This document shows positions 1 through 64,000 of a DNA stretch of 64,000 nucleotides, piece after piece. The DNA is taken from the NCBI GenBank assembly GCA_965637545.1, contig OZ281495.1, forward strand, positions 4,154,001-4,218,000, read 5' to 3'. The notes beneath the pieces are model-generated. The model made no database searches. It was not told the DNA's origin and saw only the letters and a list, made by a program, of their open reading frames with translations. A program made the translations under genes and the position numbers. Every line of letters begins with the position of its first letter. Position 1 is the stretch's first letter. The DNA comes from Phallusia mammillata (lineage: Eukaryota).

Positions 1-326
1 TTATTGCAAGAATTATGTTGCGTTTGCTTCTGTTTCTGTCTTGTTTGCATGGCATGAATTGGATCTTGGTGTCAGGTTTGATGTACATCATACATTTTAG
101 AAAATACTTCTTGTGTTTTACATAGGATAAACAGACAGATAAGAATATTGGTTAAAACTGTAATAAACATTGGTTTCAAATTCCAGTCGTAAAGATTACA
201 GTTTGAGACCCAATGCGTAATGTGTATTATTAAATGTGTATTATATTACAGTATTGTTATGGTCGTAGTGGTCTGAATTAAAACTAGCATCGGAATATTT
301 TTGAGCTTCATAAGTTTGTTCTGTAG

Positions 327-3300
327 GTGACATCAACAATCACTTCTACCGGATAATTTTGGGCGACAAGAAACAAGTGGACATCAAAATGCCGGAAAGT
401 GAATATCTCAGTGTTGCTTTAGTCGATGGAAAGCTTGCAACTTTCAACGAATGCACTGTAAGGGGAATAATAATCTAATAAAAATGTTTTTCGTGTGAGG
501 CTAGTTACTTTATTACTTAGTGAGTGTCGTACCATAATCGTTTGTTATCCTCGGTGTGCAGGCAACGCCTGAGAGCGTGTTGCTAAAACGAGTCCGCGGT
601 CAGGCTGGCTGTTTTATTGCTAAAGTCCGTTGAACTATTTATATTATTTACTTAAACAGTTGGTTACTTCAATTTAGTTCAATCCATCGATAGCCACTTA
701 GTTGAAGCAATGTCACTGAAGTTTTTTTTGTTAAGGAAACACAAGCGCCCAAGATAGGATTGAAACCCCAATCCTGAGAACACAAGACGCTACGCACGAC
801 CAATTTATTGACAAAGACCAATAACATTACTTAGACATCAATTTTTTTGTGCCGCCAAACACAGTCAACCAACATAGCCTCTGCTCATGTGCTGCACGTA
901 TAGACATTCTTTAAGTCCTAAAAATAGTGCACTAAGAAATCTGTACTCATGAAAAAGTTATACTACCTTGCTTTTGGTGAAATTACCAATTGCATAACTA
1001 TTGTTTTTGGTCAACAGATGATTTGTGACGATCGAGCAAACCGGCCGGACATTGTGCACATACAATCTGGCGTGACATGCTTTGGTGTGATTACTCTTAA
1101 ATGCTTCGCTGTCTCGATTTCTTGCTCTCGTCCAGGAGATCTTGTTGTTAATATGGTATCAGGTAGACGTGGGCATTCTGTTTATTTTTTTCAAGAAATT
1201 AACAGAGTGAACATGTTTCAATTTTGTCTCTGCATATTGTGTTTTTTTTTGTTAGAAACTGTAGAAACATTGTTCATACGCGATGAAATACAATTGGTTC
1301 CAACGGATGTTGAAACTGGCAACTCCACCTGATTACAAAAATCACTCATAATAACAATGTGCTGGCTTTTGGTGTTTCCTCTTTAAAGATTTAACAAATA
1401 AATATTGGAAATTTTAAGTAGCATGGAAGGCTTTAAAGAGTTTCAAATGATTATACATGCGGTATACGGCTTATATGTTGTACAACTGAGCGACTACCTA
1501 TACCATTAGCAATTTAGGTGCTCCACATCAATTTACTGTTTTGTGTTTGAATTTTGTAAACTACGTTTTCACACATTTTAGGTATATTGCCTTTTTTCTC
1601 AAAATTCTACGATTATCTAGAGCTGTCGGTGAAGCTGGCCACAACTTCCAAAGTTATAGATTTCTCGAATCTTCCAAAAAAAATTACCCCTACACAAAAT
1701 CCTATCGCCTCCTTCTACGAGTGGAAGATAATTTGTCCCGGAAACGAATGTAACTTTCGCTTCGTTCTTACGGATGTTCGACTCGAAGTGTTTGATGAAT
1801 ATTTGTTCGTAAGTTGAATGATATAAACAATACATGAGAAATTCACAAACATGCCTCACATGTTCGTGTAAAACCAGATCGAAAATCAGTGAAAAATAGT
1901 TTCAGCAAGCAGGTGGCTCAAGCTTTATTTTTGCATCCTTGTTTATTCTTTTAAAAACTTTAGTGTTGTGTAAATATATCAACTTTTTTTTCGAAATGTA
2001 TGAGTTGAATACTGTATGCATGTGTAACAATTACCTTTGGGAAACGAAAACGGGCAACGTAACAACCATTACAGCAAGTTATAGGTCTATATCGTATTAT
2101 TTCTCATATCATATGCCAACCAATGTTACAATACTTTTATAGCTTTACCATGCTACCAAAATAATCTTCCTATAATAAGGATTAACGCAAAATCTTTCAG
2201 GTAGTCGTTAAAACAATAAATGATGAGAGAAGCTACTGTCAGCATTGGACCGGGGTCACTGAAAGTAACATAATAGAATTCGCTTCGACTGGGAAGTTTG
2301 TCTTCATTCAAATGCAAATTGCCCCTAGCCAACCAAATGTCCAACAAAGATTTGTGATTAGCGTTGATGGAAGTAAGTTTAATTTATGTAATTTGTTGCT
2401 CCTCCAACATCGCTCAAATCTATAATGTTCTATTAGGATGTGGTACTTCAACCAATTTTTGGTTGTTATTAGGATCCAATGCAATAAATATTTGGTCAAC
2501 TTTTTGTAAACATATCTGGAACCCAATTAATAAGTTATTCTGGATGCTTGCATGTTAAATTTCGGTTTTGTACTCTGAAAATCACAAACTAGTCAAAAAC
2601 TTAAGTGTGCTAGATATTATATAACATGTAGCGTATATTCTATTTATGTGATGTGTTTATTGTCAGTATACACCCCAACCGAAATCAAAAGCCCAACAAC
2701 TTCTAAACCTATCAAAACAAGTACAACACTTCGTTCCACGACCCTGAATCTTAAAAGAAGGTAATAAAAATACGACTTAAAAATGGATTATATTATTGAC
2801 CATTTGGTAATTGCAATATGATGATAAAGTCATAAAAATATTTTGGGTTTAAAAAAAAACTAGTATGACACATTAAATGTTAAATCAAATGCTGTTTACG
2901 TAAACTCAAATCGTAATTACTTTCAACAAGTCTGGTGACGTCAGGGTTACTATCGGTTAAGGGTACACAACGTTGTTGTCCGACTTTAACGTTCCTTTGG
3001 TAAAAAAAATCACTTGCACAAAGCGTGTTTATGTACCATATTACCATTATAAACTTTAATTGCGAATTAATGATGTGAAATCCTGAAAATATTTTTGGGG
3101 TTTCTTTAAAAAAACCATTATGGCACATTTGAGGTTAAAACGTTCATTGCCTGGTCTTATTGACTTTTGCCGCAAATGTTTTCAAATATTTCAAGGAGTT
3201 TTGGATTCATTTAAATACTATTTAGACATCTACACTTTTTTCAGTAAAAAGCCAGCACGTTTTGAAAAACCATCATCGTCTGATAATATTCAACTTGAGA

Positions 3301-5473
3301 TTCTCGGTTCAAATTTAGAACACACAGTTTCCGTTGATTCAGACATTCGTGCAGACAGCTTGGTTTATGCAAAACCACTAAGGTTAAATGGAGGTTCGAA
3401 TTCTTTAAATCTGCTGGTAAGCCTGGATATGTTTTTGTTTGCTATTTAAGCATTTTTTCAAACATCTTGTAATTAAAATATTAAATGTTAAAAAATTAGT
3501 GACAAGAGAAATGTTGAAGCGGGCGAAGGTATATTGAGCAGGGGCGCCATGTCCGAGTCATGTTAGAAACATTTTAAAAGATAGAGCAACGCGAAAACCG
3601 CGTTTATATAGAGGCGATGGCGATCAAAAGAAAAAAGCAATTAGCACGCCTCGATGCGCATAAGCGAACACGGTAGTGAGGTTAACTATACGATATTAAC
3701 CACTTCAGTAACAACCGGCATTCCAACGACCTTCCCATCCGTTTAGGCGTATACATTTTTATAAATAGGGCATATGTGCATACAAGTTTATTTTATGTCG
3801 AGCAAAATTGACCCTGAGGAGAAAAACATATTTTTGTTTGTAGATCAAAACGTGCGTTCTTCGTTTCACAGTAAACCACAGAACCGCGGAACGAGTATTG
3901 GCAGACAGGTAAATAATAAAGGGTTGAACCAATTCGGCAAAAGGTGGTTGTTTTTTCAATACTCAATTGATTAACGGAGGCTGTGTGTTAAGTCTTAAGA
4001 AATTATGTGTTAATTTGTGCCGCTAGGTGTTCCCCCACACAGATATATCCCATGACGTCAGCAATTCCGATTCGACCCTTTGCTGACCTAAAATCGCACG
4101 CCATCTTAGATGACGCAACAATCTTGTGTGACGTGCTTGATTGTGGTGACGTCACAATTAGCAAATGCAAGGTTTGTGTCAAAACGTTTTCAATACAAAT
4201 GGGTTTACATTTTGGGCGTTGAAATTGTTTTTGATGTTGCATTATTACCGTTTCAAACCCTCTTTGCTTTCTTGTTTTGCAGAATCTATGTTCGCCAAAC
4301 ACGCAAACGATCCGAATTTTTAAAAACTTGACTAGGATAAGCAAAACGTTACTTGAAAATATTAACAAGTGCAAGGTGAGCTGTTTACATTGCAATCCTT
4401 TTTCAATTGTAAACAATTATTTGAAAAAGACCTGGAAACTCCACAAACTGAATCAATGTATTGTTAAAGACCTACATTGAAATATAATTAATCATTTGCT
4501 TCACACATTCGGTACTTAGTTACTAAACTGGTCCCAGTGTATCAATTTCAATAATAAGGGGTTTTAAAATCAACATCGTTGGGTTTATATAAGAGATTAT
4601 ACCACTAGTGGTATAAGAGTACCACCGTTGATTTACATAAATGTTAAAAGCTGCGTTGTAATCAAACATAACAACTTATACTTTAATCTCTGTATATTTC
4701 AAAGAAAAATCTCGGAGGCTGTTCGGACAAATGCAATGCAACTACACGTGGTGTCGTATGTCTTTGCTCTCAAGGAAGAATCATTGACAAGGACAAAAAA
4801 ACTTGCCATAATATTTTGCAACCTTCAACGAACGTTTACCCGGCAGGTGAAACAACAGCATAAAATTTGCTTTATGACAGTTTTTGACAAGGTGTGCCGA
4901 AAAAAACAGTTTGTATTAAAAGAGCGCTGTAGGTGCTGAGTATTGAACAGCCATAATCTACTTCTGAACAGTCATTGTTTCCCCTATATTGCGTTTTTAA
5001 GCTTACGTCAAGGTTTTTGATGCTGTGTCCTTTTGTGACCAAGCAGATTTCAAACAAATATTGTTAAACTTATTACAGTATTTTTACTTGTTTCTGTCAC
5101 AGAAATCGAAAACAACCAGACAACTTTTGCAAAGGAAATTAATGAAATCAGCACATCATACCCAGGTTTAATATATTTTCGGTTTTTGTTGCTGTTGCTG
5201 TGGCATCATATGGTTTATATAAGAATTTATTGTTTAGTATAAAATAACAAAAATATTTTGCACAATTTGGGCAATTTTTTAAAGTAAAATTTTTGTTTAA
5301 TGTTTCAAAGTTTACAATTTTCAGGCAATTTAACGGGAAATCAGACAAAGAAAGTTTGCAAGGAAGAGAGCCAGGAATTTAACTACATAAATGCACTTTG
5401 TTTGGCTCTTTTCTGTTTCGTTTTGTTTGCATTTTTTGTCGTTGCTATAGCGTGCTTTCGAAAATCTTCTTAA
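327..5473 (+). CDS. 3' part of a multi-exon type I membrane protein: two divergent CUB-like domains, Thr/Pro linker, ZP-C-like domain, EGF domain, TM, 4-aa tail (5' end outside window)
   Basis: Phase-compatible GT-AG exons: 327-457, 1018-1162, 1582-1808, 2201-2372, 2667-2760, 3245-3416, 3844-3908, 4027-4171, 4283-4375, 4705-4846, 5103-5165, 5325-5473(TAA). CUB-like: YEWKIICPGNECNFRFVLTDVRLEVFDEYLF...EFASTGKFVFIQM. ZP-C-like: LNLLIKTC...VLADRCS...ATILCDVLDC...SKCKNLC. EGF: NINKCKKNLGGCSDKC...VCLC...DKDKKTC. TM: ALCLALFCFVLFAFFVVAIACF then RKSS*. Confidence 0.75.
730..802 (-). mobile_element. Degenerate tRNA-derived SINE-like remnant
   Basis: Minus strand has a B-box-like ggtttcaatcc followed by tatcttgggcgcttgtgtttccttaa, resembling ggttctaatcctgtctcggcctcttgtgttgcttaa in the element at 18103. 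Confidence 0.3.
1256..1332 (+). other. Candidate alternative terminal exon of the CUB/ZP gene
   Basis: Poly-T acceptor ttgttag at 1255; phase 1 matches the 1018-1162 donor; reads ETVETLFIRDEIQLVPTDVETGNST*; AATAAA at 1397-1402. Confidence 0.4.
2878..2948 (+). repeat. About 65-bp dispersed direct repeat; second copy about 5595-5662
   Basis: ctgtttacgtaaactcaaatcgtaattactttcaaca...cagggttac versus ctgtttacgtaaacttaaatcgtacttactttcaaca...cagggttac. Confidence 0.7.
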
Positions 5474-6598
5474 ATACGTTTACAAAAATACGGTTAAGTA
5501 AGTAGGCCTATTGTTTTGTGCAAGGGTTTGTCGGTAGGTTACAATATTTAAAAAAGTGCTTTTTGTGATTACCAAAACTCAAATTACAATAAAACATTAA
5601 ATACTGTTTACGTAAACTTAAATCGTACTTACTTTCAACACGTGGCGTTAAAATCAGGGTTACAAGGTTGTCTCATAACATGCGCAAAGTTTTTAGTTAC
5701 CACGTGACCTTTAAATTTATTATAAATTGTCTATTTCAAAATGCAGATGATATATCCACGGGACTTAATTACTAAAAACATTTGGCCGCTGGGAAATAGA
5801 CTTCGTTCTGCTATTTACCCTACCAAAAATTACCTTTTTTTACAAAATTGTATCATGCTACAAATACAGTCTGTTGTATCTTTACAGAGCAGAAAGTAGT
5901 ATAATATTTTGTTCAGGCGTTTTCTCGAAGAGACCGGGAAAAGATATAGGACTATTTACATCTAGGTACCATCGTAACATTCGAAAGTTCAACAGATGTA
6001 GTATCTGTGTATGCCGCTAATAATTATTTAAATATGTTACGTTTTTCTGCCAAGTTCGAGGCATTTTATTTCGAAAAACTGTTTTGCCTTTAAAATTCCG
6101 CATGTTTGGCTCACTGCTGGTGTATTGGTTTCCCTTTCTACTTGTATAGTGCAAAAGATGTTCAATGCGTTGCTTGTGTGCAGGGACGTGACCGCTTTGA
6201 ATCGCTTCATGGCTGATGTAGTGGGCGTGACTTACTTTGACGTCACCTATGCCGGTACCCGACTAAACAATACTGTAAAAAGTAGCTACTAGCTATTGGT
6301 AGAACATCGCGTTTTGATAAATGTGCCATACTGTTGAAAATGTTTGCCAGAGTGCTTTATTTTAAATTGTAACATGAGTGAAAATTAAAGCCAAACAATC
6401 TGTTCTACTTTTGCTCTTGCATCCTGAAGTGTTGGGACATTTGCAAGTCGAATCAATTACCAAAAGAAGAGATTAAACCCAAAAAGTAGGTTTATAAGCC
6501 TATAAGCTTACTCATGCGGTCCTGTAATAAGGCCGAATTTTGTCATTTTTACTTGGTAACACTGTTTTTCGTGTGCATTTTTGCAGAATATTTTCACC

Positions 6599-8420
6599 AT
6601 GTCGACCGTCAGCAAATTTTGGTTCTTCACGAGTGTACTTGTATTCCTTCCCCTTCCTTGCAACAGTGAAGAGAAATATAGTGATTACTACTGTTTTTTT
6701 GTGTACTGTTTTAAACCTTGTCTTTTCGTCTTTTTTTAATATTGCTTACATAAAAACTCTATTTTATTGTTTTTATTATTCCATTATCAGATATTAGCCT
6801 TTCGACTCATATGTGCGGTAACATTACCTTGCCCATCAACACTTCACAGTTTGCAGTTAACCAAACAGAAATTACTGAAACCCAGAAGGAAGTAAGCAAA
6901 ACCGGAATTTTTTTTTCACGGTATGTACCAACCAAGCTGTTGCAAACGTTATAGTATTATTGGATAATAGGTATAAATCACATTGACTACAGTTGTGGTA
7001 AATTTAGGATGTGCCATTATAATTCAAAAATGCCCTTGCTTGGACATGTTTTAACAGTTTAGTGTGAAATGTTTGATACCTTTGAATAAAACTTTACAAC
7101 TGTAAGTAAAAGTGTGAGTTAATAAGAGTTTTTAGTCTATTCTCGGTATGTTTTTTATGTCAAGATGTATAGTATTTTGTGCATTATCTGGAATTTTTCT
7201 TTTTAGTCACTCTGTGTTAAAAATTTTGGACTATTGTTTTTGTGCCAAACTTGCCTCAGACAAAACTTAGCCAAGCATAGCCATAGAATAAATGGAAGGT
7301 AGTGCTTCCTTTTCAAATAGTTTGACGATTGTATGTGTAGCATGGATCATGTTGTAAAGTGGTGTTTTTTCTGGAAACATACAAATGTATAAACTCACTT
7401 TAGTTTGAAAGTATGACATCACATCTAAAGCTAAGTCTTAGGAAATCATTAGTTTTATTCTGGTGATGGTGTAAGCACATGTTGTACAATTGGTGTTCAA
7501 TAACTGGAAGTCAGCATAATTTTGGGTTTAAATCCCAGCAATGACCATTTTTCCCATCAAACGGATCATTTTAAAACAATGCCTGAACTAGGCAAAATTT
7601 AACCACTTTGCACAGTATGCCTATGTTGGTGTGTGGATCGTTGTGTTTTACCGCAACAAATCCACCAGGCATTAAACCATGTTAAAACTGTTAATGTTGT
7701 TGGTTCTACTTAAAGCTATTTTTACAACCAACAGGCCCAAACAACGAGATCGTTTACAAGTTTGTGCGGCCGAGAAAACTGGTAGAAAACAATTTGAAAC
7801 AAGCCGACCTAATAGCGATGGAGGGGGAGAAGTACGTTTGGTTGTCATAGTTACTAACTTCAGTGGTTCAGGCAAGTATTTTTTGGATTAGGAATGTGCA
7901 AGACTGGAGTTGTGTCTTAGCACCAGGGTTGGAAGTCAGGGCCATGGGTATAAATAGAGTCAGGGCCATGGGTATAAATAGAGACAATTTGTATTTGCTT
8001 CCGTGCCATTTTGCTTATATTTGTACTGTTAGTCGAAATTCTATTTTTCATGCCCTTAGTCGAAATGACAGCTTAAAGGAGACATATATTTTTTTTAAAG
8101 AATTTGACTATTTAAAGCTATTCTACAACTCTACTTTGCATGGTAGTAGTATGCATAAACAAATTGCAAACCAGTGCTAATCTAAATTCATTTTACTAAA
8201 ACAAACTTTTATTCAGCAATGCATTATGACCCAATGAAGCACATGGTTCGTTTTGGTTGAATATCAAGTCTGTTGTAAACTAAACTTTTTGGTGTGAAAT
8301 GATTATTTTTGCTTAATAACCGTGTAATGACTGTTATTTGTAATAGGACGTGTAAAACTGACCCTTACTACAACCACCGCTGTGATATTTGTTTTCATTG
8401 CTGTGTTGCAATTGTGGTGA
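6599..8420 (+). CDS. Gene A: small cell-surface glycoprotein with signal peptide, one unrecognised two-Cys domain and a C-terminal hydrophobic segment
   Basis: Exons 6599-6680 (MSTVSKFWFFTSVLVFLPLPCNSEEKY), 6791-6920 (NISLSTHMCGNITLPINTSQFAVNQT...GIFFS), 7735-7871 (RPKQRDRLQVCAAEKTGRKQFETSR...NFSGS; GC donor gcaagt), 8347-8420 (GRVKLTLTTTTAVIFVFIAVLQLW*). Phases 1/2/1 are consistent; several N-x-S/T sequons; clear similarity to gene B at 45806. Confidence 0.65.
7934..7981 (+). repeat. Perfect 2 x 24-bp intronic tandem duplication
   Basis: agtcagggccatgggtataaatag twice. Confidence 0.9.
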
Positions 8421-9951
8421 AACCGGGATAAATTTTGGGTGAGTATTTCATACTGTTAAAAACTTTAAACTTGATTAGTTGCACTAAAACTGATCTGCCT
8501 TACCCAAACACTAAAACATTATAACAAGCATTTTATTTCAATTTTTCTACAATAATTCTCAAAGTTCTTACCCTATGCATTAAAATTCAAATAAATGGTT
8601 CTTGCATTGTGATGTTCTGTTTTTAGCATACCGCAAGCTTAGTAACAGAAAGCTTAGGCAATTTTGTTTGTATTACAGACTTGACTGAAAATTTAAAATC
8701 GCAGAAGAATTGAAGCAAGTTAACAGTTTGGCTAATGATATGCATTCTTATTACAACATGTTTATGCAGTTTTTCTTAAACTTTTTACTGTTTTTAACTT
8801 TACCTTTAACTTCATCCAGTAAAATTCTTCATATACAGTGCCAAATATTGCTATTTTTCAATTCTACCTTTCTAAGCCGAGAACACTAAATTATGCATCT
8901 CTTTTTTTGTGCTTGTTGCAATTACCTTTTAATATGCACTAGATTACACCTAAATTATCATAAATATATATTTTTTTGCCTACTAATCCCATAATTTCTG
9001 TGAGATTCATGTGTTTGCAATTATACCTAACATTTTTTTCTTCTGTAAACTGGTTTGAAATATAATTCTAACTAACATATGCCGGCCAACTGATATTTTG
9101 TTTGTTTTAATGCTACAAATGTATTTGGCAGTAAGACTAACAGTAATAAACATTTTTAGGCAAATGGCTCTACTTATTGATGATTGTTTTGAAACTTTTT
9201 GTGTAGATTTTTTTTCTTCTTTTTGTTTAAAGCAGTGGGTGCAATGTTAACATAGTGGGCCTGGGTATATATAGGTATTTTTCAATGTATTTTCTATCAA
9301 ACCACATTGCATGGAATAAATCTTAATATTAAAATGTTCATTATCCTGATAAAGTGTTTCTGCCAGCTAATTTGGGCCACAATGTTGTACTTTTATGTGT
9401 TAAAATGCTAGTCATTATATAATGCAGTCCTAACTTCCAGTCAGTCTTTGTAGTAACTAATATTCATATTTGTGTCTTGTGTTACTCTTGTGCTGTTTAA
9501 CTTAGATGTCTTTGTTGGTAAAAATACTATTACCATGTTTTGTTGGGCCAACCCGAACACTTGCAATGTTTCTTTCACTGTTGTATGCGCTTATCGTCGT
9601 TTCACATGAAGCTATCTAAACCATATCAAGGTTGGTTGATACGTCTTTCACTGTCCTGTACTCGCACTTTACATATGCTTAGGTTATTTTATTGCATTTT
9701 AGTCCAAATATATACTCTCCATTCACAATAAATTATTGAAACCTCTCTTAAAATAGCGTTTTTGTTATTTGGAATATCTTGGGAATTTTAGAGATTCACT
9801 GTATCGAAATCTTTTTTAGGTTTTTAGACAAGTTTGCTAGAAACAATTAAATGTAGCTTCTTCACACCACTCTACCAGGGTCTGACTTTAACATATATTG
9901 GTGATGATAAATTCCATACCAGAGCTAAAACATGACGGACAAAATACGCAA

Positions 9952-10779
9952 TGTAACGTCCCGTGAACGCGCCCCGGTTATAGCGCGGAACATCACACGA
10001 GGAGAGAATTGAAACGCGATTCCTAATAGCCTCCAACAACCAGTCCACACAGATAGATGTTTAGCTGATCTTATTAGGCGAATTCTTTGAATGTAGGACG
10101 ATGAAAACGAATTGGAAACGTATAGGAAACGGTTTCTGCATAAAGCATGACATTAACACACTGCGCTTTAAATGCAGAAATATAGCACAAATCTTACCAA
10201 CTGTTGTGGTAACCGGAGAGAGTAAATAGCACGGGTATTCAACTCGCATCAATTACTGGTACACACCTAAACATACAATAACATATGTCACCACACTGCG
10301 CCTTTATGACGTCACACACAGTTCTTACCAAGCTATGTTTGGCGACAGTACAGAATAAGTCACGCTTCACGTGAAGATAAAACAGAAATACTGCGTAAAC
10401 AAAATGCAACTTAAGCATCTTGTCTAAACCCAACTACACGTACAGTACAACTATTACAAAGCGAATGACATATTAAGTCATTGCGGTTAAGTTCACATTC
10501 ATTACCATAATTCACATTTTAGAGTCATTAAACACATATGTACAAAGTGACTCACCAATAATCGTCAACACGACAATAAATAGCCTTTTCTAATTCAACC
10601 GACGCAGCACCGTGCTCCACGGAAGTCAGCAACGAAAAGAACTAAACCACGTTGCGTTATCACACAAAACTGGCAGTCCATTGTTACGTCACACAACGCA
10701 ATAGATTACAACACAAGTTGTACTGAGGAAATGCGGGAATCTATAGAAATCTGCAATTACTGGCAAATAAGATGTAACA
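9952..10779 (-). repeat. 3' LTR of the BEL/Pao element
   Basis: tgtaacgtcc...gatgtaaca, 828 bp; no difference from 17015-17842 seen by eye, and the ORF track gives identical peptides for both copies. Confidence 0.95.
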
Positions 10780-10790
10780 TACCCCCCCAC
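10780..10790 (-). other. Polypurine tract
   Basis: Minus strand GTGGGGGGGTA immediately before the 3' LTR start TGTTAC. Confidence 0.85.
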
Positions 10791-10872
10791 AATGTACGAA
10801 TCCAAGGAGTACATTTACAACACAACACACAAACATCGGCAGTAATTGCGAACACAAAAAATAAACAACTAA

Positions 10873-13800
10873 TCACGCATCGCGGCATAGCAAGCACAAT
10901 TTTGCAATTGGGCGTCTGAGTGCTCCAGTGTGAGTCTTGACGATCACCTGACGCACTACTCCCTTCCGATCAGGAAGCACATCGGTCACGCGTCCCAGAA
11001 GCCATTTGCTCCTAGGCTGATTATCATCCGCTACAAGCACAATGTCGCCGACCGTGAAATTAGAATGTCCATTTGCCCACTTCGATCTGGGCATTAGCGT
11101 CGGCAGGTACTCGCGCGACCATCGCCGCCAAAATTGGTCGGCCAAGTATTGTACTTGGCGCCAACGGTTACGATGGAAACAGTCCTTCCCCGTAAACAGT
11201 CCAGGGGGCATATTCGGCGCTGCACGTTGCAGCAGTAGGTGATTTGGTGTAAGGGGCTCCTCATCCTTCGAATCGAACGTCACCGGAACCAAGGGACGAG
11301 AGTTCAGGATGGCCTCGACCTCCACCATCAGCGTCATCAGTTTCTCATCGGACAATGTCTGCTCCGAAAGCAGAGCGTTGAGAATTTTGCGCACAGAGCG
11401 TATCATTCGCTCCCAAACCCCACCCATGTGGCTGGCAGTGGGAGGATTGAAGCTCCACGCAATATCACGTTGTTGCAGATATTTGTAGATCTGCTTTTGA
11501 TTCCACCTGTTCAGCTCTTCGCGCAGGATGCGCTCAGCTCCAACGAAGTTTGTGCCGTTGTCGCTGTAGATCTGGTCTGGCCGTCCTCGACGACCGATAA
11601 AACGTCGGAGAGCTCCAATAAAGGAGTCCGTAGACAGTGAATGCGCAATCTCAATGTGCGCGGCCCTGGTGGAAAAACAAGTAAAGATGCACCCGTACCT
11701 CTTTACCTCACTTCGTCCTTGCTTCACAAGGAAAGGTCCAAAGTAGTCGACACCGACCACCGAGAACGGCGGCTTATTGGCCTGCAGTCTCGCAGCAGGA
11801 AGGTCTGCCATCATCTGTTTGCCCAGGGGGCCATTTCTTCGGCGACAGGAAACACACTGTCCAAGAACACGCCGAACTGCTACCCCTCCTTTGATGATCC
11901 AGTAGCGTTGCCTGAGAGACGACCACGTGTGTCCCATTCCAGAATGGCCAACCTCGTCATGCTGTTGCATAATCACCAGGTCGGTAAACCGATGGTCGTA
12001 TGGAAGAATCATAGGATGTTTAACATCGAACTCGACACACGCACGCTCGATCCTTCCACCAACTCTCATAACTCCATCGACTAGAATTGGGTTGAGCTTT
12101 CCAAGAGCCCTCTTTTTCTTTGGTAAACGAACGTCTTCTCCTTTGGCCTTTGACATCGCAGCGATAACGTCCGGGAAACTTCGTCTCTGTACATACTTTA
12201 CAATCTCAAGCTCGGCAGCCTTGAGTTCAACAACGGTCAGTTGCCCAGTAGGTACTTTATACTTGGCAGGAAACCTCCTTGACATCAACATCGATTTGAA
12301 TCTGAGCAACCAGCTTACAGCCCTTTTCAGCCGATTGAGTGATGAGTATCTCGCAATGAGTCGATCCGTAGCGGACTCGCTGGTGACCAGACAAACGGTT
12401 TGAGTTTCTTTCTTTATCAAAAGAAATTCGATTGGCAATGACGACAAGTCTGGGCATGAAGGCCATGTATCTTCTTGTTCCCAAAGAAACTGGGGTCCAG
12501 TAAGCCATCGGCTGGACCTAAGGAATTTATTCACACTGAGTCCACGAGACGCCTCGTCCGCTGGATTTACCTTGGTGCTGACGTGTCTCCATTGACTAGG
12601 CCGGGAAACATCCTCGATTTTGGCCAAGCGATTTGCAACGAACACTGGGAAGCGCTTATTGCAGTTGCGAATACTTTGAAGAACCGCAGTCGAATCCGTC
12701 CAGAACACGGATTGGCATTCGTCCAGTTGCAGCTCCTTTCTCACAAGTCGATCCAACTTGGCTGCAACAACGGCCGCCGTCAGCTCCAGGCGGGGAATCG
12801 AACATGTCTTCAGGGGGGCAACGCGTGCCTTGCCTATTAAAAACGAGCAGTGAATGCGTCCTTGCTCGTCTACCAGCCTCAGATAGGTCACCGCGCCGTA
12901 AGCTGTGGATGACGCATCTGCAAAATGGTGCAATTCCGTTTTTCGCACCTTACCAAAATCGTGGGGCTTCACGCATCTAGGCAGAACGACGCCTCCTAAC
13001 CGCGGTAGTTGCTGCAACCATTTTGCCCACGATTCGGAGTCTTCATCGGAAAGAACGTCATCCCATCCCAGCTGCTTTCTGCAGAGATCTCTTTGCATCG
13101 TCTTGGCCACCACGATCACGGGCGCTGCAAAGCCAAGAGGATCGTATAAGGAACTTACCACCGACAGGATTGACCTTCTGGTGTAGGCTGTAGGCTGCTT
13201 TACATCGACATTGAAACCGAACTCGTCCGACGAAACGTTCCATCGAACACCAAGTACCCTCTCGCAGGAGGAACCATCCACGTCCAGCTCCTTCACCGAT
13301 TTAGCCCGTTCCTCTTCATCAATAGACGCGAGAACTCGCTCGCTGTTGCTAAGCCACTTGGTTAGCCGAAATCCCTTCTTCTTGAGAAGTGCACAGATAC
13401 CTTTGACCAACTGAACTGCTTCTGCTTCAGTCGACACGGATTTTAAACAGTCGTCAACGTAGAAATTCTTTTCTACCGTCTCGACGACTTCCTTTGGAAA
13501 TTCGCTTCGCAAATCATCAGCGGCTTGTTTAAGACAAAAACTCGCACAGGAAGGGGAAGAAGTTGCTCCAAACAAATGAACAAGCATCCTGTGTGCGGTG
13601 GGCTTCTTCGACACATCGCCATCGGGCCACCACAAGAACCGAAGTGCATCACAATCTGTCAGCTTCACACGGATCTGATGAAACATGGCCTCCACGTCGG
13701 CCACAAGAGCTACCCTTTCCATCCGAAACCTTGATAGAACTCCTACTAAGGAATTGGTCAGATCCGGACCCTGGAGTAAAGCATCATTCAACGACTGGTC

Positions 13801-16779
13801 GCGGTATTTGGCAGCACAGTCAAAAACTACCCGCACCTTTCCGGGCTTGTGTGGATTTGTGACAGGGTGATGCGGCAGGTACCATACTACCTCTGCAGAC
13901 TGTTCCTCATTTGGAACTTCTTCGGCATAGCCTTTAGCTATGTAACCCTGTACCGTCTTTGTATACGCATCACGTAGCACGGCGTCGCGTCTCAGGCGAC
14001 GTTCTAAAGAACCCAAACGGTTTAGCGCCATGTCCTGGTTGCACCGAAGCGGTTGTGCGTTCGGGCGCCATGGCAACGGCAACTCATAATGACCTTGCTT
14101 GAATTGCACACTAGTTTTCATTTTATCCAATACGTAACGGTCTTCACGCGACATAGGCATCGCGTCGGCGTTGGTATCTTGAAAGTCGGTCTTCCACATT
14201 CGCTCTAACTTCTCGTGCAGCGAATCATTGGCAACTTGAGTAAAGTTGACGGAAAACAAATCAGTTGACTTGTTAGAGACAGGTCCTGCCAATGCCCATC
14301 CAAGTGGAACCCTGAATGCAATAGGTTGCTTCGATTTTCCCTTCCGTACCTCTTGCACGAGAAAGGCCTCTGGAACGTCTAGCCCGATGAGCAACAAAGC
14401 TTCACTGCAATCTACCTGTGGGAATGACAGGTCTCTAATATGTGGCAGTGCATCCAATTCCGCGTTTCTCGGAAACTTGTTGGCGGTGATAGGCAAACAA
14501 TCAACAGCGAAAACCTCAGGAAGTTCCACTGTTGTAGAGCCATCGAGCGAAGCAACAGATAAATTCACTCTTTCGCCCTCGCGCTTGCGACTGTTCCCGT
14601 TGATCGTTTTAAGCGTCACGTTGCTAGGTTCACCTTGCAGCCCAAGCTTATCTGTCAGTTTCTTGTCGCACAAGGTAATGCCCGAGCCAGTATCTAAAAG
14701 AGCGTAAGTATCAACAGTCCTACCGTTAGCACTGACTTTGACCGCAACCATCATCAAGTTGACGCTCTGTCTACCGGAGGAAGCATGACAGTTCTTTCCA
14801 ATCGCCGACACAACCGAACAAACTGTCCGTTCCGGCGCAGGTCCTTTGACAGGAGACTCGCCCTCTCTCTTCTCTGGCGGATGCAATAAGGTGTGATGGG
14901 CTTCATTGCAGTCCCTGACGGTACACGCTTTGGGGCTGTTGCACTTAGTGGCAAAGTGCCCAAATCTGAAACAATTATCACAGAGTCTACGGCGCCGGGT
15001 GACGCGCAGACGATCGCGGTAAGGTAGGGATTTAAATTCCTCGCACTTAGCAAGCACGTGGTTTCCCGAACAGCACTGGCACAACGGGGTAGTGGGAAAA
15101 TGGGAAGGTCCGGCACGAACCTTCGGCCTAGATTCTTGTTCGCTTACAACGACATGACTGGAAGCCTTTACATGACTACTTTTACCTTTCGCCTTCTTAG
15201 CTTCGTTGCGATGCTCATCGAGCATGCGGCTGAACAGTGAATTTGCAATCCGATCCTCCGTTTCCACAAAGTCCACAAGATGCTCAAACAAAGGTTCACG
15301 GCCAGTATCTCTGAGAATTTTCTCAACACGCCGTTTCCAAGCCTCTTGCATCTTGAACGGTAGACGATTCACAACAGCAATCAACGTGGGGTAATTATTC
15401 ATCTCGGAATGCTCGTCAATGTCTGAAAGTGTAAGTAAACAATCGCGCAGCGACTGCGCAAGCTCGCTCAAACCAGCAGCATCGTTCGGTCGCAATTCTG
15501 GACCGTTGACCACACACCTTACACATGCATGAGCGATTATGTGTGACTTGCCAAAGTGGTCGTACAGTAACTGTCTCGCTTGTTGGTACCCGTTTACCTT
15601 TAGTCTAAAGCAGTGTTCAATCAGTTTACGGGCCTTGCCATCACAATGCTGCGCCAAATACGACAATTTGGCACCATCGTCGTCGACCTTGTCGTCGATA
15701 CGAGAATCGAAATTGCGCACAAACTTCCAATAGTCCATTGGATTGCCATCAAAAACGAGAACCTTAGGCTTCGGTCTGTTTATGTGCTTTACAAGTGATG
15801 CAATCTCATTGTCATGCACGCCAGTTGGCTTGACTGAATCGTATGTACAAATATTATTTACAATTGGGTTTGCTGCGGTAAAGGAACCTCTTTCGTCAAA
15901 CGAAGATTTAATTTTAGGCGCATATTGGGATGGGGACTTCGAAGGAGCAACATAGTCAACCACATACCGCTGGTCAGGAGGGCTTCGCTGCGACGTGACA
16001 GGCGGTGACGTGAACAATACGCGACGTTGATCCCCGAGCGGCTCCTCCGGGGGAGGCGTGGTCGATTTACCAGAACCTTCCTTCACCGTCACGTACTCCG
16101 TGTTTCCTGACATCTCGTCCCAAACTTTCTCTTCAACCTCTGCGGCTTGGAGCTGGTGCTGCAGTTCCAGCATTTCCATTTTGTCCCTTTGACGCTGTTC
16201 TTCTTCAGCACGACGAATTTCTTCTTCGGCGCGACGTCTGTCTTCTTCTGCGCGTCGCATGTTCTCTTCTGCGCGTAGTATATCGGTTTGCCGTTTCATT
16301 ACTTCGTGCTGTCTGGCTAGCTCCTGCTTCTGCGCTGTCTGTTGAATAGCAAGACGCGCAAGCTGCGTAGTAACTTTAACTCTAGTTCTACTGTTAGTGG
16401 AAGAACTAGATCGCCTACTTCGTCCGCAGAAGGAGTCGTTGTCCCTTGGACTCTTATCACCACTTCCACCCGGACTAGCTATGTTAACAGGTAAAGCAAT
16501 GCTAGATGGAGAATTTACCTCACGAATCCAGTGAGAAACTCGGTCATCAAATTCGGCCTTGTTTTTCCTCACGCTAGCTAGTTCGGCGGCAAGATCGGGA
16601 TGCGCCTCGTAGACAGCAACAGCATCCACAAAAAGGTGTTCAAGCGCAACCAAGATCGTCTCGAGCACCTGTTTGTTGCGGTGGTCCTTCATCAGACACT
16701 CGGCGGCTAGATATTGATCATCTAGACGTCGACGACAGTCAGCGATCGCTTCAGGAGTTGTAACGTTTGATTGGCTCAT
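10873..16779 (-). CDS. BEL/Pao gag-pol polyprotein, 1968 aa, uninterrupted
   Basis: Coiled-coil N-terminus; gag core (FDGNPMDYWKF); Cys/His knuckles (CDNCFRFGHFATKC, CTVRDCNEAHHTLLH); aspartic protease LLDTGS; RT YVDD; RNase H FADAS; integrase HDEVGH...CVSC, VGVDYFGP, IYSDNGTNF. Confidence 0.97.
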   Translation of the reverse strand: MSQSNVTTPEAIADCRRRLDDQYLAAECLMKDHRNKQVLETILVALEHLFVDAVAVYEAHPDLAAELASVRKNKAEFDDRVSHWIREVNSPSSIALPVNIASPGGSGDKSPRDNDSFCGRSRRSSSSTNSRTRVKVTTQLARLAIQQTAQKQELARQHEVMKRQTDILRAEENMRRAEEDRRRAEEEIRRAEEEQRQRDKMEMLELQHQLQAAEVEEKVWDEMSGNTEYVTVKEGSGKSTTPPPEEPLGDQRRVLFTSPPVTSQRSPPDQRYVVDYVAPSKSPSQYAPKIKSSFDERGSFTAANPIVNNICTYDSVKPTGVHDNEIASLVKHINRPKPKVLVFDGNPMDYWKFVRNFDSRIDDKVDDDGAKLSYLAQHCDGKARKLIEHCFRLKVNGYQQARQLLYDHFGKSHIIAHACVRCVVNGPELRPNDAAGLSELAQSLRDCLLTLSDIDEHSEMNNYPTLIAVVNRLPFKMQEAWKRRVEKILRDTGREPLFEHLVDFVETEDRIANSLFSRMLDEHRNEAKKAKGKSSHVKASSHVVVSEQESRPKVRAGPSHFPTTPLCQCCSGNHVLAKCEEFKSLPYRDRLRVTRRRRLCDNCFRFGHFATKCNSPKACTVRDCNEAHHTLLHPPEKREGESPVKGPAPERTVCSVVSAIGKNCHASSGRQSVNLMMVAVKVSANGRTVDTYALLDTGSGITLCDKKLTDKLGLQGEPSNVTLKTINGNSRKREGERVNLSVASLDGSTTVELPEVFAVDCLPITANKFPRNAELDALPHIRDLSFPQVDCSEALLLIGLDVPEAFLVQEVRKGKSKQPIAFRVPLGWALAGPVSNKSTDLFSVNFTQVANDSLHEKLERMWKTDFQDTNADAMPMSREDRYVLDKMKTSVQFKQGHYELPLPWRPNAQPLRCNQDMALNRLGSLERRLRRDAVLRDAYTKTVQGYIAKGYAEEVPNEEQSAEVVWYLPHHPVTNPHKPGKVRVVFDCAAKYRDQSLNDALLQGPDLTNSLVGVLSRFRMERVALVADVEAMFHQIRVKLTDCDALRFLWWPDGDVSKKPTAHRMLVHLFGATSSPSCASFCLKQAADDLRSEFPKEVVETVEKNFYVDDCLKSVSTEAEAVQLVKGICALLKKKGFRLTKWLSNSERVLASIDEEERAKSVKELDVDGSSCERVLGVRWNVSSDEFGFNVDVKQPTAYTRRSILSVVSSLYDPLGFAAPVIVVAKTMQRDLCRKQLGWDDVLSDEDSESWAKWLQQLPRLGGVVLPRCVKPHDFGKVRKTELHHFADASSTAYGAVTYLRLVDEQGRIHCSFLIGKARVAPLKTCSIPRLELTAAVVAAKLDRLVRKELQLDECQSVFWTDSTAVLQSIRNCNKRFPVFVANRLAKIEDVSRPSQWRHVSTKVNPADEASRGLSVNKFLRSSRWLTGPQFLWEQEDTWPSCPDLSSLPIEFLLIKKETQTVCLVTSESATDRLIARYSSLNRLKRAVSWLLRFKSMLMSRRFPAKYKVPTGQLTVVELKAAELEIVKYVQRRSFPDVIAAMSKAKGEDVRLPKKKRALGKLNPILVDGVMRVGGRIERACVEFDVKHPMILPYDHRFTDLVIMQQHDEVGHSGMGHTWSSLRQRYWIIKGGVAVRRVLGQCVSCRRRNGPLGKQMMADLPAARLQANKPPFSVVGVDYFGPFLVKQGRSEVKRYGCIFTCFSTRAAHIEIAHSLSTDSFIGALRRFIGRRGRPDQIYSDNGTNFVGAERILREELNRWNQKQIYKYLQQRDIAWSFNPPTASHMGGVWERMIRSVRKILNALLSEQTLSDEKLMTLMVEVEAILNSRPLVPVTFDSKDEEPLTPNHLLLQRAAPNMPPGLFTGKDCFHRNRWRQVQYLADQFWRRWSREYLPTLMPRSKWANGHSNFTVGDIVLVADDNQPRSKWLLGRVTDVLPDRKGVVRQVIVKTHTGALRRPIAKLCLLCRDA

Positions 16780-16828
16780 CTTCGACCGCTTAAATATTTA
16801 ACAAACGGTTAAACTGATCTTCAACACA

Positions 16829-17014
16829 CAGTTGAAGCTTATTTCAAGAAGCAGTTGAAACTTGATTTCAACTGTATTGTTCTGTTCAACGAACAGTTGA
16901 AACTTGATTTCAACTGCAGAGTTGTGTTCAACAACAGTTGAAACTTTCTTGCAGGAAGCAGTTGAAACTTGATTTCAACTGCAGATTGTCTTCAACAGCC
17001 AGTTGAAACTTTCA
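16829..17014 (-). repeat. Array of palindromic repeats in the retrotransposon 5' leader
   Basis: cagttgaaa-cttga-tttcaactg (9-bp stem, 5-nt loop) at 16852-16874, 16894-16916 and 16959-16981; half copies at 16829, 16935 and 17000. Confidence 0.9.
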
Positions 17015-17842
17015 TGTAACGTCCCGTGAACGCGCCCCGGTTATAGCGCGGAACATCACACGAGGAGAGAATTGAAACGCGATTCCTAATAGCCTCCAAC
17101 AACCAGTCCACACAGATAGATGTTTAGCTGATCTTATTAGGCGAATTCTTTGAATGTAGGACGATGAAAACGAATTGGAAACGTATAGGAAACGGTTTCT
17201 GCATAAAGCATGACATTAACACACTGCGCTTTAAATGCAGAAATATAGCACAAATCTTACCAACTGTTGTGGTAACCGGAGAGAGTAAATAGCACGGGTA
17301 TTCAACTCGCATCAATTACTGGTACACACCTAAACATACAATAACATATGTCACCACACTGCGCCTTTATGACGTCACACACAGTTCTTACCAAGCTATG
17401 TTTGGCGACAGTACAGAATAAGTCACGCTTCACGTGAAGATAAAACAGAAATACTGCGTAAACAAAATGCAACTTAAGCATCTTGTCTAAACCCAACTAC
17501 ACGTACAGTACAACTATTACAAAGCGAATGACATATTAAGTCATTGCGGTTAAGTTCACATTCATTACCATAATTCACATTTTAGAGTCATTAAACACAT
17601 ATGTACAAAGTGACTCACCAATAATCGTCAACACGACAATAAATAGCCTTTTCTAATTCAACCGACGCAGCACCGTGCTCCACGGAAGTCAGCAACGAAA
17701 AGAACTAAACCACGTTGCGTTATCACACAAAACTGGCAGTCCATTGTTACGTCACACAACGCAATAGATTACAACACAAGTTGTACTGAGGAAATGCGGG
17801 AATCTATAGAAATCTGCAATTACTGGCAAATAAGATGTAACA
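17015..17842 (-). repeat. 5' LTR of the BEL/Pao element
   Basis: 828-bp copy of 9952-10779, followed by TSD cgcaa. Confidence 0.95.
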
Positions 17843-18102
17843 CGCAACTTGCCGACTTGAAATATAGAAGTAAATAATAATACTTCCGGCATCGTACCAA
17901 TACTATTTCCGGTATTGAGCTAATACTACTTCCGGTATTGAGCTAATACTATAAACGAATCGATAGGAAAGGAACTTCGAATTTTTCGAATTGGGCATTT
18001 TATAATACAAGCTGATTCTGTCGATTATCTGTAAATAAGCGGTAATCGGTAAGTTTGTGCTTTTTATGATTGGCTTGGCTTGAACCCAAAATCTAGTAAT
18101 GC

Positions 18103-18238
18103 GCCAGGATAGTCGAGTGGTTAGGAAAACCGCGTTGAATTTGCAAGTTGTTGGTTCTAATCCTGTCTCGGCCTCTTGTGTTGCTTAAATCCAGAGGATT
18201 GAACTCGCCGTACTCAAGCCCGAAAAATCAAATCAAAT
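18103..18238 (+). mobile_element. tRNA-derived SINE-like element
   Basis: A-box tagtcgagtggtt, B-box ggttctaatcc, imperfect acceptor stem (gccagga/tctcggc), unpaired anticodon arm, short body and aaatcaaatcaaat tail. Confidence 0.55.
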
Positions 18239-18306
18239 AATTCATCCGACGAAACAGACAATTCGTCTACGGTCTCATTGAGCTCGAAGGCGGTCTCATT
18301 TATTAT

Positions 18307-18529
18307 GGTAGAGCTACTAACACTGAGTTTCACCTTTGGCTCGACCTGGGAACTTCTGGTAGGTGGCACAAAAGAGCATAGGCGTTTATGGTGCTGTTAC
18401 AGCAATTTGGGTTTATGGTAAGAATAATTGCCGAGTCAGCAGTACCATAAACGCCTATGTTCTTTTGCGCCACCTTCCAGAAGTTCCCAGGTCGAGCCAA
18501 AGGTGAAACTCAGTGTTAGTAGCTCTACC
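18307..18529. mobile_element. Foldback MITE (223 bp, about 90-bp TIRs, 9-bp TSD); MULE-like or Merlin-like
   Basis: ggtagagctactaacactgagtttcacctttggctcgacctgggaacttctgg... is mirrored at the right end (...ctcagtgttagtagctctacc) with few mismatches; TSD atttattat at 18298-18306 and 18530-18538. Confidence 0.85.
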
Positions 18530-19774
18530 ATTTATTATGTGTCATCAAAAAAGTTAACATTCCGAAAATATCTTTATCCGTTTTGAAACCGTCTGGTATT
18601 CACCCATAATTGTTAGCCGACCGTGACCACAGCTGCGCCGCTTCTAGTGCAGGGTTCGGCAATCTTTTGAACACCGAACGCCATTTCACCTCTTGCCATG
18701 TAAAAATGGCTACGGCGCTTAAATTTTTATGTGTGGGTTTGTCCCTGCTATTTGAGTGATAACCCAATGAATTGTAACCAAATAGCAGACAGATGCCTGT
18801 ATAGGCTGCCTTCCAAACAGTATTATAATAAACCAGGCACAGCAGGCCTAACAGTTTAAATTATATCGAAATTTGTACTTAAATACAAACTATTAAGTTG
18901 TTTGGTTTGCCAGAAGTCAATCAACTCTCGTGCCTATGTTGGTTGACCCCTACAAAAGTGTCATTAAAATTCCCGTCCTTGTCAGGCCCTTTTCTCCTTA
19001 CAAAAGAAACACTTGCGAGCCTATTATATTTCACTCTCTCGTGGCTTTTGTTTTGGCGTAAGTACAGTCAGCAGGTTTGTAGTTGTGTACATGCTATATT
19101 CTCAAATAGATTCATTATTATGATCAATACAGTATAGGTACACTGTAACAGAATATAACACTACACAAAGAAACAGGTCCACTAGGTTTCTGTTTTTTAT
19201 CCAAGGTGTAATTATACCGAGGGAAGCAAAGTTAGATCATGTTTTGTTTTTAGGTCTGAATAAGGTGGCAACTGAAATCCATCAATTGGCTGTTTTGACG
19301 ATAATGAAACCAATAAGAACCACTGTTTAAAATTTTACAGACATAGACCTACATAAAAAAATACTCTCATTGTACGTACCATTTTCACACTTATTTTTTC
19401 AAAGAAAAGTATATTTTAGACTGCTTGTAACAATTGAAACTGCCAGGGATAAAACATAAATGCAAAGTGGCCCATTGTAAGTATTGGCGTTTGTTTGATT
19501 TTCAGTGCACGGCTTTTGTTACTCACCGAAAAGGCAACAAGTTGTGAAAACATCTTTGAAACAGGAACCACTATCTGATACTCGGACAGCGTCAGACGTA
19601 TATCAATGAAACTTACCTGTCCAATGTTTGTCAGTCGGTCAAAGATTTTATCTGAAAAAGAAGCTCACAAGTTGATGTTCTTCTTACATGCAAGTTAACG
19701 TTGGTGCTGCGACCACTACATAGATGCTTTTACTTCAAAATTTTGTGATCGCTTCAGGTCAAACTTGTTGAAGA

Positions 19775-21821
19775 ATGTGGTTTATATTTCAAAAGCTATA
19801 CGACTGGTGGGAATCAATAGGCACTGGGGTAATTATGAGCTATAGTTTATTGTGAAGGAAACTAGATTTACTTGAAACTAAGTGAACATAATAACATTTT
19901 AAAAAAGTTTTAAATTGATGCAAAGTGTGTAAAAAAACCCGGAATACTGACCCTCAAAAGAAAAGCCTTTAAAGTTTGCCCAGCTGCAGGCTAAACCTTA
20001 TGATTCCTTTGTCAAGGGAAAAAAGCTTCAGCTTTTAACGCATATAAAATATTTCTTGTGAGCTTTTTTGAAGTAAATTTAATTCACAAACTTTTCTACT
20101 TAGAAGTGTGGCACATGTGAACCGGATAAAATCAGTTGTTATCTGGGTGAAAGAGGTTCACTTGGCAAAGGCGCATTTGCCTGGGTTCGACTTGGACAGA
20201 TGAACAACGAAGATGTTGCGTTGAAGTGTTTCAACGTGAAATCACAGCCACAAGAAATTCAACAGTCATCTAAAACGTAATACCTAACTTAAACCGAAGC
20301 GTATGTCAATAAGTAGATCTCAGTCACTGAATTTAAACACTAATTGGCATTATTAAATTTCACGCACTAGCGAATTTAGGCACCACGCACATGCATGTTA
20401 ATACAGTTAAACATTGACTGAGGTTTATACTGCCCATTAAACTGATTTTATGTTTAGAATTTGGAACGAGTTCGAAATACTTCGGACGGCAGATCACAAA
20501 AACATAATCAAAACATTCGAACTGACACAATGGGATCGAAACAACTGGATGGCCATTGTGATGGAATACTTGCCATGTGGTGACCTTGCAACGTTATTGT
20601 ACCGCACAAGCGATGGCAAAAGCAACCAAAAATGTGTCATCAGCTTTCCTTTGCGTCTGCGATTGATTTATGAGGTCACAAAAGGGGTGGAGTACCTGCA
20701 CCGTGTTTCTAGAGGGAAGTACATCGCCCATGGTGACCTGAAATGTGACAACGTGTTGCTGACAGCAGATCTCAGATGTAAAATTACTGACTTTGGTTGC
20801 GCGGTTTTAGTTAACAGTAATGATGACCCGAATTTATGTGGTATGTGTCCAGTGCAATTTGCCCTCACGCCCACGTATGCTGCACCAGAGCTTCTCACTG
20901 GTAAGTCTCGTTCGTGTAAGGCGACCGACATTTACAGCTTGGGAATGGTTATTCAGACCGTCCTGTTTCGTTTTTCACCATATTCACACATCATTGAAGG
21001 CATATCGCAGCAGGGCCAGATTTATGAAAAGATTAGGTCCGCCGTTTTAAGTGAAACTGAACCGGTTCCTACGGCCCCACTGGTATACGTTGCTATGGAA
21101 GCCACAATGAGCAGGTGCGTCATCTTGTATATTGAAATGGAAAAAGTGGCAAAGGAATGTCGAAGTTACTCACCAAGAAGCCGACCCAGTGTCAATGATA
21201 TCCGTGAACACTTCGGAGAATTACTAGTACAACATTCCCATACAAGAAAGGAGATCCAATCCATTGCGGAATTGCTAAAAGTCGACTCCCACTTATCTCG
21301 CACTGAAACCGAACTCATTCGACTTACAAATTTTTGCCCCGAAAACGGAGGCTTGCTTCCAGGGCAAAGTATCGAAGCTCCATATTCCCCGTCGGAAGGT
21401 TAGTGACAAAAATATTACTACAAACCGCTGTACAAACACATTTCCGGGATTTAGTTAACACATTTAAACTTAGTTCAATAGTGCTTGTTAATAGATTTAT
21501 CAGAGTTAAGTTAACTGCCTTTGTATTCACCTAACTGGTAAAGTAGGTACAGTGTTTATTCTAAAGTCAAACATTATTTGTCACGCGTGTTTGTTAGGTA
21601 TTAGACCGTTTTTAGCTGTTTGTGAAGTAATAAATTTTGCGTAAGATTTTCCACACATAGTGTTGAGTAACACATTTTTCTACAATCAGATGACAAAGGT
21701 GACTTTCGACAAAGTACATCTGGGAGAAACGCACTCAGGCGCCGACCGAATACGAGGCAAACACAACTGCCTGATGTTCCAAGAGAAAACGTTTCCTATC
21801 TACCAAGCTCGCCAGCGGCAG
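19775..21821 (+). CDS. K1: RIPK-like TKL protein kinase (non-RD); terminal exon unresolved
   Basis: Exons 19775-19828 (MWFIFQKLYDWWESIGTG), 20104-20276 (GKGAFAWV, VALK), 20458-21398 (HGDLKCDN, DFG, TPTYAAPE, DIYSLG; donor gttagt, or read-through stop at 21403), 21690-21821 (phase 1-1 tail exon). Confidence 0.85.
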
Positions 21822-22504
21822 GTCGGTGATTAGGTTACAAATCTGACAAAGGCACCAATGTAACAGGGCAAGCATTCTTTTCAGTGGCCTATATATTAGG
21901 TTTAACACAAAACATTCAGAACATTTTTGTAAATATATGAGGCATGACTTTCTAGCCTGTTTCCGTCTTAACGAACTGGAGTGCTGTGTGTTGGATACAC
22001 TAGCAGCCGATACGGTCTATATCTTGTCATCAGCTGCGCTGATTTTGTAGGTCCAAATAGTGTGCATTGTCTGCATATAGCCATTGTTGGGCTTGATACT
22101 TTTACATTTATAAAAGCATTTCCCCTAACTCATAAAGCCCATTTCATGATTTAAAACAGATATGTTTTACTGTTTACTGAGCATGCAACTTTTTGCGTTT
22201 TATTTGGCCGCTATATTTCTCATATTTAAATCCCTTTATTTTATTTAAATTTCTATGTGACTAACCATCTATTATTTCCAATCGCAGGACGAAACTTGAA
22301 TTACAGCTGCCCTGTGATTTTTTTGTTCGTGGTATGTAAGCAAATTCTTGTCCTTAAGCTGATTTAATACTAGGTATTTTAACCGTATTAATTTGTTTAC
22401 AGTTTGCACTTGTACTGATTTTATTGTGGAATCCTTTTCCGCACATTTCCTACCGGTTGTGGCGCTATTAAGAAGCCGTCGCTCTTGAGTCGAATTAGAA
22501 TTAC

Positions 22505-22637
22505 GGAATTGGCTGAATGGTCTGGCGAGGAAATTGGCCGAATGGTCTGGCGCGCCTGACCCATGAACAGACATAAAAACCCTGCTCGGGATTCGTCCCC
22601 GGGAGAGTCCTGGGTTCGAACCCCGTGAAAAACAAAT
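22505..22637 (+). mobile_element. tRNA-Leu/Ser-like short interspersed element; a related degraded copy lies at about 33297-33400
   Basis: Duplicated A-box tggccgaatggtctggcg, B-box gggttcgaacccc, A-rich end; absent at the aligned position of the paralogous block near 32900; no acceptor stem. Confidence 0.5.
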
Positions 22638-23924
22638 ACCTAATGATTTGAATGCACATATGGTCCAGTTTGTTTAATTTAGTTTGCAGTATGTATACGC
22701 GCTATTGTGTTTATAAATTTTAAATGTTTTGCGTGTTGTGATTATTTTATTTTATATGTTTAGGTCATTTTATCGTGTTTGTTACGATAAATCAATAACC
22801 GATGTAATAGTTTCAGTAAAATGTATTTTGTGATGATTACCCTTATTATTTGTGAAAGATAAACGGAGTAACACAACAGTTTATTAAAAGACATGTAAAA
22901 TTACAGGCATTATACGCTGTTTAAACTTTCAACTTTTGTATTTGTTGCACTTTGCTAATCACATACACAGAAAACTCCCATGCAGGTGGTTAGTTGTTTG
23001 CCATTTATATGGCATGAGGTCTTTTTAGATCTAATAAAAACGTATAGTCTTTTCCATGTTCTGACCAGCAAAAAGGCTTGCTCTTACCCCCGCTTGTTCC
23101 AAAAAATGCCGCTAGTGGTAAAGTTGTAAGTCGGGTTTGAATTTCACTTAATACCATATTAGGCTACATTTGTGTCGTTATTCAGTTTTCGTAAAACTTA
23201 CTTTCGGCCCTAATTCGGGCTTTGTTTTAACAAAGTCTTTGGTCCAGGCCAACTTCGGGATTGTACTTTCGGGTTCACATTTTAATTTCAGGCCAGCTTT
23301 ACAACTCCGGCTCATTGGAACCTTCACGTGGAGTAATGGAAAATCTTAAAATTGCAAGATTGCGTTTGGCATATAAGTCATATTTGCGCGAGATCAGATA
23401 CATTTTAAGTATGCCTCCTATTAACTCTAACTACATTTTACATCGTAACTCGGTCATATTTGTTTTGAATTAGTTGATTTGAATAATGCACTGAAATGTT
23501 CGTATAATTTATCATCACAAAAGCACGTACGGGTTATTTCATCAGATTCAACATGCAGCGGTAGCATAGTTTAGACTGCTTGTAAAAATTGAAACTGCCA
23601 GGAATGAAACATGGATGCAAAGTTGCCAATTGTTAGCATTGACGATTGTTTGTTTTTCAGTTTGTGACTTTCGTTACACACCGAGAGGGAACTAGTTGCG
23701 AAACGATCTTTGAAACAGGAACCAAATACACGGGCAGAAGCGTCAGACGAGTATAAATGAAACTTACCTGTACAATGCTTGTCAGTTGGTCAAAGATTTT
23801 ATGCACAAAGAGCACGTGAATTGATGTTATTCCTACATGAATATTAACGTTGGTGTTGCGACCACTACATAGATGGTTTCATTTCAAAACTTTATGATAG
23901 CATTCAGTTCACAGTCGTTGAAGA

Positions 23925-25499
23925 ATGTGGTATATACTTCAAAAGCTATACGACTGGTGGGAATCCATAGATACTGGGGTAATTATGAGTTGTCGTTTAA
24001 TTTGAAGTAAACTAAATTTACTTAAATCTACACTGAACGTTATAATATTTTGATGAAGTTTCTAATTGATGCCGAGTTTGTTAAAAACAAACAAAAAATA
24101 CTAACCCAAAAAAGTAATAGCTTCCAAGTTTGCTTAGCTGCAGGCTAAACCTCAGAATTCTTTATCAAGGGCTAGAAAGCTTCAGCATTTATAGCAGATA
24201 AAAGATTACTTGTGAGCTTATTTAAAGTAAATTTAATCACAAACTTTGTACTAAGGAGTGTGGAACATGTGAACCGGATAAAATCAGTTGTTATGTGGGT
24301 GAAAGAGGTTCACTTGGCAAAGGCGCATTTGCCTGCGTTCGACTTGGACGGATGAACAACGAAGATGTTGCGTTGAAGTGTTTTAATGTAAAATCAAAGC
24401 CACAAGGAATTCCACAGTCTTCAGAAACGTAATTGCTTACTTGAACTGAAGCCTTTTTGTCGATAAGTTACCACATAATTGTAAATGTAGACGCCAGAAA
24501 CTGGATTGAAACACTGTCGACGTTTATATTGCCTGTTAAACTGATTTTGTTTTTAGAATTCGGGATGAGTTCGAATTACTTCAGACGGCAGATCACCAAA
24601 ACATCGTAAAAGCATTCGAGCTGGCCCAATGGGATAGAAACAACTGGATGGCCATTGTGACGGAATACTTGTCGTGTGGTGACCTTGCAACTTTATTGTA
24701 CAACACAAGCGATGGCAAAAGCAACCAAAAATGTCGTATCAGCTTTCCTTTGCGCCTGAAATTGATTTATGACGTCACAAAGGGGGTGGAGTACTTGCAC
24801 CGTCTTTCTGGAGGAAAGTACATTACTCATGGTGATCTGAAGTGCAACAACGTGTTGTTGACGGCAGATCTAAGATGTAAAATTGCTGACTTCGGTTCCG
24901 CGGTTTTTGTGAACATTAATGAGGGTCCGAAGTTAACTGGTGCAAATCCAGTGCAATTTGCCCTTACACCCCACTATGCGGCTCCTGAGCTTCTCAGTGG
25001 CCAGTCTCTTTCGTGTAAGGCGACCGACGTTTACAGCGTGGGATTGATGATGCAGACGGTTCTATTTCGTTTTCCACCATTTTTACACATCATTGAAGGC
25101 GTATCGCAGAGCCAGGATTGTGAAAAGATTAAATCCGCTGTTTTAAGTAAAACAGCACCGGTTCCATTCAATCTACGCTTATACGTAGCTATGAAAGCCG
25201 AACAGAGCGGATGTATGAACTTATTTCTTGAAATTGAAAATGTTGCAAACAAATGTCGAAGTTACTCGCCAATAATCCGACCCCAGATTACTGAAGTCCG
25301 CGAACGGTTTAGGGTTCTACTGGAACAGCATTCCCCTGCAATAGACGAGATCCAATCCATAGCGGAATTGCTAAAAGCCGGCCACCACTTTTCTCGCAAT
25401 AAAACCGAACTCGTTCCACTTACAAGGTTTTGTCCCGAAAACGGAGGCTTGCTTCCAGGGCAAAGCAGTGAAGCTCCATATTCCCCGTTGAAAGGTTAG
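23925..25499 (+). CDS. K2: RIPK-like TKL kinase, closest paralog of K1
   Basis: Exons 23925-23978 (MWYILQKLYDWWESIDTG), 24256-24428, 24557-25494/25499 (HGDLKCNN, DFG, TPHYAAPE); downstream tail exons not identified. Confidence 0.85.
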
Positions 25500-27800
25500 T
25501 GACAAAAATATTGTTACAAACCGCTGTACAAATGCATCGCCGAATTTTAGTGAAACGCTTAGGCTCAGTTCAATGGTGCTTGTTATTTGAGTGAGTTACG
25601 TCAACTGTGTTGGTATTGACGTAAATGGAAAAGTACGCAAAATATTAATTTTTTAGTTAAACATATAGTTGGATACTCCGTTACTTTTTGCGCATGTTTT
25701 TTTAAGTATTAGACTTTTCCGCTCACTATAGGCCGTACACTTCATTTCGTTTCTCAGCTATAAAAACATTCGACTCACTTGAGTGGGTTTTAACAACAAA
25801 ACTGTAAAAACGTATGTTTAAAAAGAGCCGTAAGCTCACTTCGGTAAACATTTGAACTACATTTTACCGTTTGGTGGTTTATATAACAGTACAATGGTTT
25901 GACTTGATTGCATCATAATCAGACGCTTTAAGTTACATACACTTAGGCTAGGATTGTATAATAATAACAAACAACTTTGCAATTACAGCACCAGAAGAAT
26001 GGCCGATCGTGGTTTGGTTAATCATTGTAAGTTAACATGATATGCAATTTTAACTCAGTTTTTCTTATTAACAAAATCAAATGTTTACAGTTTTCCCTCA
26101 TATTGATTGCAATATGGATCCCAAGCCAGCTGTAATTCAGGATTCGGATGAATTGGCATGGGCATTTACTACATTGCACTTTACGGTGTATAGAGTCTTG
26201 CGCATATGATTTCTGTTTCATTTGCCCAGCAAAACCCTCGGATTCAACGACTGTTTTATACAGCCGGCATAATCTCTGCATGTACATGCGGTCGGTTGCG
26301 ATCCTACGGCATAATATACCCAGTACGCCCCAAGCATCCTTTCAATCAGTCGTTCTCAACTCGTTTCACCAGTTCAATTGAAAGAATATCGCGGTCCAGT
26401 CCCTTGTTTCAGTAAAGATTTAAATAAAGCATCCAGAGGAAGCATAACAATTAACAGCTATCAATAAGTAGCCTATAACTTGGACAGGCTTTTTTTTGAA
26501 ATGAATATTCAAAAAATTACAGGCAAATATTACCACTTTTATCGTCTGATAAGATATAATTAATTTTCTGTGGGTCACCCCTAAAGTCATCATGGACCAC
26601 CAGTAGATAACCACCGACTTGAATAGAAGGACAATGGGCACGATAGCGCATGTTTTTTCATTGTCCTTGCCGTTTTACACAACTGTTCAATATGGATATG
26701 TCCGAAAAAGTGCTTATGCTAATATACAAACGTCACTTGACTTGTTCGTGTAATTTTTTCTTATTGTTGCTGTGATTATTTCTGTACATTTTAATGCCTT
26801 GTTTCGCTTGTCCGATAACCTTGACCCCAATCGTTGTTTTTTGTAAAATCGTTTGCGGAAGAAACCTGCAGCTGTTTATAAACCTGCTGATGTCCTCTCA
26901 TGTATCATACTCGGTTTGTTTTTACTGTGATTCCAAGTCTGCAACTTGTTAATTGTAAACTAACTCCTAAAGGTGGAGCTGGTGCAATCTTTGCAATTGC
27001 ACCCTATATTTGTTTTAAATTGGTGTGTTTTTATGCGTGGGTTTTTACAAATGTTTTGTCTCTAAATCTGTCTCTTTGGTGCAATATCATTCATAACCGA
27101 CATATGCGAAAGAAATTAAGACTGTTGCATTCTATTGGCATTTGCCGTTTCGTTTTGTTTGTAGCAACAATATCGTGTTATTATTGTGTTTCTCGTTTCT
27201 AATTATCAAAAACAACGTGACTAGACATGCTTTGTGGTGAAGTGAAATCTTGCAAAAGTTAAAGTAACTTATATGCATCAATAGTCTGTTCAATAAAGGG
27301 AGATAAATTTAGTTACGAGTTCTCATTACTGCAGTCGTTTAAAACTTTATTAAGAATGCTTGAACATCAATGCGTATGCGAAGAATAATCGTAACCTTAA
27401 GCTTACAAAGGCAGTCCTTTTTATTGCTTGCAAAAATAACACCAATACCAAGTATTCTATTGATCATTACCGTTGTGTGACTTTTGTTACAGACAAAACG
27501 GGAACCAGTTGTAAAACGACCTTCGAAACAGGAACTATTTTATGATATCAGTACTGAAGCGACGCAGGTGTTTGTGTCAAACCTATCAGTAAAACTATTT
27601 AACGAGAACAGCAATAGCATCCCCAGCTGCTATTTTTAACTAAAAGTTTTACTAGAGTTGTTGCAGGGTGACCGCTTTACCGAAATCAAAAAAAAACTTT
27701 TTTCAGGACTTAGGCAAAACCAAATCGTTAAACGATATGTTTTAATTTTTTAACCGATTCCAGTGGAAAAGAAAACCTACATCAGTACGCAGATGTGATT

Positions 27801-30137
27801 ATGGTAAGTAGCGTGGACACGTTTTGGTCTATTTTCGAAAACGCACCTACAAAAAAATAGAAAAGCTCATAAGTGCAGTAAATATAATTCAAAACAGAGC
27901 TATCTAATCAAAGGCCCGGTTCATCAGACAAAGTGGGAAATCTGCAAATAACAATTTACAAATCGTTCGTTTAAATTTTTCGAAACCTGAATTTGAAAAT
28001 TCATGTATGAGATAACAACTGCCATTTGGCATGACATAGCTTTTCCATAAAGCTCAAACGACTTTAGAACATTCTGGCTCACAAACACTACACTACCTTG
28101 TCTATTAATTTAACTGACCCAATAAACCAAATTTATCAATCTTTTTCAGGAGATTGATACTTTCGACCCGAAAAAAATTCGTTGTTACGCGGGTAAAGGT
28201 GGTTTGCTGGGTCGTGGTGGATTTTCCTGTGTTCGACTCGGACGGATGAACGGAAAGGATGTAGCACTCAAGTGCTTTACTCTTACACATCAAAATACAC
28301 GTGACGGGTAAGTTTTACATTTTAACCAATCAGTGACAGGTTAAATAAAAAGACATAAGTAGTTGCTGGAAAAAATGACTCGTGTCTTCGATTCAATAAA
28401 CCTAACATATCAAACATATCTGGCAATTGTATTTTTATACCGACGTTTCGACTACTCGCATTCAGTGTTATTTACCCTGATGAAGGCGACCGGTATAGGA
28501 CGTCGAAACATTGGTATAAAAATACAATTGCCAGAAGAGCTAAAATTTTGATATTATGCCTGGCAGCAACAGCTTATATAAACCTAACGTGTGTTTGTTT
28601 TCAGAATTCGTAAGGAGTTTGAACTTCTTCAGTTGGTACACCACGAGAACGTATTGGGGGCACTCGAGCTTACTGAATGGCGTGACAACATGGCTATTGT
28701 TACCGAATACTCGCCATACGGTGACCTAGCGACGTTATTGTTTGGCAAACGCGAAAGTGATCGACAATGCCACGTCACCCTTCCATTGCGATTGCAGTCG
28801 ATTTATGATGTAACAAAAGGGGTTGCGCACTTACACAATCTTTTTGAAGGAGGTTACGTGGTTCACAGCGACCTAAAGTGCGACAACGTTTTGCTGACCT
28901 TCAATCTTAGGTGTAAAATCTCAGATTTCGGCTGTTCGTTTTTAGTAAAGAGTGATGCAAGCGTGAAGCAAGCAACGCAAGTGCTATTCACCACCGCTTG
29001 TGCCGCACCAGAGCTTTTAAAAGATGAAGCGCATCCATGCAAAGAGACCGACGTCTACAGCGTTGGAATGATGATCAAATCTTTGATTTTTTGTTCTCCA
29101 CCATTTGCACATATTTTTAACAATGTAACCAACCAACAATGTAATGAAGCAGTCGAGAAAGCGATTTTGAGGTAAGTCCGCCAAGAGTTAAATAGCCGGA
29201 CAGGGCTGTTTTGGATTCAATTGAATAAAACGGATTTGATTCAGATTTGAGCCACATCTGTGTCAAAATTCCAGCTTGTAAATCTAACTTCTGGGCCCAA
29301 ATTGGGCTTTCTTTTGATAAAATTGTGGTTCAGGCCCGACACTCTGGCAAAAAATACATGTCAAATTAACATGTTGCATACGAATTGTATATTTCTTGAT
29401 TCGTAGAGCGGAAGTGACGGAGGATACAAATTAATCTTTACATAAAACTTGTTACTAATATTTTCAGGAGAGATTCTCCTGTTGATGATGAACAACGCAG
29501 GCGTGTGTTTCACAATGCTACTATAAAGCAACGTGAATTAGTTGTGGAATTGGAGAATGAGGCTCATAAATGTCTAGAAGTTGATCCGAAAAACCGACCA
29601 CTAATTGCTGAAGTGCACGAAAGTATTTGTAACCTATTGGAAAATCATAATTTGACAGAACAGGATACACGCTTGATCCGAGAGCTGTTTGAATCGAACC
29701 AAAAGTCCCAGAAAAAACTCGGAGAACTTGTTTCGCTTCACCGATTCTGTCCAGTAAACGAAACATTTCTTCCAGGTAAGTAGTTTTACTGTTCAAACGT
29801 AGACGCTTTTAGACGCCAAGTTTAAACGCTCGGTGGCAGAACAAGTTTTTAACAATATTGCTCCCTTTCAGGTGATGAAAAAACGTTAAACAAAACAAAA
29901 ATTACACATATAGGGCAATAGGCTCATATGGATTTTGCAACATCTCTCGGAAATTCACAGATATTAACCAAAATTAAACGCATCCGATATAACTAAATAT
30001 CCGATCTTGTTGTTTATTTTATTCATTTAGATGAGAATCCAGGAAGCAAAACTGGGAATTTAACATCACAAACAAAGATCAAACGCAGGAAAAGTAGCCT
30101 ACAACGCGAAGCCAAAAGGATGAAACTTGAACAGTGA
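27801..30137 (+). CDS. K3: RIPK-like TKL kinase with an extra intron
   Basis: ATG|gtaagt at 27801-27803; exons 28150-28307 (GRGGFSCV, VALK), 28605-29171 (HSDLKCDN, DFG, APE), 29468-29775; tail either 29872 onward (early TAG) or 30031-30137 (basic, TGA). Confidence 0.8.
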
Positions 30138-31759
30138 AAACTTCCTTCTTCCAAACACGTCAGCAGGTGCGTGGTAGGAACAACAATGTCACAAAGAGGT
30201 GTTGCTCACACAAAAGGCCGCGATTCATTACAGAAAATATGTCATTCTGTTACACCATTCTTTGGCAACGCCACGAGATCAATTCATCGTTTTCAGTTTC
30301 ACCATTTTTTAATTTGTTGGGCACAAGCGTACTTTAACTCTACAATAATATTTCTTTTATTCCTGGGGGTGTTTGCAATCAAAGACTGTTGTAGTCTACC
30401 TGAAAGTCTGTAAATTAGGCAACATGCACATGCCAAAAAATCTTCAGTTCTCGCATAAACGATTACAAATTCTGGAAACTATAATACTGGAGACCATTTT
30501 GTATTGTTCTTTCAAGAGATTATTTTACAAAGTCGCCCTAATACCCAAAGTTTTTTGTCTTTCTATGCATAGGTTAGGGTTTAACTTAGAAAATAGTTAA
30601 TCATTTTGTGATTGCAGCAAATTCATCGTAATTGAGTCAACACACATTCGACCCCGTTGGTAAATGGATATGTGGTTAAATAGTCGGATTCGGATGAACA
30701 CCGATTTGATATGAAATTACTTTATTACAATTTATGATGTACAGTATTGGACGTTTGTCCATTTTATTACCGTATGTGTTTTTATGCGCCTTGTTCCAGC
30801 CTGTGAGTTTTTATGATTTTTTATGCTGTTACTTTTTTTGTGCGTTGTTTTGTTTATTCGATGTATAGTGTTCGATTTTGCAAATTGATTTGTAGCAAAA
30901 CCCGTTGAACATTTAAACGTTACAACAGACGGTCAAATATGATCGTTGATTGATATAAACACTAACAACCTATTGTAGCAGAATTGTGTTTTTGTGTGTT
31001 CCTTGCACTTGCATTTTGATGTGAACTGTGCGGCTATTTTAAGAGCTTAGTAAATTAAGTGATATGAGAATGGAATACTTACAGAACACTATATTGTATT
31101 TTCGACCTCTAGTGTTACAAAAAAGACAAGCTTTACAATGGGGCAATACTGCGAAGTTACAAGAAATACGTTCATGTGTTTGGGAAAGGAGAAAGTCGTG
31201 AAAGCTTGAATAAGTTTTTCAAACACCTGCCACAAAATGTTTAACATCCAGATAAAAAGTATAGATGACGATTGTTTGGCTTATGCACTCTTGAGCCGCT
31301 TTTTCTTGTTTCAGCCTGATGTATTCATTTACAGTTTTGGAAATTAGGTGTAGGTGTTGCTTTGATACTATTCTGGTATGTCAAATTAAATGATGATTGG
31401 GCCAATCATTTAGCAGCACTTTTCCTAAGTTTGTTACCGTTTGCATTATCTTGCTAATCATCTTTGTAAACTCTGCCAAAAACTGCAAAATTTATTTCAA
31501 AAGCTTTCATTACTCGAGATATACCCAGGGAAATGGTAAACCAAACACTGTTTGATGATGGAATGTTGCTGGTGGCAGACATGACATGCAAAAGCTACAA
31601 ATATTTCATATGTAAGTAATAATATACGTTTATAGGCAAATGAAAGTGGAAGATCCATTTTGACAGATAAAACCTACACATTTCAATATAGGATAAATAT
31701 ACTTTTAAATTCTTTTTTTTACGGAAATATTTTTTGCTATTCTTTCCCAAAACAATGTG

Positions 31760-33250
31760 ATATTACCCGTTGGAAGGTTAGTTACAATATATTACTTCAA
31801 ACTGCTGTACAAATACATATCCGCGATTTAGTTAACACATTTAAACGTAGTTCAATAGTGCTTATATTTTAAGTTAATAGATTTATTAGAGTTAAAAACT
31901 GCCTTTGTATTCACGTAACTGATAAAGTAGGTACAGTATTTATTCTAAAGTCAAACATATTATTTGTTGCCATATTATTTGTTGCGCATGCTTGTTAATT
32001 AGACCGTTTTTAGCTGTTTGTGAAGTATTAAATTTTGTACACATACCGTTGAGTAACATATATTTCTACAATCAGATGACAAAGGTGACTTTCGACAAAG
32101 CACATCTGGGAGAAACGCACTCAGACGCCGACCGAATACGAGGCAAACGCAACTGCCTGCTGTACTAAGAGAAAACGCTTCCGATCTACCACGCTCGTCA
32201 GCAGCAGGTCGGTGATTAAGTTACAAGTCTGACACAGGCACCAATGTGATAGGACAAGCATTCTATTCAGTGGCAAACGCATTTAGGTTTAACACAAAAC
32301 ATTCCGAACAGTTTTATAAATATATGTCGCATGGCTTTCTAGCCTGTTTCCATCTTAACATACTGGAGTGCTGTGTGATAGATACACTAGCAGCCGACGG
32401 TCTATCTCTTCTCACAAGCTGCGCTGATAGGATTTTGTAGGTCCAAACAGTGTGCATTGTGCACTGCATATAGCCATTGATGGGCTTGATACTTTTACAT
32501 TTGTAAAAGCATTACCCCAACCTCAAAAAGCATATTTTATGATTTGAAACAAATACGTTTACTCTTTACTGAGTATGCATTTTTTTGCATTTTATTTGGC
32601 CGCTTTATTCCTCATTACACATATTTAAATCCCTTTATTTTTTATTTAAATTTCCGTGTGGTTAACCATCTATTCTTTGTAATCACAGGACGAAACTTGA
32701 TTTGCTACTGCCCTGTGATTTTTTTATTCGTGGTATGTAAGCAGATTCTTGTCCTTGAGCTAATTTAATACTAGATATTTTAACCGTATTAATTTGTTTA
32801 CAGTTTGAACTTGTACTGATTTTATTGTGGAATCTTTTTCCGCTCGTTTTCTATCGGTTCGGACGCTACTAGGAAGCCGTCACTTTTGAGTGGAATGGAA
32901 ATTACTGTATAATTTTAAAGTACATATGGTTCAGTTTGTTCAGTTTGTTCAATTTGGTTTGCATGTGATATACGCGCTATCGTGTGTATAAATTGTGACA
33001 GTTTTGCGTGTTGCAATTACTTGAAAAATGTTTTAGTCGTTTTCCGTGTTTGCTACGTATAATATAATCGAGGCAATATTATTTTTAGTAAAATGTATTT
33101 TACACTGTGATTTAAGGAAGATAGACGAGTAACACACTAATTTTTCAAAAAACAAAATATGTAAAATTACAGGCATTGTATGTTATTCAGTTTCCAACCG
33201 AACGTTTTTATTTGTTGCCTTCTGCTATTCATATACACAGAAAACTCCCG
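31760..33250 (+). pseudogene. Orphan duplicate of the K1 3' region (kinase exons missing)
   Basis: Colinear with 21381 to about 22980; starts with the last about 20 nt of the kinase exon (atattacccgttggaag|gttagt) and keeps an open 132-nt tail exon at 32076-32207 (DDKGDFRQSTSGRNALRRRPNTRQ...). Confidence 0.8.
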
Positions 33251-34462
33251 GGTGGTTGGTTGTTTGCTAATCGATCGACAACCAGGCAATGTGGGTCAGG
33301 AACTTGACCAAATGATCCGGCGCACCTGACCAACCATAAAAAAGCCTGATCGAGATTCGTCCCCGGGAGTGTCCTGGCTTCGAACCAGGTGAAAAAATAA
33401 AAACAAAAAATCCTGGCACTTATTTTCGCGAAACTTGAATCGCAAACCGCAAGCGAAACACGCGGTGAGGGAATAGTGATTTTGCTCTGCAAACTTTAAT
33501 CAAGTTTCCACTAATTTTGCATCTGTGCTGTAGAATACAATAAGCGAGAATAATTCCTATTCATCTGTGAGAATAACCGACACACTCTTTGATTGCTCAT
33601 GGATACACATGGACAGTTGGTGACGTCACAAATATACAGAAAATTGAACTTTCAAAAATGTCAGATTTTAGGTGCAAAATTTTCTTGAAAACACTAATAT
33701 TAGTTGAAAGAATTTGTTTGCTCAACGATTGCCGGTGGCAAGGTTATTATGACGTATAAATCGCGGCCGCGTGTTTTGTTCCGAATCTCTGTTGACAGAA
33801 AACCTTAGTGATGTCACAGCCGTACATGTGGCAGCATGCGACATTGTTACGTCATAAACAATTTCGGTTTCAAACTGTACCGTCATAAATATGCTGCTGA
33901 TATAAAAGTGGGCGCTGAAATGTTAAGAGGCTATAAACTGGACCTTGCTGTGGTCCAATCTTGTCCACATGTTTGAAGCGATAAGTAAATACACTGAGCC
34001 CGTGTTGTGTTTGAGCAAACATGTAAAGCTTGTTCATCTGCTGTGGCTGGCATGGTTGCTTGCTTAACATGGAGGTGGAAAGCAAAACGTACAACGCGAT
34101 TTGCTTACCACAAATTAAATAATTTTCAAAATAAATTTAAAAAGCAAATTTCACTGTGCATTTTCAATAGTTTAGGTTTTCTTTTCTGTACTGCTTCTAT
34201 ATTTTGATCAAAACAAGCCTTAAGCTGGAAGCTAGCATAGTTAGAAAGTTGAAGTTTATGAACTTACTAAGTTGCATGTTTGCATAATGCGAGTTATGAA
34301 AGTGATGCAATTTTTCAGACTGCTTTAAATGATTGAAATTGTTTACTGCGTGTTGTCGTTATCCCACTTTTGCATTGAACACTAATGAGTATTTATCATA
34401 TTTGCACCGTTTTTCAGGTTTACAGCATTTTCAACAACTAAGAATCAGGATAAACATCATAC

Positions 34463-37422
34463 ATGGAATCGCCGATGCAAAAAATGTTGCCTCCTGATCT
34501 GTATGAAGATGTTGTGGAATTGGAAAAAGCTTTCTCGATGGAAAAGCTTCAAACCATGACTAACAGTGAAATCCCAACTTGGAAAGGTTTTAGGTTCCCT
34601 CCCCACTTTACACCAGAGCTGGTACAGTTTGCTTACGACAACTGGTCACTGAAAGAAGAAGATGTCCTGCTTGCTTCGTTCCCCAAAACTGGTGAGACTT
34701 GATTGGTCTAATCCTGATATTTACCGGTTAAAACGGCGTTTAAGTTGCAAGATTTTGTAGCATTTTACGTTGTGTAGTACTCATCATGCAATATAGTTGC
34801 TAAACGTGCAAGTTGGTAAGATATTGAATTCGGCTTATTTCCCTTGGTGAGAGCAAACATAGCGACACAAAGGCACTAAACCAGGGGCGTCCAACACGAA
34901 AGCACCGCCGTGCCAATCTAGGTTTTAAAATATACCCTCGTGCCAACGTTTGCTAGGCCTACTTTTTCCAAACCATGTCTTAAACGTCTTAACGGTAGAA
35001 AAAAATATGTTGTCAAACGCGAGTACGGAGTAAACTTGTTTACGATATTTCAGAAACCTTTTATAACATACCATGTTGTTTAAAGGGCAGAATCCATAAT
35101 ATGGAATATAATACGACAGCATAAAGGCCCGGAATTATCCAGAATTCGACAGTTTCAAGCGCCTCAAAGTAGACGAATCGAGTCTAAAAACGACCAATTT
35201 AATTAGTGGATTTGTGTAACCTTGATACTGATCATCTTTACTAAAGTTAGAATAAAAGCCAAAATGAATCCATAGAAACATAATAATTGCGTGACAAATC
35301 CTAATGTTTACCATCTGAATGTCCAAAAATTGCGTGCCATTTTCAAATGCTCTGCGTGCCACTTTTGGCACGCGTGCCACGTGTTGGACACCCCTGCACT
35401 AAACAGTAACCAAGCCGAAAACAGCAGCACAACGGTAAAACGTTATGGAGAGCAAAATGTGGATGACATAATTGGTCGACATTGGCTGAACGCGCTGCTG
35501 CTCTGTTACTACAAATGTGAGCCCCCGTTATGTAGCCGTTGAGATTGGGGGAAGTTAAAAGAACCATACTGGGGACTAATAGGAAACTACTAAAACTCTA
35601 CACCATATCTTTACTGGAGATAAATCTTTCATAAAAACAACGTCACCTGTGTAGGTACGAATTGGATGATTACAACCTTACGTCGCCTTTTGTACAACGA
35701 GGAGGAATTAGATTTGGTTAAAGACCTTCCTATGAGCTTGACATTGCTTGAAGCTGGTGGAGGTGAGATTGGGTTGAATATCGTTGTTTCTTTGCAAATT
35801 TATCATTCTATCTTGGCTACATGTTTCTGCGCAGGCAAGAAGCTCGACATACTTGACATACCGCCTTCCGATCAACCGACGAATAATCTCGACCCACATG
35901 CCAGCAGAACTAATCAACCTCGAGAAGATAAAGGAAAATTATGCGAAGGTAAAAAATATTCTGCTGTTTGCAGGGTTCAGCTGCAGACCGGCTACAGTAT
36001 TTACAGCTTGCATCCAGTCGGAAGTTCATATTCCAAACCAGAACATGTTGTTGAACATTCTACACAGAACTTTGACTCCCAACGTTGAAACATTCCGTTG
36101 CCTGCTTGTTGCAAACAACAAATCTTTTCTACATAAACCTGAGTTATCAACTTAATACCAGGTTTTCGTATGTCGAGTAAACTGTTCAAACGAAATAAGC
36201 AATTACCGGCTTAAGAAAGGGTTGGGAAATTGGAGGGACATCGGCACCCCAGAGTTAGTTATTTCGATCATTCTATTAAAACGTTACATATACCAGAAAA
36301 TGATTGTTTCATGTAAACTCACAGGCCTGACAGTGTATTCCGCCTAAATAAAACACACAACTTCTAAAAGTTACGTCGTGGGCTGTACAAAAACTCCAAT
36401 ACTGCTTGTGAATGTGTTGAGTCTTTGCTTGCTCAAAACGTTTGCAGAAAAAATGGCAGAAATTTACCACGGATTGATTTTTATCGCTAGGTGGTGTGCA
36501 TGATGCGGAACCCAAAGGATCAATTGGTTTCCTGGTATCACTTCTCACAGAAACTTTTTGGCAAAAATCAAACAATGGGAGAAATGGTCAACAATGGCTG
36601 GGAGAAGTTTTTTAACATCGCCGTTAATGGTACGAATAATGACGTAATTAGAGTAAATTCGTAACTTCAACATTCAATTATACACTGAGTGACATTTATT
36701 TTTTAATTTAGCATAATTTAAGAAATATTAATGCGAAGTCAATTTCCAAGCAAGGTTTTTTGATTTTCTGTGACCTGCTTGTTGCTCTTTAGGTAATCTC
36801 CCGTCAGGTACTTTACCTGGTGAATGGTATCCGCACCATCTTCTCTCCTGGTACAAACATAAAGATCATAAAAACTTTTATTTCGTCTATTACGAGGATT
36901 TAAAGAAGGTTTGTTTGGTTGAAATGTTGTTCTGAGTTCGATCAGAACGTTCGTGTTTAAATGCAGGACTTCAATAAGGAACTCTGCAATCTTGCGGAAT
37001 TCCTGGGCGTGGAAATAACGGAAAAACAAGCTTCGAAAATCGAGGAAAAGTGTTCGTTCGGAAACATGAAACAGGATATCTCGTCGTATTCCAATAACGC
37101 GAAAATGTTTCAAGCTGCTAATTTGCGTAAAGGTCAGTTGCTGTGATGATGTAAATGTTTGATGACGTCATTGTGCGGTGAATGATGTCAAGATACATAA
37201 GTTAAGGTGAAAAAATGTAACGGTTGTCTCCATAATAGATTAGGGTAAATGGGGGATTTTGCTCCAATCTTCTAACAAATTTGTTTAGCCTAATGTGATT
37301 TTTATTTAGGCGAAGTTGGTGATTGGAAAAATTATTTTACCGTCGCCCAATCGGAACTTGTTGATCAGAAAATCAAAGAATGCCTCGGTTCAACTGACGT
37401 CACATTCACCTATTGTTTGTAA
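34463..37422 (+). pseudogene. Cytosolic sulfotransferase (SULT family) with an apparent +4/+1 frameshift in exon 35835-35948
   Basis: Exons 34463-34691, 35655-35762, 35835-35948, 36491-36629, 36793-36908, 36967-37132, 37310-37422. Motifs FPKTGTNW (5'-PSB), RRIISTHMP, RNPKDQLVSWYHF (3'-PB), YYEDLK, RKGEVGDWKNYFTVAQSE. The third coding exon is 114 nt but its flanking phases need length 2 mod 3. Confidence 0.8.
34882..35396. mobile_element. hAT MITE in SULT intron (515 bp)
   Basis: TIRs caggggcgtccaacacg / cgtgttggacacccctg; 8-bp TSD cactaaac on both sides. Confidence 0.9.
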
Positions 37423-38814
37423 ATTGATTGTCACGTCACATCTTAGTGACGTCATACCCTTTTGTCATATTTGCCATAGCTTAAGATTTCATAATGTTTT
37501 GTTGTAATGACGTCAATAATGCAAACAGAAAATAGAATGACATCACAGTGTGATTGTGACGTACCAATACTCTCCTATTAATGTATGACGTCACTATTTG
37601 GCGTATTATTTATCAACGTTATTGCTGTGTGTAGCTTGTGTTGTACACCTTGTTAATTTTTTTGACGTTCTTTAAGTAATTACATAAAATTACATCTTTA
37701 TGAAATTTAAATGTCCCATGTATTGTATTTTTGTTGATGTTTAACAACAATTGATGCTTCAGCTCCATTTTGTTCAATGTAGATTCTATTTACTGAAAAA
37801 CGTATCGATGTTTTCATCTTCATGGCTAATGTACAAATTCGGTCCGCACTTTAATCTTTATGGTGTAAAGTTGTCATACGAGTCTATTGTCGTTAGAGGG
37901 GAAAAACAATTCTGAAGCTTTTAACAAACTAATTTTTTTTCAATCCTATACTTTTGATGTTGGGAATAAAATTGTCGAGATCTCGGCGGCTATTAAATAC
38001 CAGGAACACGTCATCGACATAATGGTGCATGCTTGTAAGACAGAGGTGGCCCGGCGTTCTTTCAATGGCTGTGGTGATGATAGTTCATAACAACATCTGC
38101 CATCAACTACTGTATAAGCGAGCCTATTACCACCCCATCGATCTACTTTCACAACTCGCCGTTAAACTTAAAAGTAGTCGTTTTGCAAGCCCATGTGAGC
38201 AGTTTTTACATTTATTTCGCTTCACCGATTCTGTCTGGAAAACGAAACATTTCTTCCATGTTTAATTTCACAGTACAAACGCATTTTGAAGCACCAAGCC
38301 AAAAGATTCAATGCATCAAATTGTACTCTGTCCGGAATGCCAACGCAAACTTATTTGTTATCCTCGCTAACCGTCGTTTGGTTTTTATGACACGGCCGCC
38401 ATCCATTGTAGTTACAAAGCAGGTACTGAAACGATAACAATATCAAAACAGGAACAAGTCTTTCCCATTACAACACAAAGGTTTGTCATGTGGGATAAAA
38501 GATTTTTTCTGGTTGAAGTTAAGGTTGGTATATTTTACTCAGCATAGGTTTACGTGTCTACAAAATGGCAGATGAAAAACTACGAAGTTGAATAAGTGCA
38601 AACATAAAAACCTTATGTATGGTTTAATAGTAGGAGGCATAGTTAGTTGATGAAGATTAAATGTGCTGAAAGTCAAATGATGACACCACTCAAAGTAGCT
38701 GTTGTTCTGAAACTTTCCTAACTTTAACAGACAAACACATGTAGCAGACGGATTGAACGGTTTTTGAATTTTGAACCATAATTGCTGGATGAGAAACTGA
38801 CAACACAATTTACA

Positions 38815-41800
38815 ATGGGGGTAAATATGTTTGTTCATGTAAACTATCAAAAACAAAGATTATTCAAACGATTAAAAATCGGATTTAAATACAACTGATA
38901 TAAAGAAAAAATAGCAAAGATATTGACAGATGTGGTAAATTTATGTTGTACCCTTACCACACATCATGAAAAAGTCACTTGGTAACTGTTAAATTAGCTG
39001 CAAAACATGTTGGATTTTAATAAAAAATAAAACCACAAACAACACCTAAAATATGAGAATTCAACCCGCAACAGAATATAATTTCTTATTTGGTTACTAA
39101 ACTTTGACTCCCAACTTTATTGTGTAATAGGAAGTTCAAACATGCGAACCAGACAAGATCAGTTGTTATCTCGGTAAGAGCGGCTTGATTGGCTACGGCG
39201 GATTTTCCTCTGTCTGGCTCGGAAGAATGGACAACAAGGATGTTGCAGTAAAATGTATTAATGTAACGTCAGGACCCGAAGGAATTCTACATACCAAAAA
39301 ACGGTACGTTGCTTATTATAACTTAAAACAGTAACATGGTGTAAAAGATAGTGAACCAGGCCTAGCGAAGGCGTTAAAACGATTTGGCTGGTCACCAAGC
39401 ATTCCCACATATGGCGGGGCAATAGGCGAACCGATTTGTATATTAGTATGCCGTGATCGTTGGTCTTCGGGTACGCTTCAGGATTGATTCGAGTAATGAT
39501 TTTTTGATCATCGTATAAACGCAAAAACTATTGCATTATACAACCATACCACGCGTCACCGAATTTGGGCACGTCGCGCAAGTTAATACAAGTCGGTTAA
39601 ACATTGACTGGTGTTTAAACTGCCCGTTTAATTGATTTCAATTTTAGAGTTTTGAAAGAGTTCGAATTGCTTTGGAAGGCAGATCACGAAAACATCGTAA
39701 AAGCATTCAAACTGACGCAATGGGATAGAAACAACTGGATGGCCATAGTGACGGAATACTTGCCCTGCGGTGACCTTGAGAAGTTATTGTTTGACCCAAG
39801 CTACAGAAAAACGCGAATCAGCTTTCCTTTGCGTCTGCGATTGATTTATCACGTCACAAAAGGGGGGTATTTACACAATCTTCCTGAAGGCGGTCACGTG
39901 GTTCATGGTGACCTAAAGTGCAACAACATTTTGCTGACGGTCAATCTTACGTGCAAAATTGCAGACTTCGGCAGCGAGTTTTTGGTAAACAGTGATGACG
40001 AAGAAGGGCATAAAGGCACGCATGTTCCGTTTACAATAACTTATGCTGCTCCGGAGCTTCTCACTGAAAAGGTGCTTCCAAGCACATTGACTGACGTCTA
40101 CAGCGTAGGTTTAATAGTAGAGGCCGTACTGTTTCGTTCTTCTCCATTTTCACGTGTACTAGAAAGTCCACCCAGCACCAATCATGTCGAATGGTTAAAG
40201 GCGGCGGTGTTAAATGAAACACCATTTCCTAAAGAGCTATGCACACTGGTACACAACGAAGCAAACGTAATGGGATACACAGATTTAGTTGTTGAGATCG
40301 AAGCCGAGGCGAAAAAATGTCGGAATCAAATGCCGAATGACCGTCCACAGATTACACATGTCCGTGAAAAATTTTGCTCTTTACTGGAGAAATATTCCCC
40401 AAAGAGACAGGACATACAAGCGGTCAGTAAGATGCTGAAAGCTGGACCCAAATCTGCCCGAGATGAAACCGAGTTAGTTCCGCTATCTCGGTTTTGTCCC
40501 GCAAACATGGGTGTGTTTCCAAATCGACACATCGATATTCAGCAGTCAAAGATTACAAGAAGAGGAAAAAAAGCTGGGGGACGAAAGAAGCAATCGAAGA
40601 AACAAGTTAAAAAAGCGATATTACAAAGATTGTCATTGGGTACGTGACAAACCTTGAGCGTGCCATGCTAATATTTAAAACATGTCAAATATCGTTCGAA
40701 TATCCTTACTTCATTGGCTCACTTTATACGTCGAGTAAATAAATACAAGGCTATTTATTACAGAATATGACGAATGCTTATTGCCCTTTTTATGAGATTT
40801 TAATTACATTTTGCAAAATTCAGTGTGCGTTGATGATAATCTGGATCAAAAACAAAGTGCGACAGGAAAAGATTTGGAAGCTGCACCAAGAAAAAACAGA
40901 CAACGCGCAGCAGAAAAGAGTGACGCTTATACCCACGAAATTGAAATTCATACCAATAAATCTTCTACTTCCCCAAAATTACGAGCAGGTCAGTAATAAA
41001 ATTTCAACATTCGCACCAAATCACCCGGTAGTGCAGATTTGTCAGTTTAAAAATGCGATAGAAGTAAACTTGGTACCTTGTTCAAATCTTGCACGTAACG
41101 CGTTGATTTTGTTGTTTAAAAGTTTCATCCAAATTGCATTTACTTTACATTGCGTTCAAGTTGTCCTTAAATATTGGCCTGATCAAGTAAATAATTCCAA
41201 GCTTTTTTCGACAGAAAATGACGAACTTCCACTCAAAGAGTTGTTGCAATCTGACCGTCGCCCTGTTAAAGATCACAAAGAGGTTGTTTCACTTGATAAA
41301 CCCACTTTTGAAGGTAACACAATAATTCTGTGGTGATAATGTTGAGCAAAACTAAAGTGAGGCAACAGGAAGAAATTGACATCAACACTTTCTTCACTTT
41401 GCCATTGAGTTTTTCTTTAATGTTGACCCGATTAAATCGTCCAGCAAATAACTCTGGGATTGCTTTCTTCAGAGAATGTAAAGCGCTTCAGTGTGGAGGC
41501 ATCGCAGCCCGAACCTCACCCTGTTGAAAAAGACAAAGAAGTCATTCTGTGGGACCAACAAAGCCCTGAAGGTAAACATATTCTAAGCTTCTTTTCTATC
41601 ACTTTGACAAGTATTAATTTCACATATTTTTAAATTTTGCCTACCGCACTGACTCTTCAACTGATTTAGATAAGTGATAAAAATTCACCTGTGACACAAA
41701 AATGTTGGTTGATATAATTTAAACTAAAAAAAACATTAAAAAAATAACGAAAACCCGTACTTGGCCTCACAATTTGTTTTTAACGTTATTTATTCGATCT

Positions 41801-42863
41801 TTTTAGAGTCAGCGCAACGTATCCCTTTCATACAAAGCTTGCCGTCAACAGGTTAGTGATGGGTCAAATACGAAACGAAACAAAAGCAAAGAATAAAACG
41901 TCGCACAAAATAGATTTACAGCAACGAATCGACCGTGTTTGATTTATTTCTTTTTAGTCTTCTTGCGTCAGATTTACAATCTACTGCAGATTCAGTGTGT
42001 TTGGTTGACGATCCCGGCACCCGACAAGTTGTAAGTAAGGAGAAAAAATTGTCACCAACATCAACCATAAACAAAAAACTTGGAGAGGATAAAATTACAA
42101 CAGAAGACACTCATGTGTTAGTCCAAACAGACAGCGTCCCCTCTACACAAGCTGCAACAGCAGGTGGGCAGTTAAAGTAAAATAATAAAAAATCACACAC
42201 ATATTCAGGAACAAACGATTGCATCACTTGTAAAAAAATATGTCTATTCATGACGCCCATCTCTGAAAAAATTCGACATTGAAAAAATAATCGTCATTGA
42301 CATAAAAACAACTATTAAACCGAAGTATCTGTTTGTGCTTCAAAGACACGTGTTTTTTTTAGTACATTTGGATGAGAATCTTGGCAAAGATCAACAAACA
42401 GGTGTGGTTAGTATGGAGGCATTGCAAACTAAAGTGGAAACTAATATAAGACATAGGAATAGGAAAAACGCAAGACAACGCCACCAGTTTGACGTTTCAC
42501 CAAACAACATTTGCTCGTCAGCAGGTTAGTAGTAAAATTTGAATCAATAAAGAACCTTTAGAAACACTGCTTGTAAATAGTTATTGCCTATAATTTTGAA
42601 CAACCTATATGAACTGATTACCGCGTTAATAGTTTTTTGACCAAATTAATGCACAACTGTTTGTGGTGTAATTACATATTTTCAGATAATTGCACATTTG
42701 GAATGTTTAGATGGGACACCCAGCATCAGAAGAAAACAAAACAGCAAACGGCAAACAAAGACCAAGGGAAATGAAAAACACAGCAGGAAAATTAATACAA
42801 CACAGAACAAACGGGCCAAAGCGAAGAGAAATAAAAATTCCTCATTGCATACCCCGTCAGCAA
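38815..42863 (+). CDS. K4: RIPK-like TKL kinase with a long multi-exon basic/low-complexity tail; last exon unresolved
   Basis: ATG GGG|gtaaat at 38815-38820; exons 39131-39303 (GYGGFSSV, VAVK), 39648-40639 (HGDLKCNN, DFG, TITYAAPE), then phase 1-1 exons 40824-40988, 41215-41313, 41473-41571, 41807-41851, 41972-42163, 42363-42524, 42711-42863, all open. Confidence 0.85.
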
Positions 42864-44010
42864 GTTAGTGAAAATCGTCATTAAAACACAATAACATTCG
42901 TGCACAAAGGGCAGTGACTGATTTCAGTAAACATGCCGTGGATTTGCACTGGTTTGGGTAGTTTTATGGCCACGATTTAAAGGTCTTTCTGCACTAGTAC
43001 CTCGCCAACTGCAAACCTAGTAAATTTTGCATTAAGGGTTCTGTACAATTGTGCACTATTAATAAACAGCACAGTCACAGACTGACAGAAAAAAAAACTA
43101 ACTTAAAATATCTACACACAGTTTAAAAAATAACCGACAAATTTTAATTAAAACATGTTACTAATTTTTATATAAAATAAAAACTTATTTGTGATTGCAG
43201 TATCAACCGTGAGATGGTCTGTTCTGATCCGGATAACCTTAGTAAGTAACCTTATGTTTCACCCTGCAATGACAATGATTCTAACCGACTGAGTTACTGA
43301 ATTACAGGTTGCCTTTGTATTGGTTCTAATATGGATACTTGGTCAACGGGATTAGAATTTGCCTCCAGAATGTTTAGTCAAGCAACAGAATTCTGTGAAT
43401 TACTATGTTTTCAGCCCTTTTGACAAATGCATCATGTGACATAAAAATATAACAACCAATTTCATGTACTTCAATATTGGCCTGTAACAATCGTGAAAGA
43501 CACGAAGCAATGACGTCAAAAATGAAGCACCTATAACTGTATCAAAAAGAGTGCAGTGCACAACTGTAGATCCGCATAGTTCATCTTTGACGTTTTACCA
43601 AATTTTGGTATGGTTCCTGATTACGTATTTGGCAAATCCCCGTTTTATAAACAATTAATAAACAACATAATTGTTAACAATTTTAAAAATTAAAAAAGTT
43701 GAGAAAATCAGCTTATTAGTCTGCGAAAACAAGTTTTGACTTGCCGAAGATGAAACCTGTTTACTTATAAACTGTTTTAATTTTGCGTCATTAAAAATTC
43801 TCGTGTAAAACGTTTGTTCAATGCTTATCACTTAATTAATAAAAATAACCTATATTGTGTGCCAAATCAACTGGCAAAAAAAGGATTTAATTTTAAGGTG
43901 CGTTGTATTTCTGTGCAATAGCTTCTTGTTTTTTATCACTCACTTAATTAATAAAAATAACCTTAATTATCTATTGCAAAACGTCCTAACAAAATGACCA
44001 TGTTCTAGTG

Positions 44011-44329
44011 CAGGGATGCATATCCTACGGCCGTAGGGCCACATGCGTTCTCAGAGAAGAGTTTGCGCGGCCGTGAATATTTTTGTTGAAACACGTGTAC
44101 TGGCGGCCGTGACGTATATACAATTCTTTTGCTAAATAACAGTAGAGGCTGATCGTCAGACTGGGCAGCTAAATTTGTGCGTCAAGGTAAAATTAATCTG
44201 GCCTTTTCTGGTGTCATTACATTTCTTTACATCAGTAATTTACTAATTTAAAACAAAAATACTTGACAACCGTTAGTAAAAAAAAGATCTGCTATGCAGC
44301 CGTCATAGCAAGGAGGTTGTGCACCCCTG
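44011..44329. mobile_element. Older hAT MITE
   Basis: cagggatgcata... / ...gttgtgcacccctg; TSD degraded (ttctagtg versus gtttattg, 5/8). Confidence 0.6.
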
Positions 44330-44374
44330 GTTTATTGCAACTCGAAAAAAAAAGAATAGTAGCAAAATGGCATA

Positions 44375-44787
44375 CCGTATTTGCTCGATTATAAGCCGCG
44401 GCTTATATTGTTTTTTAGCTGCCGTTTGTGCGGCTTATAATCGAGGGCGGCTTACAATCGAGGGCGGCTTATATTTTAATTCTATACCGAAATCATTTCT
44501 ACACTCCAACATCTTAAATTTTTTGGGGTTCAAAACATGTATGCGTGTACAGATTATACGTCGATATACGTTCTGTTGGGTACACTTATCAACGTAACTA
44601 ACAGATATGGGCAAATAGTCATACCATATAACTACAGAAAGATGTATAAGGAAACAATTGTATCTCATATTCCAGCGTGCGTCTTACAATCGGGGGCGAC
44701 TTACATTATTTTTTTAACACCTCAACATGCGGCTTACAATCGAGGGCGGCTTATAAACGAGGGCGGCTTACAATCGAGCAAATACGG
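44375..44787. mobile_element. Tc1/mariner (pogo-like) MITE, 413 bp
   Basis: TIRs ccgtatttgctcgattataagccg / cggcttacaatcgagcaaatacgg flanked by TA; internal repeats ggcttacaatcgagggcggc. Confidence 0.85.
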
Positions 44788-45805
44788 TATGCTTCTAAAC
44801 TAGTCCACAGTGCTCGAGGTGGCACATAGGCCTAAACATGCGCATGATAACTGGTATTCGAATTTCTATGTAAAAATATGTTACTCAAATTGGACCAGAA
44901 AATAAACAGCAAACAAACGCAAACGCAACTAAAATAGGAACGGGACTAAAAGTTTAAAACGATATTACACGCTGCTTTAAACTTTTCAGTCCACAAACGT
45001 TTAAAACAAAAGTATGCGCTATCCAAGTGCAATTGAAAGTCCCGTTAGGCTGTGTTCACTCATTCGGAACGCGTATGAACAATCACAAAATGGTACTTTG
45101 TGGCAAAAATCGTACATCCTGCGTGGTACTGATTACACATGAAAACTTCAGAAACGATTTAATGTTTAATATCGGCTCGGTTCGGTAATATCGTTAACTG
45201 TTGACAGCTGAAGATATGTTTGTTTTTGATATTCATATGAATCTGTGTGATTATGGTTCAAAATTGCAAGCCACGGTGATGACATTCCTCCGGTATGCAC
45301 TGGTTTGTGGTGAAGTTGTACCAGAACGAACATGACAGCATTCAACGAAACAGTCAACAAAAAACTGTTTCAGCAGATTTCCAGATGGAGATCTATATCA
45401 CTTGTCACCTGCACAGAGACATTTTTTACAACCGAAGTTCGACTACCTAAGGTATTACGCAACTCAATGCAACATTTCTTGAATAGTTTAGAAGGGCGGG
45501 TTCAAGCTGTCCTGCCCAACGTGCGTATACTGGCTGCGAAATGTCAACGATATTGCGTGTGTTGACTTAGTAATATTTTGATGAACTGTTTAGAACTGGG
45601 TTTAATGTGATATGGTGTTTTGCTGTGGTGTTTCATCACTAAGCAAACGTTGACTGTGCTATGTTGTAATTTGAGTTCATTAAAGTTAATCAAAGAATGT
45701 GGCCTGCAAGCCTAAAGAAGTTACTCAATATTGTATATTGAAGTCATACTAAATATTACATGCCCAGTTCTGTTGTAAAGTACTGGATGATTTTTTTTAC
45801 AGATT

Positions 45806-48800
45806 ATGGAGTTTTGGTTCATTATGTTGACACTGACACTTTTTTTCTGTGTCCTTACTTGTTTTGTGGGAGTGACTGGTGACGCTAAAGAGACTTTTGG
45901 TAAGTCCTGTGCCATTGTATTAAACTCCACCACTTTTGAAAGTGTTACTTTGGTCATGATAAAAATATGCAGTGAGGTACATATTGTTTTCTGTTTTCAA
46001 ATTATAACTTTTTCACACAGGTATTAAGTTGGCACCAAACGAATGCAAGAATCTTAAACTGCTTCGTACCACCCGTATGTTGTCCATAAATGACTATACT
46101 ATTCGAAATGATGAACCGAAGCTGATTGAAGGAATTATCTTTGTTTTGTGGGTGAACTTCAAAAAATATATTATTGATTTAATTCAATTGATTAGATTTG
46201 TATTCTTGCAGCATTCTTAAATATATATATTGCTAATTAATACTATTCTTGAAAAGTAAAACACTATCTACTAAATCAGGCTTCCATATACATGGACAGA
46301 AAAACTTATACTTGATTTCAGTGATTGTTTGGTTAAGTGGTTAAACTATTTGTTATTATGCTGTCATTATTGTTTGCCTCAACTATATAGTCAAGTGGGG
46401 TAAAAAAAAACAATTTTTTGAAACTTTGTTGCCAAAGTTTTATTTTAGGCAACAAAAGGTCAATTTTTCTTCCCAATAAAGCTGATAGGACTACTTTTAT
46501 AGTAATGTGACAAGTTTTTGATTTTACTAAAAAACAAAAAAAATATTTGACAAAAACTGTTGTTCTTTTTTAACCCGAAAAAAGTACAAAAAAAAACAAT
46601 GTCGGGGTAAAAAAAAACATGTGGACATTAGGACCATTTAAAAAAAAATTTAGTGGCCGTTGGAACTTCAATTCAATTATATGAACTTAATCAACCATCT
46701 TAAAGTCAAACATAAGACAGAAATTTCATTAAAAACTCTGTTACAATCAATAAGCCAAAAAAAAACGAGCCACATAAAATTCTTTGTTTTCGAAATTTTA
46801 CAAACCAAACTTACAGCAGTTATTAAACTGTTTGTAAATTAATAAAACGCTTTCAAATTAGTGCTAAGACTTTCCATGGCTTTGTACCTTTATTGCACTG
46901 CATTTATTGCCTTTGATTTGGTCTTTTTTGTCATTTACCAGTCTTTTGTTGGTATGCAACTAGGTTTAAATAGAGCTCACCCACTTGCTGACTGGTCATG
47001 TAACCTAAAACCTTATTGAAATAAAGTTTAATTTTCTACCCCAAACTGCTTGAATTACCACATAATGATTTGATAACCTCTTTTTTTTACTTTGTAGCAT
47101 TTTTCTTTAGGCCTGGATCCCAATTTGTACTTTTAGCCATGCAGGTATACTTTTTGGTAAAAATTTCTGCAAAACTGGGGCCCCAAAGAAATTTTATACA
47201 ACTTTGGTTTAAGAACATGTTTTATAGGCTTTCTTTTTTATTTTCTAAACTTCCAGGTGACAAATAAAAATGTTTGGGCAAAAAAAATTTTTGGGGTGCA
47301 AAAAATACATAGTTTTTTATTACCCCATTCCTATAGAACCGTTTGGGGTAAAAACGAACAACAAGATATCTGAAAAAATTTAGAAGCTAGCCAAGTAGAG
47401 TCTTTTTTGTTTAATAGGTCATAGTTATGACACAACACAGAACAAAGGTCATTGACACCAAACTTGTAATAAAAAATCTGCAGGAAAGTTTCTAAAGGTT
47501 GTTGAAGACTTTTTAACATACGAATTTTACTACTGTTGTTTCAACCTGCAGAACATTGCCTACAAACAAAATCTGAGAATGGTTTATGGCTTATTTTAAT
47601 GGTAGAGAATAAATACATCCTATGAAAAAGAAACCATTTAAAAAAAAATTTTGGTTTAGCTGTGAGGATATTGTTTTTTTTTACCCCAACTTCAGCAAAA
47701 TTTTTTTTTACCCCATTTGACTATATATAAATTATGTAACAAGTGTATTTGTTTTACCTGTTTTCTTGTTGTCGTTTAGCACAAAAAGCAATAAAAATCT
47801 GCTGATTTGTGTTTCTGAACAAACTGGAAAAATGACATTTAACACAAGGAGAATTGATTTCAATGAGAGTAATAAAAAAAAGCCGGGACTTTTGAATGTC
47901 ACTGTTGATGATGGCCTTTTTTCAACCTCCGGCAAGTGTTTGAAAAAAATATAGGTCAAATATGTATATTACTTGCTTGTTCAAGTTGTATACCACTTTG
48001 TAAGGCCTGTACAGCGGGCCACCAGGCTCATTTGGTTTGTGTTTAATAGTGTGTTTTTGTGTGAAAGACGAAAACGGTATCGTTTGAAAGTCCTAATACA
48101 CTAAATCATTTTGGCAAAGCTCTAGCAATTATGAGTTTGCATGCGCTGTCTCTTTCTGCTGTAGTTGCACACTTAACCATTTATATATAATTGTGTTACA
48201 GATGCCAAACTTTTAGACCCTGAAAAGTGCACTATGTTTAACTATGGTAAATCTCTATCTGTATCTGTGTATATTTCAAACAAGATGTTTGCTTGTGATT
48301 GGAAGGCAGGTTCCACAATAACACATGAAGTTGACAATCTAAAGTTTGAATGGTGGGTGTCTTTTCTCTATACATGCATATATTGTGTGAATAAGTACTA
48401 ACAAATACTCAACAAAGAATGAGAAATGGTATAAAAATATACATGTTGTATTGCATTTCTGGTAGTGTCTTTGCTGTAACACTTCATGTTTTATTACTTT
48501 GAGTAGTTAATTTGTATATTAGTCAACATGGTAGTAAGCAAGACAGTGTAACGTTTATTGGCCTAATTGGCCTTTTTAGTCTAAAGTAACTATTTAAGCT
48601 ATTATATAACGCCAATTATTTTGAAGTATTATCTTACATTAATGTAGATTTTGTTATCAAGCTTATTCTACTATTGCTTGAGTTCATTGAATTGCTTACA
48701 GATTTTGTGCGAGAATTATAACTTTTAGTTAAAATTAAATCATTTTATGAAGATAAAACCTGTAAATAAACAAGACCTAGTTCCACTCCACCAAGTGATT

Positions 48801-50660
48801 TTAATAAAAATAACACACAAACAATTAGGACACACACAATGAGGGTTGTTTTTTTCCCACTTTGAATCTGACTTAGTCACAGCTTTTTCCAACTTACTTT
48901 TCTAATCATTGTGCTATGATTAGTTTTTTCAAGCGAAAAAATCAATTAGCAAAAACAAACATTAATATGATTGTAAAAAGTTTTTTTTTTCAATGCCTTG
49001 AAGTAAAGATGCCAAAAATGCTTGTGAAATTAAATCTATAATTGTTGTTTCAGTTTGAATCAGTCGGTGAAGTTGTGCCTGATGGAAAACTTTCATGGAA
49101 ACAAGCATTTCTTTTTATTTTCAAAGTTTAACGAAAGTGTCAAAACTGAAAAATTCCAAGTACACAGAAAAGGTTGGTTTGTTACATACAAAATATTGAA
49201 CATATAACATTATACTGATATGAAGGTTAAAGCGCACTTACTTTATCTTTTTTGTGAAAATAAAGCTTGACAGTTATATATCCAAATATTCTTCTTTGTT
49301 GTTTTTACATTAAAACCATTGCTGTACTGGTGTTATAAGGTGGGGGCGTGCAACATATGGCCTAATGGGTCATAGTCCAACCTGCAAGCTCTTTAGTGTT
49401 GCCCCCAGCAACACACTGATTGAGATGCAAAAATGCAAAACTTCTGAGTGTAGCAAAATTTTCCACTAGTTTTTGGTAAATCTCCTAAGTTGCTATACCA
49501 TACATAAAAAAATATACGCTAAATCAGCGTTTTCCAACCGGTGGATCATACAGCAGTTACAGCAAGTAGCCTATTTCACCAAATGTGATGTAACAATTCC
49601 CTTTATGTAGAAAACAATTGTTTTGTGCGAAAGCCAGTGTTGCGCTGAAACTCTGTATGTTGTAGAAAATAAAGTTATTCATTCATTTGAAAGAATTTTG
49701 AATCATTGTGCACATGAAAAAAAGTTATGTGGCCCTGGCTTGAGGTCCGGAATTGGTTATACGGCCCACCGACAAAAACTGTTGCACACCCCTGTTATAA
49801 GGCATCAAACATAGTTTCTGCCTCATTGATGCTATGCAAAAAATTGAGTTTGGTACATCTGTTTACCATGTTTGACAAGAGTAATGTTTAATAATTATTA
49901 CTGTTTAGGCCATGATTTGGGATGGGTCGCTGGGATTGTAATTGTTGTGGTCATTGCTGCTTCTGCTTTTGGCTGCATAGTATGGTGTAAGGTAAGCAAA
50001 GTAATGTGGGTTTGACCTTTGGCTGCTTCACAGGTTATAATTTCAGCACTGATCTCCAGTGTTTGCATGGTTTTTGTTTACAAATTTCAAACCCCTAAGT
50101 TTTAATCAATTGTACACCTGATACATACATTTTGATATACATAAGCACGGCCACACACCGAAACAATTTAAATTTAATACAGCATAATCTAAAGGAAAGG
50201 TTTGACCTTTCTTTTAAACTATAGGCATGTTATCTCAAGTAAAACACCCTGTTGCAAATAGTACCCTTTTCATTCGTCACTAGTGGTTTCTGTATCCAGT
50301 TTGGGCCACAGTGTTCTAAATTGAAAAGTCATGGATAAAACATAACTTTCGCATTGAGACCCAACAAATATGTGTTACACTTTCATGTAATATATATATG
50401 TTTACCATTACAATAAGTCATGGTTGCTCAACTAAGCAAAAACTGTTAATGTAAGATGGTCAGTTATCAGCAAAACAAAAATCACTGAGCTTCACTGAGG
50501 CTGATCGCTTAACCCTATTATACAAAGATTATTAAAAGCTGACTAGCTTGTTTATTTTTTAAAGAAAAGAAAAAACTCAAAAGAGTCAGCAAGAATGGAT
50601 GAAGTTTATACCATTTCACAAATGAAACATGCAGAGCAGGAACAAGCATTTAAAGTTTAA
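45806..50660 (+). CDS. Gene B: complete type I membrane protein with signal peptide, two tandem copies of an unrecognised about 90-aa two-Cys domain, TM and a 32-codon cytoplasmic exon
   Basis: Exons 45806-45899 (MEFWFIMLTLTLFFCVLTCFVGVTG), 46021-46147, 47780-47931 (GC donor), 48202-48352, 49054-49172, 49909-49991 (GWVAGIVIVVVIAASAFGCIVWCK), 50565-50660 (KRKNSKESARMDEVYTISQMKHAEQEQAFKV*). Phases 1,2,1,2,1,0 all fit. Confidence 0.75.
46388..47723. mobile_element. Non-autonomous TIR DNA transposon (about 1.34 kb) in a gene B intron; superfamily unclear
   Basis: tagtcaagtggggtaaaaaaaaa ... tttttttttaccccatttgacta, flanked by tata on both sides; subterminal ggggtaaaaa/tttttacccc repeats at about 46604, 47345 and 47680. 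Confidence 0.8.
49341..49794. mobile_element. hAT MITE (454 bp) in a gene B intron
   Basis: Ends tgggggcgtgcaac / gttgcacacccctg; 8-bp TSD ttataagg at 49333-49340 and 49795-49802. Confidence 0.8.
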
Positions 50661-52150
50661 ATTGTGTTTGGCAGTTTTCTTCAGTACAAAGTGAAGTTGT
50701 GCAATTTGTATAGACAGGTTGGGCTGGGCAAAACCAGATTACACGGTATCAAGCATGCTGTTTTCAATGCTCAGTGCTTGGACAAGTAGTAAATGCGCTA
50801 GATGGTGGGACAGACACCCTTCTGGGGTATGTGAGCCTAATACTTGATCGTGACAATTGAACCTTGAAAAGCTGCAAAACTAGCATGGATTTGGAAATGT
50901 TTGTGACATCACAATGCACCAAGTGTGCCCTGCTGAGCAGCAAGGATCAACATGAGAAGCTGGGTAACCAAACAGAACATTTGCAATTTTAGCAACTTCC
51001 TAGGAATTTGTACTTTATTTTTATTCCTCTTCAATCTTTACTGACGTTTTACCTTCTTACAAATCTACTGCACTGTCCTCACTGCAATCCAGTATTGTAC
51101 CTTTCTTCCTTATTTAAAAAAATCTGTAGCTGTGTTAAGCCTTTTTTGCGGGTTTCTTGTTTACTTGTCATTTTTGATGTGTTTGACATTTGTTTACCCA
51201 ATCTCATGGCACTAAATTTAATAGATTTACATTATTATAAAACAATATCTTTTAGGTGAGTCCAGTTTATAGTCAGGGAGTACAAAGCATAAATGCAGAA
51301 AGGACAAGACTTAAAAAAAGAAATACAATTTTGTGGAATTACTGTTTAACAATTTTTTAAGGGTTTAAAAATGTGCAAACAATCTGACAATTTTACTTCA
51401 GAATTTTGTGTTCTATAGTTCAGTTTTGTAAACCTTTATCAGACATTGCAGACCTGCATTTCAGTGCAGCTGGCGATAGGCGGTATTATCTAGTGTAGCG
51501 AGTTATTTAAAACCCATATGTGACTGAACATAGGAAGTGGTTCAAGTATTATTGCTTCCCTTATTAAGTTTAATACGATCCGAAGTAAAACTACACAAAT
51601 TGTAAGATGACAAATTCGGGGTAAGTTGTTATTGTCAAAATAGACATCTGAGAGTAATAGTTTATAACCACTGTAAAAACGACTTAAAAACGAGTCTTTA
51701 ATACACACAAAATATAACAGCAACAGTAAACGTAAATTTACAGTTAGGGGATTTACCATATGGTAGTTTTTACTGTTTTGTGACTTAAAAATCGTAGGGT
51801 GTTCCAAATCGTACGTAATATGTTGAGTACAAATTGACTCTGGCGAATCCGACCAACACAATATAATTCCAACCTGTTAGTGAAAATGTCAAAAGTTACT
51901 GACATAAATGCCAACAATACGATGTCTATTATTCGCACAGTTGGTAATATGGATTTCATGACGCCACCATTGTTATTGACAAAACAGGAACCAAATGTAA
52001 AATGATCTCAATACAGGAACTAGCCTTTGCAGTTAGACTTTCAGCGTTTATTATTAATGTTTAAAGCCAGCGGGTAATGTCTTCTTGCCAGACAAACGAG
52101 TAAACTTAAATTGGGTTTGTTTCATTTTGCTTGACTAACAACAAATGCTA

Positions 52151-52240
52151 GCCTTGCGTGTTTTTCAAACTCAGTCACTCCCTGCCTTGCGTGTTTTTTA
52201 AACTCAGTGACTGCCAGCGAGTTTTTCAAACTCAGTGCTG
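52151..52240 (+). repeat. Three imperfect 27-33-bp tandem units
   Basis: gccttgcgtgtttttcaaactcagt-type unit at 52151, 52184 and 52214. Confidence 0.8.
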
Positions 52241-52772
52241 TTCCAGATCCAGTAGCTGGTGTGTACCGTTTTTTTAGTAAAAGTTAGCACAGCAAAACAA
52301 TCGGTAGTTCTGGGTTGAACGTGCAGCGGTAGTCAGAATGTGTGATGATCTAACTGTTAGATCATTATGAGATGTTATACGACGGGAATAAGGTAAAATT
52401 GTGAGACTAAGTTACCAGGGATATATCCTAACCATTCTTAGCAGATTTCGGTTTCAAACCCCAACTTTACAAAACAGAAACCCGATGAGGCGTAAATATT
52501 AATTTACTACAACTGATTGAAATGAGAGCCGACGTTTAGCAAACCTTAATGTACAGCTACGACTAAGATATTAAAGGAAGGGACAATCTAACTTTGTTGG
52601 TTACTACAAAACGGTTATTCATTTGAATTTTTTGATTTGACTGTTACATACGACTAGCAAGTTACCTTTAAATATTTTCACGCAAACAGGCATAACATAT
52701 TCTTAGACATTTGAAATGGTTATACATTTTACTGGATGAGAAAATCATTATGAACAGACAACATAGTTAATC

Positions 52773-55478
52773 ATGGAGGTAAATATAAAACAAAAACACC
52801 GTTATTTTGTATAGCTCTGCTTTATTTGTTAGTCTGCTTGTCATCTTAACTCAACTCGTTGCAAATCAATTGAATTAAGAATAGTTTGGTGGTTTACCCC
52901 GGTTGAATTAATTTGTACTTAAAACATGTCTAGAACATCACAGGTCCATTACAGAAGTGATGAACGTAAGGTCACTACTTTATCCATCGATATAAAATCC
53001 GTTTCACTTTCATGAATTTAAATATGAAAGATGAAACATAATTCTTACCATTAGTTGATAAACGGTGGTAAATGGTAAAAAATGCTTAACGTCAAAACTA
53101 CCTAGTTATAGACCTATTCGAGCTGTGTTATATTACTTTGTATTTTAAATTGGCTACTAAACTAAACATATTACTTTTGCGTGTAGGGGTTTGAGAGCTG
53201 CCAACCTCATAATATATATTGTTACGCCGGCAATCGAGGTTTACTCGGCAAAGGAAAATTTGGTTTTGTCCGACTCGGGCAAATGAACGGCAAAGATGTT
53301 GCACTGAAATGTTTTAACCTGAAATCAAGACCATTAGGAGTTTTACTAACACCAGAAACGTACGTGGGTTTGTTTTGTAGCTTAATCCGTAGTTAATCAA
53401 TGGGAACGTGGGCTGAACACGGAAGTACGTCGAACCGCAGATAAACTGTGGCTAGAGTGTGCTGTGCTGACAATAAATACTACGTCTTGCGAAATACAAT
53501 GACCAAATAGACCTACTATTTGGTAGCCTGCAATGAAACGTCCCACCGAAGGCTTGTACCTCATTAGTGATGAAGTATGCCACTTTTTAGGTCATAATAA
53601 GGAATTGCATTATTCATTAGTTTATAGTTATATGAGCCATGGTTTGACTTATTGGTCAATAGGATCATCTATGTATAACTAAGCAGCATTGCCTTAATTT
53701 TTAGAATTTCAAATGAGTTTGAGTTGCTTTCCACGACACACCACGAAAACGTTGTAAAAACATTCGGGTTAACGCAATGGAATGAAAACAATTGGATGGC
53801 GATTGTGACGGAATATTTGCCCTGCGGTGATCTTGCATGGTTTTTGTATGGCACAAGCGATGGTAAAAGCAAAAATTATGACATCAGCTTTCCTTTGCAA
53901 GTACGACTAATTTATGACGTTACCAAGGGGGTGGAGCATTTACACAATCTTCCGGGAGGAGGTCACGTGGTTCACGCAGACTTGTCATGTAACAACATTT
54001 TACTGACCGACAATCTTACATGTAAAATTGCTGATTTCGGCAGTGCATGTTATTTCAGTGATGATAAGCAAGAAAACGGAAAGAAAGTCCCATTTCCAGT
54101 CAGTTTCTCTGCCCCTGAACTTGTCAGTGACATGGCATTCCCAAGCAAGCAGACAGACGTCTACAGCGTAGGTACGGTTATCCAGACTGTGCTTTACCGG
54201 TTTCGGCCATTTTCACACATTTTGTATGGCCCTCCAGTTAGTCGCGAGGAAGCTAATGCCGTAGTTTTAAACAATGCACCATTTCCTGATGATGAACGTA
54301 CGCTTGTCCGTAGTAAAGCCAAACAACAGGGATACACGGATTTGTTTACTACGATTGAAGCAGAGGGAAACAGATGTCGAAGTCAAAGGCCAAATGACCG
54401 CCCACAGATTACTGACGTCCGTGAAAAATTTGGCTGTCTACTTAAAAAACACTACCCTACAGGGGACGAAATCCAAACCATTGTGAAGTTGGTAAATTTT
54501 CAAGGAACTTCAGATGAAACTAAACTCGTTCCACTTTCAAAAGTTTGTCCGGAAGATGGAGGTTTACTTCCAAATCGAAATGGTAAGCAACGACCACAAA
54601 TTAAGAGAAAAGGAACGAAAAACAATGGAGTGTGTAGGAAGCGAGTAGCAAGTCATACCAAGGTGTCTATATCTTCTAAAACATCGTCGACAGGTAGGTG
54701 TTAAACAGTCAGCAATAAATCAGGGGCCTAATCTTTGACAATATCGTCCATATTTTATTAAGATTGTCCGCATTGACTAAGAAAGTCACTACAAACTGTG
54801 TGGTGTCAATGAATTTAAAGTTAGTTTCATGCCTCTTTTCGAAATACATGACACACAAAAAAGTATAAGGAGCATGGAACTTTTGTCAGGTCAGGAGAAG
54901 ATAATTGACAGACACAGAAGAATTACAAGACAAAGCCAACAAAGGAAACAGCCAGCAGACAACACATCTACCTTACATACCTTGTCAGCAGGTCAGTAAA
55001 AAACAATACCAGGGTCACAAAAGATATTCGCTCACAAAAGGTAATTTGATAAGCATGTCTTTTTGTAGCTTGTTACGATTATCCAAGAACAATTACATTT
55101 TATATTTTTATTAGTTTTTGAACAGAATGCTTGCAAACACCGAGTCCAACTTCAAAACGGTTTAAATGTTCCATTCAAGATGGGCTGCAAAGAGAGACGA
55201 AAGAAAAATCCCTTTTACAAGGTCAGTTCAAAAGTAACAATAACAAATCCGTCCAATGAAGCTTAGATACATAAAGTAACACATAGTACCAAGATGTAAA
55301 ATAGAAAAAAATGGTTTATTTAGAAAACTAGCCAAACAGGTGATTTATGTTTAATGATTAAGATTATATTTTGAGGCTACTGTATTTAACCTGGATTATG
55401 TGAATTTGCACTTGTTTTAGTACAAACGCTTCTTTACTTTTACTCTTGTGTTATTTAGGCGCCACTGGTAATGCATAA
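52773..55478 (+). CDS. K5: RIPK-like TKL kinase with an atypical catalytic loop
   Basis: ATG GAG|gtaaat at 52773-52778; exons 53187-53359 (GKGKFGFV, VALK), 53705-54693 (HADLSCNN, DFG, PVSFSAPE), 54890-54991, 55126-55221; tentative last exon 55459-55478. Confidence 0.8.
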
Positions 55479-55703
55479 CAAACAATTTTATATTACAGCA
55501 ACGGAAAGAAATGGTCGGCTTGGATCCCAGTAGTTCAGCTATTCTGTGAAATTATTTTCTGTTTTATCGTTGATTGCATTTGTATGCAACTGGCTTTTTT
55601 TCGGATTTGTCGTCAGTTCTAAAAAATTAGCATCTACATAGCATCATTGTTATAATGTAAACTAGCTCGTCCTACTTTGTACTTGCAATTTAATAGAGTA
55701 TAC

Positions 55704-55998
55704 CAGTGATTTTCAACCGATGTTCCGGGAAACACTAGTGTTCCGTGAAAGATCGTCAGGTGTTCCGCGAGAAATTTGCTATTTTGAATATAGGATACTA
55801 ATGTTTTAGGCTTCCATGCTTTGACTAGCGTTTTATGTCGAACACCGGTCGAAAATCACTGATTTAGCGGTTACCGCAATTTAGCGTTTTAGTGTCCCTC
55901 CCTAGTTGTTTCATTGCCTCAAAATTTCGTTTGGTGTTCCGCAAAATTATTTTAATGCATCAAGTGTTCCGTGGCTTAAAAAAGGTTGAAAAACACTG
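55704..55998. mobile_element. hAT MITE (295 bp)
   Basis: TIRs cagtgattttcaacc / ggttgaaaaacactg; 8-bp TSD gagtatac on both sides; subterminal gtgttccg repeats. Confidence 0.9.
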
Positions 55999-56468
55999 GA
56001 GTATACTGTATTAGTTTTGCTGAATTCGCATGTCGGTACACTGTTAAAAAAGTTCGTAAATTTTACTGTGTGCGGCCGCGTAAGATTTTTCAGTAAAATC
56101 GTTTTACGCATGCTGTTCCGTAAAAACGGCGTGGTTTCGTTGGTGCAGGAAAGCCAACCAATCACAATCGCGCAATTTTTTTTCTCTTTTGTCTAAGAGA
56201 GTTCTCTCAGAAGTTACGGGCAAAGTTGTCTGCGAGGTCATGTTGTCTGCTCGATTAAAAGTAAAGTGTGAATTTGCGTTTTTACGTCAATTACCTAATT
56301 TTGAATCCTAATTTTGTGTATAAGTAACAAATTAGGGTTTACAAGTTAAACTTGCGATCCAGTAGCTGTGTAAGACGCCAATACAGGTACGGTAAGTGGT
56401 ATGTAGACAACAAGTCTTATTGATACCTGTATTATAATGGTTTTTGTTTTGAAGAAAGTTTTAGGAAT

Positions 56469-58247
56469 ATGGATAGTGAATATAATTTTGTATGTTCTTT
56501 GGCAACCTTTCAGTATGTTCCAATTATACAAACATTACAAGCTTTGTTCACTGATGAAACTGTACAATACCAGTTTCTTTACCCGAAAACAAGTTCATCC
56601 AATTTGACTGATTTTTCTGATGGTCTAGTGTGGAAACAAAACTCATTTTTCACAAGAAATGATAAGACGCTAAAGATCTTGTTATACCAAGATGCTTTTG
56701 AAATTGCAAACCTACTGGGGTCAGCTAAAAGAAAACATAAAGTGTTGGGAGTTTATTTTACACTTGCAAACTTCTATCCATTTAATCGGTCTAAAACTGA
56801 CAACTTTCAACTTGTTCTGCTGTGCAAAGATCAACATTTTAATGCAAATACTATGAACACAGTTCTTCGACCTTTAATCAATGATTTAAAATTTTTAGAA
56901 AGTAATGGAATCGATTTGGGATTTGCAACAAAAGTTTATGGAAGCATTTTATGCATAGCTGGTGACAATCTTGGCAGTCACCAGATCGGTGGGTTTACCT
57001 CCAACTTTAGCACAGTATCTCATATTTGCCGATACTGTACCATCACTCAAGATGACATTGAAAGAGATTGGGCTGTTGAAAGTCCAATGAGGACAATTGA
57101 GTCCTACAATTTATGTCTGCATAAAGAACCTGGTTCTTTCTCCAGTCACAATCAGGGGATTAAGCAAAATAGCATTTTCAATGATTTGCAGTATTTTCAT
57201 GTATGTTCCCCTGGTTTACCACCATGCATAGCCCATGATATGTTTGAAGGGGTGATACAGTATGACATGATGCTGTTTATTAATTATTTTGTTAAAAGGA
57301 AATGGTTTAGTGTTGATTATCTTAACTTTAAATTATGGGGGTTTAAATACATAAATCAAGATCGGATAAGCAAACCAGCCAGAATTGCTCTTAGTGGAAA
57401 AAGACTGGTAGGCAATGCTAGTCAAAACTGGTGCTTTCTCCGCCTGTTTCCGTTGTTTATTTTTGCAAAAGTGAAAGATGTGGAAGACCCAGTATGGAAG
57501 CTTGTGTTAACTTTACGTTTAATAACTGAAATTGTGGCATCTTCATCAATCAGCAAAGCTGCTGTTTGTCATTTAAAATTTTTGACTTTTAAGTATTTGC
57601 ACAACAGAGTTATGGCATTTCCCAATGTGCCCTTACGCCCAAAGCATCATTACATGAGACATTACCCTTGGTCTATAATTCAGTTTGGTCCCATAGCTCA
57701 TGCATCAACTCTCCGGTTTGAAAGTAAGCACTCTTACTTTAAACAGGTCATCCGACGTACAAAAAACTTTATTAATGTTTGATTAACTTTAGCCCATAGC
57801 CATCAGCTGCTCCAGGCATGCTTGCTTGAAAATTCATTTTTTGGCCCTGATATTGTTGCTGTTTCACCACCAACTCAGTTTTCTGGTACAATAATGACTG
57901 TAATTCAAAATGGTGGTTTTGATGTGTGGAAATGTGTTCTGCTAACTTCTGCAAAATTCCAAGGTGTCACTTATGTTGCAGGCATGCTTGTTGTTTTATC
58001 AAAACTTGGATATGATTTACAAGTGGGAGTTATACATGCCATTTTTATTGTAGAATCTAAACTGTACTTTGTTGTTTTCCCTAAATTTGCTCATTTTTCC
58101 CCACAACATGGTGTATATGAAGTCAATAATCATGATGGTGCTTTCAAATGTGTTTGCATTGATGAGTTGTTTAACAAATTGCCACTGAATGTATATGTCA
58201 TTGACCAAAAAGCAATGTTTGTTTTGAAACAATGCATCTGTGTTTAG
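56469..58247 (+). pseudogene. EnSpm-type transposase with an in-frame TGA at 57780-57782
   Basis: Motifs FQYVPI, LYQDAFE...LGSAKRKHK, GDNLGSHQIGGF...CRYC, PPCIAHDMFEG, PKHHYMRHYP, LRFESKH. ORFs 56469-57782 and 57822-58247 share one frame (INV*LTLAHSHQLLQAC). Confidence 0.85.
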
Positions 58248-58266
58248 GTTTATTTTATGCTTAAAA

Positions 58267-60167
58267 ATGGAGGCTACTTTGTTAAAACTACTTCCAGAGT
58301 TGGTGGAAAATCCTGCCAAGTTCAAAGAATGTGTTTCACACTTGCACACCCTTGGTGTTCGGGATGCAAGTGATTTGCAACATCTAGAATTGGAGGATCT
58401 TCTAATAAAGTTTAATCTAGTACAAGCAAGAAAACTACTCAAAGCAGCCAATCTGCAAACAGGTAATTTGTTGTTCATTTGTACCAATACCAGTATTAAG
58501 AATTATATGGTCACAGCACATGTTATTTTGTTACGTTTTTAGTTTCATCAAATTCTGGATTTTCAACGGAACCACTTGAGTCCGAACTTAACACCAGCTT
58601 TAGTAGTAGTGAAGGATCAATGCAGTGGATTTACACCTTTAAAATTCCTTGGGCTCGATGCTCTCCTGTACTTATACAATGTCTGGAAAATGGACACGTG
58701 CCAAAGATAATGGAAAGAAAAGAATTGATTCACAAAACAATTGAAGAAGTATTGAAAGTATGTACATTGATTTCTTTGCTCTTTTAGGTAATATCTGCAG
58801 CACATGTGTTTTGATTGTTTTTAGCTGACACAAAAGCCTGGAAGAAAAAATTTAGATAAAATTGCCTACCGTATTGTATCAAGATACCCAAAATCCTTTC
58901 TTGACATGGTGGATGGGGTTCCTATTGGAAATGGCCTAACTTCCATTTCCAATCAGTTATTTTATCGCTGGGAAAATGTGGTGAGAAAAAAACGAAAACT
59001 TGACCAACTAAATGAAACAACTTCCCAACATTCCACTACAATTATTGATGATGATAATTCAACCACTACTACATTTCAAAATTGGTTAATAACTGAATTT
59101 ACAAAACAAGACCGAAATATGAACAGAGTATTAGAGCTAATGAAAAGAACCTTTTCCCAACAAAGAGATGATATTAACACAAATGTTCCAGTAAGCGAGA
59201 TTTTAAAGAAATGGCCATTTTTGACCAACTCACGATGTCTATTTCAACATTATGAGCAACTTCTGGCTTTAAACTATGATGCCAAGGAAATTCCAATGAG
59301 AATGTCAAATCGAAGCTTTCGAACATACAAGTAATGATTATTTTTAAACTTAAAATACTTGTATGTTATAGGTAACCTTACACATTTGTTACAGAGCTTT
59401 GAAGGCAATGGCAAAGCCATCAGTTGCTGCCACCATTCACAAAATCAAGTTGGAATGCGAAGTTCTCGAAAACAAAATGCCAACATGTGTTTCAATTTTG
59501 GAACTTCTGGGTAGTTACTTTAATGAAAATCAATCACAAATTTTAAAGTGCATTCAAGTATGTAATAATTTGTACATTTTGTATTTTGTATCTTTATATA
59601 TCTACTTGTTTTACAGGATGACTCACTGCTGCAGGATACAATTGAAAATGGTGACCCAAATCCTTTTATAATTGCTACAGGTATGATATGTTATAAATGG
59701 TAATGTGTGCTCAATCGTTTAGTCTGATGATGTGTTGCTCTTTACAATTCCAGGCAATTCACCGGCATCAGCCAACAAGTTCTTACTAATTGTTGAAAGA
59801 AACCAGATTTATGAATGCTGTGACTATTTTACAGCTTTTGCTGGCCTCTTTTGCTCATTCTATGTGTTTAACATACAGTATCCCCGAAGTTCACAGGCAT
59901 CTCTGGAATTTATCCAAAGGTTAGCAAGTTCTTGTTAATAAATATATATATATATGTGTGTGTGTTTAATTTTGATAAACTCTATTTGGTAAAACTGGAC
60001 TTTTTAAGTGTCTGGTTCTTGTAAAAAAATAATATCTTTTGTGCAGGTACTTTGCTGAAATCAATGAATCCGGGACTAAGGGGAAACGAAGGTGTGTAGG
60101 TGGAACGCACCCAAAAGTACTGGCCCTTGGCAGGCTAATCCAATCTGCACAGAATAGTGCTGCTTGA
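58267..60167 (+). CDS. Second, spliced gene of the transposon with an N-terminal SAM-like helical region (SAMD3-like transposon accessory type)
   Basis: Exons 58267-58462, 58543-58757 (WIYTFKIPW), 58825-59329 (KPGRKNLDKIAYRIVSRYPKSFLD), 59395 onward, small exons at 59617-59919 (FCSFYVFNIQYP), last exon ending TGA at 60167 (THPKV). Confidence 0.7.
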
Positions 60168-62052
60168 TTTTTACTGCATATCAGTCGGTCTTCGTTAAAA
60201 TAAACATGTACTTGACAGTCATTGTGGTGCAGTATTTTACAGGTATTTTTACAGTGAAATTTACCAGGATATTTGGGGTAAAAACTGCTGCCAGTGGTTT
60301 AGCACGTAAATTTTACAGTGATTATGGCAGTAATTTTTACTGGGATCGGACGCGTATATCTTACGGTGAAATTCACGTATTTTTAGTGTTTTTACGTGAA
60401 AATACACGTAAAATGTTACTGTGGAAGTCGCAGTAGATTTTACGTGTTAAACACGTAAAAACTGCTGCCAGTGGTTTTCACAGTAAAATTTTTTAACAGT
60501 GTACTGTTCTGCGCTTTCTTGCTTTGTGTTAAAAATCAATATACACTCGTTAAATACTTTTGAAACATTAACTGTTGCATCGGAAGATTGAACATCTTGA
60601 CTGTAAATTAACTGTTAAAGTAACATGTGTACGTTATGTTTACTTGCTGCGTTGTATGTATATTTTTACATCCATTTCGCTTAGTGAAATGAATAGCCGA
60701 TCACACAACAAAAATGAACAAAAACCAAATCTACTACTGAACAAAGTTATCCCCATGTGTTCCGTTGAACTACAAAGACCTACATGATTTCACACTACTT
60801 TTTACAAAATACTTTTCGGTGTTGGTCTGTAATTATCTAACAAGTATAAATGGTAGTTGTGTAGAGTTTCAATGGAACTTGCTTGTTTTTTTGGTCGATT
60901 TGCAGTTTGCCGTTAACAGGGTAAATACAACACGAACCAGCAAATTTATGCTAAAAAACAAATATAAATGTAGCAAACAGACCCTATGGTAACATTAACA
61001 TTGGACAAGTTTAAACTAAAATATTACCACAGAGGAAACCATGCCCAACATTTGATTACGGCACATTTTTTATCACATTACAGCAGATTTTGTTTGTCTG
61101 GGTAGAGATTTGGTCGTAGTTTTCCTATGTAAAAATGCAAATGTGCCACAAAAATGTCGTCATCCTAAACCTTTATAGGTAAGAAACGAATGCCGAAGTG
61201 GACTTTGTAGCTACGATTATTGTACTTTCAAACCTTTGTTTCTCTTTCGCTCAAATATGTGCAAATAATTTTCAACAAGGGCTGCATCGGCCATATAAGC
61301 ACGTATAAATGTTATATATGATATCGTTTTATGTTTGAAACATCTTGGCCTATTAGTTACCAATTATCTTCAAAGTTGCTTATGTGATCGGCGTAGCAGT
61401 TCCACATGACATTGTCACAGATTTCTTTACAGCCCTGTCGGTTCGATTAGCATTAAAAATTCTCCACCAGTAATGTGACTATTACTCGATGTTTAATTCA
61501 ATGTTCATATTAAAGTCTTTGTCTCTCTCTCTCTAAATGTTTACCATGGAATTGTCCATGTAGGCTCATATAAATATCATATGTGATTATAAACGATTTA
61601 ATGTATTTTATAACGGCCTTTGACAATTCGTTTGTAAATTGCAGTCTAGTGTTCTGCTCACGTTACGATCGTCTAAAAACGTTTCCGAAACTCGCTTCTA
61701 TTGTTTGTCTACGGCCAAGCAAGCACGTAAACGCTTTAGTTTCATTTTACAACAGCATTGTCAGTGGAAAATACTTCAATGTTCGAATGCGGGTATATTC
61801 GATAGCTTTTGATATGTGACTGTTCAGATACATGTTGCTGCAGCCAAACTGTGTTCATTGGTGATCTGATCAGTTTTTAAAAAAACAATCACATCAGTTG
61901 GGCAAACATGAGATTGAGGGTTTCGTTAACGTTTTTGTTATGTGTTTTACTTAATGCGGAATTCACATTTTCAAGTAAGTTTGTGTGATAACAAGTTGCA
62001 AGTTTATTTTCTTAAAACAAACAAACATACTATTGATGCTCTTTATCTACAG

Positions 62053-63902
62053 GCTGTAGTTGTGGATCTTATAACTTTTCTCCCAACTATACAATTTGGG
62101 CTTCACAATTCAAAGGAATAATGTATACAGCCGAACTGTGTGGTGTTAATGGGGTGACGTGGACAGTAAACTACACGGCAGATAAGTATTGGGGTTCACG
62201 AAGCTTTGATCAAGCTACCTACAACCAATATCATGGAACTTGGACAGCATTTAACTACACCGAATTCAGTTCATCATTGGTAACAAATGGAAAGTGTATG
62301 GTAACAGCATTGGAAGTGACAATACCAATGAACCAGTCATTTGATGGCATAAATTTGCAGCTGACTTCTGATTGTCATTGGTACACTTGTCGTAATGAGG
62401 ATTTTATAGTAAATCTTACAAGTATGCTAAAATATCCATTTTTGCAGCCATAAGCAGACATTGAATCCCTCCTATTTACAGAGTGCAATCAAACACTAAC
62501 CGATGACGTAGTGGTGACATCATCATCTGGTTACAATTTCAATTCATCTGGAAACTTTGGTTGTCCGAACGAGAGAAAACTTTTTTATTCCAACGGCATG
62601 GAATTAAATGATAACGAAACAGTTTGTTTACAATCAGCCAAGTGGTTTGGTCAGGATGGATTGCAATGCTGGAGAGGTATGAACTCAGTTTTATATTCAC
62701 ACGGTATCAATAGTTGAAAGCAAACAAAAATTTTCATAAGGCAAATCTAAAATGCATAGGATTTTATTTTTGATCGGGAAGCACAAGTAACGTGGGATTT
62801 CGAACACTAATTCTTTGCTACATGCGTGATTGCCTTTTCGATATTTTTTGAATACGTTTTATTCGTAAGCATTTGCAATTCTTTAGCACCAAACGACGTT
62901 ACTTTGCAAGACAACTCAACATCTTGCAATGTGCTTGGTGACACATTAAGCTTTTCATGTTCGTACGATGACGGATTACCGAAAGGAAATATGACAAGTT
63001 TCGTTATTGATAGCAAAGTTTACACTGTTACAAAAGTTGGGTAACAATAAGCTTTTTATAAATTGGATGTCTATTTGATAGATAGACTTTGTTTTGGGTT
63101 TTTGCAACATTATGTTTATCTTGAAGGACAAACAGTATTTATTACATCTTCAACAACAACACAACGGCACGAAAATATTTTGCCAAGCCCAAACACCTTT
63201 CACAGAAATATATTCAGGAACTGTAAAATCAGGGTCATGACCATCAATGTAATCTGTAAGTTAAAATTAAGCATTTTTCCATTTCAGTGTTTTGATTTTG
63301 CCAAAAACTTTTTAGCACAACCTGAAAACGTGAAAGCAACAGTTGAAACTTCGGATGAAGTAATAAAGTCTGGAGCAACAATATTTCTTAATTCACACCG
63401 AAGCGTCTCACTTTATTGCACAAGCGACATCGATTTCGCCCCTTGCGAATGGAAATTTAATGAAACTAAGTTTTCTAATTCATGTAACGTCAGTCAACAC
63501 TTAACCCAATCAGGATTTGTCTCGTGTAGTGTTTCAAATTGTGCTGGATTCAAAGAAAGTGAAAGATACGAAATAATTGTGATAGAACCAAGTAAGAATG
63601 CGCAATTTTCAAGTGATATGTAATCTGCATATGTAACAAAATATTTACTACAGGAACAGCAAAAATTATTCAAACAGACCCTTCAATTATTGAAGGACAA
63701 ACGTTGATGTTAATTTGTGAGATTGATTACCAAAACAAACTAAACACAACCTTTTATTGGATCACACCACCGAACGTTATTCCCTCCGGTGGTTCAACTT
63801 TACATGTGCAGAATATTACGCGATTTGAAGGCGGATTATACTCTTGTACAACCAGTGACTTATTTCAAACTTCCTATGTTGATATTCACATTGATGTTCT
63901 AT
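62053..63902 (+). CDS. Cell-surface protein with an N-terminal Ig-like exon, a sushi/CCP domain and at least three further Ig domains; start exon not found, continues past the window end
   Basis: Phase-1 exons 62053-62421, 62482-62676 (FGCP...CLQSAKW...LQCW), a split Ig at 62887-63035 and 63127-63257, 63316-63591 (VSLYC...CEWKF...FVSCSV), 63654-63902 (LMLICE...YWI...GGLYSC). Confidence 0.8.
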
Positions 63903-64000
63903 GTGAGTCGATTTAGAACATATTAAAGCTAGCTGTAGCTTTGTGTTATCTACTTCCGTTTTAACATTAAACAAGATTTGACTGGCGAAATTACACTTGC

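What the first reader, a model, noticed from the sequence alone, without database searches (positions are those of the whole stretch)
6599..50660. Family of cell-surface proteins built from an unrecognised about 90-aa two-Cys domain (genes A and B plus a relic)
Gene B (45806-50660) has two domain copies and gene A (6599-8420) has one. Each copy is encoded by a phase 1-2 plus phase 2-1 exon pair with one Cys per exon. First half: IKLAPNEC / ISLSTHMC / AKLLDPEKC. Second half: NLLICVSEQTGKMTFNTRR versus RLQVCAAEKTGRKQFETSR. Both signal peptides contain FWF. The spacing does not look like Ig, FN3, CUB or sushi to me. The ORF track shows only disconnected fragments, so automated annotation may miss or fragment these genes. 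Novelty is my inference from failing to recognise the domain.
Basis: partly seen in the sequence, partly recalled or inferred. Interest (0 to 1): 0.8.

Follow-up and report, generated by a model that had tools for sequence, protein, structure and literature searches.

The report
Orphan sea-squirt surface glycoprotein gene pair
Two neighbouring sea-squirt genes encode small sugar-coated cell-surface proteins that share a roughly 90-residue two-cysteine module matching no known protein family; one gene is expressed and already public as an uncharacterised protein, and neither fold nor function could be worked out.

Summary
Partly confirmed, of modest interest. Gene B is real. Spliced transcript contigs in three public runs join every proposed exon, including a GC-AG intron. 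The spliced product is letter for letter the public Phallusia mammillata protein CAB3261986.1 / A0A6F9DHM3 (314 aa, "uncharacterized"), so annotation has not missed it.

Gene A gives an intact four-exon model: signal peptide, one module, GPI-type tail. Its module is truly homologous to gene B's first module (29.5% identity, z 13.6). The two share the intron position and the GC donor. A's expression could not be tested, and no public protein carries its exon.

Gene B's second module shares exon phases, size and a short C..E..G...F motif with the first, but shows no significant sequence or profile similarity. "Two copies" is therefore unproven. No relic was found in the window.

Pfam, PDB sequences, a word search of 5.8 billion proteins, an exhaustive profile search of 1.84 billion representatives and a metagenome scan found nothing but the gene's own cluster. 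AlphaFold2 without an alignment failed (pLDDT 34), so "new fold" versus "very diverged beta-sandwich" stays open.

Best reading: a lineage-restricted pair of membrane-tethered glycoproteins, one type I and one GPI-type, probably for surface recognition or adhesion. Function is untested.

The parts
6599..6665 (+). Gene A exon 1: start codon and hydrophobic leader (contains KFWFF); ends in phase 1, donor GTGAAG
   Evidence: Reading of the sequence and splice model.
6791..6920 (+). Gene A exon 2 (130 nt, phase 1 to 2): first half of the module, holding the first Cys (ISLSTHMC) and four N-glycosylation sequons
   Evidence: Homologous to B exon 46021-46147, z 5.5, 1 of 2000 shuffles.
7735..7871 (+). 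Gene A exon 3 (137 nt, phase 2 to 1): second half of the module, holding the second Cys (RLQVCAAEKTG); GC donor G|GCAAGT
   Evidence: Homologous to B exon 47780-47931, z 7.7. The same GC donor is confirmed by RNA contigs in gene B.
8347..8420 (+). Gene A exon 4: small residues (SGSG at the junction), a polar spacer, a 13-residue hydrophobic end and the stop codon; a GPI-attachment-type tail
   Evidence: hydropathy. Expression and GPI attachment were not tested.
45204..45451 (+). Gene B 5' exon. Its 3' end at 45451 is confirmed. Its start is inferred from 246 nt of contig overhang. It carries several upstream ATGs; the one at 45332 is in frame and is the start used in the public record.
   Evidence: Loose ends at 45801. 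Their last 30 nt match 45420-45449 uniquely. Sequence read. P0004 is identical to this model.
45803..45899 (+). Gene B exon with ATG 45806 and hydrophobic leader (EFWFI ... VGVTG|DAKE)
   Evidence: Joint 45899|46021 in runs X1, X2 and X5. Hydropathy.
46021..46147 (+). Gene B module D1, first half (127 nt, phase 1 to 2), holding the first Cys (IKLAPNEC)
   Evidence: Joints 45899|46021 and 46147|47780, GT..AG.
47780..47931 (+). Gene B module D1, second half (152 nt, phase 2 to 1), holding the second Cys (NLLICVSEQTG); GC donor
   Evidence: Joint 47931|48202 read as GC..AG in three runs.
48202..48352 (+). Gene B module D2, first half (151 nt, phase 1 to 2), with two Cys. It holds 8 of the 16 residue differences between the two public variants.
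   Evidence: Joints. Variant differences.
49054..49172 (+). Gene B module D2, second half (119 nt, phase 2 to 1); the boundary codon and KLCLMENFHG supply two more Cys
   Evidence: Joints 48352|49054 and 49172|49909.
49909..49991 (+). Gene B transmembrane exon (WVAGIVIVVVIAASAFGCIVW)
   Evidence: Joints. Hydropathy above 2.5 over residues 257-269 of P0004.
50565..50660 (+). Gene B cytoplasmic tail exon (32 aa, basic start, ends AFKV) and stop codon. The 3' UTR runs more than 330 nt further.
   Evidence: Joint 49991|50565. The contig reaches past 50700.

Best explanation
These are two old paralogous genes of the ascidian Phallusia mammillata, encoding small N-glycosylated proteins tethered to the outside of the cell.

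Gene B makes a single-pass type I membrane protein. It has a hydrophobic leader, two modules of about 90 residues each encoded by an exon pair flanked by phase-1 introns, a transmembrane helix and a 32-residue basic tail. The last 16 residues of the tail, ending AFKV, are invariant between the two public variants.

Gene A makes a 135-residue protein with a leader, one module with two Cys and five glycosylation sequons, and a GPI-attachment-type tail.

A's module and B's first module are one protein family (shown). That family has no detectable relative in any library searched (shown, within the limits of those libraries).

Inferred, not shown:
- The two Cys of the module form an intradomain disulfide in a beta-rich fold.
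- The proteins act in surface recognition or adhesion on embryonic cells. B would be tied to cortical scaffolds through its conserved C-terminus, which has the hydrophobic-X-hydrophobic form of class II PDZ ligands. A would be a tail-less lipid-anchored partner or decoy.
- B-D2 is probably (about 55%) a much-diverged duplicate of the same module.
For: - Splicing of all gene B exons is seen in contigs of three runs from two studies.
- The gene B model is identical to public protein P0004 from P. mammillata.
- That protein set probably comes from an egg-to-larva transcriptome whose names are simply the best Ciona BLAST hits (PMC7237864).
- A versus D1: z 13.6, 29.5% identity over 88 residues, the same intron position and phase, and the same G|GCAAGT GC donor.
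- Leader, transmembrane segment, GPI-like tail and glycosylation sequons are all present.
- There is no family hit. Pfam on halves, modules and whole proteins found nothing. PDB sequences gave nothing.
- There are no relatives. The exhaustive profile search of 1.84 billion representatives gave only P0001 plus two repeat-protein chance hits. Word searches of 5.8 billion proteins gave only the gene's own cluster. Metagenome contigs gave none.
- The C..E..G...F motif occurs only in the three second-half exons, plus one chance site inside a retroelement.
Against: - The fold is unresolved. AlphaFold2 gave pLDDT 34 for both modules, and the ESM Atlas model has pLDDT 0.43.
- No functional data exist.
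- Gene A's transcription is untested, and no public protein carries its exon 3.
- D2's kinship is not statistically supported.
- 'No relatives' is limited. The one exhaustive search used only a 50-position half-domain profile, and unannotated genomes of other ascidians are not in the protein libraries.
- The tail Tyr (DEVYTI) is absent from variant P0001, so tyrosine-based signalling is unlikely.
- The true start codon of B (45332 or 45806) is unsettled.
Confidence: 0.7

Rival explanations
1. The module is a very diverged member of a known beta-sandwich superfamily, most plausibly Ig-like, and not a new domain. The genes would then be ordinary fast-evolving IgSF-type surface receptors.
For: - The module is about 90 residues, flanked by phase-1 introns, has two Cys, and shows strand-like alternating hydrophobic stretches.
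- Protein-language-model neighbours of P0001 residues 1-126 include several V-set, Ig and I-set clusters at 0.81-0.83.
Against: - No Ig, FN3, CUB or sushi model hits even at E up to 10.
- The A and D1 modules contain no Trp.
- The first Cys lies only 8-9 residues into the module, and 34-39 residues follow the second Cys. This does not fit the usual B-strand to F-strand geometry (reading of the sequence plus general knowledge).
- The language-model lead is below the tool's own noise level. It changes to PF12248 at 0.77 for D1 alone and to nothing for D2 alone.
Confidence: 0.3
2. Gene A is a silent or decaying duplicate, a pseudogene in the making. Only gene B is a working gene.
For: - No protein holding A's exon 3 exists in 1.84 billion representatives, although gene B's products from the same species are there.
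- A recent BEL retroelement sits 1.5 kb downstream of the gene.
Against: - All four exons are open.
- All splice sites are usable, including the GC donor shared with B.
- At about 30% identity to B, an unconstrained copy should have accumulated stops and frameshifts.
- Absence from an embryonic transcriptome does not exclude adult expression.
Confidence: 0.25
3. Gene B's second module is an unrelated domain that merely shares a two-exon, phase 1-2/2-1 layout. B would then be a two-different-domain protein, and the 'family domain' occurs once per gene.
For: - Smith-Waterman scores of D2 against A or D1 lie within the shuffle distribution.
- hhalign probability is 0.2%.
- D2 has four Cys instead of two.
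Against: - The exon phases are identical and the sizes similar: 270 nt against 267 and 279 nt.
- A Cys lies 8-10 residues into each exon.
- The C..E..G...F and FNES.K motifs sit at matching places. The motif was defined after seeing D2, however.
Confidence: 0.4

Closest known systems
Small GPI-anchored single-module glycoproteins such as Thy-1/CD90 (comparison from general knowledge)
   Same: Gene A has the same layout: leader, one disulfide-bearing module of about 90 residues with heavy N-glycosylation, and a C-terminal GPI-type signal.
   Different: There is no sequence or profile match to any Ig model. The Cys spacing and the lack of Trp do not fit. GPI attachment is untested.
Two-module type I IgSF adhesion receptors of the CD2 / JAM / nectin type (comparison from general knowledge)
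   Same: Gene B has the same layout: leader, two extracellular modules flanked by phase-1 introns, one transmembrane helix and a short tail with a possible PDZ-type C-terminus.
   Different: Each module is split by a phase-2 intron. No Ig family hit was found. The two modules are not detectably alike. The fold is unknown.
Public records CAB3261986.1 / A0A6F9DHM3 and CAB3263553.1 / A0A6F9DKR3 (Phallusia mammillata)
   Same: The first is identical to the gene B product. The second is a 182-residue, 91%-identical variant lacking the N-terminal part.
   Different: The record names ('uncharacterized protein LOC100177807', 'catechol O-methyltransferase-like') are best-BLAST-hit labels. No methyltransferase family is detected. 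Gene A has no public counterpart.
Other taxonomically restricted surface or secreted gene families noted in this same genome by the scan (for example orphan Cys-rich arrays and orphan receptor pairs)
   Same: These too are lineage-restricted, fast-evolving, exon-modular extracellular proteins without named domains.
   Different: The module is different. Here there are only two dispersed paralogues, flanking a kinase gene array, and not a tandem array.

Membership tests
Immunoglobulin superfamily (Pfam clan Ig: V-set, I-set, C2-set, Ig_2, Ig_3) | Significant match to an Ig-type profile HMM | tested here: not met
   hmmscan against Pfam-A at E up to 10 gave no Ig family. It was run on the six half-module exons, on D1 and D2, and on whole P0001 and P0004.
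Immunoglobulin superfamily | Cys in strand B and strand F, with the conserved Trp of strand C 10-15 residues after the first Cys | tested here: not met
   The A and D1 modules contain no Trp. The first Cys is 8-9 residues from the module start, and 34-39 residues follow the second Cys (sequences). The criterion itself is from general knowledge.
Immunoglobulin superfamily | Two-sheet Greek-key beta-sandwich fold | tested here: inconclusive
   AlphaFold2 single-sequence models of D2 and D1 have mean pLDDT 33.9 and 33.8. The Atlas model has pLDDT 0.43. No fold search was justified.
FN3, CUB, Sushi/CCP | Match to the family HMM and the characteristic Cys pattern | tested here: not met
   No Pfam hit. 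Two Cys per module does not fit the four of CUB or sushi.
Catechol O-methyltransferase (the name carried by P0001) | SAM-dependent methyltransferase domain | tested here: not met
   No methyltransferase family in Pfam for P0001 or P0004. Names in the likely source data set are unfiltered best Ciona BLAST hits (PMC7237864).
Methyltransf_FA (PF12248), a language-model lead for D1 | Match to PF12248 | tested here: not met
   The feature score of 0.77 is below the tool's noise level. There is no hmmscan hit at E up to 10.
GPI-anchored proteins (gene A) | N-terminal leader plus a C-terminal signal: small residues at the attachment site, a polar spacer and a hydrophobic end with no cytoplasmic tail | tested here: met
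   The sequence ends with SGSG, a 10-residue spacer, a 13-residue hydrophobic stretch and the stop codon. A hydrophobic window covers residues 116-121 onward. Actual lipid anchoring is not testable here.
Type I single-pass membrane proteins (gene B) | Leader or signal-anchor, one transmembrane helix, basic residues after the helix | tested here: met
   Hydrophobic windows at residues 41-53 and 257-269 of P0004, with KKRK after the second. Cleavage of the leader is not testable here.

The most novel reading that the evidence does not exclude
The A/D1 module is a new extracellular fold confined to phlebobranch ascidians, and gene B is an unusually polymorphic recognition receptor. Two public variants differ at 9% of residues, with half of the differences inside one 36-residue stretch of the D2 first exon. 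The gene could therefore be involved in self/non-self or gamete/embryo surface recognition.
Probability: 0.1. Interest if true: 0.6.

Novelty: new variant of a known kind. Interest (0 to 1): 0.27.

Why it matters
If the module proves to be a new fold, it adds a tunicate-specific building block for cell-surface proteins in the sister group of vertebrates. Gene B is expressed during the well-mapped embryogenesis of Phallusia, so its role could be tested directly. As it stands, it is one more lineage-restricted membrane glycoprotein family of unknown function. That is useful for annotation (gene A is unannotated, and the public names of gene B's products are misleading), but it would not surprise a specialist.

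Tried and rejected
- **Non-canonical donor in B exon 2.** My first model ended the exon at 46150/46151 and needed a GG donor or broke the frame. RNA contigs show the real donor is GT at 46148.
- **Alternative end of A exon 3.** A GT donor at 7876 gives a Cys-rich, non-hydrophobic tail. I rejected it in favour of the GC donor shared with B.
- **Receptor-kinase idea.** I considered that A and B might be ectodomain parts of the neighbouring kinases. The kinases resemble cytoplasmic MARK/NEK/RIPK-type Ser/Thr kinases only weakly. B's transcript ends with its own stop codon and UTR. No DNA similarity links the A or B surroundings to kinase units.
- **Reference-only alignment of A's two exons to D1 for structure prediction.** MAFFT misplaced the first half both times, so the alignment was not used.
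- **Typing the spliced A protein into tools.** I left this out because it has no reference. Whole-module Pfam, PDB and structure tests were therefore run on its homologue D1 (P0004:73-165) and on A's two exons separately.
- **Fold searches with the two AlphaFold models.** Not run, because pLDDT 34 would give meaningless matches.
- **The look-up of encoding contigs for P0001 and P0004.** Nothing on record.
- **Literature search for the accessions and the LOC name.** No paper found.
- **Rfam.** Nothing in the window.
Full report
**Setting.** The window is AT-rich (about 35% G+C) eukaryotic DNA with short introns. Earlier notes of this scan suggested the ascidian Phallusia mammillata. I confirmed this, because the spliced product of gene B is identical to a protein deposited for that species. 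Rfam finds no RNA family in the window.

**Gene B is real and is spliced essentially as proposed.** Contigs from three public runs in two studies were laid on 45700-50700. In each run one spliced contig joins the following exon ends:
- 45899|46021
- 46147|47780
- 47931|48202
- 48352|49054
- 49172|49909
- 49991|50565

All exon pieces show no differences from the window, apart from one changed letter (49117 A>G) in run X2's contig. Each contig continues more than 330 nt beyond 50700. All introns are GT-AG except 47932-48201, which is GC-AG.

The contigs also carry 154-246 nt upstream of 45801. The last 30 of these nt match 45420-45449 uniquely. There is therefore a 5' exon ending at 45451, spliced to 45803. 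This exon holds several upstream ATGs. The one at 45332 is in frame.

Started at 45332, my model is letter for letter the 314-residue public protein P0004: CAB3261986.1 / A0A6F9DHM3, "uncharacterized protein LOC100177807". A second public entry, P0001 (182 aa, "catechol O-methyltransferase-like"), is a 91%-identical variant that begins at an internal Met.

These records probably stem from the egg-to-larva transcriptome of Sladitschek et al. 2020. That study kept the longest peptide per transcript and named models by their best Ciona BLAST hit (PMC7237864). This would explain both the upstream start and the two unrelated, uninformative names. No methyltransferase domain is present.

**Anatomy of gene B, in P0004 numbering**:
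- a hydrophobic leader at residues 42-66 with a classical VTG|D cleavage context
- module D1 at 73-165, with two Cys
- module D2 at 166-255, with four Cys
- a transmembrane helix at about 257-283
- a 32-residue tail starting KKRK and ending AFKV
- four N-glycosylation sequons in the ectodomain

**Gene A.** The only model that keeps the frame through canonical sites is 6599-6665, 6791-6920, 7735-7871 and 8347-8420. Its third exon ends in G|GCAAGT. This is the same GC donor, at the homologous place, that RNA contigs confirm in gene B.

The 135-residue product has a leader, one 89-residue module with two Cys and five N-glycosylation sequons, and a tail of small residues, a polar spacer and 13 hydrophobic residues before the stop. 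That is the shape of a GPI-attachment signal.

No protein carrying its exon 3 exists among 1.84 billion cluster representatives. It is therefore unannotated, and absent at least from the embryonic transcript set. Its intactness at about 30% identity to B argues that it has been under constraint.

**Is the shared domain more than chance?**
- A's module and B-D1 align almost without gaps at 29.5% identity over 88 residues. The Smith-Waterman score is 82, against 25 +/- 4 for shuffles (z 13.6, 0 of 500).
- Each exon half is significant on its own (z 5.5 and 7.7).
- The internal intron interrupts the homologous codon in phase 2 in both.

B-D2 is different:
- Against A or D1 its scores lie inside the shuffle distribution (p 0.06-0.5).
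- Profile-profile comparison gives 0.2% probability.
- What it shares is the exon layout (phase 1-2 / 2-1; 270 nt against 267 and 279), a Cys 8-10 residues into each exon, and short motifs (C..E..G...F and FNES.K).
- In the six-frame translation of the window, the first motif occurs only in the three second-half exons and once inside a retroelement. I defined that motif after seeing D2.
- I rate D2 a diverged duplicate at about 55%, unproven.

No relic and no further copy was detectable in the window. I searched with HMMs of the halves, phmmer with every piece of both genes, motif scans and a self-comparison of the DNA.

**Is the domain known?** Every test available was negative:
- Pfam-A finds nothing meaningful at E up to 10. 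This covers the six exon translations, D1, D2 and the whole proteins. The only lines are chance-level, for example PinA inhibitor at E 0.017 and below cut-off.
- PDB sequences give nothing, either by phmmer or by a profile of the second half.
- The exhaustive profile search of 1.84 billion representatives with the aligned second-half exons found only P0001 and two repeat proteins that are chance matches.
- Word-indexed searches of 5.8 billion proteins with P0001, P0004 and the D1 region found only the gene's own cluster.
- A metagenome scan found none.
- Language-model neighbours gave an Ig V-set lead at 0.81-0.83 for P0001:1-126. For D1 alone this became PF12248 at 0.77, and for D2 alone nothing. 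All of these are below the tool's stated noise level.
- AlphaFold2 without an alignment failed for both modules, with mean pLDDT 33.9 and 33.8. The ESM Atlas model is equally poor.

The module is therefore unrecognised by every test I could run. Whether it is a new fold or a very diverged beta-sandwich cannot be decided here. Against a conventional Ig domain stand the absence of any Ig HMM signal, the lack of Trp in A and D1, and the positions of the two Cys within the module.

**Limits of "no relatives".** The one exhaustive search used a 50-position half-domain profile, which would only catch fairly close kin. The genomes of other ascidians are mostly unannotated and so are not in the protein libraries. 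I had no tool to search the rest of this genome.

**Variation.** P0001 and P0004 differ at 16 of 182 residues:
- 8 differences lie within residues 174-209, the D2 first exon
- none lie in 210-284
- 6 lie in 285-298
- none lie in the last 16 residues

The Tyr of DEVYTI is Asn in P0001, so a tyrosine-based signal is unlikely. The invariant C-terminus ending AFKV has the hydrophobic-X-hydrophobic form of class II PDZ ligands; this is inference from general knowledge. I cannot tell whether P0001 is an allele or a paralogue outside the window. The window holds only one copy, and the three runs show only the window's form.

**Context.** A and B flank a tandem array of five divergent Ser/Thr kinase genes on the same strand. 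The kinases resemble cytoplasmic MARK, NEK and RIPK kinases only distantly. Gene B's transcript has its own stop codon and UTR. I found nothing linking the two gene kinds beyond proximity.

**Verdict.** This is a real pair of paralogous genes, apparently lineage-restricted, for membrane-tethered glycoproteins. One is a two-module type I protein expressed in embryos and already public as an uncharacterised protein. The other is a one-module GPI-type protein that is unannotated and of unknown expression. The most likely role is surface recognition or adhesion, and this is inference from architecture only. Novelty is that of an orphan domain whose fold is still unknown. Interest is modest.

Noticed in passing
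It has two 829-bp LTRs that are 100% identical (9951-10779 and 17014-17842) and a 1968-codon open frame on the minus strand (10873-16779). It looks like a very recent insertion, 1.5 kb downstream of gene A.
   Followed up: partly
window 20450-21403, 24648-25499, 28591-29175, 39652-40647, 53724-54704 (+ strand): Tandem array of five diverged protein kinase genes (Pkinase E 1e-23 to 1e-35; 66-79% DNA identity between copies). They are only distantly like MARK/NEK/RIPK kinases. Genes A and B lie at either side of four of them.
   Followed up: partly
window 46384-47727 (intron 2 of gene B): This intron stretch is covered by many separate contigs of the RNA-type runs. The contigs have numerous differences and loose ends on both sides, as expected of a dispersed, transcribed repeat and not of gene B's own transcript.
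   Followed up: no
window 45217-45335: The 5' exon of gene B has a 38-codon upstream ORF whose stop overlaps the in-frame ATG at 45332 (ATGA). The true start codon is therefore unsettled (45332, as in the public record, or 45806 with a strong context directly before the leader).
   Followed up: partly
window 56469-57782 (+): A 437-codon ORF with a weak, sub-threshold match to the tnp2 transposase family (PF02992, E 5e-5). It is probably a DNA transposon remnant.
   Followed up: no
P0001 / P0004 (public records): Two 91%-identical Phallusia entries carry unrelated names, 'catechol O-methyltransferase-like' and 'uncharacterized protein LOC100177807'. Both appear to be unfiltered best-BLAST labels and are misleading as annotation.
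   Followed up: yes
window 18305-18531: A 227-bp stretch that matches its own reverse complement at 85%, that is a palindromic repeat, just past the retroelement's 3' LTR.
   Followed up: no

Follow-up and report, generated by a model that had tools for sequence, protein, structure and literature searches.

A tandem array of stand-alone RIPK-like kinase genes with predicted C-terminal tail anchors in the ascidian Phallusia mammillata

RIP kinases act as central switches in the inflammation and cell death of vertebrates; what defines them are partner modules of the death-fold, RHIM or ankyrin kind. RIPK1 (HKD) and RIPK2 (HHD) are non-RD kinases, like the proteins described here, and activation without phosphorylation of the activation loop is usual for the non-RD kinases of innate immunity. 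In plants, the RLCKs (BIK1, PBS1) are kinase-only offshoots of the hugely expanded RLK/Pelle family of immune kinases, the sister of IRAK. Tail anchoring is known from MAVS, a signalling protein with a CARD and no kinase, and from the kinase VRK2A, VRK2 being a member of the CK1 group. Among living animals, tunicates are the nearest relatives of the vertebrates; they depend on innate immunity alone. Here we describe five kinase genes (K1 to K5) in a stretch of 64,000 nucleotides of the P. mammillata genome (contig OZ281495.1, positions 4,154,001 to 4,218,000 of the forward strand; hereafter the window). Our preferred reading, with a probability of about 0.68, is that they encode stand-alone RIPK-like TKL kinases, that they make up one half of a lineage-restricted clade of 12 genes, and that K1 to K4 carry a tail anchor.

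When the two kinase exons of K1 were used as a tblastn query, the window gave exactly five paralogous copies, collinear on the + strand (Table 1). A first-pass annotation had proposed such a five-member array, which is confirmed for the window, whereas the clade itself comprises 12 members in two duplicated arrays. Each gene consists of an exon with the G-loop and VAxK motifs and a large kinase exon; the latter is matched by Pfam Pkinase in all five cases (E 1e-23 to 4e-35, comfortably better than the cut-off), with 48-71% amino acid identity between copies. The shared exon layout claimed earlier holds for these two exons, except that in K3 an additional GT-AG intron (29172-29467), which keeps the frame open, divides the large exon. 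The start given for the array, 19775, is the ATG of K1. As for the motifs that had been listed, CEPDKISCY precedes the G-loop exactly in K1, K2 and K4 and in variant forms in K3 (FDPKKIRCY) and K5 (CQPHNIYCY), while VA(L/V)KC, including the VAxK lysine, and the LRLRLIYEVTKG-type helix were found in five of five. The catalytic loop reads HGD in K1, K2 and K4, HSD in K3 and HAD in K5, which places all of them among the non-RD kinases; in the wider ascidian family the catalytic Asp is preceded by G, Q or A. Invariant columns include the Asp of HxD, the Asn of LKxxN, DFG, APE and the Glu of helix C, and the series of motifs from the G-loop through APE expected of a catalytically competent kinase is present in K1 to K5. 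The dN/dS ratio lay between 0.22 and 0.50 in every pair tested, below 1 throughout and lowest (0.22) across old splits. An AF2 model of the large exon of K1 adopts a kinase fold (pLDDT 82); searches and folding were run exon by exon, and the G-loop exon is therefore part of neither this model nor the profiles. Judged by these features, K1 to K5 are apparently active, fast-evolving kinase genes.

Table 1. Features of the kinase array and its surroundings (window positions)
Feature	Position	Strand	Basis or remark
K1 first coding exon	19759-19828	+	ATG 19775, 18-residue leader; translation
K1 exon with CEPDKISCY motif, G-loop and VALKC lysine	20104-20276	+	tblastn, transcript contig
K1 large exon, from helix C to kinase end, one further helix and ELIRLTNFCPENGGLLP	20458-21398	+	Pkinase 3.9e-35
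K1 exon of the basic, disordered linker (132 nt, phase 1 to 1)	21690-21821	+	transcript contig, translation
K1 anchor exon 1 (...RNLNYSCPVIFLFV)	22288-22331	+	transcript contig, translation
K1 anchor exon 2 (FALVLILLWNPFPHISYRLWRY)	22403-22471	+	TAA stop 22469-22471; transcript contig, translation
K2 gene model, 415 aa	23925-26135	+	all junctions GT-AG, frame open; model without RNA
K2 exons	23925-23978, 24256-24428, 24557-25494; anchor 25989-26026, 26091-26135	+	in-frame model
K3 gene model	28159-32872	+	in frame, GT-AG; model without RNA
K3 kinase exons	28159-28307, 28605-29171, 29468-29775	+	large kinase exon overall 28605-29775
K3 linker and anchor exons	32076-32207; 32689-32732, 32804-32872	+	in-frame model
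Cytosolic sulfotransferase gene, unrelated, between K3 and K4	34463-37146	+	Pfam Sulfotransfer_1
K4 gene model	39131-43355	+	in frame with or without optional exons; model without RNA
K4 exons	39131-39303, 39648-40639; anchor 43201-43241, 43308-43355	+	in-frame model
K4 possible extra phase-1 exons (candidate)	41161-41313, 41972-42163, 42363-42524	+	
K5 kinase exons	53187-53359; 53705-54582 or 54693	+	two candidate phase-1 donors
K5 anchor exon 2 remnant (FALVLVQTLLYFY...)	55405-55455	+	no AG acceptor
Transposon insertion, outside the kinase genes	55704-60500	+	gap in alignment to duplicate array

The K1 gene could be followed to its end in a contig of 1822 nt from an RNA-like run (X1), which passes through K1 by five GT..AG joints, among them 19827/8 to 20103/4, 21396/8 to 21688/90, 21817 to 22284 and 22330 to 22402; these joints are missing from the DNA run X2. 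This single contig, about 96% identical to the assembly and presumably derived from another K1 allele, is the RNA support for the array and concerns K1 only among the five genes, the RNA label of X1 being itself a guess. The transcribed allele is spliced correctly and keeps the frame, its 3-nt insertion included. The large exon, which also holds the conserved ELIRLTNFCPENGGLLP motif, closes on a phase-1 donor (GAAG/GTTAGT), the joined frame encodes 470 aa, and the 3′ UTR continues into a high-copy repeat (22486-22684). This transcript runs through the linker exon into the exons of a hydrophobic segment. The earlier description, in which the K proteins have low-complexity tails and nothing more, leaves out a part: in K1 to K4, two small exons encode a conserved hydrophobic segment at the C-terminus.

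The corresponding cassettes of K2 to K4 are homologous to that of K1 and in frame. The K2 cassette can be aligned with the K1 cassette and ends in ...PEEWPIVVWLII/FSLILIAIWIPSQL before the stop; K2 is devoid of a linker exon and has a 5′ exon at 23726-23802, an interval matched by the 5′ end of the K1-like transcript. Start exons of K3, K4 and K5 were looked for and not found. The tail block of K3 is 88-92% identical to that of K1. In K4 the large exon ends in a Lys/Arg-rich stretch, and the anchor reads ...VRWSVLIRITL/VAFVLVLIWILGQRD before the stop, with an Arg near the start of the segment; its second anchor exon matched the motif profile with an E value of 1.3e-08, the same sequence having gone into the building of that profile. 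The K5 reading frame (53187-54704) has a basic tail and stops at 54702-54704, and hydropathy and splice scans together with an HMM built on anchor exon 2 yielded there only the acceptor-less remnant, which also occurs in the duplicate copy K5′. Between K4 and K5, further ORFs end in hydrophobic stretches (e.g., 49848-50015), none of them homologous to the cassette.

The best 19-residue Kyte-Doolittle means of the terminal segments are 2.56 (K1), 2.68 (K2), 2.74 (K3) and 2.73 (K4), in windows ending 13, 2, 14 and 3 residues before the stop, respectively, and the 18-residue leaders of K1 and K2 are without a hydrophobic core. Tail-anchored proteins have a single hydrophobic segment, some 18-22 residues long and placed in about the last 30-50 residues, and lack an N-terminal signal peptide; this layout is predicted for K1 to K4 and not for K5. 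Cassettes of two exons, in which cag/ acceptors and gta[at]gt donors are conserved, were found in K1 to K4, K1′, K2′, K4′ and L010, in addition to an orphan cassette beside K3′ and to a further one behind L005 (E 0.016), detected by an HMM built without it. It would nonetheless be conceivable, if unlikely, that these are soluble kinase-only proteins with a C-terminus that is buried, degron-like or present in a minority of transcripts. In this regard, charged residues occur within the segments of K3 (one Glu) and K1′ (Glu or Lys in this pair) besides the Arg of K4, the cassette is lost in K5 and K5′ with the kinase ORF intact and an older copy at L005 is broken, AT-rich DNA commonly gives hydrophobic reading frames, and the transcript is a single contig. 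Against this, cassette, splice sites and hydrophobic character have been retained in nine places, including paralogues with dS >1 between their kinase exons, and the segments of K1 and K2 are uncharged and, at 2-14 residues from the stop, have the tail-anchor layout. The prediction of a tail anchor in K1 to K4 is based on hydropathy and conservation.

The absence of effector domains noted in the first-pass annotation was borne out for death, CARD and ankyrin domains. No match to Death, CARD or Ank_2 was obtained in or near the window, 20 ORFs of the + strand that follow K3, K4 or K5 gave no Pfam match above cut-off, and downstream exons for a death or CARD domain were looked for without any being found. 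The partner domains of relatives (TPR, Kelch, GBP) had no similarity in the window either, where tblastn with the TPR-type tail of the paralogue L039, with the Kelch region of P0265 and with N-terminal portions of the Clavelina proteins returned nothing below E 0.19. For K1, the transcript stops after the anchor, and there is therefore no room for a Death, CARD, Ank, TPR, Kelch or GBP domain. For the RHIM, the model search was uninformative, its control having matched nothing anywhere; inspection of the K tails by eye revealed no IQIG-type core. Comparison of the five tail regions by tblastx gave nothing beyond the ELVPL...LLP motif and the tail duplication shared by K1 and K3. In contrast to RIP kinases, then, the K proteins are without death domain, CARD and ankyrin repeats, with a predicted C-terminal membrane anchor instead, and their genes lie in tandem multicopy arrays, unlike those of RIPK1, RIPK2 and RIPK4.

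Among solved kinases, the profile of the clade scored highest with RIPK2 (88 bits, the next family at 79), which Foldseek also ranked first. With the profile of the wider ascidian family, the scores were 160 bits for both RIPK1 and RIPK2, 141 for RIPK4, 126 for IRAK4 and 118 for TAK1, so that RIPK1, RIPK2 and RIPK4 stood 15-34 bits above every other Ser/Thr kinase among those listed, a tyrosine-kinase chain (7t6f, 143 bits) scoring just above RIPK4. Vertebrate RIPK2, RIPK1 and RIPK4 are thereby the best solved matches by profile and fold. Moreover, the clade carries the DxYSxG and C...P..RP signatures, which are TKL-like features of kinase subdomains IX and XI, and it shares these and a helix after the kinase domain with RIPK1, RIPK2 and RIPK4. 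That the genes are instead no RIPK relatives, but a separate TKL lineage or members of another group matching RIPK2 through generic TKL features, appears slightly less probable still than a soluble C-terminus. K1 alone scores best with MARK2 and NEK2, RIPK2 coming behind and MARK2 ranking first, Pkinase outscores PK_Tyr_Ser-Thr on K1, the clade profile puts RIPK2 no more than about 10 bits ahead of plant CTR1 and SOBIR1, and the stem of the clade is very long. These points are set against the family profile, where 7t6f also tops RIPK4, the first rank of RIPK2 in Foldseek, the TKL-like signatures, and the fully supported nesting of the clade in an ascidian family with the same exon layout, pre-G-loop motif and VPLxxF motif. 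The ranking of profile scores and the fold reasonably support the assignment of K1 to K5 to the non-RD, RIPK-like TKL kinases, as the earlier reading of their HGD/HSD/HAD loops had suggested; the likeness is one of score, at about 24% identity with RIPK2, and orthology is not implied.

In the tree, K1 to K5 fall within the 12-member clade (support 100/100, stem of 1.47 substitutions per site), whose other seven members are found some 80 kb beyond the end of the window, in a segmental duplicate. The genome-wide copy count suggested earlier gave at least 125 scored copies of the wider family in this genome. Like the rest of this ascidian expansion, the clade has a small G-loop exon followed by a large exon, I(S/K)C before the G-loop and the VPLxxF motif. 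Related clades are represented by a Phallusia kinase-Kelch protein (P0265), a Clavelina GBP-kinase (P0246) and TPR-tailed genes of this genome, which share with the K clade the two-exon kinase layout, xxI(S/K)C, a non-RD loop and, following the kinase domain, a motif of the VPLxxFxxxTGxF type, and belong with it to one family in the tree. Identity to them is only 29-35%. Where they have DLKPxN and CW, the K clade has DLKC(D/N)N and CR; it is without Kelch, TPR or GBP module, and it is the only clade seen here with a hydrophobic end. An exhaustive protein search found the closest public proteins in Clavelina and Phallusia; a word-index search with the large exon of K1 returned only miscellaneous kinases at 30% identity, relatives being overlong or sharing few words.

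The duplication also raises the alternative that the array is a decaying by-product, with mostly non-functional copies and the domain-bearing paralogues as the working members. The in-frame TAA of K4′, the truncation of K3′, the decayed K5 anchor, dN/dS values up to 0.5 and transposon insertions in and around the array would agree with it. We nevertheless consider it highly improbable, as the five copies of the window have open frames and every catalytic residue, dN/dS stays below 1 in every comparison and falls to 0.22 across old splits, and the K1 allele is transcribed and spliced in frame.

Under the preferred reading of tail-anchored RIPK-like kinases, each K protein would comprise a short leader, a complete, apparently active non-RD kinase domain and one further helix, followed by the linear motif ELVPLxxFCPENGGLLP, which occurs throughout the family, and by a basic, disordered linker, short and variable, from phase-1 exons. 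The near-C-terminal segment of K1 to K4 may be inserted post-translationally as a tail anchor, which would leave the kinase domain on the cytosolic face of an organelle membrane, for instance that of the ER or the outer one of mitochondria. K5, having lost its anchor, would represent a soluble derivative. Activation might then proceed by clustering on the membrane rather than by activation-loop phosphorylation. The clade is part of a much larger ascidian-specific expansion in which other clades bear TPR, Kelch or GBP-type partners. MAVS and VRK2A have a comparable layout, with a cytosolic domain, a disordered linker, a hydrophobic segment within about 15 C-terminal residues and no signal peptide, although MAVS and VRK2 have no sequence relationship with the K proteins, whose membrane anchor is a predicted one. 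By analogy, RLCKs resemble the K clade as kinase-only, often non-RD, fast-evolving tandem duplicates of an expanded family that are membrane-tethered (in K, by prediction), but their anchoring is by N-terminal lipidation and not by a putative C-terminal helix.

A role in immune signalling is a guess from family resemblance and fast tandem evolution. More specifically, the K clade might provide membrane-resident signalling hubs for the many sensor-fused RIPK-like kinases of the sea squirt, playing a MAVS- or RLCK-like part, a proposal that we regard as doubtful; if true, tail-anchored hubs of the ER or mitochondria, switched on by clustering, would constitute an independently evolved, kinase-based platform of innate immunity in the sister group of vertebrates. 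In this genome a RIPK-like kinase exists in well over a hundred copies and is combined with many different modules, and in the K clade the added module is predicted to be a membrane anchor. A full-text literature search found no account of this kinase family, of tail-anchored RIPK-like kinases or of such a RIPK-type layout. Should the anchor work, the locus would offer a simple, testable case of a signalling kinase re-targeted by two tiny exons, and an entry point to a so far undescribed gene family of immune type in a chordate amenable to experiments.

Two other elements were found in the region. The sulfotransferase gene matched Sulfotransfer_1 on exons 36491-36661 (7.7e-07) and 36961-37143 (3.2e-06), and in the transposon insertion, which the duplicate array lacks, the ORF at 56469-57782 had weak similarity to tnp2-type transposases (Pfam Transposase_21, 5.2e-05, below cut-off).

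A tblastn search of the window (C2:4154001-4218000, drawn from a 240-Mb assembly) with the two kinase exons of K1 revealed five collinear plus-strand copies, the paralogous genes K1 to K5, and no further match. The Pfam Pkinase model matched the large exon of all five (E 1e-23 to 4e-35), which share 48-71% pairwise identity and keep the catalytic lysine, the helix-C Glu, the catalytic Asp and Asn, DFG and APE. The motifs picked out by the first-pass annotation were recovered as well: a CEPDKISCY-type motif ahead of the G-loop in the array copies, VA(L/V)KC and the LRLRLIYEVTKG-type helix in every copy, and a catalytic loop reading HGD in K1, K2 and K4, HSD in K3 and HAD in K5. Judged by sequence, K1-K5 are predicted to be active, non-RD kinases. 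The layout of K3 is exceptional in that an extra intron (AG/GTAAGT ... ttttcag/) interrupts the large exon, leaving the frame open.

Classification was based on single exons as input to the searches, profiles and fold prediction, and therefore the G-loop exon is absent from the profiles and the model. Compared with solved structures, K1 alone gave an unclear order (MARK2, then NEK2, then RIPK2), the profile of the K clade gave RIPK2 (88 bits), CTR1 (79), SOBIR1 (76) and RIPK1 (70), and that of the wider ascidian family gave RIPK1 and RIPK2 (160 each), RIPK4 (141), IRAK4 (126) and RIPK3 (119). The AlphaFold model of the K1 large exon (pLDDT 82, with the conserved C-terminal motif disordered) found RIPK2 as its top Foldseek match, and the signatures DxYSxG and C...P..RP resemble those of TKL kinases. 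Because of these profile ranks, the fold match and the signatures, RIPK-like TKL kinase seems the best label for the K clade, a ranking by score and fold that stops short of assignment to any one RIPK.

A genome-wide count, which the first-pass annotation had suggested, gave at least 125 scored family matches to the K1 large exon out of 277 candidates. The K clade comprises only 12 of these copies (support 100/100; stem of 1.47 substitutions per site), so that the five-member array described earlier stands for the window but is part of a clade in two arrays, the other seven copies lying at C2:4.296-4.343 Mb, within a segmental duplicate that has been rearranged. In the pairs tested dN/dS ranges from 0.22 to 0.50. 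In the duplicate array K3' is truncated, and K4' (L007, G000:C2:4326826-4330725), 98% identical to K4, carries a single in-frame TAA at about position 2050 (RVL*SPPST vs RVLESPPST in K4), so that it is either a nonsense allele or a pseudogene of very recent origin. An exhaustive protein search returned 358 relatives at E < 1e-30 and no K-clade member among public proteins; the closest single-domain matches were Clavelina proteins at about 150 bits, one of the closest with a GBP domain N-terminal of the kinase, and a Phallusia mammillata kinase-Kelch protein was also among the close matches. Elsewhere on the same contig, at C2 2.6-3.4 Mb, many family members show identical scores at regular spacing (e.g., 3030943, 3145495 and 3273339), a pattern that indicates very recent duplication of large segments within the main kinase cluster, or possibly assembly redundancy there.

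The gene model of K1 is given by a 1822-nt contig in X1, a read run of the same species guessed to be RNA, which is ~96% identical to K1 and spans five GT..AG introns. None of its splice joints occurs in X2, a DNA run that does cover the K1 region, and the contig therefore corresponds to processed RNA. It has a single insertion relative to the assembly, of 3 nt and in frame, and presumably represents another allele; the public kinase-Kelch protein matches a locus of this genome at the same level of identity, 96%. The joined product has 470 aa: a leader of 18 residues comes first, then the kinase domain and one helix beyond it, followed by the motif ELIRLTNFCPENGGLLP, ~45 residues of basic linker and a hydrophobic ending that crosses an exon joint (...YSCPVIFLFV/FALVLILLWNPFPHISYRLWRY). 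The top 19-residue hydropathy window reaches 2.56 and ends 13 residues ahead of the stop, which, with a signal peptide absent, is the predicted layout of a tail-anchored membrane protein. Moreover, the first exon of K2 starts ~1.2 kb downstream, which leaves K1 no space to encode a repeat or death-fold domain. The 3' UTR of K1 holds a short element with enormous depth in all four read runs (reaching ~500,000 in the DNA run) and many unrelated flanks, which marks it as a SINE- or MITE-type repeat dispersed in very high copy number.

The two small exons encoding this ending (the anchor cassette), separated by an intron of 64-75 nt, recur in the other copies. Behind K3, cassette and linker exon are found at 88% identity to those of K1, and the cassettes behind K2 and K4 are diverged; all three keep the cag/ acceptors and gta[at]gt donors. 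Joining the phase-1 donor of the large exon to the anchor exons yielded in-frame models, among them K2 (415 aa, ending ...IVVWLIIFSLILIAIWIPSQL) and K4 (ending ...LIRITLVAFVLVLIWILGQRD). In the duplicate array the cassette also follows K1', K2', K4' and the locus L010, and an orphan cassette adjoins K3'. An additional one lies behind L005 (E 0.016 with an HMM built without the L005 copy). As the kinase exons of cassette-bearing paralogues differ by dS >1, the cassette is under maintenance. A charged residue falls within the hydrophobic segment of K3 and K1', K4 has an Arg near the segment start, and K5 and K5' retain only an acceptor-less remnant. Support from RNA is limited to K1 among K1-K5.

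The earlier claim that death, CARD and ankyrin domains are missing was upheld, as the Death, CARD and Ank_2 models gave zero matches on this part of C2 in a six-frame, whole-genome search, and Pfam was blank for 20 plus-strand ORFs behind K3, K4 and K5. The TPR-type tail of a paralogue, the Kelch part and the Clavelina N-terminal parts, one of which carries GBP, likewise had zero matches in the window. The companion statement that only low-complexity tails are present proved incomplete, given the hydrophobic end of the K1 transcript and the cassettes behind K2-K4. We read the array as real, expressed (K1 contig) and selectively maintained; its RIPK-like kinases are predicted to carry a membrane anchor as their partner module, in place of a death-fold domain. 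Apart from the array, a CARD and a Death match lie on the same strand about 600 bp apart at G000:C4:3428763-3429796, and may represent a CRADD/RAIDD-like adaptor gene.

Features of the kinase array and its surroundings (window positions)
Feature	Position	Strand	Basis or remark
K1 coding exons	19775-19828, 20104-20276, 20458-21398, 21690-21821, 22288-22331, 22403-22471	+	X1 contig
Short element in K1 3' UTR	22486-22684		read depth
K2 anchor exons, diverged	25989-26026 / 26091-26135	+	cassette homology
K3 extra intron	29172-29467	+	
Cytosolic sulfotransferase gene, multi-exon	34463-37146		Sulfotransfer_1; between K3 and K4
K4 anchor exons, diverged	43201-43241 / 43308-43355	+	cassette homology
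Hydrophobic ORF end	49848-50015		between K4 and K5
K5 cassette remnant	55405-55455	+	acceptor-less
Transposon insertion, 4.8 kb	55704-60500		not in duplicate array
ORF of 437 aa	56469-57782		within the insertion
G+C-rich block	10000-18000		immediately upstream of K1

Regarding the surroundings of the array, the sulfotransferase gene was co-duplicated with K4 at ~95% nucleotide identity. The K4-K5 gap and the stretch beyond K5 contain repeats. In that gap an ORF closes with a cleanly hydrophobic stretch, after which come basic residues and the stop (...WVAGIVIVVVIAASAFGCIVWCKVSK...); considered as a kinase anchor, it was rejected, being unrelated to the anchor cassette. The ORF carried by the transposon insertion shows weak tnp2-type similarity (Pfam Transposase_21, 5.2e-05, below cut-off). 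The block upstream of K1 is missing from the duplicate array, where the alignment skips from ~9.9 kb to ~17.9 kb; it has 44-50% G+C against a background of 32-39%, and was ascribed to a BEL-type retroelement in the first-pass annotation.
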